From Blastocladiella emersonii ATCC 22665 (lineage: Eukaryota; Fungi; Blastocladiomycota), in NCBI GenBank assembly GCA_025594325.1, contig JANHCV010000001.1, forward strand, positions 1,922,001 through 1,986,000: a DNA stretch of 64,000 nt, read 5' to 3'. Within the stretch, counting starts at the first letter, position 1. Each line of letters starts with the position of its first letter. The notes beneath the pieces were generated by a model. It searched no databases, was not told the DNA's origin, and saw only the letters and a list, made by a program, of their open reading frames with translations. This document shows, one piece after another, positions 1 to 64,000 of the stretch. A program made the position numbers and the translations under genes.

Positions 1-334
1 CGACGCCGCCCAGCTGCGCATCGCGGTCCGCGACGCCCTGCGCGCGCTCGCCCACGGCGCACCGCTCCCCGCCGAGATTGCTTCGGGGGATGCGGCCGTC
101 GCGGAGCCCTCGCCGTCCGCCGCCGATACCCCGATCCCGACGCCCAGCATCAACCTCGACGACTGGGTCCACGAGTTTGTCCGCGCGGGCCCCGCCGAGC
201 TCCACGGCGTCGCCGCGTACATGGGCGGCGTCGCGGCCCAGGAGGCCATCAAGCTGATCACGTCCCAGTACCTCCCCATGGCCGGCACATACGTCTACAA
301 CGCTATTGCCAGCCAGTCGTCGGTCATTGCTTGA
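1..334 (+). CDS. ULA1: NEDD8-activating enzyme E1 regulatory subunit (NAE1/APPBP1/Ula1), 3' partial
   Basis: Frame from position 2 reads ...WVHEFVRAGPAELHGVAAYMGGVAAQEAIKLITSQYLPMAGTYVYN...* (TGA 332-334). This matches the conserved NAE1 C-terminus ELHxVAAxxGGxxAQExIKxIT. Confidence 0.8.
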   Translation, partial: DAAQLRIAVRDALRALAHGAPLPAEIASGDAAVAEPSPSAADTPIPTPSINLDDWVHEFVRAGPAELHGVAAYMGGVAAQEAIKLITSQYLPMAGTYVYNAIASQSSVIA

Positions 335-497
335 GGTCGGTGCGGTCGCGCGTGTGTACAGTGTGGAAGGCGGGAACGGACGATGATATCCAAAGCGGTT
401 TTTTCTTCATGACACACAAACGGGACAGGAGCGGGAGGGGTATGTGCAAGAGTTTTGGGTGTGAGGGTAGGGTGTGTGCATGCAGAAGGTGAAGCGA

Positions 498-3400
498 CTA
501 CGCGTCCGCGTCGCTGTCCGAGTCCTCGACGTCGACCACCTCGCTCGCGGCGGGGCGGACGTGCTCGAACGGCTTGGGCTTGATCGTCTGGGCGACCGGG
601 ACCGGCTCAGCGGACACGGGCACGGGCACGGCGGCGGCGGCGGGCTCGGCGACGGGCAGCGTGGATGGCCGGCGGACCTTGGGCACCACGGGCTCCTCGG
701 GCGGCGTTGCGCTTGCACTCGCGCTCGCGTCCTCGGCCTGCTCCTCCTCTTCCTCCTGCTCGTCCTCGTCCTCGTCCTCGTCCTCGGACACGTCGACACA
801 CACAACCTCCGGGTGCGGGCGCGACGGCGGGATCGACGCGAGCAGCCGCATGTCCGCGATGGCGCGCGGCGGGAGCGCCGTGGGCGACGCGAGCGGGCCG
901 ACGCCGTGGGTGCGGATCGCCGACGGGGACGCGGGCGGCGACGTGGTCACGACGAAGGGGCGGCGGGCGGGCGAGGCGGGTTTCTGCACCTCGAACTGGC
1001 GTGGCGGCGACGGCGCTGGCGCGGGAGCAGGGGCGGGTGGCGGCGAGGGCGGCCGTGGGTCGAGATCCATGGGGACGGGTTCCGCGGCTTCGGCCTCGTC
1101 CTCGTCTTCACTCACCACGACCGTCTCGCCGACGTCGAGCGCGAGATCCTCGCGCGGCGACGACGGGACGGCGAGTGCGGGCGCGCGCTGGCGACTCGGG
1201 GACGCCATACCGTGGTCGCCCGCGGCCGCCGGGGACGCGACGGGCCCAGCCGCGTCGCCGAGCACCATGACCTCGGGCGACTGCGGCTGCGGCTGCGGCG
1301 GCGGCGAGTGGCGCCACGCGAACGTCGGCGTGCACTCGTAGATCTCGGCGTCCTCGTCCTTGAGGCTAGCGAGGGACCGGGCGCGGGACGGCGCGGTGAC
1401 GGTGCGCAGCGGCGGCGGGGGCAGGGACGCGTGGCGCCGCTCCTGCTGCTGCTGCTGCTGCTTGGTGTCGTCGTCAGCGACGCCGGTACCGGCCGCGTCC
1501 GGGTGCGCCTCCCAGAAGCTGCGCTTCGGGCAGTGCTCGGTGCGGTGGCCGAACACGATGCACCGGTCACACCGGTGCTGGGTCTCGGACGGGCACCGGT
1601 ACGTGGCGTGGGCGTCGACGGCGAGGCAGTTGCCGCACACCTCGTGCGTCTGCGCGTGGCGGTTCTTGGGCGGCAGCGCGGGGCGCATCGACGTTAGCGC
1701 GTTGCCCCCTACCGCGGGCGTCGCGGGAGCCGAGGGGCGCGGCGGGAGCGCGGAAGATGCGCGGGTCGCGTCCTTGACGGCGTCGCGCACCGTCTCCTCG
1801 ATCATGTCGCGCACCGAGTCCTTGACAGCGTCGTGGACCGTGTCTTTGACCGTCTCGCGCACGGTATCGCGGACCGCGTCGCGCACCGTGTCCTTGACGA
1901 CGTCGCGCATCGCGTCCTGGATCCACGCGAGCACGCGGTCGGTCGTCTTGCTGATGATATCGCGGCGCACGTCCTCGAGGTCGTCCATGACCTTGCGCGT
2001 CGTCGCCGAGTGCATGGCGCGGTGCAGGTCGAGCACGCGCCGCTCGTCGGCCTTGAGCTGGTCGAGCACCGTGGTCGCCGCCTCGGACACGGCGCCGTGC
2101 GTCGCCGACAGCAGGTCCTCGCGGTCCGGCAGCGCCTTGATCGACCGCGCGAGCGCCGCGTTCATCGCGTCGATCCCGCGCACCACCGCCGCCCGGTACC
2201 CCTGCACCTCCGCGTGCAGGTTGTGCATCTTCTCGGGCAGCTGCTGCGATCCGAGACTCGTCACGCGGTCCTCGATGCTCTTGAGCGCCGTCTTGAGGTC
2301 CGCCAGCGTCACTGGCGGCGGCGCGTCCAGCGACGGCCGCAGCGTGCGGCTCGACCACGCCGCATCGCCGTCGCTCCCAGCGGGCGCCGCTAGTGTGACG
2401 CCGAGCGCCTGGCCGAGCTGGCGGAAGTGGTCGAGGACCTCGCGGTGCAGCGCGTCGATCACGGGCGCGGGCGCGGGCGCGGGCGACGGCGGGGGCGGAA
2501 GCGAGCGGGTTGACGCCGACTTGGAGTTGCGGCCCGACGACCCGGGCGCGTCGTAGTTGGACATGGACGAGAACAAGTTCTGGCCTGACATCGAGCCGGT
2601 GCGCGGCCGGTCGCGGTTCTGGTTACTGGGCCCGTCACCCGGCCGAGACGAGGAAGGCGCCGATGAGCGGTAGTAGTCGCCGCCGGACGTGGAGCCACTG
2701 CGCGACGGTGGAAGCGGGGGCGGTGGCGGGGGAGGTCTTCGGTTGCGGTCGGACTCGCGGGAATCTACGAGTTGCGTGAACGGAGGTGAGTGTGGTGCGG
2801 GTGCGGGTGCGGATACGCGTCAAAGCGGCGAGGCGCGGCGGACCTGGTCGGTACTGGTTCTTGCCTTGGCTCGGGTACGCCGAGTCTGCGCGAGCGTAGT
2901 TAGGCGACGCAAACGGCGGCGGGTAGGACGAGGACGACGACGACGGTGGCGGCTGCGGCGACCCGCGCCGGCTCAACGACTCGCGCGGCGTGCGGCTCTC
3001 GCGCGACCGCACGGCGCCGGGTTCATCGTCATCACGGGCACGATCACGGCTGCGACCGCGGTCCCGCTCACTCGGCGGAAGCGCCGGCGTTCTCACGTAG
3101 GTCGAAGTGGCCTCGGCGGCCGCGGGCCGCTCCTGGCTCAGCTTGCCCGCAAGCTGCAAGATCCCGGCAATGCTGGCATCGGTGCGCGGGTCCGTGGACG
3201 GCCACTGCGCCGTCGGCGCCGTAGGCGGGGGAGGAGGTAGGCTGGGAACGCGAAGCGGTGGTCGCGCCGTTGTTGCCGATGAGGGAGGGACAGGGGCGGG
3301 GTTGGTGGTGGTGTATGGGCGAGGCGCGGCGGCAGCGGCGGCAGCGCCGAAACCGTTGGCAACCGGCGGGGGAGGGGGAAGCGGCGGAAGCTGGCTGGAC

Positions 3401-3949
3401 GATGAAGCAACGAAGGCCGATGCTGAGGGAGTATCTGTTAGAGTTCAACTTAGCAACACGAGCGACAAGGTGGCGAAGCGTACGTGGTGCAGGAAGGAAG
3501 GAGAGCTCTGGTGGTGCCGGAGGAACAAGCGAGGTCGGAGCAGCCGATGCCGATGCGAGCGCCGGGACATGGGCGAACCCGCTCGCGAGATCAGGAAGCC
3601 GTCCATTGACTTGAGGCGGGACAGGCACGATCGGCGCCTGGCTTCGTGCCGCCGGCGCAGCAGGTGGTGGCGGGAGCGACGAGCTCGGAGCGCTCGGGGG
3701 TGCGGGAGCGGGCGGTGCGGGCTGCTCAGCGACTGGCGCGCGCTTCGGCGACGACGACATGTCAACGTCAATGACCTCGAGTTTCGCGGCCTTGGGGGCC
3801 GGCTGAGCGCTCCCACCCGGCGGCTCAGTTGCGGGCCGCTTGTTGGTCGCGGTGGTGGCAGCGGCCGCCTGGGTGCGAGACGGCCCATTGTTCGGGGCGG
3901 TCACGACGCCCGTGAGCCAGCTGGCAAAGGCGGCCGGATTCGAGTTCAT
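498..3949 (-). CDS. Pro/Ser-rich low-complexity protein with a helical region and two CCHC-type zinc knuckles; predicted 3 exons (3949-3484, 3422-2844, 2764-498), ~1103 aa
   Basis: Three ORF segments join in frame through GT..AG introns (3483-3423, 2843-2765). Exon total is 3312 nt. Contains CGNCLAVDAHATYRC and CDRCIVFGHRTEHC, plus a 4-residue VRDT/VKDA repeat. Confidence 0.6.
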
Positions 3950-4232
3950 GGTGTCGGTTGCCGTGGCCGAGCCGAATGCATGGGGTAACGAGATCGATTT
4001 GCAGCAAGTTGCGCTGCTGGCCGCAGCGGTTTTGCACGGCGGGGAGCCGAGTGGAGCGAGAGCAACGCCAGGGGAACGACAGAGCGCCCAGCGACGCGGA
4101 CACGCGAGGGCATGTGAAATGACAATCGCGCTTCGGGGCAAGCCCTCGACGACGGGCGGCCGCAGGTGCTGTATCCGAGGAGCTGCTTTCGGACGTTGTA
4201 GGAACGGCGGCATCCGTAACACCGCCAACGCC

Positions 4233-4570
4233 GACCCTATCCGCCGTCCTCGCCATCTGCGACGCGGCGCCGCTTGGCGAGCTGCAGGCGTGCATCGACT
4301 CCAACGAGCTCGCCGCTCACGCGCACCCAGTACGATGCGTGGAAGCACACCTGGCCCATGTACTGGCGTGAGAGCGCGGCGCGGCGCGACCCGCTCACGG
4401 CCGCCGAGCACGCCGTGTACGCTGACCTGATGCGCTCGCTGCTCCCGCTCGCTTCCGCCGCCGACGATCAGGGCGCGGAACCAACATTAGCCTTATCGTC
4501 TCCGTCACCTTCTTCGCGCTGCTCCGGCGCCGGACTCGCGTACCAGCCCGGGACCAAGACGGTCGACGCG
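4233..4570 (+). pseudogene. Inverted partial duplicate of the TAD3 gene (homologous to ~9403-9770), carrying a 44-bp deletion and a short insertion
   Basis: 4311-4483 is the reverse complement of 9466-9638 with one mismatch. It encodes TRTQYDAWKHTWPMYWRESAARRDPLT as in TAD3. No start context and no deaminase motifs are present. Confidence 0.85.
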
Positions 4571-4823
4571 CCACCCACGGGTACGACCGCGACCATCGTC
4601 AACTCAATCCGGGAAAGCGCGCGTGGGCGCCCTGAGCAACCCGTTTACAAGCACGACACTCACGGCAAGTTTTCTCCCCTAAACCGTTCTGATCCCTGAT
4701 GCTGATGTGATGTGATTTAAGTCAAGTACGAGATGCATTCACGCCACACACACAATTCGGGCCCCGCAACGGCAGGCCCATCCACATGTTGCCCTCGAAC
4801 TGGGTTGCTGCGACGAACGCAGC

Positions 4824-6200
4824 TTAACCGAGGAGCTTGTTGAGCATGGCCGCGAGGCGGTGGCCGCCCTTAATGACCTGCGAGTTGATCACGTTCTTGA
4901 CGGCCAGGTAGTAGGCGTCGCCAACCTCGCCGCCCTTCTTGAAGTCGTGGGCGAACACCTCGGCGCAGACGAGGTTGTCCGACTCCTGGGCCCAGGTGAG
5001 GACGCACTTCTGGATCGTCTCGAGGTCCTTGCCGCTGGTCGTCGACGCGCACGCGAGACCGGCGATCTTGAAGGTGTCGACCTTGGCGCGGAGGAGCGCG
5101 GCAACCCACTCGGCCTGCGAGCCGCCAAAGTCCTCGGTGATGATCTTGCGCACGAGGCCAGTGTCCCAGGCCGAGTGCATGTTCGACTTCTTGCCGGCCA
5201 GGGTCACGTCAACACCGTTGCCGCCGCGCTCGTAGCCCGAGGCGTGGAGGGGCTGGGCAACGTCGCCGATGAAGTGGGTCAGGAACGCGAGCGCCTCGCC
5301 CTTGACGGTGATGTTGATCTGAGGCAGGACGACGTCGACGGTGGGCTTGGGGGCGGCGGAGGTCGTGGTCGAGGTGGTGGTGGTCGAGGTGGTCGAGGTC
5401 GACGACGACGAAGCAGCGGCCGACGTGGTCGAGGTCGAGGTCGAGGTCGAGGCCGACGAAGACGAGGCCGAGGCAGTCTCGGTGGCCGTAGCCGAGGCGG
5501 AGCCAGTCGCGGTGGCCGTGGCGGTAGCCGAGGCGGTGCCGGTCGAGACGACGGCGGTCGACGAGGTGCCGTAGCCGGCGCCAGCCGTCGACGAGGCGGT
5601 CTCGGTAGCGGTCGAGGCCGACGACGAGGTGCGGATGATGGGGTTGCCGCACTTGTCGAGGACGGGCTTGCGGCCGTACGCGACGCTACGCTTCTGCAGG
5701 TCGGAGCTGAGGATCCAGGCGGCCTTGGCGATGCCCGTCACGGCGCACTCGCCCTTGTCACCGCAGTCGGTGGGCCAGTTGACGACGCCGCACTTGCCGT
5801 TGATGGGATCGTCGTGCAAGTCGATGAAATGGTAGTCTCCCGTCTTTTGCCCCATTTTAATGGTAGTGGTGGTGGTCGTGGTGATGTTGGCGGTGGGGAG
5901 TGTGGGGTGGGGGGAGAGAGGGAAGTGTGGGTGAGTACAGAAGTCGCCGAGCACGGACAGCAACAGAGATCGACGGCGTACCTCCTTGCGGGTCGACTTC
6001 TTGACGCGGTCGGGCCAGGTGGCGGCGTCCTCGAGCGACTTGAAGTCGTACGACTTGAGGAGCGTGTCGACGGTGGCCTTGGCGCGGGGGTTGAGCAGCG
6101 CGTAGCCGATCGAGGCGACGGCCTCGTGGCCCTCGTTGCCCCAGGCGTTGGCCGTGGAGGCGAGCAGCGCGACGAGCGTGATGAGCTGGATGATCTGCAT
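4824..6200 (-). CDS. Secreted S1/P1 nuclease with an internal Ser/Thr-rich insertion; probable in-frame intron 5981-5844
   Basis: Signal peptide followed by WGNEGH (W1/H6), WPDR, YHFID, HFIGDVAQPLH and NMHSAWD, which are the tri-zinc ligands of the S1/P1 family. C-terminus GGHRLAAMLN is also family-typical. Confidence 0.9.
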   Translation of the reverse strand: MQIIQLITLVALLASTANAWGNEGHEAVASIGYALLNPRAKATVDTLLKSYDFKSLEDAATWPDRVKKSTRKEVRRRSLLLSVLGDFCTHPHFPLSPHPTLPTANITTTTTTTIKMGQKTGDYHFIDLHDDPINGKCGVVNWPTDCGDKGECAVTGIAKAAWILSSDLQKRSVAYGRKPVLDKCGNPIIRTSSSASTATETASSTAGAGYGTSSTAVVSTGTASATATATATGSASATATETASASSSSASTSTSTSTTSAAASSSSTSTTSTTTTSTTTSAAPKPTVDVVLPQINITVKGEALAFLTHFIGDVAQPLHASGYERGGNGVDVTLAGKKSNMHSAWDTGLVRKIITEDFGGSQAEWVAALLRAKVDTFKIAGLACASTTSGKDLETIQKCVLTWAQESDNLVCAEVFAHDFKKGGEVGDAYYLAVKNVINSQVIKGGHRLAAMLNKLLG

Positions 6201-6932
6201 GGTCGTCTATAGTCTAATAAGTTGGACGCGGCGGACGGGAGCAGAGAGCGAGGGACGCGGGGCGCAGCGAGGTTTAAGTACGCTCAAACTCGGCTGGCCG
6301 GCCGCGACATCATAGTCGGAACTTTCAGGGATGCACACGAACATGAAACGTGCCGCCGCCGCCGCCGCCGCCGCCGTCGCAAACGTTTGGTGCTTCGTGA
6401 GCGAAGCGTGAGCGTGTGGTCAGCATGGCCATCGCCGTCGTCGCCTCGCCACCGTGGCAGCTCTTGTAGCCCGACGACCACGCGCGCATGCCCGCGCGGC
6501 ATGTTTCTTCAAGGTGAAGGCCGAGAATTCGGCGGCGGCACAGCAGCATCAGAGCAACTGTTGATCCAGCTGTTGATCCGAGGCGCTGGACCACATGGGC
6601 CCGTGTTCGCGAGTCGTGCGGGACTTGAAACAGCTTGTATCGCTCCGGCGCGCTCCGACGCGTCCCGAGTCGCGGCCGAACTTCATCATCATCACGATCA
6701 CTGCCGAGCTTTTCGCGAGAGAGGAATCAACGTTAAGCTCACGCGTCAAGGAGTCTTTCATTCACAAGGAGCGAGCGCAGGGGTGAGCGAGAGTTGAGCA
6801 AAGCCGAGCCGACGCGTCGCGTCGACCGTAGTTTATTGACTAGGAGGGGGAGGGAAGCGCACACGCCAGCACATCACGCAATATGAGACAAGTTTGGAGA
6901 GGAAGAAGAGATGAGAAAGGGGGAGAGGATGC

Positions 6933-7790
6933 TTAGTTGCCGCCAAAGATCTTGGTGAGGATGGCCGCAAGGCGGAGGCCGCCCTTGAGGACCTGGGCGT
7001 TGACGATGTCCTTGTTGGCCTTGTAGTACGCGCCGTTGGTCTGGTCGCCGGCCTGGAGGCCGTTGCGGTAGACGGCCGAGCACACGAGGGCCTCGCTGTT
7101 CTTGGCCCACGACTCGGCGCACGCCGTCACCTTGGCCGTGTTGGCGGGGTCGGCCGAGGCGCCGCACTCGGCCATGGTGTCGGCGGGCGGCGACTTGGCG
7201 AGGAGGGCGTCGACCCACTGGTCGGCCGAGCCGCCAAAGTCGTCGGACTGGATCTGGCGGATGAGCGTCGAGTCCCAGAGGCTGTGCAGGTTGACGGTCT
7301 TCTTGGCGAACTTGACCTTGATGTTGTTGGACCCGCGCTCGTAGCCCGAGGCGTGGAGCGGCTGCGCAATGTCGCCGACAAAGTGCACGAGGAAGGCGAG
7401 GGCCTTGCCGGCGTCCGGGCCCGACTTGGTGGAGCTGAGGATCTTGGCCGAGGCGGCGATGGCCGTGACGACACAGTTGCCGTCCTGGCAGTCGGTCGGG
7501 AGCGTCGTGGTGCGACCGCAGTTGCCGGGCGAGTCGTCGTAGTCCACGTAGTGCCACGGCGCGTTGTCGGGGGTCTTGTTGCGGTCGGGCCAGGTGGCCG
7601 CGTCCTCGATGGACGAGATGACGGAGCTCGACTTGATCAGGGCGTCGACACCGGCCTTGGCGCGCGGCGTGAGGTTGGCGTAGGCGATCGACGCGACGGC
7701 CTCGTGGCCCTCCACGCCCCACGCGTTAGCCGAGTTGGCGAGCGCGAGGAAGGCGAAGACGGTGAGGAGGAGGGTCGAGGTGTTGGTCAT
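6933..7790 (-). CDS. Secreted S1/P1 nuclease (285 aa, intronless), tandem paralog
   Basis: Signal peptide followed by WGVEGH, WPDR, WHYVD, HFVGDIAQPLH, NLHSLWD and GGLRLAAIL. Confidence 0.92.
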   Translation of the reverse strand: MTNTSTLLLTVFAFLALANSANAWGVEGHEAVASIAYANLTPRAKAGVDALIKSSSVISSIEDAATWPDRNKTPDNAPWHYVDYDDSPGNCGRTTTLPTDCQDGNCVVTAIAASAKILSSTKSGPDAGKALAFLVHFVGDIAQPLHASGYERGSNNIKVKFAKKTVNLHSLWDSTLIRQIQSDDFGGSADQWVDALLAKSPPADTMAECGASADPANTAKVTACAESWAKNSEALVCSAVYRNGLQAGDQTNGAYYKANKDIVNAQVLKGGLRLAAILTKIFGGN

Positions 7791-8994
7791 GGTCGTCGAC
7801 GTCTAGGGGGGATCTAGGGTGATGGAGGTCACGGCCGAGGCGCGGGGGACGCGCTTCTCTTTATACTCCCAGACCCCCGCTGTTGCGAGATGTACGCGGG
7901 TCCTCGTCGCGCGCGCGAGCGGGGGTCGCGTCGGAAGAAACCGGTCGTTGGATACGGGGTCGGCCGTGGCGAAGCGACGCAGCTCGCGCGCGAGTTTTGC
8001 ACCCTTGTGACCGGCCGATCGGCCTTTGCGGCGCCCGTCCACGCGGACACGCGCGCGCGAACTGGGGTCCCTACGTTTTCACAGCAGCGTGCACGCATGG
8101 ACGTTTCACTCGTCCCGTACTTCTCCGACTTACAAGCAACCTTCGTGGTCGAGACTTGTCAACAGCAAGCAGTCGCTTCCGAGCCTCCGAGCCTCGACTT
8201 GGCCGAGTGGGTCGGCCGCGGCGCGCGGCTCGCTGGCGAGGTTCAGCGACGAGCCCGTCATCCTCGCGCTGTTCGTGACCACGGCCGAGGGATCGCCCGC
8301 AGCGCAGGCTTTGCAGGACGCAGCGACCTCGGTGAGGGATTCATGGGACTCGGCGGCTTCACACGTGTCAGCCGCCGCTGCATCCGCTCCCTGCAGGAGA
8401 CGCGCGCGAGTGCTCGAGCACTATGGCTCCCCCGCATCACGAGGCTGAATATTCCACCAATGAAGTGCGCAGACGGCTAAACCACGTGTGTTGTTCAGTT
8501 TTGGGGATCGGCGCGAACAACACGTTCGTGATGAGGACCGTGATCCCGCCGCACGTGGTCGCGTCGGCGGCCCCACCCGCTCTGTTCCGCATGTGTGACC
8601 ACCGGCGCGTCGTTGGCGCGTTGTGGCGCAGCGCTATGGCGCGACAGGGAGGTTGCTGCAACTTGTCGCAACGCGTCCAGTCCTCGCTGCCGCACCTTGC
8701 TGGGCCAGCTCGTCGTCGCTGTCCGCCTGGGCGCGCCTGACTCATCAATCTCCACCTACCCCTACCGTGCTCGGCTGAGAGAGCATTGCGCACAAGCGTC
8801 GGTCCCGATCGAGGCAGTAGGGCCCAAACTCTTTCCTTGAGCCGACGCGAGGCCGCGGACGTGCCCGCGATAAGGACTGGAGTCCAGTCGGCGACCGCGC
8901 GAATCTCAGAATCCCTCGCGGACCGTTCGTTTCCGTTCATCAGCAAGCGCACGAGAGTTTATGCAACGATGAAATGGGCAGCACTGAGAACGAA

Positions 8995-10029
8995 CTAGTA
9001 GTGGTGATTCTCGCGAACCCCGAATGCGGCCTCGACGGCGTCCGCCTCGCAGTTCCGCCACGCGAGGAACTTGTGGTTGAGCGCGCGCTCCGTGTGCACC
9101 TTGATGAGCGAGCCCATGCCGCCCGTCGCGGGGGACGCGACGCCGTACACGACGCCGTCGACGCGCGAATGCAGCAGCGCCATGCTGCACATGATGCACG
9201 GCTCGTGCGTCAGCACCATGACGAGCCCCGCGCACAGGTACGCGGCGTCGGCGGCCTTGCGCTTCTTGGCCGTGGTCGACGTTGGGCTGGACTCGACGAG
9301 AGCGGCGCCGCGCGCGCGGTCGGCCGCGGCGACGGCCTCGATCAGGTTCAGCGCCGTGTGCTGCAGCGGGTGGCCCGTCGCGTGCCGCGTGTCGTGCGCG
9401 CGCGCGACGACCGACTTGGTCCCGGGCTGGTACGCGAGTCCGGCGCCGCAGAAGCGCGAAGATGGTGGTTCCGCGCCCTGATCGTCGGCGGCGGAAGCGA
9501 GCGGGAGCAGCGAGCGCATCAGGTCAGCGTACACGGCGTGCTCGGCGGCCGTGAGCGGGTCGCGCCGCGCCGCGCTCTCACGCCAGTACATGGGCCAGGT
9601 GTGCTTCCACGCGTCGTACTGGGTGCGCGTGAGCGGCGGCCACCGCGACACGGCGACGCGGCGAGGGACGACGACAGCGGCGAGCTCGTTGGTGTCGATG
9701 CACGCCTGCAGCTCGTCGAGCGGCGCCGCGTCGCAGATGGCGAGGACGACGGACAGCGTCGGGGTTGGTGGTACCGTTGACGCTGTCGTTCCTTCTGTCG
9801 TGGTAGAATCTGACTCACGAGCAGCATCCGCGGTCGTCTGCTGTGGCGCCTCGGTGCTCACGACCGGATCCTCGCGGCGGATGCGCTTGAGGTGGCTCAG
9901 CTCCTTGAGCGAGAAACGCTTGTCGAAGACGGCGAGTACGCGCTTGGTGTGGACCGGTTCGATGTCCGCGACCCACACGTCGGCGGTCTCGAGCTCGCGC
10001 GTCTCCTCGGCCGACAAGATGAACTCCAT
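8995..10029 (-). CDS. TAD3: tRNA-specific adenosine-34 deaminase non-catalytic subunit Tad3/ADAT3
   Basis: HLKRIRR, TRTQYDAW..WP, HPLQHTA (lacks the catalytic Glu of the HxE motif) and YLC...THEPCIMCSMALLHSR...YG. ATG at 10029 chosen over the upstream TTG. Confidence 0.88.
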   Translation of the reverse strand: MEFILSAEETRELETADVWVADIEPVHTKRVLAVFDKRFSLKELSHLKRIRREDPVVSTEAPQQTTADAARESDSTTTEGTTASTVPPTPTLSVVLAICDAAPLDELQACIDTNELAAVVVPRRVAVSRWPPLTRTQYDAWKHTWPMYWRESAARRDPLTAAEHAVYADLMRSLLPLASAADDQGAEPPSSRFCGAGLAYQPGTKSVVARAHDTRHATGHPLQHTALNLIEAVAAADRARGAALVESSPTSTTAKKRKAADAAYLCAGLVMVLTHEPCIMCSMALLHSRVDGVVYGVASPATGGMGSLIKVHTERALNHKFLAWRNCEADAVEAAFGVRENHHY

Positions 10030-10845
10030 GAGAATGACGTGATTTTGGAAGTGGTGAGAGAGCGCGGATCGCTCGCGGTGGTTGGGTGGGCCAAAGTAGC
10101 AACGCAGAGTCGTGTGTTTGTCGAGCGCGCACGGACCAGCGAACCTCACGTCGATGTCGGTGAGCTTCAAGTCGGCCGTGCTTGCTCGGGATGCTGTTCG
10201 CGAGTTTAAAAGACGATGGACCACGGGAAGAGGAACCATTATCCAGTTATAGTCGCGGAGGTGGACGAGGGCGATCGCCGCCATAACATTAGCAACGTAA
10301 ACGCACGAATACGTCGAGCTCGTAGTATGTCCGGCTACACTTTTGACCAACGCGGCTAGAAGCGCTGGCTCGGGTTGCAACCGGAGGGGTCCTTTTTGGC
10401 CCGCTCGCCAGTCTCCACGACGGGAACGGAGATAGTCGCGATGGAAGCGCGCTCCTCAACTTTTATGTCGTGTGGTTTTGGATTATTGTTCAACGAAACA
10501 GGAAGGGAGGTCGAGGCGGCGAAGCGTTTTTGTTCACCCGGGCGAGCGCGGTCGGGCTGGTGCGCCACACGTGATGCGTTGGCAAGCGCTTCCAAGCTTC
10601 AGCTCGCGACGCGTCGTCAACCTCGATCAGCACCGCCATCACGCAAGGCCTGCCGCGGATCGGGTTGCGAAAGCGGGAGCAGCGGCGGTACGCAATGGCG
10701 GTCGTACGCCAAGTGTGTGCCGCGGAGCCGATGTCACGGTTGCACTTGGGCCTTAGCGACAAACACTTTCGCTTTCGCTCATGGGCACTAGCACAGCTGC
10801 GAGTACCATGGTATCGAGTAGGGTCCAAACAGCTGTATTACAACC

Positions 10846-11817
10846 TCATTCATTTCGAGGGACGCACTCCTCCTTGGCCGTCGCACCAACCGCGGGTGGT
10901 ACAGCGGGGGGGTGAGCCCATCCCGGCGTCTCGCGCTGGTCGAGGACGGCTTGCAGCTCGCCGACCATGAGGCGCGTTGTTGACGCGGCGACTCGCTCGG
11001 CGGCGCGCTGCTGGAGTTGCTCTTGCCGCATCGCGATCCGCTGAGCGCGAGGGATTCGCGGCGCACGCGGCTTCCCGCTGTCCCCTTCCTCGGGCGCATC
11101 GAGCGCGGCTTCTACGACCCATCCAGGATCGCCTGAGAGCGGGTCAGCGAGGGGCGACGCGTCGACAGCGATGCTGGGTTCCTTAGGAGCGGGCGGTGGA
11201 AGCGGGGCAAAGGTCGAAGGAGCCGGATCGCCGTCGCGGGTTCCGGTTGGTCCGGCGAGAGCGGCACGAAGCTGCTCAAAGAGCGAAGATAGGTGCTCGA
11301 TATCGCTCCCCATTGACCCGATCATGGCCGACGCGTGTACGCGATCGACGGCACCGGTTTCGGCGTCCACGCCCTCGGTCAGAACAAGATGTGTCTTGAC
11401 CAACATTGTGCGAAGGTGAGCGTTGAGCAATGAGAGGGGCGAGTGAAGCGGATCGACTGCGCGAGCAGGTTTTGCCTGGACATCTGCTGCTTGCGATTCC
11501 GCAGGAGCGAGATGGTGAATCGGATCCGCGACCTGGAGCCCGTGGATCGCGTTGTCCATGGCGGAAGCGAGCCGCTGGAGCTCCTCGGTGCTCGCGTCCG
11601 AGACTTCGACGACAATCTCCATGACGGCGCGCACAGACTCGAGGAGTTCGCGGACGGCTTGAAGCGTGGGCGCCGTGCGTGCCGTCGAGACGAGACTCGC
11701 GACGGAAGCGTCAAGATCCGGATTCTGCCCACACACGACAGCCATGGCGGCGGTAGCGGTCTCGAGGACCGAGGTGAGGTAGTCGATCAGCTGGCGACGT
11801 ACTGAAAGGGCGCGCAT
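10846..11817 (-). CDS. Hypothetical helical/coiled-coil protein
   Basis: Intronless ORF of ~323 aa with plausible composition and a charged helical C-terminus (RAQRIAMRQEQ...MVGELQAVLDQR). Family not recognised. Confidence 0.5.
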   Translation of the reverse strand: MRALSVRRQLIDYLTSVLETATAAMAVVCGQNPDLDASVASLVSTARTAPTLQAVRELLESVRAVMEIVVEVSDASTEELQRLASAMDNAIHGLQVADPIHHLAPAESQAADVQAKPARAVDPLHSPLSLLNAHLRTMLVKTHLVLTEGVDAETGAVDRVHASAMIGSMGSDIEHLSSLFEQLRAALAGPTGTRDGDPAPSTFAPLPPPAPKEPSIAVDASPLADPLSGDPGWVVEAALDAPEEGDSGKPRAPRIPRAQRIAMRQEQLQQRAAERVAASTTRLMVGELQAVLDQRETPGWAHPPAVPPAVGATAKEECVPRNE

Positions 11818-12148
11818 CGAGTCCTGCGAGCGATGGACCGGGGGCAGATGTTGAGCACTACAAGCGGTGCGAGGCAACGGGTTAGGGGGAAACGAACCAC
11901 GACAGCGGTAGGCGAACGTACTGGAGCTGGTAACCGCGGCTCACGACGTCGACCTCGCGCAGGTAGCGGAATCGTGCGGTAAACAGGCCGTTGAGCGTTT
12001 CCCAGTCGCGCGCAAGCTTGCGCACGGCGACAGGTCGCTCGAGCTCTTCCAAGTCGCTCTCCTCGCCAAGCACAGGAGGTGAAAGCGCTCGGGAGCCGCG
12101 CCGCGATTGAGAGCGATGCAGGACCCACGCGAAAGCAGTCGTCGTGCA

Positions 12149-12541
12149 CTACGCAGGCGACCGCGAGTCAGTTTTCGCCAGTAACACGCGCTGGACGAGC
12201 GAGAGTACCAGAATGCCAGCAAGGAGGTAGCCGATCCCGGCGTGGTGAGGCGGGCTACCTCGCGAAGCGAACATCGCGACGAGGCTCGCCGCCACCGCTC
12301 CGCCCAAAGCAAGGCTCGCTGAAGCTGACGCGCTGACGGGCTCATTCCCGTCGTGAAAGCCTCTATCAAGCTTTTCCTGCGACTTGGGTCCAACCGACGC
12401 GTCGTCTTGACGGTCCTCGACGGGTGCCGTGTCGAGCTCGCCTTCGAGGCCGAACTCGGCGAGGTACGCGGCCAGCGGCGAGTCGGCGAGGGCGACCGCG
12501 TCGTCCGCAATGCAGTCGGTCCGACGATCCATTTGCTCCAT
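12149..12541 (-). CDS. Possible small membrane protein with two C-terminal hydrophobic segments
   Basis: ATG at 12541. Acidic N-terminal half, then LALGGAVAASLVAMFA and IGYLLAGILVLSLV. No homology recognised. Confidence 0.3.
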   Translation of the reverse strand: MEQMDRRTDCIADDAVALADSPLAAYLAEFGLEGELDTAPVEDRQDDASVGPKSQEKLDRGFHDGNEPVSASASASLALGGAVAASLVAMFASRGSPPHHAGIGYLLAGILVLSLVQRVLLAKTDSRSPA

Positions 12542-12720
12542 GTAAAGGTGACTACTCGCCCGAGCATGGAGAGCGAGCGCAAGAGGATCGGCGACCGAGT
12601 GGCGCCGAGCGTCTCGCGGCGGCCGCGTGACTGCAGCAGCGGAGACAAACACGCGCGAACCCGCCGGTTCTCCTCTCTTCTCTCCTCCAACGCCAGGATC
12701 GACACACTGTAAAGTAAACC

Positions 12721-13406
12721 ATGCAACCGCCAATGTACACCGAGTCCGTGAGCCCGACGCGCGTCGACCTGCACTTTGACCCTGCGGCCGTCGCCCTGAC
12801 GCCGCTCGAGCGCGTCATCATGTCGTCCAACGGGTCGCTGCAGCGCGTGCTGAGCGCCTTCTACAACGCGCCCATCGACGTCAAGCTCGTCAAGAACGTG
12901 GCCGTGCCGCAGGCCCCGTCGCCGACGCCCGACGCGCCCGTCTCGGCCGGCACCGATGAGGCGGCAGCGCAGGCGTCGCGGTGGCAGGTCGACCGCGAGA
13001 TCCACCTGCTGTGCCAGGGCGAGGTCCTGTGCGTCGCCAAGTCGTCGCTCGTCATCACGTCGCCCGACTACTACGACCTGCTCATCACGCGCGGCGTTGG
13101 GCTCGGCCAGTTCTTCCGGTACTGCCCCGCGATCTCGCGCCCCGACCATGACTGTCACTAACCATCGCTGACTTTGCGTGTAGCCACGTCGGCGTGCTAC
13201 CCGCCTTCGAGCTGCTCGAGGTCCGCAAGCCGGAGGCGCCCGCCGACATGTTCCGCCTGTACACGCTGAGCTGTCCCGGCGTCGTGTGCACCATCGGCGA
13301 GACGTTCCCGCACTGGATCGCGGACATGGACCAGCCCACGCGGTTGCAGGCCGCCGCCGACGCCGCCGCCGAGGCCAAGGCCAGCAACGGCCGCGCCAGT
13401 CACTAG
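12721..13406 (+). CDS. Chorismate-lyase/DUF98 (UbiC/Rv2949c-like fold) protein; intron 13119-13183
   Basis: LERVIMSSNGSLQRVLSAF...REIHL...LCVAKS...GLGQFFR|H...RLYTL...CTIGETF resembles the DUF98/chorismate-lyase pattern. GT..CTAAC..TAG intron restores the frame. Confidence 0.6.
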
Positions 13407-13496
13407 AGAAAGCAGAGCAACCCGTATTCCATCTAATAAATAGTATAGTAGTGCGTAACATCCGTGTACATTGGGGGTTGTTGAACAAAACTGCGA

Positions 13497-16400
13497 CTAC
13501 GGCCGCGCTCCACCCGGCGCCAGCGACGATGCCGCGGGCGGGACCCTCGCGTCGAGCGCGAGCTTGAAGACGACGTGCGCGCCGGACCCAGGGCTCCCGT
13601 CCCACCCGCTGCTCCCGCCGTTCCCGCCGCCGCCGAGCGCCGCGCACACCATGGCGTTGGCGCGCGAGTCGAGCATGACGAGCCCGCCGTCGCTCGTGAA
13701 CGGGATGATCTGGACGCGCTCGCCCGTCTCGAGGTGCCACACCTCGACGAGCTTGGCGCCGAACCCGACCACGAACGGGTGCACCACCGCAAAGTGCCGC
13801 GGCTCGCCGTCCCACTCGATCCACCACTCGGGCCGCGCGCGCCGCCCCGACCGCGACACGTACAGGGCAAAGTCGGCGTAGCACACCAGGTACAGGTGCG
13901 TCAGCGGGGCCTTGCCTGCGCCCGCGGGCAGGCTGGCCGAGCTCGCGTTGCCGTTGGCGCTGCCCATGGTCGACACGTACGAGTCGCGCACGCCGCCCGC
14001 GCGGTTGAGGTCGTCGGCCGAGCCGTGCGCGGTGCCCGGCGCTGCTCCGCCACCGCGGAGGAACGCGGTCGCGAACGGGACCCGGAAGATAGCCATGGGC
14101 CGGACCGCGTTGCTGTCGCTGCGGTGGTGGATGAACTCGAGGAACGGGTCGTCGGCGTCGAACAGCGTGGCGTGGTCGCCGGCGACGGGGTCGAGCACTT
14201 CGAACCCGCGCCCGCACCCGACGTGGAGCTTGGACCGCAGCCAGTGCACGCTGTACGCCTCGCTCGGCACGTACAGCTCCGTGAACAGCCGCAGCGCGTC
14301 CGTCGCGTCGCCGAGCTCGCCGTCCTTCCCACCAGACCCGCCGCTCCCGCCGCGGAACAGCCGCGCGAGCGTGCCCGTGGGCCCCGACGCCTTCTTGCGC
14401 GGGACCATGGGCTCGTACACCTTGAGCGTCGACGACATGCTGGCGGGCCGCACCGTGCACACGTACGGCGCGTCGTGGAGGAGCCCGACGCGGAAAAAGT
14501 GCACCGTCCCGACCCCCGAGACACGGCGCGCCTTGGCGAGCGGCGCCGCCGGGTCGATGGCGCGATGCAGGACCGCCGCGAGCGGGACCGTGTACAGGAC
14601 GCGGTCCGCGAGCACCAGGACCTGCGCGTACGGCGTGAGCACCTCGACCTGAGTCGCCCGGTCAATGTCGACCACCTTGATCGCGCGGAACGTCGCGCCG
14701 CCGCCCACCGCGTACACGCCGCGGTCCGTGGCGACGAGCAGGCGCCCGGCCGCCGCGTCGTCGAGCGGCGCGCTGCCCGCGGGCCGCGCGTCCGCGGGGA
14801 GCACCATGTCCGCGAGCACGTCGAGCCGGAAGTGCGCCGACGCGCTCGTCACGTCGCGCGCGTGCGACGTCAGCGTCTCGACCCACTGCCGCCGGTCCGC
14901 GCCGCTCGCTGCCGCCAGCGTCAGCGAGTAGCCCGCGCGCCCGAGCCGGGTCACCGTGAAGGTCGGCTCGTTGCCGAGCGCGAGCGCCGTCGAGGAGGCC
15001 GATGCACTGGCTGTCGTTGCGAGCGCGGCGCTCGCGGGCGAGATGGTCCCGCCGTGCGCGCGGCCGGGCCCGCCCGAGTTCGTGCTCGCGAGCGAGGCCG
15101 CAGACGCCATGCCGAGGAGGAGGTTGGTCGACGACCCGCCCGCGCTGAGCGGCGCCGTCTGCGCGCGGGTCAGGGCGTTGGCGACGGTGGTCCCCGCGCG
15201 GAGCCCGAGCGAGCTGGCCCTGCTCTCGGCCGCGGACACGTTTCCGTTCTCGAACTGCTGCGCGAGACTCGCCGACGACTGGGCGCGTGACCGCGCGAGC
15301 GGAGTGAGCGGCGGGGCCTCGTCGGGGGTATCGACGCGGAGGAGGTGGAGCGGGATGGGCGGGCGGTAGAGGCGGTACTCCCACCCGTTGTTGGGGTCGT
15401 ACTTGGCCTTCTTGCGGCGGCAGAAGACGAGGGCGTGGTCGAGCAGGAACACGGCGAGGTCGTCGCCGCCGACGCGGCGCAGCGTGCCCTCGCGGACAAG
15501 GCGGCGCGCCGGGTCGAGCAGCGCCAGCGCCGCTTCCTCGGCGTCCGTCTTGTACACGAACTGGTGGTGGAGCTGCAGCAGCCGCACCGCGTTGTCGGCG
15601 TGTCCCGCGGCCGCGTTCACCTTGCCGAGGAGCACCTTGACGTCCGCGATCGCCGCGGCCAGATCGACCTGGTCCGGGTGGTCGGGCGGCGTCTGCTTGG
15701 CGATGGCGCCGAGGAGCAGCGGGTACCGCGCGATGCGGGAGATGGGCCGGCCGAGGAACGACTGAATCGGCAGCCGGCGCGTTTGCGGGAGCCGCTCGGT
15801 CTCGGCGAGGAACCGGCCGAGCTCCGGGTTGTAGGCGATCTCGGCCTCGAGGTGGTGTTTCGCCCACGGGTGCGTGGCCGCGTACGCGACGATGGGCGCC
15901 TCCATGGCCGCGACGTGCATGCGGAACACGTCGCCGATGCGCGCCACCACGTATTTCTCCTGCTGGCGGCGGACCAGCGCGCCGGCGAGCCGTTTCGCCG
16001 TCTCGCGGATCTCGCCGACGTTGCCGAACACGGCGCGCACAAACTCGCGCGTTCGCTCGCGCGGCAGGTACCCCTCGCGCACGATCGTGTCCATGTACAG
16101 CTTCTCGACGAGCTCGAGGTCCTCGACAAACGTCTCCTCGGTGACGACGAGCTCGAAGATGGCCTCCTGCCGCTTGACCTCGCGCTCCGACGCCGCGTTG
16201 AGGATCGCCTCGGGCACCATGGCCGACCACCCGTGCGGCTCCGACTCGGCGACGACGGCCGCGGGGACGGGTTCGGGCCCGCCGTTGTCGGCGGTCGGCA
16301 ATGGCAGACCGAGCAGCGCGCGCTGCGCCATCTGCCGCGGGCATACGGTGCTGTAGCACAGGCGGTCGGACGAGCACGTCGGCGAGTAGCACTCGGACAG

Positions 16401-17393
16401 CAGCGTGAAGAAGCCCGTCGGCACGGGGAGCGACTGCGGGACCATGGTGGGCGAGCCGGGCGCTGTGGTGGGCGCGGACGACGACTCGGGGTTCTCGGAT
16501 GCGGTCGCTGCCGCCGACGAGGTGGGCGTCGGGTACGCTACACCTGCCGCTGCGCTCGGCGGGCCCATGCCGGCAGGGAACTTGACGACCATGGACGGCG
16601 CGCGGTCGAGCGAGGCCCCACTCCCGCCCCCTCCTGCCGCAGGCATCAACTCCGCCGGCGGCGCCAGCGGCATAGGCATTGGCGGTAGCGGCGGCGGGAA
16701 CATGTACAGCTCGTAGGGCGAGTCGCGGAGGCGGTGCGAGTAGCTGACGTGGTGGAAGAACCGCTGCGCGTCGAGCGAGCGGCCGACGAGCAGCGCGAGG
16801 TTGCGGTCGGGCGACCGGAGCAGCGCGGCCAGCACGTCGACGGCGTCGCGCCCGACAAAGCAGTTGTGGTACTCGATCCCGTCGCGCGTGTGCGTGCCGA
16901 GCTTGATGCGTGACCGGAACACGGGCGCCACGCGCGACAGCATCGCGCGGTTGAGCGGGAGCCGCGGCACCTTGGCCGGCGACGGCGGTGGCGTCGCGTC
17001 GCCCGCGGCAGCGGTGGCAACGGCTGCGGGCGTGCGGTGGGTTCCCGACAACGACCCGCCGCTCCGCCGGTCGGACGAAACCGGCGGTGGTACAGTCTGG
17101 CCCGACGACGCGACGCTCGACGCCGAGGCCGCGGAAAGCGAGGGCTGGTGCGGGTGGCGCGACTGGGGCCGCGACGACGACGCCGTCGAGGTCATGGTCG
17201 CGCGCGAGCTCGCGGACGGCGATGGGGATGGCGACGGCGACATGTCCTGCGCACGCAGCCGAGGCGACGAGGACACGGTTACTGCCGAAGACGAGGGCAG
17301 GATGCGGATGGGTCCGGGCGGCGTCATGGTGCGCGACCGCAACGACACTCCCGCCTCGGGGCCGCTTGCCGGTGAGGAGGACGACGTTGTCAT
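13497..17393 (-). CDS. ROM2: Rho1 guanine nucleotide exchange factor, Rom1/Rom2-like (DEP-DH-PH-CNH)
   Basis: DEP (YHNCFVGRDAVD...ALLVGRSLDAQRFFHHVSY), DH (KRQEAIFELVVTEETFVEDL...LPIQSFLGRPISRIARYPLLL), PH (VFLLDHALV) and CNH (ELYVPSEAYSVHWL...IEWDGEP) domains in the fungal order. Confidence 0.9.
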   Translation of the reverse strand: MTTSSSSPASGPEAGVSLRSRTMTPPGPIRILPSSSAVTVSSSPRLRAQDMSPSPSPSPSASSRATMTSTASSSRPQSRHPHQPSLSAASASSVASSGQTVPPPVSSDRRSGGSLSGTHRTPAAVATAAAGDATPPPSPAKVPRLPLNRAMLSRVAPVFRSRIKLGTHTRDGIEYHNCFVGRDAVDVLAALLRSPDRNLALLVGRSLDAQRFFHHVSYSHRLRDSPYELYMFPPPLPPMPMPLAPPAELMPAAGGGGSGASLDRAPSMVVKFPAGMGPPSAAAGVAYPTPTSSAAATASENPESSSAPTTAPGSPTMVPQSLPVPTGFFTLLSECYSPTCSSDRLCYSTVCPRQMAQRALLGLPLPTADNGGPEPVPAAVVAESEPHGWSAMVPEAILNAASEREVKRQEAIFELVVTEETFVEDLELVEKLYMDTIVREGYLPRERTREFVRAVFGNVGEIRETAKRLAGALVRRQQEKYVVARIGDVFRMHVAAMEAPIVAYAATHPWAKHHLEAEIAYNPELGRFLAETERLPQTRRLPIQSFLGRPISRIARYPLLLGAIAKQTPPDHPDQVDLAAAIADVKVLLGKVNAAAGHADNAVRLLQLHHQFVYKTDAEEAALALLDPARRLVREGTLRRVGGDDLAVFLLDHALVFCRRKKAKYDPNNGWEYRLYRPPIPLHLLRVDTPDEAPPLTPLARSRAQSSASLAQQFENGNVSAAESRASSLGLRAGTTVANALTRAQTAPLSAGGSSTNLLLGMASAASLASTNSGGPGRAHGGTISPASAALATTASASASSTALALGNEPTFTVTRLGRAGYSLTLAAASGADRRQWVETLTSHARDVTSASAHFRLDVLADMVLPADARPAGSAPLDDAAAGRLLVATDRGVYAVGGGATFRAIKVVDIDRATQVEVLTPYAQVLVLADRVLYTVPLAAVLHRAIDPAAPLAKARRVSGVGTVHFFRVGLLHDAPYVCTVRPASMSSTLKVYEPMVPRKKASGPTGTLARLFRGGSGGSGGKDGELGDATDALRLFTELYVPSEAYSVHWLRSKLHVGCGRGFEVLDPVAGDHATLFDADDPFLEFIHHRSDSNAVRPMAIFRVPFATAFLRGGGAAPGTAHGSADDLNRAGGVRDSYVSTMGSANGNASSASLPAGAGKAPLTHLYLVCYADFALYVSRSGRRARPEWWIEWDGEPRHFAVVHPFVVGFGAKLVEVWHLETGERVQIIPFTSDGGLVMLDSRANAMVCAALGGGGNGGSSGWDGSPGSGAHVVFKLALDARVPPAASSLAPGGARP

Positions 17394-17868
17394 GTCGACG
17401 AGATGCGCCACAATCGACGACAGCGCTCAGACTGGACGAGGACGGGGCAGGCGTGCGTGTGTCAGCGCCACCGACCGGGGACAGGAGCTTCGCGGAGTAG
17501 GGTTTCACACACGTTCAGAGGATGTCGTGCCGGCGCGAATGCGGGCAGTCAAGTTACGTTGATGCTTAGCAGAAGTGTGTTCTTGCGAGGGCCGAGGAGA
17601 CCAGGGCAGCGACCACCGACGGGTCAGAGCTCGAGGAGGCGCAGACTTGTGGCGCAACGCCAAACACCGCACTTCGAGTCTTCCAGCTGGCGACAACTCA
17701 AGCTCAGGGCGGAGGAGAAGACCAAGACCAGGAAGGATGTGAAAGGGACCGGTCACTGTATTACACACGAGATAGGACACGGCTGCTCGGCAGGGCGAGC
17801 CGCGGCCGCTCCGAGCGCGCGCTCAACAGGATCCAGCCGTCGAGTCAGGAAGCCAAGTCAGGGCGCGC

Positions 17869-18468
17869 TTAGGCCTTGATCTTGATGTTGAGGTCCTGGT
17901 ACTGGGGGAACTCGAAGTGGACGTCCTTGCCGGTGAGCTGCTTGTAGACGGCCGAGAAGGTGTCGAGCTTGTACTCGAGGTAGGTGGCGTCCTTCTTGTC
18001 GAGGAAGACCTTGGTGGTCTTGGAGCCGTCGACGCGGAGCTTGGTGCGCTTGCCAACGATCTCGGTGGGGTAGACGAGGTCGTCGAGGATCGACTCGTGC
18101 ACGGCGGTCAGAGTGCGCGAGCGGGGGCGCATCTGCTTCTGGCGCGAGTGGCGGGTGGGGCGGGGCATGACGCGGCGCTGGGCGACGATCAGGACGTGGC
18201 GCTCCGAGAACTTCTTCTCGAGCTCGCGAACCAGGCGCTGCTGGATCTTGTTGAACTGCTTGAGCTGGGGCACGGGGACGAACACGACAATAGCCTTGCG
18301 GCCCTTGCCGACCTCAACCTCCTTGGCGGCGACGATCTGGAGGGGGCGGAGCTCGGCCTTGAGCTCGGCAACGTTGTTCTCGAGGTCGAAGATGGCCTGG
18401 GCGACCGACTTCTCGAGCTCATCGGGCTGGGCACCGGCGGGCTTGATGATCTTGTTGAGGGCCGACAT
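17869..18468 (-). CDS. RPS7: 40S ribosomal protein S7 (eS7)
   Basis: [18 protein letters not shown]...[28 protein letters not shown]...[15 protein letters not shown]. Strongly biased codon usage. Confidence 0.98.
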
Positions 18469-19528
18469 GGTTGGAGTTCAGAGACTCTATGAGGGGCACA
18501 GGAGGGGAAGGAGATGCGTTAGAATCTCGCCCGGGCTCGAGGTGAGCCCAAGGAGACCTCGGGTTTCAAAAACGGCTGCGGGTAGGGCTGACACGAGCAA
18601 TGCATGTCGCCGCCTCCAGACGATCGTCAGCGCCGCCACGGTGGAGTACCGCGACGGGATCAGACCGCCCAGAGGTCCGCGAGCCAGACCGACGTTTTGG
18701 TGAGAGCTGCCCGAGACCGCAACGTGCACGCCGCGGCATCACCCGCCTTCGTGACACAGCGAGCATCGGACTGCTGCCCTCGTCGGCCTATGGCTGCCCG
18801 GCGTAACGCGGCCGGGGCAAGCCTGGCGAGTTGGACGGGTTCAGTCGTCCAGTGAAAGTTTTCCGTCCTCGGCGGGCAGACGAGCCTGCCGCACGACGGG
18901 TGCCAGGCAGCCATCTTCGCGCACACCGCCGGGGGTGCACACGGACGGCCGGTCGGCGGTTGAACGCCGCGAGCAAAACGGGGCGAGCGGTCCGCCGAGA
19001 CGGACCACCCACTACGCCTGCCGCGGCAGTTGACCCGACCAGCCGCAGAGGTGGCTCGTAGCGAATCGTAGTACGTTGTCGACGACGACGGCGAGGGGCA
19101 CTCGACGGACACGCCGCGGCTCGGGCTCAGCGAGCGAACCCGGGCGGCGTGCCGGAGGCGGACGATGCATTGCAGTGGTACATGGCAGGGTGTGGTGGGG
19201 TGCGTGTCTCCAGCGAGACGTACGAAAGGCTGGTCCAAACTGAAGAGAGTGAACAGCGTACGCCGTGCTTTCCGGTCGTCAATGTTGCGGATGGCTCGGC
19301 GTGGCGGGCCGGCCGCGAGCGGGTGGAGTGGCGGCGGTGTGGCGCAGGTCACGCGACTGGCGCTGTCTCGCGCCTGAGACGCGTTTTGCGCGCCGCCTCG
19401 CTCCCTCGCTCCCTCGCTCACGGCTCACCTCAGCCGACGCACGGATGGATAGGGGGTAACTTATCTATGAGCGGGAGATAGGTGGTACAACCAAACCAGG
19501 AATACAACAGAGAAAACGGGTACGGTCG

Positions 19529-20439
19529 CTACTGGCGCGAGACGACGCTCTCGTAGGTCGGCACCATGTACTTGATGTTGATGAAGGCGTCCTCGCCGCC
19601 GTACAGCTCAAACTTCTCGAGCGTCTCTTGGATCAGGTCGCCAATGTTTTCCCGCTTCTGCTGCGCGTAGTAGATGCCGTCGCCGAGGTTCACTACCCGG
19701 AGGCGTGCACAGGTTCGGGTCAGCGTCGGCCGGCGAGATCGGACCGTGGCCACGAGCACGTACCGTTCATGTGCTTGAACAGGTTGAAGATGGGCAGGAT
19801 CTGGCGGTAGTAGGGCACGAGGGCCTCGCCGACCATTTCGGCCGACTCAACCAGATGCTGCAGCACCTTGAGCGTGGTGCAGATGACCTTGGGGTTGCGC
19901 GTGTTGAGGGCCTCTACACGCGGATCACTCGCGCACCGTCAGTCGCGAACGCTGTGAGCGAGTTACGTCGAATAGTACTCTTGATCGGGATAATGAGCTG
20001 AGGCACGACCGGCAGGATCTTGTCGCCGCCCTTGTCGAGCAGGTCGTGCACACCTTGCCGGGCGAGGAACGCGTAGGGCTCCTCGGTTTCGCACAGGCCC
20101 GAGAAGAAGAGCGGGAGGTAGTGGTGGTAGTCGAGTTTCTCGATGTCGACCTACGCGAGCACAGGGTGTGAGTGGCCGTCGACTACGACACGGTCAGAAG
20201 GACTAGTACCTTCCAGTTGATCTTGTTACCGGTTCCGTCGTGGTGCACGGCGATGGGGAAGTCGCCGCGGTTGTGCAGCTTGCGGAACGCTACGAGATCA
20301 GCGACGCGGTCAGCGGCCCGTCCACGCGAGCCTCGGATCACGGCAACGTACTCGAAATCTCCTTGTGGTCCTTGTCGCGGCGGGCAAAGGCGCCGGCTTT
20401 CGGCGGGATCGAGCCCTTTGGCGCAAAGTAGCCGGACAT
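19529..20439 (-). CDS. PACRG: Parkin co-regulated gene protein PACRG (axonemal inner-junction protein), multi-exon
   Basis: Spliced segments read PPKAGAF...[13 protein letters not shown]...KINWK|[21 protein letters not shown]...PQLIIPIK|[21 protein letters not shown]...YYRQILP|[26 protein letters not shown]...[12 protein letters not shown]. Confidence 0.95.
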
Positions 20440-21299
20440 GGTGATGCGGGAGGGAAGGCAGGCGGGTGGTCGGCGGCGCGGATCGCGAGTGGGGAGGTGG
20501 GGAGCGGGTGGTGGCTGGCAAGCGAGAGTCGAGGCCAGCCCGTCTAGTCTATGGGGATACAGCTCACGAGGAAGGGCGGGTATCGGCGACCTCGGCGAGT
20601 GCGGTGGTTGTTGATGACGTTGCAGCAGATCGATCTTGCAGGGAGCAGCCGACGTCGAGCGGGTTGAGAACAGCTTGGATCCGTTCGATGAGGATGCAGT
20701 AGGTTACGGGTGATACATGTGGGAGGCCGGACACCTCTGATGCAGAAAGTGCAAGGGGGCGTCGCCCACGGCACGGGGTATAATGTCTCCGCTCGGCGCT
20801 CGCTCCAAACCCCACCTTGGCCTTAGAGACGCGCCGGTGCATCATATGCGCGCCGGCGAGCGCGGCGCCGTGGGGGACAGCGGGCCGAGTGCGAGACGCG
20901 TCGGAGGTCGCGTCGCGAGACACAAACGTGATCGTCACGCGCCTCTCTTTTCGCCCGCCGCTGCCGCCAAGCCGCCGTTAGCCTTCTTCGCCTCGCCATC
21001 GGATCCGCGCCGACCCGCCCCGCCCTCCCGCACCACAGCCGCGCACGGCGCACCCACGGAGCACGCCCTCGACGACTAGCTGCACTCGGCGACCCGACCG
21101 CTCGCAGCGACCCTCTTCGAGCGCGCCGCGTCTACCAGGCCCACGACTCGGTGGCGCCCATCCCATCGGTTCCACCCTGGTCGCTCCGCTCTTCACCTCT
21201 CGAGTACGCTTACTCTCTCCGCCGGCGATGCTCATCCGGTTGTACCGAGCCCTAACCAACGCACACGGCCGCCAGATCGCTTCCCCCAACACCGCCGCC

Positions 21300-24200
21300 A
21301 TGCCGGACGCGCAGTTCACGGCGACGCCCGCCGAGCGGCCCGACTACGAGGCGTGGTTCGTCGGCAACGGCGGCAACCTCGCCGGCGACTCGATCGGCGT
21401 CGACGGCGCGCGCGCCTTCTTCCTGCAGTCGCAGCAGCCCAACGACGTGCTGTCGGCCGTGTGGCGCCTCGCGAACCGCACCAACGCCCCCGCCGCCCTG
21501 CGCTTCTCCGACTTCTGCATCGCCGCCAACCTGCTGATGCAGATCGCGCGCCGCCAGCTGCCCGCCCCGCCCGCCGCCCTGTCGCAGGCCTTCGTCGATG
21601 CCGCCGACGCCTTTGCCGCCGGCACCCCGCCGCCCGCGCCCACGCCATTTGACCCGTTCCCGTCGACGCCCGCGCCGCCCGCACCGGCGCCCACCGGCCC
21701 TGCGCCGTCCTCGGCCGCTGCCCGCTCCATGTCCATCTCGGGCGTCTCTGCGACCGGCATGGGCTCGTCGTTCCTCGACGGCTACGGCTCGGGGCCCTCG
21801 GGCCCCGGCAGCGCCGGCGGATACACGGCGCCGGCCTCGCCGTTGCGCGCCATCGAGCCGCAGCGCACCGGCGCGAGCATCGGCGGCGGCAGCCTCGCCG
21901 GTCTCAGCGCGATCCCGACCCACCGTACCGGCGGCGCACCCATCTCGCCCGCGCCGTACGGCCGGCCCGGGTCGGCGTCGGCCGGCGGACCCCCGCCGAT
22001 GCCGCGCACCGCGCTCGACGGCCCGCTCGGCGCCGCGCGCGTCAGCTCGCCCAGCCCGCTCGGCCGGCCCTCGGGCTCCGCGTCACCGCCCTCGGCCACG
22101 ATCCCGCGCTCGCTCGGCGGCAGCAGTGGCGCCGATGCCCCGTGGGCCGTCCCCGCCGATAAGCAGGCGACGTACGGCGGGTACTTTGTCTCGGTCGATG
22201 CCGCGGGCAAGGGCTACGCGACGGGCGCCGAATGCTTCGACATGTTCTCCAAGTCGGGCCTGCCCGCGCCCGAGCTCAGCAAGATCTGGAACCTCGTCAC
22301 GTCCGACGGCCAGCTGCGCAAGGAGGACTTCATCGTCGCCATGCATCTCATCTTCGAGAAGCTCGCCGGCAAGCCGATCCCCGACACGATGCCCGCCGAC
22401 CTTATTCCGCCTTCGCGCCGCCCTGCGTCCGCGGCTGCAGCCCCGCCCGCTGCTCCGCGCGCCCTCGATCTCCTCAACGCAGGCGCGTCCGTCGCCAACA
22501 ATAACGCGTCGACGGCGTCCATCTCGTCCCTGTCGGGCTCGGGCCCCGCCCCGGCCGCCAAGAACCAGACGTTTGAGGACATCATCGGCGGCGGCAGCGG
22601 TGCCTCGGCGACCGTGCCGCGCGGCGGTGCGTCGTCGTTTGGCATGGGCGGCTCGCTCTCCGCACTCTCGGCATCGCCGTCGCCTGCCCCGGCAATCGCC
22701 GGGCTCGGCGGGCTCGGCAGCGGTCCCTCGCTCTCGAGCACGGGTCCCGGCGCGGGTACCGGTCTCGCACCACCCTCATCGTCGGGTCTCACCGGTCTCG
22801 GCGGCCTGAGCGGCGGACCCAGCTCCTCCGGCTTCGCCACGCGCGGGACCACGCCGGGCGCGTCGGGCCTCGGGTCCATGGGCTCGCTCAGCAACCTGCC
22901 GACCTCGGGCATGTTCGGGTCCGGGGGCATCGGCGGCGCGAATCTCGCCACCGAGACGCGCGAGCTCAACGAGCTGGTGCAGAAGACCGAGTCGCTGACG
23001 ATGCAGCGCATCGAGACGACCAACGCGCTCAACCACATTTCGGTCGAGAAGCAGAACCTCATGATCCGGCTCGGCCAGGCCAAGGTCACGTTCGAGGCCG
23101 AGGAGAAGCTGCTCGAGGAGATGAAGGAGGCGCTCGACATGGAGACGGCCGCGTACGAGTCGTACAAGGAGGAGGTGCTTGGGCTCGAGCGCCAGCGCGT
23201 CGAGCTGCAGGGCGAGAAGCGCGAGCTGCAGGAGGGCATGATCAAGCACCGCCACGAGGCCGACCAGCTCCGCAACCGCATCGTGTCGCTCAACCTCGAG
23301 ATCAACTCGATGCGCCAGGAGCTCGCCAAGCTCCGCGAGGAGGCCGCCCGCGAGCGCGACAACTACGAGTTCAACCGCCAGTCGGTCCAGAACATCGAGG
23401 ACACCAAGGACCTCATCAAGAAGCAGCTCGACGCCGAGCAGCAGGCCAAGCTCGAGCGCGACGCGTCCCGCCTGATCCCGCCGCCGCCCGCGCCCGTGCC
23501 GGCTGCGCCCATGTCGCCCGTCACCGCGACCTCGCCGCAGTCCCCCGCCCGCGCCGCCTCACCCGCCCCCTCGGGCCCGGCCTCGATCAAGTCGCCGACC
23601 TCCCGCGCCGCGACCATGGACATGGCCTTTGCCTCGCCCTCGTCGCCGCCCACGTCGGCGCGCCCTACCAGCGTCGGGTCCGCGGTCGGTGCCTTCGGCA
23701 GCGGCAACGACCCGTTCGCCGCTCTCGCCAGCTCGCCGCCCATGATCCCAGTGCAGCGCACCGGCGGGTCGATCGGTAACGCGCTCGGTTCAGCCGACTC
23801 GATTGGCCGCGCGAGTAACTCCAAGTCGCCGGGCGCCATCTCCGCGCGCTCGTTCAACATGTCCATGTTCCCGTCGCCGTCGCAGCTGCCGACGGTCCCC
23901 ACGTCGCCGCCGCCGCCCATGCCCGCGTTCGCGAGCCCGCTCGCGGGTCCCACGGCGGCCCCCGCGCCCGCGCCCGCGCCCGAGCCCGTGTCGGCGCCCA
24001 CGACCGTCGACGAGATCCCCGACGAGTACAAGAAGGAGTTTGACAACGACTTCTCGTTCGACTTCCAGATGGTGTCGCCGGTCCAGAACACGGCCACGGC
24101 CACGGCGGTTGCCGCTCCCGTGGCGGCGAACAGCGACCCGTTCGCGGCCATGATGGCGGCAGCCCCCGTGCCCGCGCCGTTCATGACGTCGCCGACGGCC

Positions 24201-24668
24201 GCGCCGACTCCCGCGCCTGCTGCACCGGCACCGCTCGCCGACGACTTTGACCCGTTCAGCTTCCCAGCGATGCCCGCCGCCTCGGCGACGAGTCCGAAGC
24301 CGGCGCCGGCTCCGATGACGTTCAGCGGCGTGGGTGGCGGGGACGACCCGTTCCTGCAGCTCATGGGCGGCGGTTCCCCCGCGACGACGGCGGCGGCCGC
24401 GACTCCGGCGCACCCCGCTGCTGGTCCCGCGGCGGCGGCGGCGATCACGTCGGCGACGGCCTCGGCCGGCTCCCTGAACGGCGGCGGCACTCGCTCACCA
24501 ACGGGTGCGCGGTCGCCGTCGCCGACGTCGGGCGGCGATCCGGTGGTGACGGTCATGGCCATGGGGTTCAGCAAGGAGCAGGCGGTGCAGGCGCTGGAGC
24601 GGTACGATTTCGACGCGGAGAAGGCCATCAACTACCTGTTTGATTCGGGCGTGATGCCGTCGTCGTGA
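21300..24668 (+). CDS. EDE1: EH-domain endocytic scaffold Ede1/Eps15-like (EH domains, coiled coil, DPF motifs, C-terminal UBA)
   Basis: EH motifs (ARAFFLQSQQPNDVLSAVWRLA; MFSKSGLPAPELSKIWNLV...FIVAMHLI), a central coiled coil, repeated DPF, and UBA VMAMGFSKEQAVQALERYDFDAEKAINYLF. Confidence 0.9.
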   Translation: MPDAQFTATPAERPDYEAWFVGNGGNLAGDSIGVDGARAFFLQSQQPNDVLSAVWRLANRTNAPAALRFSDFCIAANLLMQIARRQLPAPPAALSQAFVDAADAFAAGTPPPAPTPFDPFPSTPAPPAPAPTGPAPSSAAARSMSISGVSATGMGSSFLDGYGSGPSGPGSAGGYTAPASPLRAIEPQRTGASIGGGSLAGLSAIPTHRTGGAPISPAPYGRPGSASAGGPPPMPRTALDGPLGAARVSSPSPLGRPSGSASPPSATIPRSLGGSSGADAPWAVPADKQATYGGYFVSVDAAGKGYATGAECFDMFSKSGLPAPELSKIWNLVTSDGQLRKEDFIVAMHLIFEKLAGKPIPDTMPADLIPPSRRPASAAAAPPAAPRALDLLNAGASVANNNASTASISSLSGSGPAPAAKNQTFEDIIGGGSGASATVPRGGASSFGMGGSLSALSASPSPAPAIAGLGGLGSGPSLSSTGPGAGTGLAPPSSSGLTGLGGLSGGPSSSGFATRGTTPGASGLGSMGSLSNLPTSGMFGSGGIGGANLATETRELNELVQKTESLTMQRIETTNALNHISVEKQNLMIRLGQAKVTFEAEEKLLEEMKEALDMETAAYESYKEEVLGLERQRVELQGEKRELQEGMIKHRHEADQLRNRIVSLNLEINSMRQELAKLREEAARERDNYEFNRQSVQNIEDTKDLIKKQLDAEQQAKLERDASRLIPPPPAPVPAAPMSPVTATSPQSPARAASPAPSGPASIKSPTSRAATMDMAFASPSSPPTSARPTSVGSAVGAFGSGNDPFAALASSPPMIPVQRTGGSIGNALGSADSIGRASNSKSPGAISARSFNMSMFPSPSQLPTVPTSPPPPMPAFASPLAGPTAAPAPAPAPEPVSAPTTVDEIPDEYKKEFDNDFSFDFQMVSPVQNTATATAVAAPVAANSDPFAAMMAAAPVPAPFMTSPTAAPTPAPAAPAPLADDFDPFSFPAMPAASATSPKPAPAPMTFSGVGGGDDPFLQLMGGGSPATTAAAATPAHPAAGPAAAAAITSATASAGSLNGGGTRSPTGARSPSPTSGGDPVVTVMAMGFSKEQAVQALERYDFDAEKAINYLFDSGVMPSS

Positions 24669-27314
24669 TCGCAGCTCGGTCGATGCGAGTAGTTTGGCAC
24701 GAGCGAGTGCAATACAGAGTGTGTAAGATCTAGTTGCTTTTCGTGTGGTGAGGGTGCGATAAAGCGAGTGCGTCGACAGGAACCGCGGCCGCCATGCGCC
24801 GCGACGCGTCGGTGACCGAGGATAGCGAGCGAATGCGTGTGCAAGACTGAGGCGCGCACTTCAGTTCCATAACAAGAACGTCGCGACCAGCTTTATGGTG
24901 AGGGTCGAGGATGAGAGGCAAAGACTCGGAGCCTTGTGGCGGGACGCGTCCTACTCTCGCTGCGTCCCGCGCGAGGGATACTGTTCACTCGTGGAAGGGA
25001 GTACAAGGACAATTACCTGCCTACGTAACAAAGCAGAGAGCAAACTTGAGAGCGACTTAGAGCAGCAACGGTTGAGGAGCGGGCCAACGAAAGTCGGCGA
25101 GACGCGGTTCGGTGTGGCGCAACGCGTCGGCCGCGACTGGATGGATCACTTCACTTGGACCGCACGAGGTTCACGTCGTGTAAGCCGCTCGCAAAGTGCC
25201 CCGATGAGACCGTCACAGATGAACCATGGGTTGAACCACAGAGGTGGAGCGTCGCCATCACACGCTTCCGCGCCCGTCGGCCCCCAAAATCGCCCATGCA
25301 CGACTCTCCTTCGCTCGAATCTCGAGTTCAACCCGACGAACTCATCGAGGATCCAACGAGTGAAGTGAAGGCGAAGCGATGCGAGAGCAGCGGCGGCGAC
25401 GGGGACCCACGAGGGCACACTCTTTTTCAGGCACGCACGCAAACGAGAAGCACGCCAGCGGGAGAGCCACGAGGGACCGCCGCCGGCGCGGGCACAGCAA
25501 ACAAAGCGGCGGCATGGGACGCTCCCTCGCCGTCGAGTCCTGCGAGCACAAGAGCACAGAAGCGGCAGCACACGCAGCAACACAAGCACACACGCACAAG
25601 CACCGCAGGCAGCCAAGGAACGTCGAGAACAGCGCGGGACGCGTGAAGGGAGCGCGACGCGACGCGTTGTGGAGGACAACTGTTGCATAAAATCCGTGAT
25701 CTAGCCTGATCCCGCCACTTGATGCCGAGAGAGAGAAAGAGCCGGTTGCAGCGGCGGCCGAGGCGCACCTTGCTGGCCCGGCAAAAGTCGGGAAAACAAA
25801 TCCTTGGGTGCCGGAGCCGGGAGTCGGAAGCGAGAGTGCGGAAGCGCGCCGGTTGCCTCGCTCCGACCCGCCCACTCGTCGAGCCCAACCCGCCAGAAAC
25901 GAACCCTAACCTCACTCAACCTGCCCGCCGCTCGCCTCACCGCGTCGGTCGACGATCCGAGCCGAGTCGGAAGCCGGGAACCGTGGGGATCCGTCACAGC
26001 CGCGAACGCTCGGAGCGAGTTTCGCGCTGCGCCATGGCGGTGGCGGACCGAGGGGGAGGCGGAGGCGGAGGCGGAGGCGGCGCCTCACCCACCCATCACG
26101 ACGCCACGATGGCGACGGCGGCGCAAGGGAGATCCGGAAGAAATCTCGTTGTCCCAGCGACGCACGGCCACGGCCACGGCCACGGTGCGACCAACGTCGG
26201 GTGCGACCAACGTCGGGCGCGACTCGCGCTCGCTGCCAGCGCACGCGCCCACAAAAGTCCCGAGTCGGTGGATCACGGCCGGCATCAAGCTGGCGTAGAT
26301 GAAGAAGCAGCCCTGGCGTAGCTGGCGTTGCCGCTGGCGTACGCAGCTGGCGTAGTGTGCCCGACATGTGAGCGGGCCGCGGTCGTCGCGTCGCGAGCGA
26401 GCGAGAAGGCTTCTCTGCTCGTTCCATCATATTGTGAGGGGGTCCTGGACGACGGGACGCACGGCAGCAGCTGCAGCACCGCGACACTGAAGGGCAACAG
26501 TGACAAGCCGTGACAGAGGCTCTATGATTGGACGCCCGCCGGCGAGCGTCGCCAGCTTCGCCAGCTTCGCCAGCTTCGCGCTAGCGCGCGCGCGCGTGAC
26601 CTCCTTTGTGTTCACGAGAGCGAGCGAGTGAGTGAGTGAGTGCTTGAACCGTTTCACCCGAGGCGGCGGCGAGGGCGTCCGAGGGCGGCGCCTCACATCC
26701 GAGACGGAGACGCGGCGAGGGAGGGGAGGGGGGGGGGGTGGCTAGCGCGCGCTCCAATATGGGGCGGACAGCAGTGCAGCGCAGCCTCACGCACGCTGCC
26801 AGCGGCAGAATCTTCTCGACCATGCGGGCGCCGCCAGCCCCCCCTTGCGCCACAAGCAAACGCCATCATGTGGCCCTCTTCGCCAGCTGGCGTAAACCGG
26901 CGTCGCGGGGGGCGGGGACCATGTGCAGCCAGAGATGGTCACACTGAGGCAAGCGGGCCATGCGCCTGTGTCCTGCTGCCGCCGCCGCAGCGCGCGCTCG
27001 CCACCGGTGCCGCAGTGCCTCAGTGACGGTGACGTCTGCAGCAGCCCCGATGTGTGCGCGGCCGCGGGGGAATATGGCGCTAGGACCCCCCCCCTCGCGC
27101 GTCTCGGACGCCTCGATTCAAATACGGCCGCGCCCCCGCGCTCCCCGGGTCTTGTTCGAGCATAGAGTGCATCCAGCTAGAGCGCTGAGCAACACGTCGT
27201 CGTCGAGGCCCATCACCATCAACCAGCCCCCACGTCGTCGCCCGCTCCTCTGCCCGAATCGGACCGCACATCGCCCACCACCGACCAAGCACCAACACCA
27301 TCACCATCACCATC

Positions 27315-29841
27315 ATGACCGCTGACGAGAAGCACCTCAACGAGAAGGCCGCCGAGGTCGAGGGCGGCGAGTCGAGTCTCGTCATGGACGCCGACTTCGA
27401 GGAGATGATCTCCAAGGTCGTGCCCACGACCGACGACACGTCGCTGCCGTCGTTCACGCTGCGCGTGTGGATCATCGGCACCTTCTTCTGCTTTGTGCTC
27501 GGCGGTACGGTCACTCTTTTCTCGTCGGTTCTGCTGGCTCGGTCGCGCGGCGTTCGCTGCGGTGGCGGAATCGCGGTCGCATCATGGCCGCGATCACGAC
27601 GCACGCGCGGGCTCGCTCGACCACGACCACGACCACGACCGCCGCCTCGCATCGCGCACGCACGCCAATCAGTGTCACTCACAATTTGCCCCGTCACGCC
27701 TCGTAGCCATCAACACGCTCTTCCTGTTCCGCTCGGTCGCCTTCTCCGTGTCCAGCTACGTCGCCATCCTGCTCGCCTACCCCATGGGTGTGTTCATGGC
27801 CAAGACGGTGCCGTCGGTCAAGTTCAACCTGTTCGGCATCGAGGTCGACACCAACCCGGGCCCCTTCTCGGTCAAGGAGCACGTCCTGATCAACATCTTC
27901 GCCACGACCGGCGCCTCGTCCATCTACGGTATCGACAACCTCGGCGTGCAGGAGATCTTCTACGACCTCGACATTGGCCACTTCTGGGGCATCGCGTTCC
28001 TGTTCTGCTCGGCCACGCTCGGCTTCGGTATCGCCGGCATGTGCCGCTCGTTCATCATCCGCCCCAAGGCCATGATCTGGCCCTCGATCCTGCCGTCGGT
28101 CGCCATGTTCATGGCGTTCCACCAGGGCGACCTGCACTCGGCCGTCGAGGACGAGGTCAAGGCCGACTCGGCCGGCAAGCAGGAGTGGTCGCAGCTCAAG
28201 ATGTTCGGCATCGGCACCCTCGCCATGACCATCTACACGTTCCTGCCCTCGTTCGTCGCGCCCATGCTGCGCTACATCCCGCTCCTGTGCTTCTTCTCGC
28301 CCTCGGACTCGATCATGCAGAAGCTCGGCTCGCCCACCTGGGGCCCCGGTATCGCTGCACTGTCGCTCGACTGGACGATCATTGGGTCCGGCCCCATGTC
28401 GGTCCCCTTCTGGGTCGCCGTCAACCAGCTCATCTCGTCCATCATCTTCCTGTGGATCGTGACCCCGCTCGCGTGGCAGGGCAACTGGTTCAACCAGCCC
28501 AAGACGGCGCTGCCCCTCAACACGACGGGCCTGTTCAAGAAGGACGGCAAGTCGTTCAAGGGCAACATGATCGTCGACAAGGAGACCAAGCGCGTCGTCG
28601 ACTCGCTGTACGACAAGGTCAAGCCGATCCACATGACGTCGCTCTTCGCCTTCGCGTACATGGGCCACTTTGCGTCGCTCACGTCGTCGGTCACCAACAC
28701 CATCGTCTGGCACGGCAAGGACATTGCCCGCCAGTGGCGCGCCGGCGGCAAGGCCGACAAGAACGACATCCACTGCCAGCTCATCGACAAGTACCCCGAG
28801 GTGCCCAACACCTGGTACTACGGCTTCTTCGTGTTCACGGGCATCCTGACCACCATCGTCGGCCACTTCTCGGGCCTCAACACGCCGTGGTGGGCCACCT
28901 TCTTCGCCGTCGCCCTGTCGGCCTTCGGCACGGTCCCGATCGCCATCGTGCTCGCCACCTCGGGCATCTCGCTCTACATGAACGTGGTCTCGCAGTTCCT
29001 CATCGGCCTCATCCTGCCCGGCCAGCCCATCGTCATGATGGCCTTCAAGTGCCTCGGTGTCACCGTCTCGCTCCAGTGCCTGACCCTTCTCTCGGATCTG
29101 AAGCTGGGTCACTACATGAAGGTATGTGGCAGCTTGCGCAGCTTGCGCAGCTTGTGCGACAAAACCAGATCTTTACACTGACCGCGATCTCGTTAATAGG
29201 TCCCGCCTCGCCACGTGTTCCTGTCGCAGCTGCTGTCGCAGATCATGGCCGTCTTCTTCTGCTACATCACGTACAAGTTCTGGATGCAGAACCCCGCGCA
29301 CCGCGAGTGGGTCACGCTGTTCGGGTCCAAGGCCGCGACCAGCAACCAGTGGACGTCGCAGACGCTCAACACCTACTACTCGGCCTCGCTCATCTGGGGC
29401 GCCGTCGGTCCCAAGCGCTTCTTCTTCGAGTCGTCGTACGCGCCCGTCATCTACGTCGGTGTCGCCCTCGGCATCTCGCTGCCCATCGTGCTCCGCCTGT
29501 GCTACCTGTTCGTCGGCGGCCCGATCCCGTGGCAGCTCATCTACGCGCCCATCCTGCTCCAGCCCCAGGGTCCCTCGGGCAACCAGGCCTACCACTTCAC
29601 CGGCTTCCTCGTGTCGTTCTTCTTCCAGTTCTACGTCTACCGCTACCGCTCGGCGTGGTGGAAGAAGTACAACTACGTCCTGGCCACGGCCTTCGACGTC
29701 GGCTCGGCCCTCACCTCGCTCTTCATCACGCTCGTCATCGAGGACCAGGGCATCACGTTCCCCGCGTGGTTCCTCAACTGCGTCGACACCGAGGAGCAGA
29801 CGTACTGCGGCTACGGTGACTGGTGCCACATCGAGTCCTAA
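27315..29841 (+). CDS. Oligopeptide transporter (OPT family), copy 1; exons 27315-27504, 27707-29121, 29200-29841 (748 aa)
   Basis: TDDTSLPSFTLRVW, NPGPFSVKEHVLI, MIWPSILP and DLKLGHYMK|VPPR are OPT hallmarks. Both introns are GT..AG and restore the frame. Confidence 0.95.
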
Positions 29842-30405
29842 ACGGGCGCGGTGGTTGCTGTCTCCCTCCCCCCCCCCCCCCTTTTGTTTCCACATTGTTC
29901 TATAGATGGGATTCCACATTTTTGATCATCAATCACTTGTTCGTCTACTTCCTGTCTCTCGAGCGCGCCTTGTGCGTGTTCTCCTCACTCAGTTCTAGTC
30001 GAGGAACTCGTCGTGCTCCCGCGCACGCGAAGATGCGGTTGAATATGGTCTTTTGATCGAGCATTTGTCCGTTGCTTTTCTCGCGAGCGCAAAGTAGACT
30101 CATTGAAGAAAGCTCGAGGATCACGAGCGCAGGCTCGCACACGACGAGAGACGCGCCGGCGGCGGTGGACGAGCGCTCCGGCGGAGCGTTGAAACGCGCT
30201 GCGCCACACTGAGCGCTCCGACGGAACGCTGCTGAGACGCGCTGCGCCACACCGACGGAGCGCACTTTTCGTCGCCCGCCGGGCTGCCTCGCTGATCAGC
30301 TCGCCCATCACCGTGCTCCTATAAAAACCGCGGGCTACCGTCACTCACCGAACAGCAACAACAACCAATAGCAACAAGGCCCGCTCAACTAAACCCGCAA
30401 AAACC

Positions 30406-31563
30406 ATGTCGACCACCACTACTGCCGCCGCCTCGACCAGCAACACTCGCGCCAACGCGCACAGGATGCACTACGCGCGCCTCGCCTCGGCAAGTCCGGC
30501 CTCCAGGTGTCGCGCATCTGCCTTGGCATGATGTCGTACGGCTCGCCCGAGTGGCAGCCGTGGGTGCTTGACGCCGACCGCTCGCTGCCGCTGCTCAAGG
30601 CCGCCTGGGACGCCGGCATCAACTTCTTTGACACCTCCGACGTGTATTCGAATGGAGCTTCGGAAAAAAATCCTCGGCGACTTCATGCGCGAGCACGGGA
30701 TCAAGCGCACCGAGATTGTGGTTGCGACCAAGGTCAACTTCCAGGTCGGCGAGAACGCGGGCGACCAGTACGCGTTCGCGCAGCTGCCCGCCTTTGCGCA
30801 GGCCAACAAGCGCGGCCTCTCGCGCAAGTACATTTTCGAGGCCGTCGACGCCTCGCTCGCGCGCCTCGGCACCGACTACATTGACCTGTACCAGATCCAC
30901 GACTGGGACAGCAACACGCCCATCGAGGAGACCATCGAGGCGCTCCACGACCTGGTCAAGGCCGGCAAGGTGCGCTACATTGGCGCCTCGTCCATGTACG
31001 CGTGGCAGTTCGCCAAGGCGCAGGCCGTGGCCGAGCGCAACGGGTGGACCAAGTTTGTCAGCATGCAGAACCTCGTCAACCTGGCGTACCGCGAGGAGGA
31101 GTGCGAGATGCTGCCGCTGTGCCGCGACATGGGCGTCGGCGTGATCCCGTGGTCGCCGCTCGCCGGCGGCCTGCTGTCGGACAAGGGCAAGTCGACGACG
31201 TCGCTGCGCGCACAGACGGACGTGTACCATAGCATCCACGTCACCGAGGCCTCGTCGTCGTCCGAAGCGGCCGAGGTGTCGGACGAGGACCGCGCCAAGG
31301 CCATCGTCGCGGCGACTGACGACCGCATTCTCGCTGCGCTGCGCAAGGTGGCCGCGGCCCGCGGCGTGCCCGCGTCGCAGATCGCGCTCGCGTGGGTGCT
31401 CGCCAAGCCCGAGGTGTTGGCGCCCATCATCGGTATCGCCAAGGTCGCTTACCTCGAGGACGCGGTCGCGGTCGCGGCCCTCTCGATCACGCTCACGGCC
31501 GACAAGACGGCCGCCCTCGAGGCCCCCTACCTCCCCACCGCCGTCCGCGGCATCTTTGACTGA
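30406..31563 (+). pseudogene. Aldo-keto reductase (aryl-alcohol dehydrogenase-like), copy 1, with two frameshifts
   Basis: AKR motifs RLGKSGLQVSRICLGMM, FFDTSDVYSNG, VATKV, LARLGTDYIDLYQIH, KVRYIGAS and IPWSPLAGG. The frame is broken by a 5-bp duplication (cctcg, ~30480) and by A7 instead of A6 (30664-30670). Confidence 0.85.
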
Positions 31564-31996
31564 ATCTGTTTGATTGCTTAAGAGAAGCTCAATATAGTGA
31601 TACACTATGTTGCTTGGTGCTCAATCGTACAAATGTGCTCGTTCGGGATCTAAAAGCCCTAGCCCCGCACGTCGCGGCAAATAGCAGGCCATGAGCTGAT
31701 CCTACCCACGCGACGGAACCGCTGCACACCCACTGCGCGCCGGCCATGAGCGAGGGAGTTTTGGACGAGTTTTCCTCGCTCCGAGGGCCGGGGCGAGTGG
31801 CGTGCACAGATTCCTATGACACTTGAAGCCGCACGCCTGACTCACATTTTTTCTGGAGGATCGGAGCGAGCTGGTAGTCGTTTATGAGGCCGTTTGCTGG
31901 TCTGTTCGACTGATCGAGAACTCGTCGAATATGCAGTTTCTCCCGTCAAAAAAACGTTGGTTTTGGAGAAGAGCATTGATGAACGCCGGAGGGCAA

Positions 31997-32511
31997 AATC
32001 GGGATTCGAAGCAAAAGCTAAGCGCTCCGACGCAGCGCAGGCGGCGGCACCTTGTGAGGGCGCGGGGTCCTACGTGTCCTAGCTCACTCGACTCAGTGTG
32101 GGGCTGTTTTCCGGCGCGCGCCATCGCCTAAATGGGGGACGGCGACGCGCGGCGCGCGGCCGCGCGAGACATGCGCGCGTGAGGATCATACGCACGTGAT
32201 ATTTCGACGCATCCGCGACGCTATTTGTTTGTGTTCCTCAATACAAAATTTGTGAAGGATACGTCAACATGCAGTGCATTAGATAGCAGAGCAGACCAAG
32301 CATCAAACAACTGGGCCAAAAAGTAATCGGGATTCGAAGCAAAAGCAAGGGCTTCAAGCTTGCGCAGGCGGCGGCAGCCCCATTCCAGGGTGCGGGGTCC
32401 TGCGTGCTCTAACCACTCGACTGTGCCGTGGCTGTTTTATGCTGACGCGCCGTCGCCTAAATGGGGGACAGCGCACCCGCCGCAGCCGTGCGAGACAGCC
32501 TCACGTGATAT
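31997..32511. repeat. Degenerate direct repeat, two ~190-205-bp units (31997-32202, 32325-32511), period ~328 bp; mirrored at 35577-36091
   Basis: Units share exact blocks AATCGGGATTCGAAGCAAAAGC (22 bp), TCGCCTAAATGGGGGAC (17 bp) and CACGTGATAT, plus similar GCAGGCGGCGGCA and GCGGGGTCCT segments. Confidence 0.85.
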
Positions 32512-32759
32512 CGCAACGCGTCTCGCGCTTTGAGGCTCGCAACTCGCGACTCGCGACTCGCGATTCGCGCCTTGCGTCGTCTTGTTGTCGCGCTTGTTTC
32601 CAGTTTCTAGTTTCCGATCGTTTGCAGTGGTACGTTCGAGTCTTTGTGTGATTCGATGCAAAACGGAGCCATTCTACATAGCGTGAATTGGAAACTCCAC
32701 GCACAAAGAAACACACATTAATCACCATCGTTCCAGTGTCAAGCAAGCCAAGCTGCTCT

Positions 32760-34230
32760 AATCTGATGGTGGTCAGCTACGATGTTGAGGTTCGTGCCCT
32801 CGCCGCTCTTGATCCACTTGACAAATTGTAGCTGCGATTGATGATGAACGGCCAGCGCTTGCAGTTAACTGACTATGGTCGCGTCCTCGAGCGAGACGCA
32901 ACCCGTCGGCAGGCCCTTGTTGTTCCACTGCGCGATCCCGGCGCTATTGGTGAGGATGTCGAGCAGGTCGATGTTCTCGGACATGGGCAGGCCCGTGGTC
33001 GGGTCCTTGAGGTACAACATCCACTTCTCCTCAATGAGCTCGGTGCGGTACCGCTTGCTGAAGGGCCCTGCGCTTGGGCTTGACGTCACAGTACACGTGG
33101 TAGTAACTGACGACGTTCACGACCCACGAACAGTGACCGGCAGCAATCGGCTTGGACTTAATGCATTTCTCGCTGAACTTGTTGTTCTTGAGGTACGGCT
33201 TGAGCGTGTCGATGTTTGACTGGTCGATCTTCTCCTTGTTGAAGGTGATGAGCGACTCGAGGAAGGCGTCGACCTTGGCCATCCTGTTCTTGCCGGCCTT
33301 CCACCTGCGGTCCTTAGCGATCTTGCCCGCGGGCGACATGAGGACCATGAGGCGGCCACCGTATCCACGACCTCGGCTGACGGCGAACCGAACGACTTGA
33401 GTCTGGTCAAGTTGGTCTTGCTGAGCGTGTTGAGGGCGTTGGCGGCGGCGGCGAGCGCGGGCTCGGCAGCGCGCAGGTCCTCTTGACACTGGTGCTGCTT
33501 CTACTCGACCTTCTTGGTGAACTCGGCGACCTTGCGCTCCTCGGCGTCGGCAATGCTCTTCTCCTTGTTCACCTTCTCGGTGTCGATGCCAAAGAACTCA
33601 ATGAGCCGCTCGGCCTCCTCGATCTTGGCCTTGAGTTCGCCTGCGTGGCCAGCTTGGCCTTGAGGTCGTCGACCTGGGCGGCCCTAGCTCAGCATGATCT
33701 AGGACGCGATCATCGACGACGTGGACGACGCGAGTCGTTCAAGAGACTGCTTACTGGAACCAGCGTCGCCGACGGGCAGCGCGTTACCGCGCGGCGACTC
33801 GAGGATGCGGCTGATGCGCGAGATGTGAAAGATGGCTCCATCGAACAGCACAAGGTCCATGGCCGCGCTCATCTCGTTGTACTGGTCGAGCGCCCCCTCA
33901 AGAAGCTTCTTGAGCGAGGGCCAGTCCTTGGGCGCCGCAGTACTTGGGCCCGCGATGCGGCAGGCGAAATGCGTGTAGATGAGCGGCTCGGCGAGGATGA
34001 CGTTCTGTTCCTGGTCCTCGAAGTTTTTCTTCGCGAGCTCGCGCTGCATGACCGACAGCGCCTGGTTGTCGACCACGTCAATAACTTGCCTCTGTACACG
34101 CGCTTCGTCTCGTCGATCCACAGGCGCACGGACTCGACGTGCTCTTTGAGAAAGTCCTTTTGCGCGAACAGCTCGTCCAGGAAGATGTTCGACAGGTCGC
34201 GCAGGTTGAAGATGTCGAAAGTTCCTACGT
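32760..34230 (-). pseudogene. Internally deleted, frameshifted fragment of an axonemal (outer-arm beta-type, DNAH9/17-like) dynein heavy chain
   Basis: Collinear pieces: FNLRDLSNIF...VRLWIDETKRVY (end of AAA3), MDLVLFDGAIFHISRISRILESPRGNAL (start of AAA4), EDLRAAEPAL..LNTLSKTNLT.LKSFGSP (stalk CC1), VMVLMSPAGKIAKDRRWK...CSWVVNVV...DVKPKR (MTBD), GPF...WNNKGLP...RWP (AAA5). Stops and frameshifts throughout. Confidence 0.88.
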
Positions 34231-34639
34231 CACTGTGGGAGCAAACGGTTTGATTCGGGTGCTCACTCCTCCAGCAGTCAACTCGCCCCAATTTGAATTG
34301 ATCTGTCAATAATGCGACCTGCAGAATGTGCTTCCCGATCGCAAATTACTGATTTCCAAACCGTGTAGCAACGGCTTCCCGTTCGCTCCATTGCAAGTGT
34401 TGATCATTTTGTGAAGAGCGCAGAACCACGGTCATGGGCCTGAAAATGACAGCTTGAGCCTTGTGCTCGACTTGCGACTCGCGTGGCGGCGTACGAAGCA
34501 CCCAATCGCGTTGCGAGCGGTCAGGTGAAATGAATTACGCGACTCGACTTCGCCCCCTTCCGTTCTCGTGCGCCAATATCGGCAAGGCAGGATCGCCCAG
34601 GAATCCTTGCAACAAAAACCGCGCTACGCGACTGCTGCG

Positions 34640-35410
34640 GCCCGGGGGCACCTCCTTGTCGTGTTCTTCAACCAGCTTGATGAGCAAGACGTGGAACACC
34701 AGGTTGACGAGCGCCATGGTCCGCAGCAGCTCGAGCGCGACGGCCGAATTGCGGATCAGGCGCACGATATTGAGCGGATCGGTTTACTTTTGGCCGAGCT
34801 TGACCTTGGGCACGTCGACGCGCAGGTTCTTGGTGCTCAATAGCACCATGTCGCCGACCTTGTAGTCGGGGCCCTCGTGGCGACGGCGGTCGGCGTGCTT
34901 CTAGTACAGTTGCTTGGCGCGCTGGACATTCTGCTTCAGGTCGGCCTGGATTTCGAAGATGCCCCCGGTGAGCGCCGCGGACAACGAGAATCAATCCGAT
35001 TGCACCGGCGTTGGGGACATGCGCGTGTGGAACCCATAGTTGGTCATGAACGGGGACACGCCCGTCGACTAGTCGACCGAATTGTCTTTGGCTATCTCGC
35101 CTTGCCGGAGCAACTGGCCCCAGTTCGACTACTCCTTGTTGGCGAACATGGGCAGGTACACCTTGGGGGTCTCTGATTCATGCGCTTGGTCTGCGGGTGG
35201 TACGCCGTCATAAGCTTGGCCTTGATCTCGAGCGCGCCGCACATGGCAGACCAGAACCGCGACATGAACTGCAGACAACCCGCGGTCCGAAAGGATGTCG
35301 TCGGGCAGCCCGTGAGGTCGCACCACGTGCTTGAAGAAGGGGTTGGCAGTCATCAAAGCATTCGGTAGCGCGGCGAGTGGGATATGGCCAGTACTTGCTG
35401 CGAGTCGCGT
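34640..35410 (-). mobile_element. Degenerate Ty3/gypsy (Metaviridae) integrase remnant
   Basis: FFKHVVRPHGLPDDILSDRG, AYHPQT, SPFMTNYG, YKVGDMVLLSTKNL and AVALEL...VFHV (GPY/F region). Several in-frame TAG stops. No RT, RNase H or LTR identified. Confidence 0.85.
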
Positions 35411-36524
35411 CGTTCCAGCAAGGTTCCGCCGCCGTGTCACACAAAGACTCGAACGTACCACTGCAAACGATCGGAAACTAGAAACTGGAAACAAGCGCGA
35501 CAACAAGACGACGCAAGGCGCGAATCGCGAGTCGCGAGTCGCGAGTTGCGAGCCTCAAAGCGCGAGACGCGTTGCGATATCACGTGAGGCTGTCTCGCAC
35601 GGCTGCGGCGGGTGCGCTGTCCCCCATTTAGGCGACGGCGCGTCAGCATAAAACAGCCACGGCACAGTCGAGTGGTTAGAGCACGCAGGACCCCGCACCC
35701 TGGAATGGGGCTGCCGCCGCCTGCGCAAGCTTGAAGCCCTTGCTTTTGCTTCGAATCCCGATTACTTTTTGGCCCAGTTGTTTGATGCTTGGTCTGCTCT
35801 GCTATCTAATGCACTGCATGTTGACGTATCCTTCACAAATTTTGTATTGAGGAACACAAACAAATAGCGTCGCGGATGCGTCGAAATATCACGTGCGTAT
35901 GATCCTCACGCGCGCATGTCTCGCGCGGCCGCGCGCCGCGCGTCGCCGTCCCCCATTTAGGCGATGGCGCGCGCCGGAAAACAGCCCCACACTGAGTCGA
36001 GTGAGCTAGGACACGTAGGACCCCGCGCCCTCACAAGGTGCCGCCGCCTGCGCTGCGTCGGAGCGCTTAGCTTTTGCTTCGAATCCCGATTTTGCCCTCC
36101 GGCGTTCATCAATGCTCTTCTCCAAAACCAACGTTTTTTTGACGGGAGAAACTGCATATTCGACGAGTTCTCGATCAGTCGAACAGACCAGCAAACGGCC
36201 TCATAAACGACTACCAGCTCGCTCCGATCCTCCAGAAAAAATGTGAGTCAGGCGTGCGGCTTCAAGTGTCATAGGAATCTGTGCACGCCACTCGCCCCGG
36301 CCCTCGGAGCGAGGAAAACTCGTCCAAAACTCCCTCGCTCATGGCCGGCGCGCAGTGGGTGTGCAGCGGTTCCGTCGCGTGGGTAGGATCAGCTCATGGC
36401 CTGCTATTTGCCGCGACGTGCGGGGCTAGGGCTTTTAGATCCCGAACGAGCACATTTGTACGATTGAGCACCAAGCAACATAGTGTATCACTATATTGAG
36501 CTTCTCTTAAGCAATCAAACAGAT

Positions 36525-37682
36525 TCAGTCAAAGATGCCGCGGACGGCGGTGGGGAGGTAGGGGGCCTCGAGGGCGGCCGTCTTGTCGGCCGTGAGCGTG
36601 ATCGAGAGGGCCGCGACCGCGACCGCGTCCTCGAGGTAAGCGACCTTGGCGATACCGATGATGGGCGCCAACACCTCGGGCTTGGCGAGCACCCACGCGA
36701 GCGCGATCTGCGACGCGGGCACGCCGCGGGCCGCGGCCACCTTGCGCAGCGCAGCGAGAATGCGGTCGTCAGTCGCCGCGACGATGGCCTTGGCGCGGTC
36801 CTCGTCCGACACCTCGGCCGCTTCGGACGACGACGAGGCCTCGGTGACGTGGATGCTATGGTACACGTCCGTCTGTGCGCGCAGCGACGTCGTCGACTTG
36901 CCCTTGTCCGACAGCAGGCCGCCGGCGAGCGGCGACCACGGGATCACGCCGACGCCCATGTCGCGGCACAGCGGCAGCATCTCGCACTCCTCCTCGCGGT
37001 ACGCCAGGTTGACGAGGTTCTGCATGCTGACAAACTTGGTCCACCCGTTGCGCTCGGCCACGGCCTGCGCCTTGGCGAACTGCCACGCGTACATGGACGA
37101 GGCGCCAATGTAGCGCACCTTGCCGGCCTTGACCAGGTCGTGGAGCGCCTCGATGGTCTCCTCGATGGGCGTGTTGCTGTCCCAGTCGTGGATCTGGTAC
37201 AGGTCAATGTAGTCGGTGCCGAGGCGCGCGAGCGAGGCGTCGACGGCCTCGAAAATGTACTTGCGCGAGAGGCCGCGCTTGTTGGCCTGCGCAAAGGCGG
37301 GCAGCTGCGCGAACGCGTACTGGTCGCCCGCGTTCTCGCCGACCTGGAAGTTGACCTTGGTCGCAACCACAATCTCGGTGCGCTTGATCCCGTGCTCGCG
37401 CATGAAGTCGCCGAGGATTTTTTTCCGAAGCTCCATTCGAATACACGTCGGAGGTGTCAAAGAAGTTGATGCCGGCGTCCCAGGCGGCCTTGAGCAGCGG
37501 CAGCGAGCGGTCGGCGTCAAGCACCCACGGCTGCCACTCGGGCGAGCCGTACGACATCATGCCAAGGCAGATGCGCGACACCTGGAGGCCGGACTTGCCG
37601 AGGCGAGGCGCGCGTAGTGCATCCTGTGCGCGTTGGCGCGAGTGTTGCTGGTCGAGGCGGCGGCAGTAGTGGTGGTCGACAT
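36525..37682 (-). pseudogene. Aldo-keto reductase, copy 2, with the same two frameshifts
   Basis: Mirror of 30406-31563. T7 at ~37418-37424 and the duplicated cgagg at ~37600-37610 are both present. Confidence 0.85.
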
Positions 37683-38247
37683 GGTTTTTGCGGGTTTAGT
37701 TGAGCGGGCCTTGTTGCTATTGGTTGTTGTTGCTGTTCGGTGAGTGACGGTAGCCCGCGGTTTTTATAGGAGCACGGTGATGGGCGAGCTGATCAGCGAG
37801 GCAGCCCGGCGGGCGACGAAAAGTGCGCTCCGTCGGTGTGGCGCAGCGCGTCTCAGCAGCGTTCCGTCGGAGCGCTCAGTGTGGCGCAGCGCGTTTCAAC
37901 GCTCCGCCGGAGCGCTCGTCCACCGCCGCCGGCGCGTCTCTCGTCGTGTGCGAGCCTGCGCTCGTGATCCTCGAGCTTTCTTCAATGAGTCTACTTTGCG
38001 CTCGCGAGAAAAGCAACGGACAAATGCTCGATCAAAAGACCATATTCAACCGCATCTTCGCGTGCGCGGGAGCACGACGAGTTCCTCGACTAGAACTGAG
38101 TGAGGAGAACACGCACAAGGCGCGCTCGAGAGACAGGAAGTAGACGAACAAGTGATTGATGATCAAAAATGTGGAATCCCATCTATAGAACAATGTGGAA
38201 ACAAAAGGGGGGGGGGGGGGGAGGGAGACAGCAACCACCGCGCCCGT

Positions 38248-40774
38248 TTAGGACTCGATGTGGCACCAGTCACCGTAGCCGCAGTACGTCTGCTCCTCGG
38301 TGTCGACGCAGTTGAGGAACCACGCGGGGAACGTGATGCCCTGGTCCTCGATGACGAGCGTGATGAAGAGCGAGGTGAGGGCCGAGCCGACGTCGAAGGC
38401 CGTGGCCAGGACGTAGTTGTACTTCTTCCACCACGCCGAGCGGTAGCGGTAGACGTAGAACTGGAAGAAGAACGACACGAGGAAGCCGGTGAAGTGGTAG
38501 GCCTGGTTGCCCGAGGGACCCTGGGGCTGGAGCAGGATGGGCGCGTAGATGAGCTGCCACGGGATCGGGCCGCCGACGAACAGGTAGCACAGGCGGAGCA
38601 CGATGGGCAGCGAGATGCCGAGGGCGACACCGACGTAGATGACGGGCGCGTACGACGACTCGAAGAAGAAGCGCTTGGGACCGACGGCGCCCCAGATGAG
38701 CGAGGCCGAGTAGTAGGTGTTGAGCGTCTGCGACGTCCACTGGTTGCTGGTCGCGGCCTTGGACCCGAACAGCGTGACCCACTCGCGGTGCGCGGGGTTC
38801 TGCATCCAGAACTTGTACGTGATGTAGCAGAAGAAGACGGCCATGATCTGCGACAGCAGCTGCGACAGGAACACGTGGCGAGGCGGGACCTATTAACGAG
38901 ATCGCGGTCAGTGTAAAGATCTGGTTTTGTCGCACAAGCTGCGCAAGCTGCGCAAGCTGCCACATACCTTCATGTAGTGACCCAGCTTCAGATCCGAGAG
39001 AAGGGTCAGGCACTGGAGCGAGACGGTGACACCGAGGCACTTGAAGGCCATCATGACGATGGGCTGGCCGGGCAGGATGAGGCCGATGAGGAACTGCGAG
39101 ACCACGTTCATGTAGAGCGAGATGCCCGAGGTGGCGAGCACGATGGCGATCGGGACCGTGCCGAAGGCCGACAGGGCGACGGCGAAGAAGGTGGCCCACC
39201 ACGGCGTGTTGAGGCCCGAGAAGTGGCCGACGATGGTGGTCAGGATGCCCGTGAACACGAAGAAGCCGTAGTACCAGGTGTTGGGCACCTCGGGGTACTT
39301 GTCGATGAGCTGGCAGTGGATGTCGTTCTTGTCGGCCTTGCCGCCGGCGCGCCACTGGCGGGCAATGTCCTTGCCGTGCCAGACGATGGTGTTGGTGACC
39401 GACGACGTGAGCGACGCAAAGTGGCCCATGTACGCGAAGGCGAAGAGCGACGTCATGTGGATCGGCTTGACCTTGTCGTACAGCGAGTCGACGACGCGCT
39501 TGGTCTCCTTGTCGACGATCATGTTGCCCTTGAACGACTTGCCGTCCTTCTTGAACAGGCCCGTCGTGTTGAGGGGCAGCGCCGTCTTGGGCTGGTTGAA
39601 CCAGTTGCCCTGCCACGCGAGCGGGGTCACGATCCACAGGAAGATGATGGACGAGATGAGCTGGTTGACGGCGACCCAGAAGGGGACCGACATGGGGCCG
39701 GACCCAATGATCGTCCAGTCGAGCGACAGTGCAGCGATACCGGGGCCCCAGGTGGGCGAGCCGAGCTTCTGCATGATCGAGTCCGAGGGCGAGAAGAAGC
39801 ACAGGAGCGGGATGTAGCGCAGCATGGGCGCGACGAACGAGGGCAGGAACGTGTAGATGGTCATGGCGAGGGTGCCGATGCCGAACATCTTGAGCTGCGA
39901 CCACTCCTGCTTGCCGGCCGAGTCGGCCTTGACCTCGTCCTCGACGGCCGAGTGCAGGTCGCCCTGGTGGAACGCCATGAACATGGCGACCGACGGCAGG
40001 ATCGAGGGCCAGATCATGGCCTTGGGGCGGATGATGAACGAGCGGCACATGCCGGCGATACCGAAGCCGAGCGTGGCCGAGCAGAACAGGAACGCGATGC
40101 CCCAGAAGTGGCCAATGTCGAGGTCGTAGAAGATCTCCTGCACGCCGAGGTTGTCGATACCGTAGATGGACGAGGCGCCGGTCGTGGCGAAGATGTTGAT
40201 CAGGACGTGCTCCTTGACCGAGAAGGGGCCCGGGTTGGTGTCGACCTCGATGCCGAACAGGTTGAACTTGACCGACGGCACCGTCTTGGCCATGAACACA
40301 CCCATGGGGTAGGCGAGCAGGATGGCGACGTAGCTGGACACGGAGAAGGCGACCGAGCGGAACAGGAAGAGCGTGTTGATGGCTACGAGGCGTGACGGGG
40401 CAAATTGTGAGTGACACTGATTGGCGTGCGTGCGCGATGCGAGGCGGCGGTCGTGGTCGTGGTCGTGGTCGAGCGAGCCCGCGCGTGCGTCGTGATCGCG
40501 GCCATGATGCGACCGCGATTCCGCCACCGCAGCGAACGCCGCGCGACCGAGCCAGCAGAACCGACGAGAAAAGAGTGACCGTACCGCCGAGCACAAAGCA
40601 GAAGAAGGTGCCGATGATCCACACGCGCAGCGTGAACGACGGCAGCGACGTGTCGTCGGTCGTGGGCACGACCTTGGAGATCATCTCCTCGAAGTCGGCG
40701 TCCATGACGAGACTCGACTCGCCGCCCTCGACCTCGGCGGCCTTCTCGTTGAGGTGCTTCTCGTCAGCGGTCAT
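38248..40774 (-). CDS. Oligopeptide transporter (OPT family), copy 2, identical translation
   Basis: Mirror image of 27315-29841; exons 40774-40585, 40382-38968, 38889-38248. Confidence 0.95.
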
Positions 40775-43420
40775 GATGGTGATGGTGATGGTGTTGGTGC
40801 TTGGTCGGTGGTGGGCGATGTGCGGTCCGATTCGGGCAGAGGAGCGGGCGACGACGTGGGGGCTGGTTGATGGTGATGGGCCTCGACGACGACGTGTTGC
40901 TCAGCGCTCTAGCTGGATGCACTCTATGCTCGAACAAGACCCGGGGAGCGCGGGGGCGCGGCCGTATTTGAATCGAGGCGTCCGAGACGCGCGAGGGGGG
41001 GGGTCCTAGCGCCATATTCCCCCGCGGCCGCGCACACATCGGGGCTGCTGCAGACGTCACCGTCACTGAGGCACTGCGGCACCGGTGGCGAGCGCGCGCT
41101 GCGGCGGCGGCAGCAGGACACAGGCGCATGGCCCGCTTGCCTCAGTGTGACCATCTCTGGCTGCACATGGTCCCCGCCCCCCGCGACGCCGGTTTACGCC
41201 AGCTGGCGAAGAGGGCCACATGATGGCGTTTGCTTGTGGCGCAAGGGGGGGCTGGCGGCGCCCGCATGGTCGAGAAGATTCTGCCGCTGGCAGCGTGCGT
41301 GAGGCTGCGCTGCACTGCTGTCCGCCCCATATTGGAGCGCGCGCTAGCCACCCCCCCCCCCTCCCCTCCCTCGCCGCGTCTCCGTCTCGGATGTGAGGCG
41401 CCGCCCTCGGACGCCCTCGCCGCCGCCTCGGGTGAAACGGTTCAAGCACTCACTCACTCACTCGCTCGCTCTCGTGAACACAAAGGAGGTCACGCGCGCG
41501 CGCGCTAGCGCGAAGCTGGCGAAGCTGGCGAAGCTGGCGACGCTCGCCGGCGGGCGTCCAATCATAGAGCCTCTGTCACGGCTTGTCACTGTTGCCCTTC
41601 AGTGTCGCGGTGCTGCAGCTGCTGCCGTGCGTCCCGTCGTCCAGGACCCCCTCACAATATGATGGAACGAGCAGAGAAGCCTTCTCGCTCGCTCGCGACG
41701 CGACGACCGCGGCCCGCTCACATGTCGGGCACACTACGCCAGCTGCGTACGCCAGCGGCAACGCCAGCTACGCCAGGGCTGCTTCTTCATCTACGCCAGC
41801 TTGATGCCGGCCGTGATCCACCGACTCGGGACTTTTGTGGGCGCGTGCGCTGGCAGCGAGCGCGAGTCGCGCCCGACGTTGGTCGCACCCGACGTTGGTC
41901 GCACCGTGGCCGTGGCCGTGGCCGTGCGTCGCTGGGACAACGAGATTTCTTCCGGATCTCCCTTGCGCCGCCGTCGCCATCGTGGCGTCGTGATGGGTGG
42001 GTGAGGCGCCGCCTCCGCCTCCGCCTCCGCCTCCCCCTCGGTCCGCCACCGCCATGGCGCAGCGCGAAACTCGCTCCGAGCGTTCGCGGCTGTGACGGAT
42101 CCCCACGGTTCCCGGCTTCCGACTCGGCTCGGATCGTCGACCGACGCGGTGAGGCGAGCGGCGGGCAGGTTGAGTGAGGTTAGGGTTCGTTTCTGGCGGG
42201 TTGGGCTCGACGAGTGGGCGGGTCGGAGCGAGGCAACCGGCGCGCTTCCGCACTCTCGCTTCCGACTCCCGGCTCCGGCACCCAAGGATTTGTTTTCCCG
42301 ACTTTTGCCGGGCCAGCAAGGTGCGCCTCGGCCGCCGCTGCAACCGGCTCTTTCTCTCTCTCGGCATCAAGTGGCGGGATCAGGCTAGATCACGGATTTT
42401 ATGCAACAGTTGTCCTCCACAACGCGTCGCGTCGCGCTCCCTTCACGCGTCCCGCGCTGTTCTCGACGTTCCTTGGCTGCCTGCGGTGCTTGTGCGTGTG
42501 TGCTTGTGTTGCTGCGTGTGCTGCCGCTTCTGTGCTCTTGTGCTCGCAGGACTCGACGGCGAGGGAGCGTCCCATGCCGCCGCTTTGTTTGCTGTGCCCG
42601 CGCCGGCGGCGGTCCCTCGTGGCTCTCCCGCTGGCGTGCTTCTCGTTTGCGTGCGTGCCTGAAAAAGAGTGTGCCCTCGTGGGTCCCCGTCGCCGCCGCT
42701 GCTCTCGCATCGCTTCGCCTTCACTTCACTCGTTGGATCCTCGATGAGTTCGTCGGGTTGAACTCGAGATTCGAGCGAAGGAGAGTCGTGCATGGGCGAT
42801 TTTGGGGGCCGACGGGCGCGGAAGCGTGTGATGGCGACGCTCCACCTCTGTGGTTCAACCCATGGTTCATCTGTGACGGTCTCATCGGGGCACTTTGCGA
42901 GCGGCTTACACGACGTGAACCTCGTGCGGTCCAAGTGAAGTGATCCATCCAGTCGCGGCCGACGCGTTGCGCCACACCGAACCGCGTCTCGCCGACTTTC
43001 GTTGGCCCGCTCCTCAACCGTTGCTGCTCTAAGTCGCTCTCAAGTTTGCTCTCTGCTTTGTTACGTAGGCAGGTAATTGTCCTTGTACTCCCTTCCACGA
43101 GTGAACAGTATCCCTCGCGCGGGACGCAGCGAGAGTAGGACGCGTCCCGCCACAAGGCTCCGAGTCTTTGCCTCTCATCCTCGACCCTCACCATAAAGCT
43201 GGTCGCGACGTTCTTGTTATGGAACTGAAGTGCGCGCCTCAGTCTTGCACACGCATTCGCTCGCTATCCTCGGTCACCGACGCGTCGCGGCGCATGGCGG
43301 CCGCGGTTCCTGTCGACGCACTCGCTTTATCGCACCCTCACCACACGAAAAGCAACTAGATCTTACACACTCTGTATTGCACTCGCTCGTGCCAAACTAC
43401 TCGCATCGACCGAGCTGCGA

Positions 43421-43882
43421 TCACGACGACGGCATCACGCCCGAATCAAACAGGTAGTTGATGGCCTTCTCCGCGTCGAAATCGTACCGCTCCAGCGCCT
43501 GCACCGCCTGCTCCTTGCTGAACCCCATGGCCATGACCGTCACCACCGGATCGCCGCCCGACGTCGGCGACGGCGACCGCGCACCCGTTGGTGAGCGAGT
43601 GCCGCCGCCGTTCAGGGAGCCGGCCGAGGCCGTCGCCGACGTGATCGCCGCCGCCGCCGCGGGACCAGCAGCGGGGTGCGCCGGAGTCGCGGCCGCCGCC
43701 GTCGTCGCGGGGGAACCGCCGCCCATGAGCTGCAGGAACGGGTCGTCCCCGCCACCCACGCCGCTGAACGTCATCGGAGCCGGCGCCGGCTTCGGACTCG
43801 TCGTCGCGGCAGCGGGCATCGCTGGGGAGCTGAACGGGTTAAAGTTGAACGGGTTAAAGTTGTGAGCTGGAGCCGCGGCCAT
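43421..43882 (-). CDS. Truncated EDE1 derivative ORF (153 aa from ATG 43882): NPF-NPF, Pro/Ala linker, UBA; may be a non-expressed fragment
   Basis: Reads MAAAPAHNFNPFNFNPFSSPAM..., then is identical to the last ~127 codons of EDE1 including the UBA and stop. Confidence 0.4.
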   Translation of the reverse strand: MAAAPAHNFNPFNFNPFSSPAMPAAATTSPKPAPAPMTFSGVGGGDDPFLQLMGGGSPATTAAAATPAHPAAGPAAAAAITSATASAGSLNGGGTRSPTGARSPSPTSGGDPVVTVMAMGFSKEQAVQALERYDFDAEKAINYLFDSGVMPSS

Positions 43883-44079
43883 GATTACCACGATGGGTGC
43901 GGCAGCCGTCTCGGCCGTCGTCACGGTCGCGATGCGGCCTTTCAGCAGCGCTGGAACACATCATAGTCATGGTTGCGTCGCAACTGACGAGCGACTCACG
44001 TTACTGAAGCGAGACAAAGATCAAGATGCTTGGTGGATATCCCATTCTATTGATACGCAAAACCCCCCACTATTCCTCG

Positions 44080-45738
44080 TCACCTAATGAACCGCGGCAA
44101 CACGCGCAAGATCATCGGGCTCAGCCGCTCGGGTTCGCGGGCGTAGAAGCTCATAATCGTGCCCATCGCCGCCGAGAAGACGGCGACGTCGAGGTGCGGG
44201 ACGCTCGGGAGCCATTCCTTGTGGTCGGTCATGATCTGGTACAGGCTGTGGATGGCCTTGGGTGCCACGTACAGGCCGAGCTCGCTGCGCCGTTTCTTGT
44301 CCTCGATGAGGATCGAGAGCGAGTTGATCAGGCCGAAGACGAAGTACCACATGCGGCGGTCGCGCGAGAGCAGGCCCGCGGTGAAGGACTTGCGCTGCAC
44401 ACAGCAGAGCGCCTGGAAGCCCGCGACAAAGGCGACGAGGAAGGCCGTCGACCGTGACGTGTTGAAAACAACGCGGCGGATGAAAGATGCTGGGCTACGG
44501 GTCGGAGCAGGTGTGTGAGCAAAGCGCCATCAATGGCTCAAGGGAAGCGGCTACGTACTCTCGAAGCACCTGCTTGGACCGCAGGAGCAGCGTCGGGACG
44601 GCGTGGAGGGTAAAGTAGACGGGGAAGATGTTGGTGACAATGTGCTTGGACAGGACGCCGCAGTATCGGGTGCAGCTCGTCGACTCGGGGTGGAGAAAGT
44701 GGCACGGCAGCATGTTGAGGTTCGCGGGCGAGCTGCTGATGAGGGCGAGGTTCTCGGGCGCCGTCGTTTTGCGCGCGGCCGCCCACTTGGTGAGCCCCGC
44801 GACGTCAATCGCGCCGGCGGCGCCCTCGCGCGTGACGACGCGGTTGGCGGCGAGCACGTTCTGCGGGATGCGGGCCATCTTGATCATGAAGGCGTAGAAG
44901 TCGCGCGGCAGCGTGGTCGGGTACTGGGTGTAGGCGAACATGATCTGGGCGCAGCTGAGGACGAAGAGCAGCGAGTCGCCGAGCGGGAAGTGGAACAAGT
45001 CGCGGTGCTTGAGCCCGTTGTACCCGGCCTGCAGCGCGCGCATCGAGAACTGCTGCGTGAACATGAGCCGGTTGTCGGGCGACTCGACGAGGATCGACAG
45101 GCCGGCCACGGCGCCCGCGATGAAGGCGCGCCACCGCGGTGCAAGGTCGGCGAGCGCCGGGACCGAGTCGAGCCCGCGCACCGTGCTGTGGAAGAGCAGC
45201 GTGAACAGGCCGAACAGCGCGCCGATCCGCTGCCCGTCGCGGTTGTGGATCTTAGTCGCCTTGAGGATCGAGAGGAGCGACCTAGGAAGGCGGCGCGGTC
45301 TGTCAGCGTCGGGCACACCGCGTCGAGCATCGTCCAACCGTACTCCTTGCCCTTACGCAGCTTGAGCAGCTTGAGCAGCAGCGTGATCCCGGACTTGACT
45401 CCGAACGCGAGGACGAACGACCGGATCGCGCGCTTCGCGATGCGGCGCCAGCTGAGGACGGCGAGGGCGCGGGACCCGGGCGGGCCGTGCGCGTGTGCGT
45501 GGTGCTTCTTGCTGCCGCCCTTGCTGATCTCGGTGGCGTCGCCGAACCGGGGCCCGCCGCGGCTCGACGCGTTGGGCGACGGGAGCGCAGACACAGCGGG
45601 CGTCGCGGTCAGCGACGAAGTCGAGCTCGACGGCGACGACGACGCGGGCGAGTCCTGGTTGTGCATGTCGATGACGGGCGAGCGCGAGCGCGAACGGACG
45701 CGGGTCGTTGTCGCGGAAGTCGGCGAGGCGGCCGTCAT
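44080..45738 (-). CDS. TMEM135-like (Tim17/PMP24 superfamily) membrane protein, multi-exon; start uncertain
   Basis: RAFIAGAVAGLSIL, DSLLFVLSCAQIMFAY...TLP, HP...SC and SILIEDKKRRSELGLYVAPKA match the TMEM135 pattern. Confidence 0.8.
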
Positions 45739-46272
45739 GGTGGAGAGGCGCGAGGGCGAGCCGGGGTTATGTAGTCGCCGACGCGGGGAACGGTGGGGCG
45801 GTCGAGTCAAGGGCGACGGCCAGCTTTCATGCGCGACCTGCGCGATAGAGATACATGCAGCGCGGAATCAGACGGGAGCGCGAGAGCGAGAGCGGGGACG
45901 AGGCCTTCGGCCGGGTCCGTGTCCCATTCCGCGCTGTGGTCAGCGTGGGTCCCGAAGGCGCTCATGCCGGTTCCGGAGGAGGGCGACGGACGAGGGACCC
46001 GCTTGGGGCGCCGCGCCGAGGGCGTTGGGGCGGCGGCCGCACGTGGCACGTGCAGCAAGGCGCGTCGTGCGAGACAGACGTGTCTCGCACCGGATCCGCC
46101 GCGTCTATCCCGCTCCCTTGCGCGCCTCGAGACATGGTGGCAAGCAGTGCGCAACCAGACAAGTTAAGCTATTCAAACGTATACGGGGGTGATCACAGTG
46201 TTTGGGAGGGGTGGGGGATAGAAACCGAGGACTCGATTATAGACTCTACGACGGCCGCGACGGCACCGGCAA

Positions 46273-48603
46273 CTACGCGTGGTGGTGGTGGACGGGCGCG
46301 ACTTTGGGGAACTCGTCGCGTTCCGTGACCTTCTGGCACTCGCGGAGGAGGTCGTACGCCATGGCGGGCGTGACGCGGCTGTCGTGCTTGTACTCTGGGT
46401 GGCGCATGAGGTAGTCGCGCATCCAGTTGGCCGTGGTCGCGACGCGGCCGGCCGCGCGGTCCGCGATGAAGTCGAGGTACCCGTCGACCTGCGCCCGCAC
46501 CGCCGCGTCCATGACCAGCGTGTCGAGGAACGACCGGATCAGCGGGATCAGGCCCGTGAACTCGCCCGCACGCCCGTTCATGATCGTGTCGATGGTCATG
46601 GGCTTCCACTGCCCGCCGAGCCCGGCGCCCGCGCCCGCCCCGTTCGTCGGCGGCGGCGACGCCGTCCGGCTGCCGGGGAGCGTGCTGCCGTTGGTCGCCG
46701 CGCCGGTCCCGACACTGCCGGTGCCGTCGAGGGACAAGTCGCTGTGCACGACGTTGGCGTCGAGCTGCTCGAGGCTGCCGCCGAGCGCCTTGGGCGGCGA
46801 CGACGGCGCCGAGGCCGTGGCGAGCCGGCGGATCGGCGAATTGGACCGCGACCGCTGCGCAAACGACGCGCACCCGCACGCGGACGGGTCCGCCGCTGCC
46901 GCTGCCGCCGCCGCCGTAGCGCCGTTGATGGCTGCCGCCGCGGCGGCCGCGGGCGCGGGCACGTTCTCGGTGCGGACGGGCGAGTGGCGGCGTGCGCCGT
47001 CGAGGAGCTCGCGCTCCAGGTCCTTGACCTCGTCGAAGATGGCCTGGCGGAACCAGAACTGGCCGTTGAGGACCGCGTCGCGCTGCTGTGCCGTGGCCAT
47101 GTTGGCGTCGACGAGCGAGAGCGGGATGTACAGGTCGAGGTCGAGGCACAGGATGACGCGCGACACGAGCACGATGAACACCGAGTAGGCCGCGTTCTCA
47201 AAGTCGGTCAGCTGCACCTCCATGGCGCGGAACTCGACGCGCCACCCGAGCTCCGGGTGCGTGGTCGGCGGCGGCTTGAACCGCATTGTCTGCCAGTTGG
47301 TCGACTGCAGGTTCTCGAAGTGGTCCGTGACCACGGCGTCGTCCTGCACCAGCAGCTCGCGGTACAGGACCAGCGGGTCGCGGATGAACAGGTGCGCGAC
47401 GTGCCGCGCGAGGAGCGGGTCGACGCCCTCGCGCAGCAGCTCGGCCTCGATGTCGCGGTCAATGACGAGCGGGATGTCGTTGTACTCGGGGCGGTACGAC
47501 GCGTGCGTGGCAATGTACGTCGAGATCGAGTCGTAGCGCGACTTGGGGATGCGGCGCGGCACCTTGGTCACGTCCACCTGCTCGTCGCGGTCGCCATCGA
47601 GGTTCCACTGCGGGGACCGGACGGGCGCCACGGGGTCGACGCCGCGCTCGACGTTGTTGCGGTCGTCGACGGACCCGGCGATCACGTTCCACCGGCAGTC
47701 GACGTCGGCGAGGCGGCCGCGGAACACGGGCGACGACGCCGTGAGGGCGAGCATGACGGGGGCGAGCACCGCGAGCTGGTCGTACAGGTGGCGCGCCTCG
47801 CACATGTGGCTGGCCTGCAGCGTGATCTGCAGACACGAGCAGCCCATGCCGAAGCACATGCAGTCCATGTAGATGTGGTTCTCCTTGGCCTGGCCCGTCG
47901 CGTACTCGTGGTCGAGCCCGGGCTCCCGGAACGGCCACGGGGTGTTGCGGTCCTTGAACACGGGCATGTTGATGGCGACCTTCTGCCCGCGGCGCTCGCG
48001 GATGTTGGCCGTGAGGGTGCGGAAGCGCGGGTGCGGGTTGATGGCGTCGTCGGGGACGAAGAGCGACTTGGACGCGGCGTCCGGGTGGTCGGGCGCGGCG
48101 GGGACGTGCGGGTGGAGGAAGGGCGCGAGGTCTGCGTCGCCGAGGCGCGGGAAGGACGTGACCGAGGCGAGGAACTCGTCGGGGGCGAGGAACTGCGCGG
48201 CGGCGACGCGGCGGCGCTTCATGGACGACTGGACCTTGGACAGCTCGTCGGCCTTGAGCCCGTAGGGCGTGCCGGGGGTGCCCTCGAGCATGTACCGGGC
48301 GTACTCGGGCCGCCACAGCAGGTCGACGTCGCGGCCGTCGACCTTGGCGGCCTCCTCGTCCTTCATGAGCTCGGTCAGCACGTCGTAGCCGCGCAGCGAC
48401 AGCGTCGCGTTCTTGGCCGCGTCGTCGAAGCGGACCAGCATGTACTCGACCTCGTCGCCCCAGTACAGCTCGCCGCGGCGGCCGCTCTCCTTGTTGCGGC
48501 GGTAGGTGGCGAGGAACTGCTGGATGCCGTGCTTGCGCACGTGGTCGGCGTACTGGCGCGCGTCGGCCCACGGCAGCGGCGTGCCCTGCGAGAGGAGGCC
48601 CAT
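46273..48603 (-). CDS. GSH1: Glutamate-cysteine ligase catalytic subunit
   Basis: MGLLSQGTPLPW, WGDEVEY, WRPEYARYMLEGTPG, HIYMDCMCFGMGCSCLQIT, PKSRYDS, HFENLQSTNWQTMRFKPPP and GWRVEFR. Confidence 0.97.
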   Translation of the reverse strand: MGLLSQGTPLPWADARQYADHVRKHGIQQFLATYRRNKESGRRGELYWGDEVEYMLVRFDDAAKNATLSLRGYDVLTELMKDEEAAKVDGRDVDLLWRPEYARYMLEGTPGTPYGLKADELSKVQSSMKRRRVAAAQFLAPDEFLASVTSFPRLGDADLAPFLHPHVPAAPDHPDAASKSLFVPDDAINPHPRFRTLTANIRERRGQKVAINMPVFKDRNTPWPFREPGLDHEYATGQAKENHIYMDCMCFGMGCSCLQITLQASHMCEARHLYDQLAVLAPVMLALTASSPVFRGRLADVDCRWNVIAGSVDDRNNVERGVDPVAPVRSPQWNLDGDRDEQVDVTKVPRRIPKSRYDSISTYIATHASYRPEYNDIPLVIDRDIEAELLREGVDPLLARHVAHLFIRDPLVLYRELLVQDDAVVTDHFENLQSTNWQTMRFKPPPTTHPELGWRVEFRAMEVQLTDFENAAYSVFIVLVSRVILCLDLDLYIPLSLVDANMATAQQRDAVLNGQFWFRQAIFDEVKDLERELLDGARRHSPVRTENVPAPAAAAAAAINGATAAAAAAAADPSACGCASFAQRSRSNSPIRRLATASAPSSPPKALGGSLEQLDANVVHSDLSLDGTGSVGTGAATNGSTLPGSRTASPPPTNGAGAGAGLGGQWKPMTIDTIMNGRAGEFTGLIPLIRSFLDTLVMDAAVRAQVDGYLDFIADRAAGRVATTANWMRDYLMRHPEYKHDSRVTPAMAYDLLRECQKVTERDEFPKVAPVHHHHA

Positions 48604-49815
48604 GGTCGTCGTCGGGTGTGATGCAGGAAAGTCGATTCAGGGCACCGGCGTCGTCGGGTCGGCGGGAGGGATGGGCAGGGACCGACTGCTACCGTCGGAG
48701 CGTAGTTCCTGCGTTAGCTTGCGGGTCGCAACGACACCGAAGGCCGGCCGGCCGGTTGAGACACGGTGCCCGCAGCGCAGCGGAGCACGGCGGGGAGGAC
48801 CGCGATCGGGGCAGCGTCGCGGCACGCACGGCCACCGATCGCGCCGAACATGCGAGCCGAGCGAGATCGCGGCCGGCATGGAGCAGAGACGGTCCGCGCG
48901 CATGGCGGAGCGGGGTCGCAGAGGGGGAAACCGGCCGGCCGAGGCGAGAGAGCTACATACGCTGACAAGACAGCAGGCCTGGCGGGGGTCGGAGAAGGGG
49001 GCAAGGCGGGTGATGCCTGCTGTAGGCCGCTTATGAGAGGTCCGAGGAGGGGGGAGCGAGAGCGGCGGGCGGGCGCGGACAGGGTCGGGAGCGCAAGGGA
49101 GACGGTGGGGGGAGACGGCCGCGGCCGCGGTGCTGCACGAAGGCCCGCGACCTGCGGGCCCCTCGCCGGGGCGCGGCAGGTCCCGGGAAGTCGGCCCGCG
49201 CGCTGAGCCGCACGTGTGACAAGATTGCGCTCGAGTAAGCAGACCCTCGACCTGACAAATATTTTGACGCCAAGTTGACGCGAATAGCTCTCTCCGCCGG
49301 CTCGCTGCTGCCGCTGCCGTCGTCGTGCAAGTCGTGGCATCTCCGGCCGTCGTCGCGGCCGCGGTGGCCGCCCGGGCCCTCATTCACGCCGGCGCTCAGC
49401 GAGGCGCATGGCCACCCTCCGCCTCGCTGCTGCTGTGCACTTCTTCCGCTCGCGCCCGCGCGCCTGATGGCGGCCGCGGCCGCGCTGGTGGCGGCAGCGA
49501 CGCCAGGATGACGGCATGTGGTGACTCGGAGAGCGCCAGCGTCGACGTCGCCGGCGTCACGCGAGATGAATTGCTTGGGATGAGGGCGAGTCGCTGTCGG
49601 CGAGCCGATGACCCGCGCGGGCCGTCGTCGTGGTTTGGGGAGCGCGCCGCGCCTCAGCTCATCGCACGATCTTGGACGAGCGTTGTGTGAGCACAGCGCG
49701 GTTTTCGCGACCGGTTGGCCCGCACGGCGTGCCTGCGACCATCGCGCTCGCCCCGCCCTTGGGCGCCGGCGCCTCTCGTCGGCACGCGGCGCTCGCGAAC
49801 GTCGCCCCGTACTCG

Positions 49816-50783
49816 ATGCAACTCATGGACATGGCCGCGGAGAAGACGCCGCCGCTACTCGACCGAATCTGCCGCGAGGTGCTCGAGCCCGCCGGCATGG
49901 CGTGGGCACACCGCCGCGAGGCACCGCCCGCGATCGAGGGCCCGGCGCCGCTGCCGTGGATCACGGCGACGTGGGCGCAATCGCTCGACGCACGGCTGGC
50001 GGGACCGGGTGGCAAGACGATTGCTATCAGCGGTGGGGAGTCGTTCGCCATGACCCACTAGTACGGCGTGAGCATCGTCTGGGCGCCGCGGCCGCTGTGA
50101 TCAACTCACCAACCAGTTGGTGTCCGGCGTAGCATTCGACACATTCACGACGCCATTCTCGTCGGCGTTGGGACCGTGCGCAACGATAACCCGCGCCTGA
50201 ACGGTACGCCGACCCTCTCTCGCGCGGAAACCACCTCGATCCTCACCCAGCTTCGCGATACCACCTGCATTTAGCCCGTATCAACAGCCTCCTCGAAGCG
50301 CTCAAGGAGCCCGCACTCGGTGAGCCCGTGCGAAACCCGCGGCCCGTCATCCTGGACGCGTCCTTTGCGATCCCGCTCGACTGTCACCTGCTCACGCACC
50401 GCGAGACGGTGCGCCCGTGGGTCGTCGTCGATCCCGCCGCTGCCACTGCCGCTCCCGACAAGGTGCGCGCGATAGAAGCGCTCGGCGGACGCGTGCTCGC
50501 CGTCGCGAACGCGCGAACCGACGTGCGCGGCATCTTCGCGCGGCTGTACGCCGAAGGGCTCCGGTCCGTCATGGTCGAGGGTGGCGTCGTGGTCCTCTCG
50601 CACGTGCTCGAGATCGCTACCGCCGTCATCGTGACGGTCGCGCCGCGCTTCATTGGTGGGGACGCGCCGCGCCTCGTCGTCTCAGGCAACACGGCATGGG
50701 GCAGCGACGGGCCGCTTGCCAGCGCGCGCTGGACGACTCTTGGCAGCGACACGGTTCTCGTGGCCAGCAGACCTCCTCAGTGA
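49816..50783 (+). CDS. RIB7: RibD C-terminal-domain reductase (Rib7-like pyrimidine reductase), two introns
   Basis: ITATWAQSLDARLA, ESFAMTH|YIRHIHDAILVGVGTVRNDNPRLN, PRPVILD, RSVMVEGG and VIVTVAPRFIG. Confidence 0.8.
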
Positions 50784-51013
50784 TACATTTACATGATACC
50801 TTCTTGCACTGATCAGCAGCGTCTCGAGCGACTAGGAGGGAGATTGAGCCACTTGGAGCGGACCGCCCGTGTGCGCGCGGATCCGGCGGCGGCAGGACGC
50901 ATGGAGACGACGGATCCCGGTGAGCGTTGCTGGTCGCAGCGACGAACCGGTTGGCGGCGGTGCTGAGCGCTGGAATCGGGGCGGCCACGGGCGAGTCCTT
51001 CGGCACAGCAACC

Positions 51014-51096
51014 GCGTGTGCGAACGCAGGCGCGACGGCGGCAGCGGGAACAGCGTGTGCGAACGCAGGCGCGACGGCGGCAGCGGGAACAGCGTG
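51014..51096. repeat. 39-bp tandem repeat, ~2.1 copies
   Basis: GCGTGTGCGAACGCAGGCGCGACGGCGGCAGCGGGAACA occurs at 51014 and 51053. Confidence 0.9.
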
Positions 51097-52678
51097 CGGG
51101 AACGGGCACTCGAGTGGTGAACTGGTTCTTGCTGAAGAAATCAGCGGTGAACTGGTGCGCGGTCAGGTTGGTGCTGCACGCGTCGGTTGTTGGCGCATGG
51201 GCAGGAAAATACTGATCTTCGTCGCCGAAAAGTCGGAAGTCCTCGTCCTGGACGGTGGCAGCGATGGTGACCGACCGAGAGCAGTGCGAGGGGGGCACCG
51301 AATACTCGCTGTCGCTGTCACTGTCACTGTCCTCGTCGCTGCCACTGTCTTCGTCGCTGTCGATGACGATAGCCGCGTGGGAGGAGGTGCCCAAGCCTGC
51401 GTCAGCGGTCGGGCTCGGAGGAAGGGGGTGTAGGGCGTGGCGAGCGCGGACGTTTTCGCTGCGTGGTGGGTTAGCAGTGAACGGGCCGTGCCTGAACGGA
51501 GGCTGACGACGCACATTGTGGCGTACACCGACCGGCGGACGATTTTCCAGAGGTAGTCAATGAGGCCCGGGTTCCAGCTGGCGAGCTCGAGACTGACGGC
51601 GCGCCGGTAGCAGGAGTACGAGTCTACAGGTCCACAGGGACAGGTGGTCAGGTTGGATGGTCGCTTGCTTCACACGTCTGTTCGGGCAACGTTACCTGGG
51701 CGTAGTCGACCGTTGTGGCTTTCAGAGGGGGAAGAGTAGGGACGTGGTCATGAGGGGGCATGTGGAGAGGTAGTTGCCCTCCTCGCATATCTATACGGCG
51801 GTGGATCGCAATCATGAGCGCGCGACCTGGGATGTCGGCGTGAGATTTCAGACCTCGATCTTCGAGTCGAGCGGAACATTCCAGCAATAGTGTTCATGTC
51901 GCGGTCCAATGACAATCAAGTTGATCGCGTCGTTGGCGATGACAAGAGTCTCGACAGTATCGCGGTTTTGGGGCGCCCTCATCTCGCCGAGCCAGCGTCG
52001 TGTGACAATAAACGAGGCCGGAGGCAGCTGCGCGTGGCTGCCAGGTTGGCGGCCGCCCGTGTCGTTGCCACAAGTTGTATGATTCATCGAAAGTAGTGGT
52101 CGAGCCTTTGCCGTGCCAGGGGAGAGCGAGAGACTTCGAGCGCACGAGCGCAGTATGCGAAGCGAGTCGTCCCAATCGCGGCTTATCAGAGCACTAACCG
52201 ACTGACCACGATGTGATCCGGTCGGGTCGCGCTGTTTTGAACACGCAGCCTCTGCGCGCGCGCAAGCACGCAAGTTTTGCGCGGGAGGCGCCTGTGTGTC
52301 AGTCAGTCGAGGCAGGGGTGGTGGTCCGCCGAGCGAAAGGGAGCGCGTTGCGCAAACATGTGACGCGAGACATGCGAGACGACGTGCGAGACAACTGCAT
52401 GAAATTCGAGCGCCGTCACGTGTGTGCGTCACGATGCGTCATCGTGACTGACGCGCCGCCACGAACTCTCTCTGTGACGTCGGCCGCCACGGCCGCTGCT
52501 GGCGCCGCATCGCGTGGACCGTGTTGTGCTGCCGCCGCCGTGTTGTGCTGGCCGGCCAGCCGTTGGATCCTCTCGGCTGCGTCGTCGCGTTGCTCTTGCT
52601 CCCTCGCCCGTCCCTGTGGATTCTCTCTCTCCCTCCCGACCTTGCACTGCACTGTACCCATCAGCCAACCCACGCATC

Positions 52679-54355
52679 ATGCTTGCTGCCGACGCGCCCG
52701 ACACGCCGCCCGCGGCCGCCGCAGCCCCGCCCATGAAGTGTCCGTTCGCCTCGGGCGCCATGGCTCCCGGCGACGCCGACTTTGACTTGGACGCCTTCCG
52801 CGCCGCCCACCCGCACCTCGTCTCGGCGACCCGCGACGCCCTGATCGCCGCGGCGGCGGACCCGGCCGCTCCCGAGGAGGCCGCTGCTGTGCCGCTCCCG
52901 GCGTCGCCGACGACCAACCCGACCGCCACGCCGACCGACGGCAGCTCGGCCGACATTGCGACCGAGGACATGTCCAACGACGCCTATGACGACACGCTGC
53001 TCGACGCGCAGTCGGAGCACGACGACGACGAGTCGGCGGCCGTCGCTGCGGCGGCCAGCGACGAGGACGAGGCCGAGCTGGTGGCGCGCGAGCTCGACGA
53101 CGTGCTGCTGATCGAGGAGGACGACGTGAGCACGCGGCGCCCGACGCGCCTGCCGTCGCCATTACGCGCGCAGTTCAAGGCCGACCAGGAGCGCCGGCGG
53201 AACAGCGCGCTCGGCAGCTCGGGCGGCGACGGCAACACGGCGAGCGCGCCGCGGTCCGGCCGCGCCTCGGCGAGCAGCACGCCGCGCGGCAGTCTCCGCG
53301 GCGTCCCCGCGGGCGTCCACTTTGCCCCCGACACGGCCAGCAACGACGGCTCGCGCAAGGCCGGCACGGCGTCGGCCGAGCAGCCGCGCATGCGCCACAT
53401 TGACCGCGAGGAGCTGTACACGTCGGTCGAGTACCGCATCAACTACGTCAGCGACGTGCTCGACTTTGGCGAGCAAGACAAGGCCCTCATTGCCGCCGCC
53501 GCGCCGCTCCTCGCCGACTACATCCCCGACCTCGTCGACAAGGTCTACGGCCGCCTCCTGTCCTACGACATCATGGGTACGCCGTCTTTTCTGTGCTCGA
53601 GTTGTGGAAGCGGTAACTGACGAGCGCCACCCCGCGTCCGTACAGCCAAGTCGTTCATGCATCGCATGGAAAACTACAGCGGCGAGGTCGTGCGCGATCT
53701 CTCGCAGCTCAACGTCAACTCGTACGTTGCTCCGCTCACCGTTGCCTGCGAGCTGCGCTAACGCCAATCGTACACCGGCCCGTAGCGAGCAGATCAAGTT
53801 CCGCCGCAACATGCTCAAGCGGTACCTCGTGTGCACCATGCTCGGCATGAACGACCAGTCGACGCTGCACAACTACCTCGACTGGGTTGCCCTGATCCAC
53901 ACCAAGAACAAGTCCAAGCACTCGGCCATCAACGTCGAGGTACGTCGCCGTCTCGCGCTACTTGATGGCCTCACCATGACCTCCACGACTCACACCACTC
54001 GCATCTGTACCCTTAGTACATCCATCTCGGCGCCATGCTGGCGTTCCTCAGCCAGCAGCTCACGGAGCTGATCACGCAGCTGCACCTCCCTGCCGAGGTG
54101 CAGACCCGGACGATCGGTGCCTTCTCCAAGCTGTTTTGGATCCAGAACGACCTGTTCGCCCTGTACTACACGCACGACGGGCTCGACATCCCCGGCCATC
54201 TCGCGACCAAGCACGGCGTCGACCGGCCCGTGACGCCGCTCGAGCGCGAGGCCGAGCTCGCGGCCAAGAAGCAGGTGCTCGCCGTGACGGCCGGCGCCGG
54301 CGTCGTGGCAACGGCCGTCGGGTTCGCCATCGGATGGCTGCTGGCGCGCAAGTAA
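52679..54355 (+). CDS. Protoglobin/globin-sensor-domain protein with acidic N-terminal extension and C-terminal transmembrane tail; three introns
   Basis: Spliced core YRINYVSDVLDFGEQD..IAAAAPLLADYIPDLVDKVYGRLLSYDIM|AKSF...|QIKFRRNMLKRYL...YLDWVALIH...INVE|YIHLGAML...AFSKLFWIQNDLFALYY is the fungal protoglobin pattern. Confidence 0.85.
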
Positions 54356-56666
54356 AGCGCGGATCGGCGTCACAAGCGAACAAGTACGGCGCGGTGTTTG
54401 GCGGACTTCCCGCCTCTCGCACACATCATCACCCCCTCCCCCATGCACAATAGTCTCCAAAAACGAGGAAGATACATTTATATTTTTGCAACCCGCGCAT
54501 CTCGGAGCGAGCGATAGCCAGGCAAAGGCGCTGCCCGTAAGGCTGAAGCAAAGATTGAACCTGAGACGCGACGCGCCGCGCCGCTGGCCATGTGGGCCAC
54601 ACGCACGCGGGAGGGAGCAACGTTACAGCTTGGCGACCCGGAAACACGACGCGTTCTTTGTTGCACTTGCCCCACTGCTCACCTCAGCATCGCATCCGCG
54701 GATCCACGGACCAGAGGGAGCATGGTGCAAGCAGGCGAGGGCGAGAGGGGAGGTTGACTCGCGCAGCTGGCATCACGTGGGCCGTCGGCAAGCGGTTGGT
54801 CGATTCGATGGGCGACGGTGAGCGGCGATGAGCGACCGTCTCCCTCCCCGCACCTCATCGCATTCGCCGATAACTACGTGATCAACACCAGAACGACTTG
54901 GCGCAACCAACGGGTCCATCATCTCGCGGGCCGTCCACGAGACATCACGCAGTAAGAATCTCGCATCCCGTCAGCCCGCCCGCGCCGCTCGCGGGCTTGC
55001 GCACGAGGCTCCAGGCCCGCGCCGCCTCCTCATAAAGCCGCAGCTCGGCTGACACGCCTTGCGCCACCGTCCTCCTTCGACGTAGTCTTGGTCGCTCGCC
55101 CATCGTCGCCGCTCCCGCGGTCGTTACACAAGTGAAGCCAGTTTCACCTTAACCTGGGCGCCGCGCTTCCATCGACCCTCTCTCTCCCCTCGCACCCGCA
55201 CCGTCCCTCGCCTTTCTTTCTCTAGCACTCCGTGCCCGTTTCGGTTGCTGTTCGCCCGCTCTCCCGACGCTTGGTCGCCGCGGTACCGGTTTCGCATCGC
55301 ACGGACCTCCGAATTCGAGCCCTCCGCCGACCTCCTCCTCCTCCCCCTCCTCCCTGCGGCCGCGCTTGTCGGCTCCGACCTCTCCTCCCGTTCTCACCGA
55401 CCGTGGCAAGGGCTGGTCCCCTCCCGCCCGTCGAGTCCCACTCCACCCGCCCCGCCCCACCTCGCGGCATCGCCAGCGCTGGCCGCTCGCCGCCGCCGCC
55501 CTCCCGAGGCTCCCGTCAAGTCCGTCAAGTCTCGTCACCAACGACTGGCTGAACCCCCGGCGCCTCGAGGCTCAGTCGACGATTTGCACGGCGTGGTACG
55601 TTCCCTCTCTCGTGCTCGCGCTCTCGCTCTCCCGCTCTCCCCTCCCTCCTTCCCGCTGCCGCGCGTGTACCCAAACTCGGTCCGTTCCGCCCTACCCGCA
55701 TCTATTCCTGGCCGGTGCGCGCCGAGCTTGTGACTCTAGCCGACGCTGCCGCGCTCGTTCAGTCGGTCCATTCTTCCGGCACCCTAGCAACGGGCGGGGG
55801 CGGTCGGTCTCCTCCTCGGCGCGCTGGAATCCCGTCGTCGTGGCGGTTCCAGCTCCGCGGAACGAGACCCGACTCGATTTTCGGCACGAGAGCAGTTTGT
55901 TTCAACGTGAGCTCTACGTGCGCGAGCTGCCAAGCCGGCCAGCAGACGGCCAGCCCAGCCCAGCCCTGTTCCTCGATTTCCCGCCCCGCTCCGCCTCGCC
56001 TGCCCGATTCCGCGTCCTTTGCTCTCTCGCCCTCTTCATTTCCTCCGTCGCTTCGGGCAACCGCTCGCCGAGCACGCATCGCCGCCTCCAGGTGCGGCCG
56101 CCGACCCGCCGCCCTCGCCTCACCCTGCCCCCGTTCATCGATTCCGCGCCCGATCACGCACTCCGCCCGCCTTTGTTTGTGTTTCTCGTGCGCTCCCTGG
56201 CACCCGCGCCCCGACCCCTGCCGCCGCCGCCACCGCCATCCTCCCCCGTTGTGCATCTGGGACCCGTGTGGCTCGGCTCGGCGCTCTCGGGTTGTCCTCG
56301 CGCACCCGCTCGCGCTCGCGCTCGTCTGCCGTCGTGGCCCTGCCCTGATCGTTGCATCGGCGGACCTGACTGTCTCCTCTTTCCCTCGCCCACCTGCTGT
56401 TCTTGCATGGTCCATGTGCTGACACCTACACGTCCTCGTCACCGTTGTAGATCCCCGCAGCGCGTATCTGCGCTTGATCATCGCGACCAGACCGGCCGGC
56501 ATCGCGCTCCGCTCGTCGACCTCCCGCCGGACGTGGCTTGACGTCGCGGCGCTTTTCCGCGGCCTCGGCAGTCCCCAACGGCCGCGCTCCCTCCCCGTCC
56601 CTCCCTCGTGCACGCAAGGGATCCCTCGCTCTCATTCCACCCATCCACGGCCCTCTCCCGTCGACC

Positions 56667-59600
56667 ATGAACCCCGGCGGACCAGGCGGCGCCGACGGGT
56701 TCCCGCACGGGCCCGGCAGCCAGCTGCCCTTCTACCCGGGATCCTCGGCCGGTCCCTTCGAGGCCGTCTCGGCCATCCCCGGCCTCCCGCCGCACCTCCA
56801 CGGCGGCGGCCACGTCCACGGCCCGCCCACGCCGCAGCCGACGCCGCTCGGGCTCGCCAGCGTCAGCCGCGACGGCGCGGTACCCGACGAGTACGCCGGC
56901 GGCTACCACCCGCACCAGCAGCACCACCATCTCGACCAGCCGCAGCAGTACCAGCCGTCGCCAGTACCACAGCCGCAGCACGGGTTCCACCACCACGCGC
57001 AGCCGCACCACGGCCACCCGTACCCGCACCCGCACGACCCGCTCCAGCAGCAGCACTCGGGCTCGCACGCGCACGGCAGCCCCTTCATGCACCCGCAGCA
57101 TCTCCAGCAGCAGCAGCAGTCGCAGCCGCAGTCGCAGCTCGGCACCCCGCTCAACCAGCCCATCGCCCTCGGCAACATGACGCCGCAGGCGTACCCGGTC
57201 CAGCTGCAGGGCCACGCGCCCGCGCTCCCGCCGCCACCGCCGCCGCCCGCGGCCGCTGGTAACATGCTCGTCGACCAGCAGCAGCAGCAGCAGATGCAGC
57301 AGATGCAGGGCCCGCAGCTCGGCGGGTCGCCGCAGGGCCAGGAGCCGCCGTCGGCCGAGGGCAGCGCGACGCCGACCATGACCACGGCGCGGCGGCAGAC
57401 GCGCGACCGACAGGCGGGCAACCGCAACGGCACCGTGACGACGATCCAGGCGGGCAACCCGCAGCTGCCGCAGCTGGGACAGAACCTGCCGCTCACGGAC
57501 CAGCTCGCGCATCTGCACTTCTTCCTCGCCACGGCGCCGACCAACTGGCAGCCGCACGAGCGGATCCGGCGGTTCCTGCTGCCCAACGGCGAGCACGTGT
57601 CGTGCGTGCTCAACAACAACCTGTTCCACATCACGGGCACGGACATTGTGCGCGCGCTGCTGTTCCGGTTCCAGGCCATCTCGCGGCCCGTGCGCAACCT
57701 CAAGAAGTTCGAGGAGGGCATCTTCTCGGACCTGCGCAACCTCAAGCCCGGCGTCGACGCGTCGCTCGAGAACAACCGGTCCGAGTTCCTCGAGTGGCTC
57801 TACAAGCACAACTGCGTCCGCACCCAGAAGAAGCAGAAGGTCTTTTACTGGTTCTCGGTACCCTGGGACCAGCTCTTCTACGACGCGCTCGAGCGCGACC
57901 TCAAGCGCGAGGGTACGCTTGTTTTGCGGCGACATGCGTGTGCTTTCTCGCTCGGAACTAACCATGCTCTCCTTACGTAGCCCTCGGCATGGAGCCCACG
58001 TCGGTCCCCGTCGCCATGCCGCCCGCCGAGATGCCCACGGTCGCCGGCAACCCGCTCCTCCGCCAGCATCTCGAGCAGCAGCAGGTCCACCAGCAGCAGC
58101 TCGATGTACAGCGCCAGCAGCAGGCCGAGATCCAGCAGCGCCTGATCCTCAACGGCGTGACCCCGCCCAACGGCACCGCCCCCGCAAGCAACACGGCGAC
58201 CACGGCCGCGCAGCGTCGTGCGCGTCAGCGCGCCGCGGCCGCGAACGCCATCGCCGCGGCCGAGGGCACCGCCACCCCACAGCAGCTGCCGCAGCAGCTC
58301 GCGCCCCAGCAGCCCGGGTGGCTCTCGGCCCCGCAGCCCGCGCCACACCAGCTCAGCTTCCCCGACACATCCGCCGGCGGCCAGGCGCCCATGACGCTCC
58401 CGCACAGTGTCGCCAACACCCCCGGCATGCTCCCGCGCCACATGCCCGTGTCGCAGGCGCAGTTCCACCAGCACCAGGCCCAGTTCGCCCACTCGGCCGC
58501 CGCGTCGCCCGTTCCGCACCTGCACCACCTCGCGCACCACCACCACCACGCGCCGCTCCCGCCACCGGTTGCCGAGCATGACCACCACCATCACCACCAG
58601 CAGCACGAGATTCCGCTCATCGCGCAGGGTCTCGCCATGCCCGGCTCGGACGACATGTCCGCAACCCAGGCGCCGTTCCAGACTATCAACATGGGCACGC
58701 CGCTCGGTATGGCGCCGGCGACGACGAACCTCACGGGCGGCTCGTCAGGTAACGGCAGCCAGCAGCAGCAGCAGCAGCAGTTCTCGCCGTTCTCGTCGGC
58801 GGCCACGCCCGTCACGTACGCGCAGCAGCTCCCGACCGCGCCGGTCCCACCACGGACCTCGCTCGGCGGCGCGCCGCCCTCGCGCATGCTCATTTCGGGG
58901 CTCGTCGACCCGATGTCCGCGCAGAACACGCCCATCATGACCCCGGTCGAGCTCGGCGTCGGTAACACGGCCACCAGCTCCGCCGCCAACTCGGCCTTCT
59001 TCAACTCGGCCGCCGACGCGTACCAGCAGGAGCAGCAGCGCCAGCAGTCGCTTGACCTCGAGCGCCGCGCCTCGGCGTCGCTCCTCGACCTCGTCTCGTC
59101 CAACGGCGGCACTTCGGCCGCGCCCTCGTCCATGAGCGCCGTCGCCGAGGCTGCCGCCGCCGCGCTCATGCACAGCGCCGCGAGCACGCCGATCCCGCAG
59201 CCCCTGCGGCTCTCGATCCCCGGCCCGGGCGGGCTCGCGTCGGCTGGCCCGGCGTCCGTCATCGAGTCGCCGTTCGCGTCCGCGCCCGCGCCCGACCTCG
59301 CGGCGCTCTCTGCGGCCGCCGCGGCCGCGGCCGTCGCTGCGTCGCAGCCCGGGTCCTCGGTCTCCGGGCCCGGCGAGATGCCGCACCCGTTCGCCGACCA
59401 GGTCGCCGCCGCTAACAACGCCGCCATGTTCAACTCGGCCGCGGCGCTCTCGGCCGCCATGTCCGCGTCGCCCGTCCACCACCCGCCGCAGCAGCAGCCG
59501 GGCCAGAACGGCGGCCGCGCATCGAGCACCCCGATGCGGCCACCCGCGAGCCTCCTCGGCCAGTTCAATTCGACGACTCCGCCGCCCGAGATGCTCGGCG

Positions 59601-60400
59601 GCGGGCAGTCGGCGCCGCTCGTCGCCGACGACGCGCTCGAGGGCTTCCATTTCGCGTGGGACGATAACCTCATCGATTACTCGACGCCCGGCCAGGGCGG
59701 GTCCGCCGCCGGCTCGTCGCTGTTCCACGCGCTCGGCGTCGCCATGCCGTCGTCGACTGCGCCGTCATCCGCCACGGGAAGCGCGCCGCCGAACCCGTTC
59801 CACGCGCTTGCTCCGCACCAGCAGCAGCACCAGCAGCAGATGCAGCAGCAGGCCCAGGGACTCGCGGCCGCGTACCCGGCCAGCAGCAGCGGCGCCCCCG
59901 CCGCGTCCACCGAGCAGGGTGCGAACCGCGACGCGGCGCTCCGCAACGTCGCCACGTCGCTGCAGGTGTTCGGTGCCGGCGGCATCACCAAGCGGCGGCG
60001 CAACTCGACGCTCCTCAAGACCTTCTCCCGCCGCCTCTCCCTGCCGCGCGAGATCCTCGAGATGTACTCGATGCCGCCGTCGGCCGCCGGCAGCACCCCA
60101 CTCAGCCCGTCGAGCCTCGTGCCCAACGGCCTCGTGTCCAACATGTTCTTTGGCAACGGCGCCAACGGCGGCGCGCCAGGAACGGCTACGGGCCAGATGG
60201 CCGCGGCTGCCGCGGCTGCGGCGGCGTCGAATGCCATGGACGCCCAGCAGCAACAGCAGGCGCAGGCCGAGGCCGCGTACCAGCAGCAGCAGCACCAGTC
60301 GTCCATGTCCCCGCCGCGCGCCGACGAGAGCCTCGCCACCGCCGCGGCGACGTCGTCGTCGGCGGCGGCATCCTCGTCCTCGCTCATGTCGCCCTCGTGA
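56667..60400 (+). CDS. STE12: Ste12-family transcription factor (STE homeodomain); intron 57913-57980
   Basis: FFLATAPTNW...IRRFLLPNGEHVSCV...FHITGTDIVR...KKFEEGIFSDLRNLKPG...FLEWLYKHNCVRTQKKQKVFYWFSVP...DALERDLKRE. Confidence 0.95.
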
Positions 60401-60715
60401 GCGGCGGGAGCGCGTTGCTGGCGCGCGTCCCCCGCGCGCGCGTAGCGTAGTTTCGGCGTCGTTCGTCCGTCCGTGTTCAAAAAGTCGTTCTCTCTCCTCC
60501 TTCTCCTCGTTGTCTACTCGTAGTAGGGCTAGTCCTTGTATCACCCTCCTTCTCTCCGTCCCTTCCTCGCCATCCCTCCTTTCCTTGTTCCGTCTATCTG
60601 TCTTTTGGTTTATTTATCATCATCGTTGCTTGCGTGCCTGCCTGTCATCCGTCCGATGCTTGAGAAGCGTGTGTATCAATCAAACTAAGGTCATCAACAG
60701 CGTCGTCGTCGTTGT

Positions 60716-63700
60716 CTACACCGATGGCCCGCCCTTACCCGCCGCCGTCAGCTCATCCCCGCCGGCGCCGCCGCGGATCTTCATCCACTTGGCCTGCTCC
60801 TGCTTGGCGACAAAGTTGAGCTCGTCCGGTCCCGCGCGCAGCTTGAGGATGGCGAGCACCTCGGCGCCCATGCTGCTGTTGGCCTTGGCCGCGTACTCCT
60901 CGTACCGGTCGATCAGCTCGGCCGTCGGCAGCGGGTACATTTCAATGAGGCGCAGCAGGCGCTTGTACTCGGCTGTCTCGTCGAGGTGCTTGAGGGCGAC
61001 CAGCTCGCCGTCGCCGAACAGGAACAGCTTGAAGGTCTCGACCACGTTGACCATGACAGTCAGCTGCTTGACGGTCAGGTACCGCAGCGGCGACAGCAGC
61101 ACCTGCACCTCCATGGCCACGCACACGTCGCGCCACAGGCGGCGGATGAACAGCTTGAGCACGTCCTCGTACAGGTGGTTCGACAGGAACCCGAGCGTGT
61201 CGCCCAGCACGTCGAACGTCGTGTTCAGCTCCTGCCCGATCACCTCGTCCGTGATCAGCAGGTTCTGGTCGCTCCGGTACACGGTCCCGACGTACGGCTC
61301 CTTGACGAACTTGCGGTCGTACTGCTCGATCAGACGCGACGACTCGGTCATGATCAGCGGCACGATCAGCTACGGTGGGCGGTGGCCATGGCCGTTAGCG
61401 ATGGCCGCGCTTCGGACTAACGACGCGACGCGACGGCGACGTACCCGCGTGAACAGCGTGTCCTGGACCGTGCGCTTGAGCGAGCGGAACGACTTGCGGA
61501 ACGCAAACTCGATATCGTTAGCGCGCTCGCCCATCTTCTTGAGTCGCACCATGACCTTGCCCACGGCGAGCAGCTCCGGGTGGAACTCGTGCGTGTCGTG
61601 GTCCTCGATGGCCTCGTCGAGCTGGATGAACGTCTTGGCCACGACCACGTCGCCCAGCGCGTTCGAGAAGTGCAGCTCGATGACCAGTGCCTCGGCTGGC
61701 GGGTTGATGGCAATGTCCACCGTCTGCCCCGGCATCGTGCGGCCGAGCACCGCGCCCGTCGTCGGATGCACCAGCGCAAAGTACCCCGACGCCGCGAGCC
61801 CGTACACGCGCGGCTGCATCAGGAACTGCGGGCTCAGCTTGATCTCGAAGGTCCCGCCAACACCGTGCTCGAGCGCCGGCAGCACCGCGTCCGTCGGCGT
61901 GTCGGGCGCGGTCCCCGCAAACTCGAGCAGCACCTGCTGCAGGCTCTCGATCTCCATGACCACGTGCAGGTCGTTGAGCTGCGACCGCGCCGTCTCGATG
62001 TTGTTGATCTGGACGCACATCTAAGAGACGCGAGGCGTTAGCACTGGTCCTTGATGGACACGGCTCGGCGGCAACGGCGTACCCTTCTCTTGTCGTCCTC
62101 GGAGATCTCGGGCTGGTCGAGCGTCGCGTCGATCTTGGCCCGGAGCTGCTCGGCGTACAGGTCGATGGACTGGCAGTAGACGGCGCCGAGCCGGCCCATG
62201 AACTTGGCCACGTACACCTTGTCGGGCCACGCGAGCTTCTTGAGCCAGTCGAGCGTCTGGTGGAAGAAGGAGAAGACGTCGAGGATCGACGACGAGTGCA
62301 GGACCGTCTCGGAGATGGGCGTGAACTAGACGCGGTTGTGCGGGTGAGTGATATTCGCGCAGCGACGCGGGCTGGTGGCAGACGCACATCGTCGAGCTTG
62401 ATCGCGTTGTTGACAATGTCGGTCGACTTGATGCTCGTCATGTCGAGGAACAGGAACACGAACGGCGAGAACCACCGCGAGATCTCAATGTAGTCGGCCA
62501 GCCTAGACACGCGTGCGCTAGAGTCAGCTCGGCAGCCTGGCCGTCACGGCGGCGAGAGAACGTACTGGTTGTAGGGCGACACCTTCTCGGTGACGACCTT
62601 CATCATGTCGTACAGCGTGAACACGAGCGGGCTCGGCAGCGCACGGCGTTGCTTCCAGCACTTGCGGCCCATTTGCGAAATGTAGTCCATCTCGAGCGCG
62701 AGGTACTTGAGGTACACTTCCAGCGAGATCTGGACGTTGTCGAGGTGGTATCTACGGCGCGGCGACGCGGGATCAGTGGTGGGATCACGCGGGGGTGTGC
62801 GAACGCGTACCTCTTCCACGACTTGGAAAAGTACGACTTCTCGGTGGTGAGCTCCTCGAGCAGCAGCTTGACCATCTCGAGGATGCGGCCGTACATATTG
62901 GACACGACGGGGTTGGCGAGCGCGTGGAGGAGCTGGAACCGCTGGACGGCGCCGACCTGGATCATCGTGTACAGCTCGGCCGACCACGGCTTGACGTCGG
63001 GGCGCGACGACCGGAACAGCGGGTTGTCGTAGATGACGCGCAGCATGTACAGGGTCTGGTCGAGCTCGTTCTCGGGCTGGTTGTACGGGTACGCTTGCCG
63101 GTACCCCGTCACGTTGTACCGGAAGATGCCCTCCATGGACGTGAGCACGCGCAGCCACCGCTCCTTTTCGCTGCGCGAGAAGATGAGCGCGTTGGCGGAC
63201 TCGGCCTCGGCCACCGACGAGAAGGCCAGGTACAGCGGGAACAGCGTGATTGTGTGCGCCGCGTACTTGGGCAGTAGCAGCTCGACCTGCGCCACAAACC
63301 GCGACGCGTCGCTCACGCCCCACCGCAGCGCGTAGATGTACAGCAGCGCGTCCGACAGCCGCGACAACGAGTACTCGCCGTTTTGCCCCATGCCGTACGC
63401 CGTGTCGATCTCCAGGCACTTGTCGAGCAGCATGAAGTACGCCATCTCGTGGTCGAGGTCCATGTCGAGCTCCGGTTGCCGCTCGGGGCTGACAACCTTA
63501 AAGACGTGGTGCGAGTTAGTCGGGCCACGAGATCGTGGCCGCCAAGGGAACGTACAATCTCGACGCCTTTGTCGAACTTGATCGTCTCCGGGTTGCCCGT
63601 GAACTTGATGGACCGCGTTCCGAGGAACTTGTCGCTCTTCTCCTTGCCGACGGCGTCCTTGTCGTTCCACATGGAGAAGGTCACGCTGTCGCCGAGACTA

Positions 63701-64000
63701 GACGCGCGCGATGAGGGAGAGGACGTGGGTAAGTGGTCAGGATCGCGGTTCTGCGACGAGGAACACGGTGCACACCTCCGTACCCGAGTCGCCATCCGTC
63801 CTCGGTCTTGAACGCGACGGTGCCGTTGATGGCCAGGAACAGCTCGGCGGTCGGGCGGTTGGCCGTGATGTGGACGAGGTTCTTGGGCTGCTTGGCGTGC
63901 GCCGTGACGAACATGCCGAGCAGCTCCTTGAGCTTGGCCTGCTCGGCCTCGAGCCAGGCGCGGAACTCGTGCTCGTTCGAGTACCGCGAGGCGTTGGTCA
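60716..64000 (-). CDS. Munc13-homology (MHD1/C2/MHD2) protein, Ync13/Git1-like, multi-exon, 5' partial
   Basis: Strongly coding spliced segments. CVQINNIETARSQL resembles the end of MHD1, followed by a C2-like beta-rich stretch and LWRDVCVAME..LL...LFLFGDG (MHD2-like). Confidence 0.6.

Follow-up and report, generated by a model that had tools for sequence, protein, structure and literature searches.

The window analysed here, a 64 000-nt stretch of contig JANHCV010000001.1 from Blastocladiella emersonii ATCC 22665, contains a large inverted repeat whose arms carry genes. The left arm (24286–32651, forward strand) and the right arm (35437–43803, reverse strand) have perfectly identical cores of 8366 and 8367 nt, respectively; a repeat search and a base-by-base comparison of the left arm with the reverse complement of the right found the two to be exact reverse complements along 8366 nt: no letter is mismatched, and there is a single indel. 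This indel, a C-run of 14 versus 15 letters (C14 versus C15, at approximately 29868–29885 and 38204–38220), is the sole difference between the cores. Separating the arms is a single-copy spacer of 2785 nt (32652–35436), which has a lower G+C content (57–60%) and is composed of decayed fragments. The initial annotation had described near-identical inverted arms of about 8.37 kb around a 2.8-kb spacer, differing by a single homopolymer base, and had proposed a full self-comparison of the arms; made base by base, this comparison bears out the description, with perfect complementarity save for the one C-run indel. Inverted arms of several kilobases or more, greater than 99% identity and a unique spacer characterize a large palindrome, and all three are found at this locus. 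Perfect palindromes of large size are generally considered unstable, and their best-known examples are on sex chromosomes.

The outer end of the left arm lies within a complete Ede1/Eps15-like gene (21300–24668, forward strand), which encodes EH domains, a coiled coil and a C-terminal UBA domain and has its last 425 nt in the arm. Because the gene is complete only here, the left copy is taken to be the original. In the right arm, an annotated, predicted open reading frame (ORF) of 153 aa (43421–43882, reverse strand) derives from the copied Ede1 3′ end and includes the UBA domain; its start codon is located 37 nt beyond the homology. Each arm contains an intact OPT oligopeptide transporter gene of 748 aa (27315–29841 on the forward strand and 38248–40774 on the reverse strand; pair KAI9189288/KAI9189293), and the two copies are identical. 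These are accompanied by an aldo-keto reductase gene (30507–31563, forward strand) in which a frame break separates the N-terminal 57 profile positions from the remainder, such that the annotated left product (30652–31563, 303 aa) lacks them; the right copy (36525–37581, reverse strand) has the same frame break. Within its innermost 650 nt, each arm contains two diverged direct copies of a dispersed repeat that are 77% alike (31997–32182 and 32325–32508, forward strand, mirrored at 35580–35763 and 35906–36091 in the right arm). The repeat is present in many copies, with a word depth of 350–800 and loose ends at the limits of the element. A search of 24000–36000 for Rfam families found none, and this dispersed repeat is therefore no known RNA. 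The arms had been described initially as ordinary genes (the Ede1 3′ end, OPT and aldo-keto reductase) free of transposon sequence; the gene content stands, with the qualifications that the aldo-keto reductase is split over two frames and that the inner 650 nt hold the dispersed repeat. Tandem repeats in the arm and spacer are limited to short arrays, including a 7-nt array at 32536–32576, approximately 75 nt inside the inner junction.

The spacer consists of remnants of two kinds. Pieces of a multiply deleted axonemal dynein heavy-chain pseudogene (32700–34310, reverse strand) represent the AAA lid, the start of AAA4, the stalk and the start of AAA5; they match Pfam families AAA_lid_1 (4e-11), AAA_8 (4e-13) and MT (2e-37), and their translation contains stops and frame changes. 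One dynein piece, at around 33543–33797, has a near-identical relative elsewhere in the genome. The second remnant is a decayed integrase of Ty3/gypsy type (34640–35436, reverse strand), its family being assigned by eye from a three-frame translation; the ORF tested from it gave no Pfam match. The arm boundary coincides exactly with a cut in the catalytic core of the integrase, and on the right, beyond the spacer, the upstream portion of Ty3 is missing. Beyond the right arm is a unique gene (44080–45738, reverse strand) that is complete and unrelated to Ede1; its 510-aa product appears by eye to be a multi-pass membrane protein and had no Pfam match. Gene content on either side is in line with the earlier statement that the two outer flanks continue into different unique genes.

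Perfect inverted repeats near read length are a classic site of mis-assembly. The locus might be an artefact of assembly or library, such as a chimera created by fold-back, contigs mis-joined at a repeat, or a head-to-head fusion of two haplotypes. Three public runs (X1, X2 and X3), released in two different years and made from the sample that also gave the assembly, bear on this; every run found derives from that sample, and it was contigs made from the reads at k=31, not raw reads, that were compared. The novel junction types J2, J3 and J4 are all present in the three runs, and for the outer right junction (J4) eight of eight sampled specific words occur in each run. In each of the three runs, the spacer contigs enter both arms by the maximal 30 nt (k−1), an overlap that falls one letter below the bridging rule. 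In X1, the deepest run, word depth is 244–254 in the arms (right arm included) versus 122–126 in the spacer, a ratio of 2.0x, and the spacer is single-copy (1x depth) at both its ends; in X2, arm contigs have a depth of 14.6 versus 6–11 for the spacer. Junction contigs and depth together indicate two arm copies per genome, within this one sample and with contig overlaps of 30 nt. The assembly, built from 10.5-kb HiFi reads at approximately 186x (PMC9730499), likewise speaks for a real structure. An inversion heterozygote would lack J3. After a simple fold-back, unique sequence would be missing on the right, where 20 kb of unique genes are in fact found. Since the four junctions each occur once and there are two arm copies, the sole linear solution is flank–arm–spacer–arm–flank, in which only the orientation of the spacer is free. 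Junctions and read depth had both been put forward initially as checks for an artefact; both came out in favour of a real structure, the three novel junctions being present and the arms having 2x depth. An artefact is already largely refuted, and we regard it as the least credible of the explanations considered. The palindrome is a genuine feature of the B. emersonii chromosome.

The outer and inner edges of the arms differ in character. At the outer edge, homology continues for 42 nt past the core: 24244–24285 (forward strand), which lies within intact Ede1-like coding sequence (DFDPFSF...), matches 43804–43845 at 37 of 42 letters (88% identity), with five mismatches at 24249, 24262, 24278, 24282 and 24285. 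The local score of this alignment is 62, versus 25±3 for shuffles. The initial limits of the arms therefore hold for identity (24286/43803 to 32651/35437) and not for homology, which extends 42 nt outward. Five of 42 letters (12%) differ at the outer edge, as against none of 8366 within the core (Fisher p = 2.4e-12). The right edge zone (43804–43861, reverse strand) additionally contains a 15-nt unit, AACTTTAACCCGTTC, twice in tandem (43832–43861), reading NFNPFNFNPF. Two GAC>AAC changes are present in both copies of this unit, from which it follows that the substitutions predate the tandem duplication; a single slippage on an unmutated template would not produce such a pattern. The outer edge has acquired its mutations in several steps. 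Homology further outward was not detectable by anchored gapped extension with one tandem unit removed (score 6 versus 3.3±3.2 for decoys, p ~0.23), and a search for a template of the 235 nt that separate the right-flank gene from the outer junction returned only chance 11–12-mers. The inner edges are abrupt, with no residual similarity (score 24 versus 22.8±2.6 for shuffles); the inner junction has 0 nt of microhomology, the pairs 32652/35436 and 32653/35435 being mismatched, and there is no complementarity across it.

As the main alternative to the explanation favoured below, the palindrome could be a young, one-step inverted duplication formed by replication template switching or fold-back repair (MMBIR/FoSTeS type), with no time for divergence. 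A DNA end, broken or stalled in the Ty3 remnant where the spacer finishes on the right, would have copied the arm backwards for 8.4 kb and then switched to the right flank, and the outer-junction substitutions and 15-nt duplication would be errors of a low-fidelity polymerase. In humans, inverted duplications are described whose spacers span a few kilobases and whose junctions show little or no microhomology (PMC10766186). The absence of substitutions in 8366 nt is what a young event predicts, and the inner junction, abrupt and cutting a transposon remnant without microhomology, resembles a primary breakpoint; the few-kilobase spacer (2.8 kb) and the missing remainder of Ty3 on the right are as expected of an inverted duplication with deletion of distal sequence. 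The microhomology and the fresh, undiverged second junction that would also be expected of fold-back or MMBIR are replaced here by 0 nt and by 42 nt at 88% identity with a tandem duplication. Junction-associated mutagenesis is generally reported to be far sparser than 12% over 42 nt, and one error-prone pass over an unmutated template is insufficient for two 15-nt units that share two substitutions. We consider a young event possible but doubtful, and the related loci described below also argue against it.

The OPT gene in the arms belongs to a young subfamily of five loci with nine copies, as determined by cluster look-up and inspection of the loci, and four of the five loci are inverted pairs. 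Members of the subfamily are 80–92% identical in DNA. Three more distant OPT genes are single. The four OPT palindromes have arms of 7.0–8.4 kb and differ in their flanks and orientations, with the OPT units divergent in two of the four; one of the other three lies approximately 550 kb from the present locus on the same contig. Judging from these sequences, the four are independent inverted duplications. OPT, the amplified family, is the only intact gene common to their arms, the neighbouring genes being truncated or frameshifted. The dispersed repeat and the spacer of the present locus had no matches at the sister OPT loci, so they are not the common cause of the four palindromes. In Catenaria anguillulae, the nearest relative found, the surroundings of the closest OPT gene have no shared neighbours and no synteny.

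All four palindromes have cores that are 100% identical, and every difference is confined to within approximately 50 nt of an edge. The P0077 pair has 15 differing columns, all in the first 48 nt, with the other 7245 nt identical; outside its perfect core are approximately 230 nt of weak, strongly diverged homology (score 92 versus 33±5 for shuffles), and its opposite edge is abrupt. A single mismatch, 7 nt from an edge, distinguishes the arms of the P0079 pair, and the core of the P0002 pair is without differences. The P0002 locus also carries an older third OPT fragment that is 98.2% identical in its centre and approximately 71% at its ends. A young event at the present locus would leave the old homology outside the P0077 core unaccounted for, and four flawless cores would demand four independent and very recent events.

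We consider it probable that the palindrome is an old inverted duplication, the core of which has been re-copied by arm-to-arm conversion and which has been retained for OPT dosage. The duplication would have carried the stretch from the Ede1 3′ end through OPT to the aldo-keto reductase across a junk spacer, with the left copy as the original, and repeated intrachromosomal recombination, by arm-to-arm conversion or break-induced re-copying, would since have held the arms letter-identical. Such events would require some tens of bases of homology past their end point, so that the outermost 42 nt would escape correction and drift apart. The inner boundary would be young: re-copying may overrun the inner end of one arm and overwrite the junk spacer, which would explain both the sharp inner limit and the integrase cut exactly there. 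The diverged edges around identical cores suggest conversion as the cause of arm identity, and the inner limit is consistent with inward growth of the arms. Retention of the structure may be due to the doubled dose of the OPT peptide transporter, and it is the recurrence at OPT loci that suggests selection on that dose. Against this explanation, the diverged zone here is only 42 nt long, with further homology not significant (p ~0.23), and an inner edge that has no diverged zone is not predicted by pure conversion, so that inward arm growth has to be assumed in addition. Concerted evolution is argued here from a single B. emersonii assembly and not from a second strain or sister species, and the identical cores at four OPT loci could also reflect a recent burst of inverted duplications or their very rapid gain and loss. 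The initial annotation had offered two readings, a recent duplication and an older, converted palindrome; the second is favoured, though not proven, by an edge at 12% divergence around a core at 0%, by the multi-step history of that edge and by the approximately 230 nt outside the P0077 core. The suggestion of OPT dosage made there is strengthened by the finding that four of the five subfamily loci are palindromic. It is unlikely, though conceivable, that B. emersonii runs a genome-wide set of conversion-maintained palindromes resembling those of the mammalian Y, in which the young OPT family would be preferentially captured: four of its five loci would independently have turned into palindromes of 7–8.4 kb that expand inward over their spacers, owing either to strong recurrent selection on OPT dose or to seeding of inverted copies by the OPT gene body.

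It is very improbable that the palindrome works as a device and is more than a passive duplication, be it as an invertible (flip-flop) switch, as a centromere of the inverted-repeat type or as a source of hairpin RNA. The transcription units at this locus are convergent, identical and 2.8 kb apart; read-through of convergent OPT genes could give double-stranded RNA that tunes the nine-copy subfamily, the members of which are near enough in sequence for cross-silencing. This arrangement is not general, as the two divergent OPT palindromes show. Recombination between the arms could flip the spacer, but flipping would alter nothing in a spacer that holds decayed pseudogene and transposon pieces only. 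A site-specific invertible switch was rejected on the same content, decayed dynein and integrase, and because no recombinase gene was called nearby. An inverted-repeat centromere of the Komagataella or Candida tropicalis type, an analogy drawn in the initial annotation, is unsupported and was likewise rejected: such centromeres occur once per chromosome and have a gene-poor core between repeats, but here the arms hold ordinary genes (OPT and gene parts), and there is at least one more palindrome on the same contig.

Several known systems resemble this locus in part. The palindromes of mammalian X and Y chromosomes (P1–P8 type) are more than 99% identical via arm-to-arm gene conversion (PMC8600007; PMC8327919; on such palindromes see also Rozen et al. 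2003, as cited in PMC5490193). The present locus shares with them kilobase-long, near-identical arms, a unique spacer, intact genes of an amplified family and an identity that is probably due to conversion. It differs in being on an ordinary fungal chromosome and in its smaller (8.4 kb), letter-perfect arms, and the case for conversion is built here on the diverged edges and the sister loci, where that for the mammalian palindromes can draw on other species. In yeast, nutrient transporters undergo inverted amplification under selection, as in the case of SUL1 and ODIRA (PMC4689423, PMC10766183). Common to both cases are an inverted extra copy of a transporter with parts of its neighbours and independent recurrence at related loci, which fits selection for dose. 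ODIRA, however, yields a triplication whose middle copy is inverted, with short interrupted inverted repeats at its junctions. The present locus has two copies (2x depth), its inner junction shows neither a short inverted repeat nor microhomology, and its outer edge is probably old, not fresh. An ODIRA triplication was rejected, given two arms, 2.0x depth and no complementarity across the inner junction. Human inverted duplications of the INV-DUP-DEL fold-back type have a copy-neutral spacer (reviewed in PMC10766186). The order of arm, few-kilobase spacer and inverted arm, the loss beyond the spacer and the homology-free junction are all alike, but the present structure is interstitial: unique genes are intact in both flanks, there is no terminal deletion, and a diverged homologous zone forms the outer junction.

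B. emersonii is not known to have a sexual cycle. Palindromes are also found in the genomes of the asexual animals Adineta vaga and Folsomia candida, for which a role of conversion has been discussed; palindromic blocks in F. candida have a wide Ks range, and concerted evolution is unsupported there (PMC5490193). As in these animals, gene-bearing palindromes occur here on ordinary chromosomes in an organism without a known sexual cycle, but the cores are identical, in contrast to the wide Ks range of F. candida. The two copies of the plastid inverted repeat are kept identical by recombination, its boundaries shift by re-copying into adjacent single-copy DNA, and the single-copy region can flip. 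Under the explanation by old duplication and conversion, the present locus would be alike in having identical copies maintained by recombination and boundaries that move into single-copy DNA; it differs in being on a nuclear, linear chromosome and at much lower copy number.

The B. emersonii genome paper reports almost no gene duplication (3/255 BUSCO genes), and the word 'inverted' is absent from it (PMC9730499); the palindromes thus appear undescribed in that paper. Among the papers searched, none linked Blastocladiella with palindromes, and mentions of OPT concerned ESTs only. A small fungal genome that bears many palindromes would be a tractable system for palindrome origin, upkeep by conversion and boundary movement, and could also address the role of palindromes in gene dosage versus mutation repair in an asexual lineage. 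With four palindromes around one nutrient-transporter family, the question of dosage is testable. Where the strain serves as an optogenetic or cell-biology model, knockout of this OPT or of another arm gene must target two identical copies.

A palindrome is present here as a real structure, which confirms the initial annotation of near-identical inverted arms of 8.37 kb around a spacer of approximately 2.8 kb. It consists of a left arm core (24286-32651), a spacer (32652-35436) and a right arm core (35437-43803), in a window with a G+C content of 57-75%. Base-by-base comparison finds 0 mismatches over the 8366 nt of the left core, and the arms differ in length only at a homopolymer, which reads C14 in the left arm and C15 in the right. 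A repeat search returns the arms as two abutting inverted pairs (24244-29885 / 38204-43845 and 29868-32651 / 35437-38220) offset in register by 1 base, and BLAST returns one alignment of 8409 columns with five mismatches and one gap. All five mismatches (24249, 24262, 24278, 24282 and 24285) fall within the outermost 42 nt; the earlier statement that a single homopolymer base differs holds for the core, and homology extends outward past it by these 42 nt. In the right copy of this edge, the 15-nt unit AACTTTAACCCGTTC forms a tandem pair (43832-43861), against a single GACTTTGACCCGTTC in the left copy. When the 1-kb flanks are aligned locally, homology is limited to this outer zone of 41-42 nt (score 62 versus 25±3 for shuffles), and anchored extension finds no significant homology further out (p about 0.23). 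The inner ends stop sharply at 32651 and 35437, with no complementarity across the inner junction and no residual mutual similarity between the two spacer ends. A second, small inverted repeat (4311-4487 / 9462-9638; 177 nt, 99% complementary, 4974 nt apart) lies in coding-looking sequence elsewhere in the window.

The assembly was built with LJA from PacBio HiFi reads (mean length 10.5 kb, 6.37 Gb for 34.27 Mb) and polished with Illumina data (PMC9730499). The locus is present in four public sequencing runs (X1-X4), compared as k=31 contigs; all four derive from the assembly's own sample and thus are not independent biological replication. X1, X2 and X3 each have a spacer contig with its start at 32622 and a second with its end at 35466, both reaching exactly 30 nt (k-1) into an arm. 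In X2, position 32651 is precisely where an arm contig terminates. A unique spacer between inverted repeats gives this pattern in a de Bruijn graph. An overlap of 30 nt is the maximum for k=31 contigs and one letter below the bridging rule, and is therefore counted as word-level, not read-level, support. Word depth is 122-126 in the spacer and 244-254 in the arms for X1 (2.0x), 6-11 and 14-19 for X2, and 34-46 and 50-55 for X3; the lower arm-to-spacer ratio in X3 may reflect under-representation of the G+C-richer arms in short-read libraries. The junction between right arm and right flank was queried with a stretch of 127 nt that has no 31-mer without a base specific to the right copy, and 8/8 sampled words are present in each of X1, X2 and X3. 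The junctions and arm depth that the initial annotation had proposed as checks thus support it: both arm-spacer junctions and the right outer junction occur in X1-X3, and the arms have twice the spacer depth in X1. Since the left outer junction (within an intact gene) and the other three are each present, together with two arm copies, flank-arm-spacer-arm-flank is the only linear arrangement, and the contigs are compatible with either orientation of the spacer. An assembly or library artefact is extremely improbable, because an inversion heterozygote would lack the junction between spacer and right arm and a fold-back chimera would lack the unique right flank. Two contig joints, 31551>36609 (X1) and 32929>34190 (X1 and X3), have about single-copy depth and short sides measuring 21-26 nt; they probably stem from related sequences located elsewhere rather than from variants of the locus. 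In X4, the letters at a loose end at 32673 resemble a loxP site; X4 is probably a low-depth Cre-lox mate-pair library and the letters adaptor, not biology.

The arms carry an oligopeptide transporter (OPT; P0001), and the structure recurs at paralogous OPT loci. The OPT ORF matches a protein of Blastocladiella emersonii ATCC 22665 at 100% identity, and an exact-protein look-up sets the window on JANHCV010000001.1, where record positions equal window positions plus 1,922,000. The 90% cluster of this protein holds four B. emersonii proteins, three of which (P0001, P0077 and P0079) have two accessions each, as does P0002, an 82% paralogue. The P0001 palindrome (arm 8.37 kb, no differences in the core, spacer 2.8 kb) is convergent. 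P0079 lies about 550 kb past the window end (JANHCV010000001.1, about 2,531,502-2,550,033) in a divergent palindrome with arms of 6978 nt, one mismatch and a spacer of 4.6 kb. P0077 (JANHCV010000014.1, about 358,456-398,711) has convergent arms of about 7.3 kb with 15 differing columns and a spacer of 25.7 kb, and P0002 (JANHCV010000004.1, about 2,295,116-2,334,533) has divergent arms of 7.7 kb, a core without differences and a spacer of 24.0 kb. P0078 and the more distant P0004, P0014 and P0019 are single-copy. Between loci, DNA homology (80-92%) covers only the OPT gene body, introns included, beginning some 25 nt ahead of the start codon and ending at the stop, and no flank similarity was found among five extracted loci (L001, L003, L009, L011 and L013; about 9975-12800). 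Compared at this level, the loci suggest duplication of the gene body only, or conversion between loci that is restricted to the gene. Since the four palindromes differ in flanks, orientation and boundaries, they represent four separate inverted duplications. No intact gene other than OPT is shared by all four arm sets; the other arm genes are truncated (Ede1 3', ABC 3', NUDIX 3', LOR 5' and lipase 5') or, for the reductase, frame-broken. By a rough, post hoc estimate that assumes arms of ~130 kb (~0.4% of the genome, a total partly unchecked), the chance of 4/8 OPT loci lying in palindrome arms is of the order of 1e-8, rising to about 1e-5 for a palindromic fraction five times as large.

The four OPT palindromes share the distribution of their differences. 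All cores are 100.000% identical, with differences confined to the ~50 nt next to an edge; for P0001, the contrast between edge (5/42) and core (0/8366) gives a Fisher p of 2.4e-12. In P0077, all 15 differing columns fall in the first 48 nt of the outer (upstream) edge and are followed by 7245 identical nt. Outside this arm, about 230 nt show far weaker homology with indels (score 92 versus 33±5 for shuffles), and the inner edge is abrupt (score 40 versus 35±6). P0079 has its single mismatch 7 nt from an edge, and P0002 has a few mismatches, confined to the last 15 nt at both edges. The derived copy of P0002 also has an older, third OPT 3'-end fragment directly after the arm (L004:16723-17451). 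Identity to the arm is 98.2% over its central 570 nt and about 71% at its two ends; the fragment looks like what is left, after partial conversion, of an earlier inverted copy. The OPT loci thus consistently show a perfect core, a diverged outer rim and a sharp inner edge.

These features are probably best explained by old inverted duplications, the cores of which are kept identical by arm-to-arm re-copying. The grounds are the contrast between edge and core, the 230-nt diverged flank of P0077, the mosaic third fragment of P0002 and an outer edge that arose in several steps. At that edge, the same two G>A changes are found in each tandem unit, so that substitution preceded duplication; single slippage in one error-prone pass on an unmutated template would re-copy G. 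The main rival, a young one-step duplication by template switching or fold-back with a mutated junction, is possible and the less likely of the two. It accounts for a core without mismatches and for an inner junction that ends bluntly, but leaves unexplained the density of differences at the edge, the same substitutions in both tandem units and why flawless cores recur at four loci. Under long-term re-copying, arm interiors would be repeatedly copied from one arm to the other, and a rim of ~40-50 nt would escape correction, presumably because recombination needs homology past its end point. Inner edges this sharp, and free of divergence, are at odds with simple conversion. Repair begun near the spacer could run off the end of one arm and copy the opposite spacer end; the arms would thereby extend inward at the expense of junk DNA, which would keep the inner boundary young at all times. 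A decayed integrase remnant in the spacer, assigned by eye to the Ty3 type, is cut within its catalytic core exactly at 35436/35437, which fits inward growth and a primary breakpoint equally.

The spacer remnants are read on the minus strand. The integrase-remnant open reading frame (ORF) has no match in Pfam, and is accompanied by an axonemal dynein heavy-chain pseudogene with multiple deletions (AAA_lid_1, AAA_8 and MT); neither continues into the right flank. Word depth is about 2x across 33543-33797, which encodes the dynein stalk coiled coil, and a paralogous contig differs from this stretch at only two letters (33552 and 33557). The dynein piece is not foreign, since it has this near-identical relative in the same genome and the fungus has flagellated zoospores (PMC9730499).

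Mammalian sex-chromosome palindromes, which are maintained by conversion, probably work alike, and yeast inverted amplifications of nutrient transporters under selection are alike in cargo. The palindrome lacks the three copies and the short inverted repeats at junctions that define ODIRA. It also lacks the defining features of a recombinase switch and of an inverted-repeat centromere, and the analogy drawn earlier with yeast centromeres is not supported. A functional device, whether switch, centromere or hairpin-RNA locus, is very unlikely. The palindromes of asexual animals are a further parallel, although palindromic blocks in Folsomia have a wide Ks range (PMC5490193), unlike the identical cores here. 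No description of palindromes in Blastocladiella was found in the literature searched, and the B. emersonii genome paper emphasises low duplication (PMC9730499).

Annotation bears out the host genes reported in the arms (EDE1 3' end, OPT and aldo-keto reductase), the last of them frame-broken, as well as the differing flanks with unique genes. On the left, an Ede1/Eps15-like gene (21300-24668) is complete, with its EH domains outside the arm and its UBA domain inside, and the left copy is therefore the original. The right flank encodes a 510-aa membrane protein, glutamate-cysteine ligase and a RibD_C protein. The copied Ede1 tail has been built into a predicted UBA-only ORF of 153 aa (43421-43882, minus strand), in which a new start codon and two NPF motifs, the product of DPF>NPF changes and the tandem duplication, are joined to the UBA domain; 4/5 of the outer-edge substitutions change an amino acid. 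OPT is annotated at 27315-29841 (mirror 38248-40774) and the aldo-keto reductase at 30652-31563 (mirror 36525-37436). In both arms, the first 57 or so profile positions of the reductase (30507-31563 / 36525-37581) are in another frame, owing to a one-base shift in a run of A near 30680, and judged by eye this part includes the usual catalytic-residue region; the break is either a frameshift common to both arms, which would make the gene a pseudogene, or a homopolymer error. Between Ede1 and OPT, 2.6 kb (24669-27314; mirror 40775-43420) have no annotated gene, no match in Rfam and only short tandem arrays as repeats, with a strong excess of A over T on the plus strand at 25001-26000 (AT skew 0.34). 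The inner arm ends carry a dispersed repeat of ~190 nt per unit (31997-32182 and 32325-32508; mirrors 35580-35763 and 35906-36091), without a match in Rfam, the copies of which are 77% alike and each end near the word CACGTGATAT. Its word depth of 350-800 in the runs implies several more copies in the genome.
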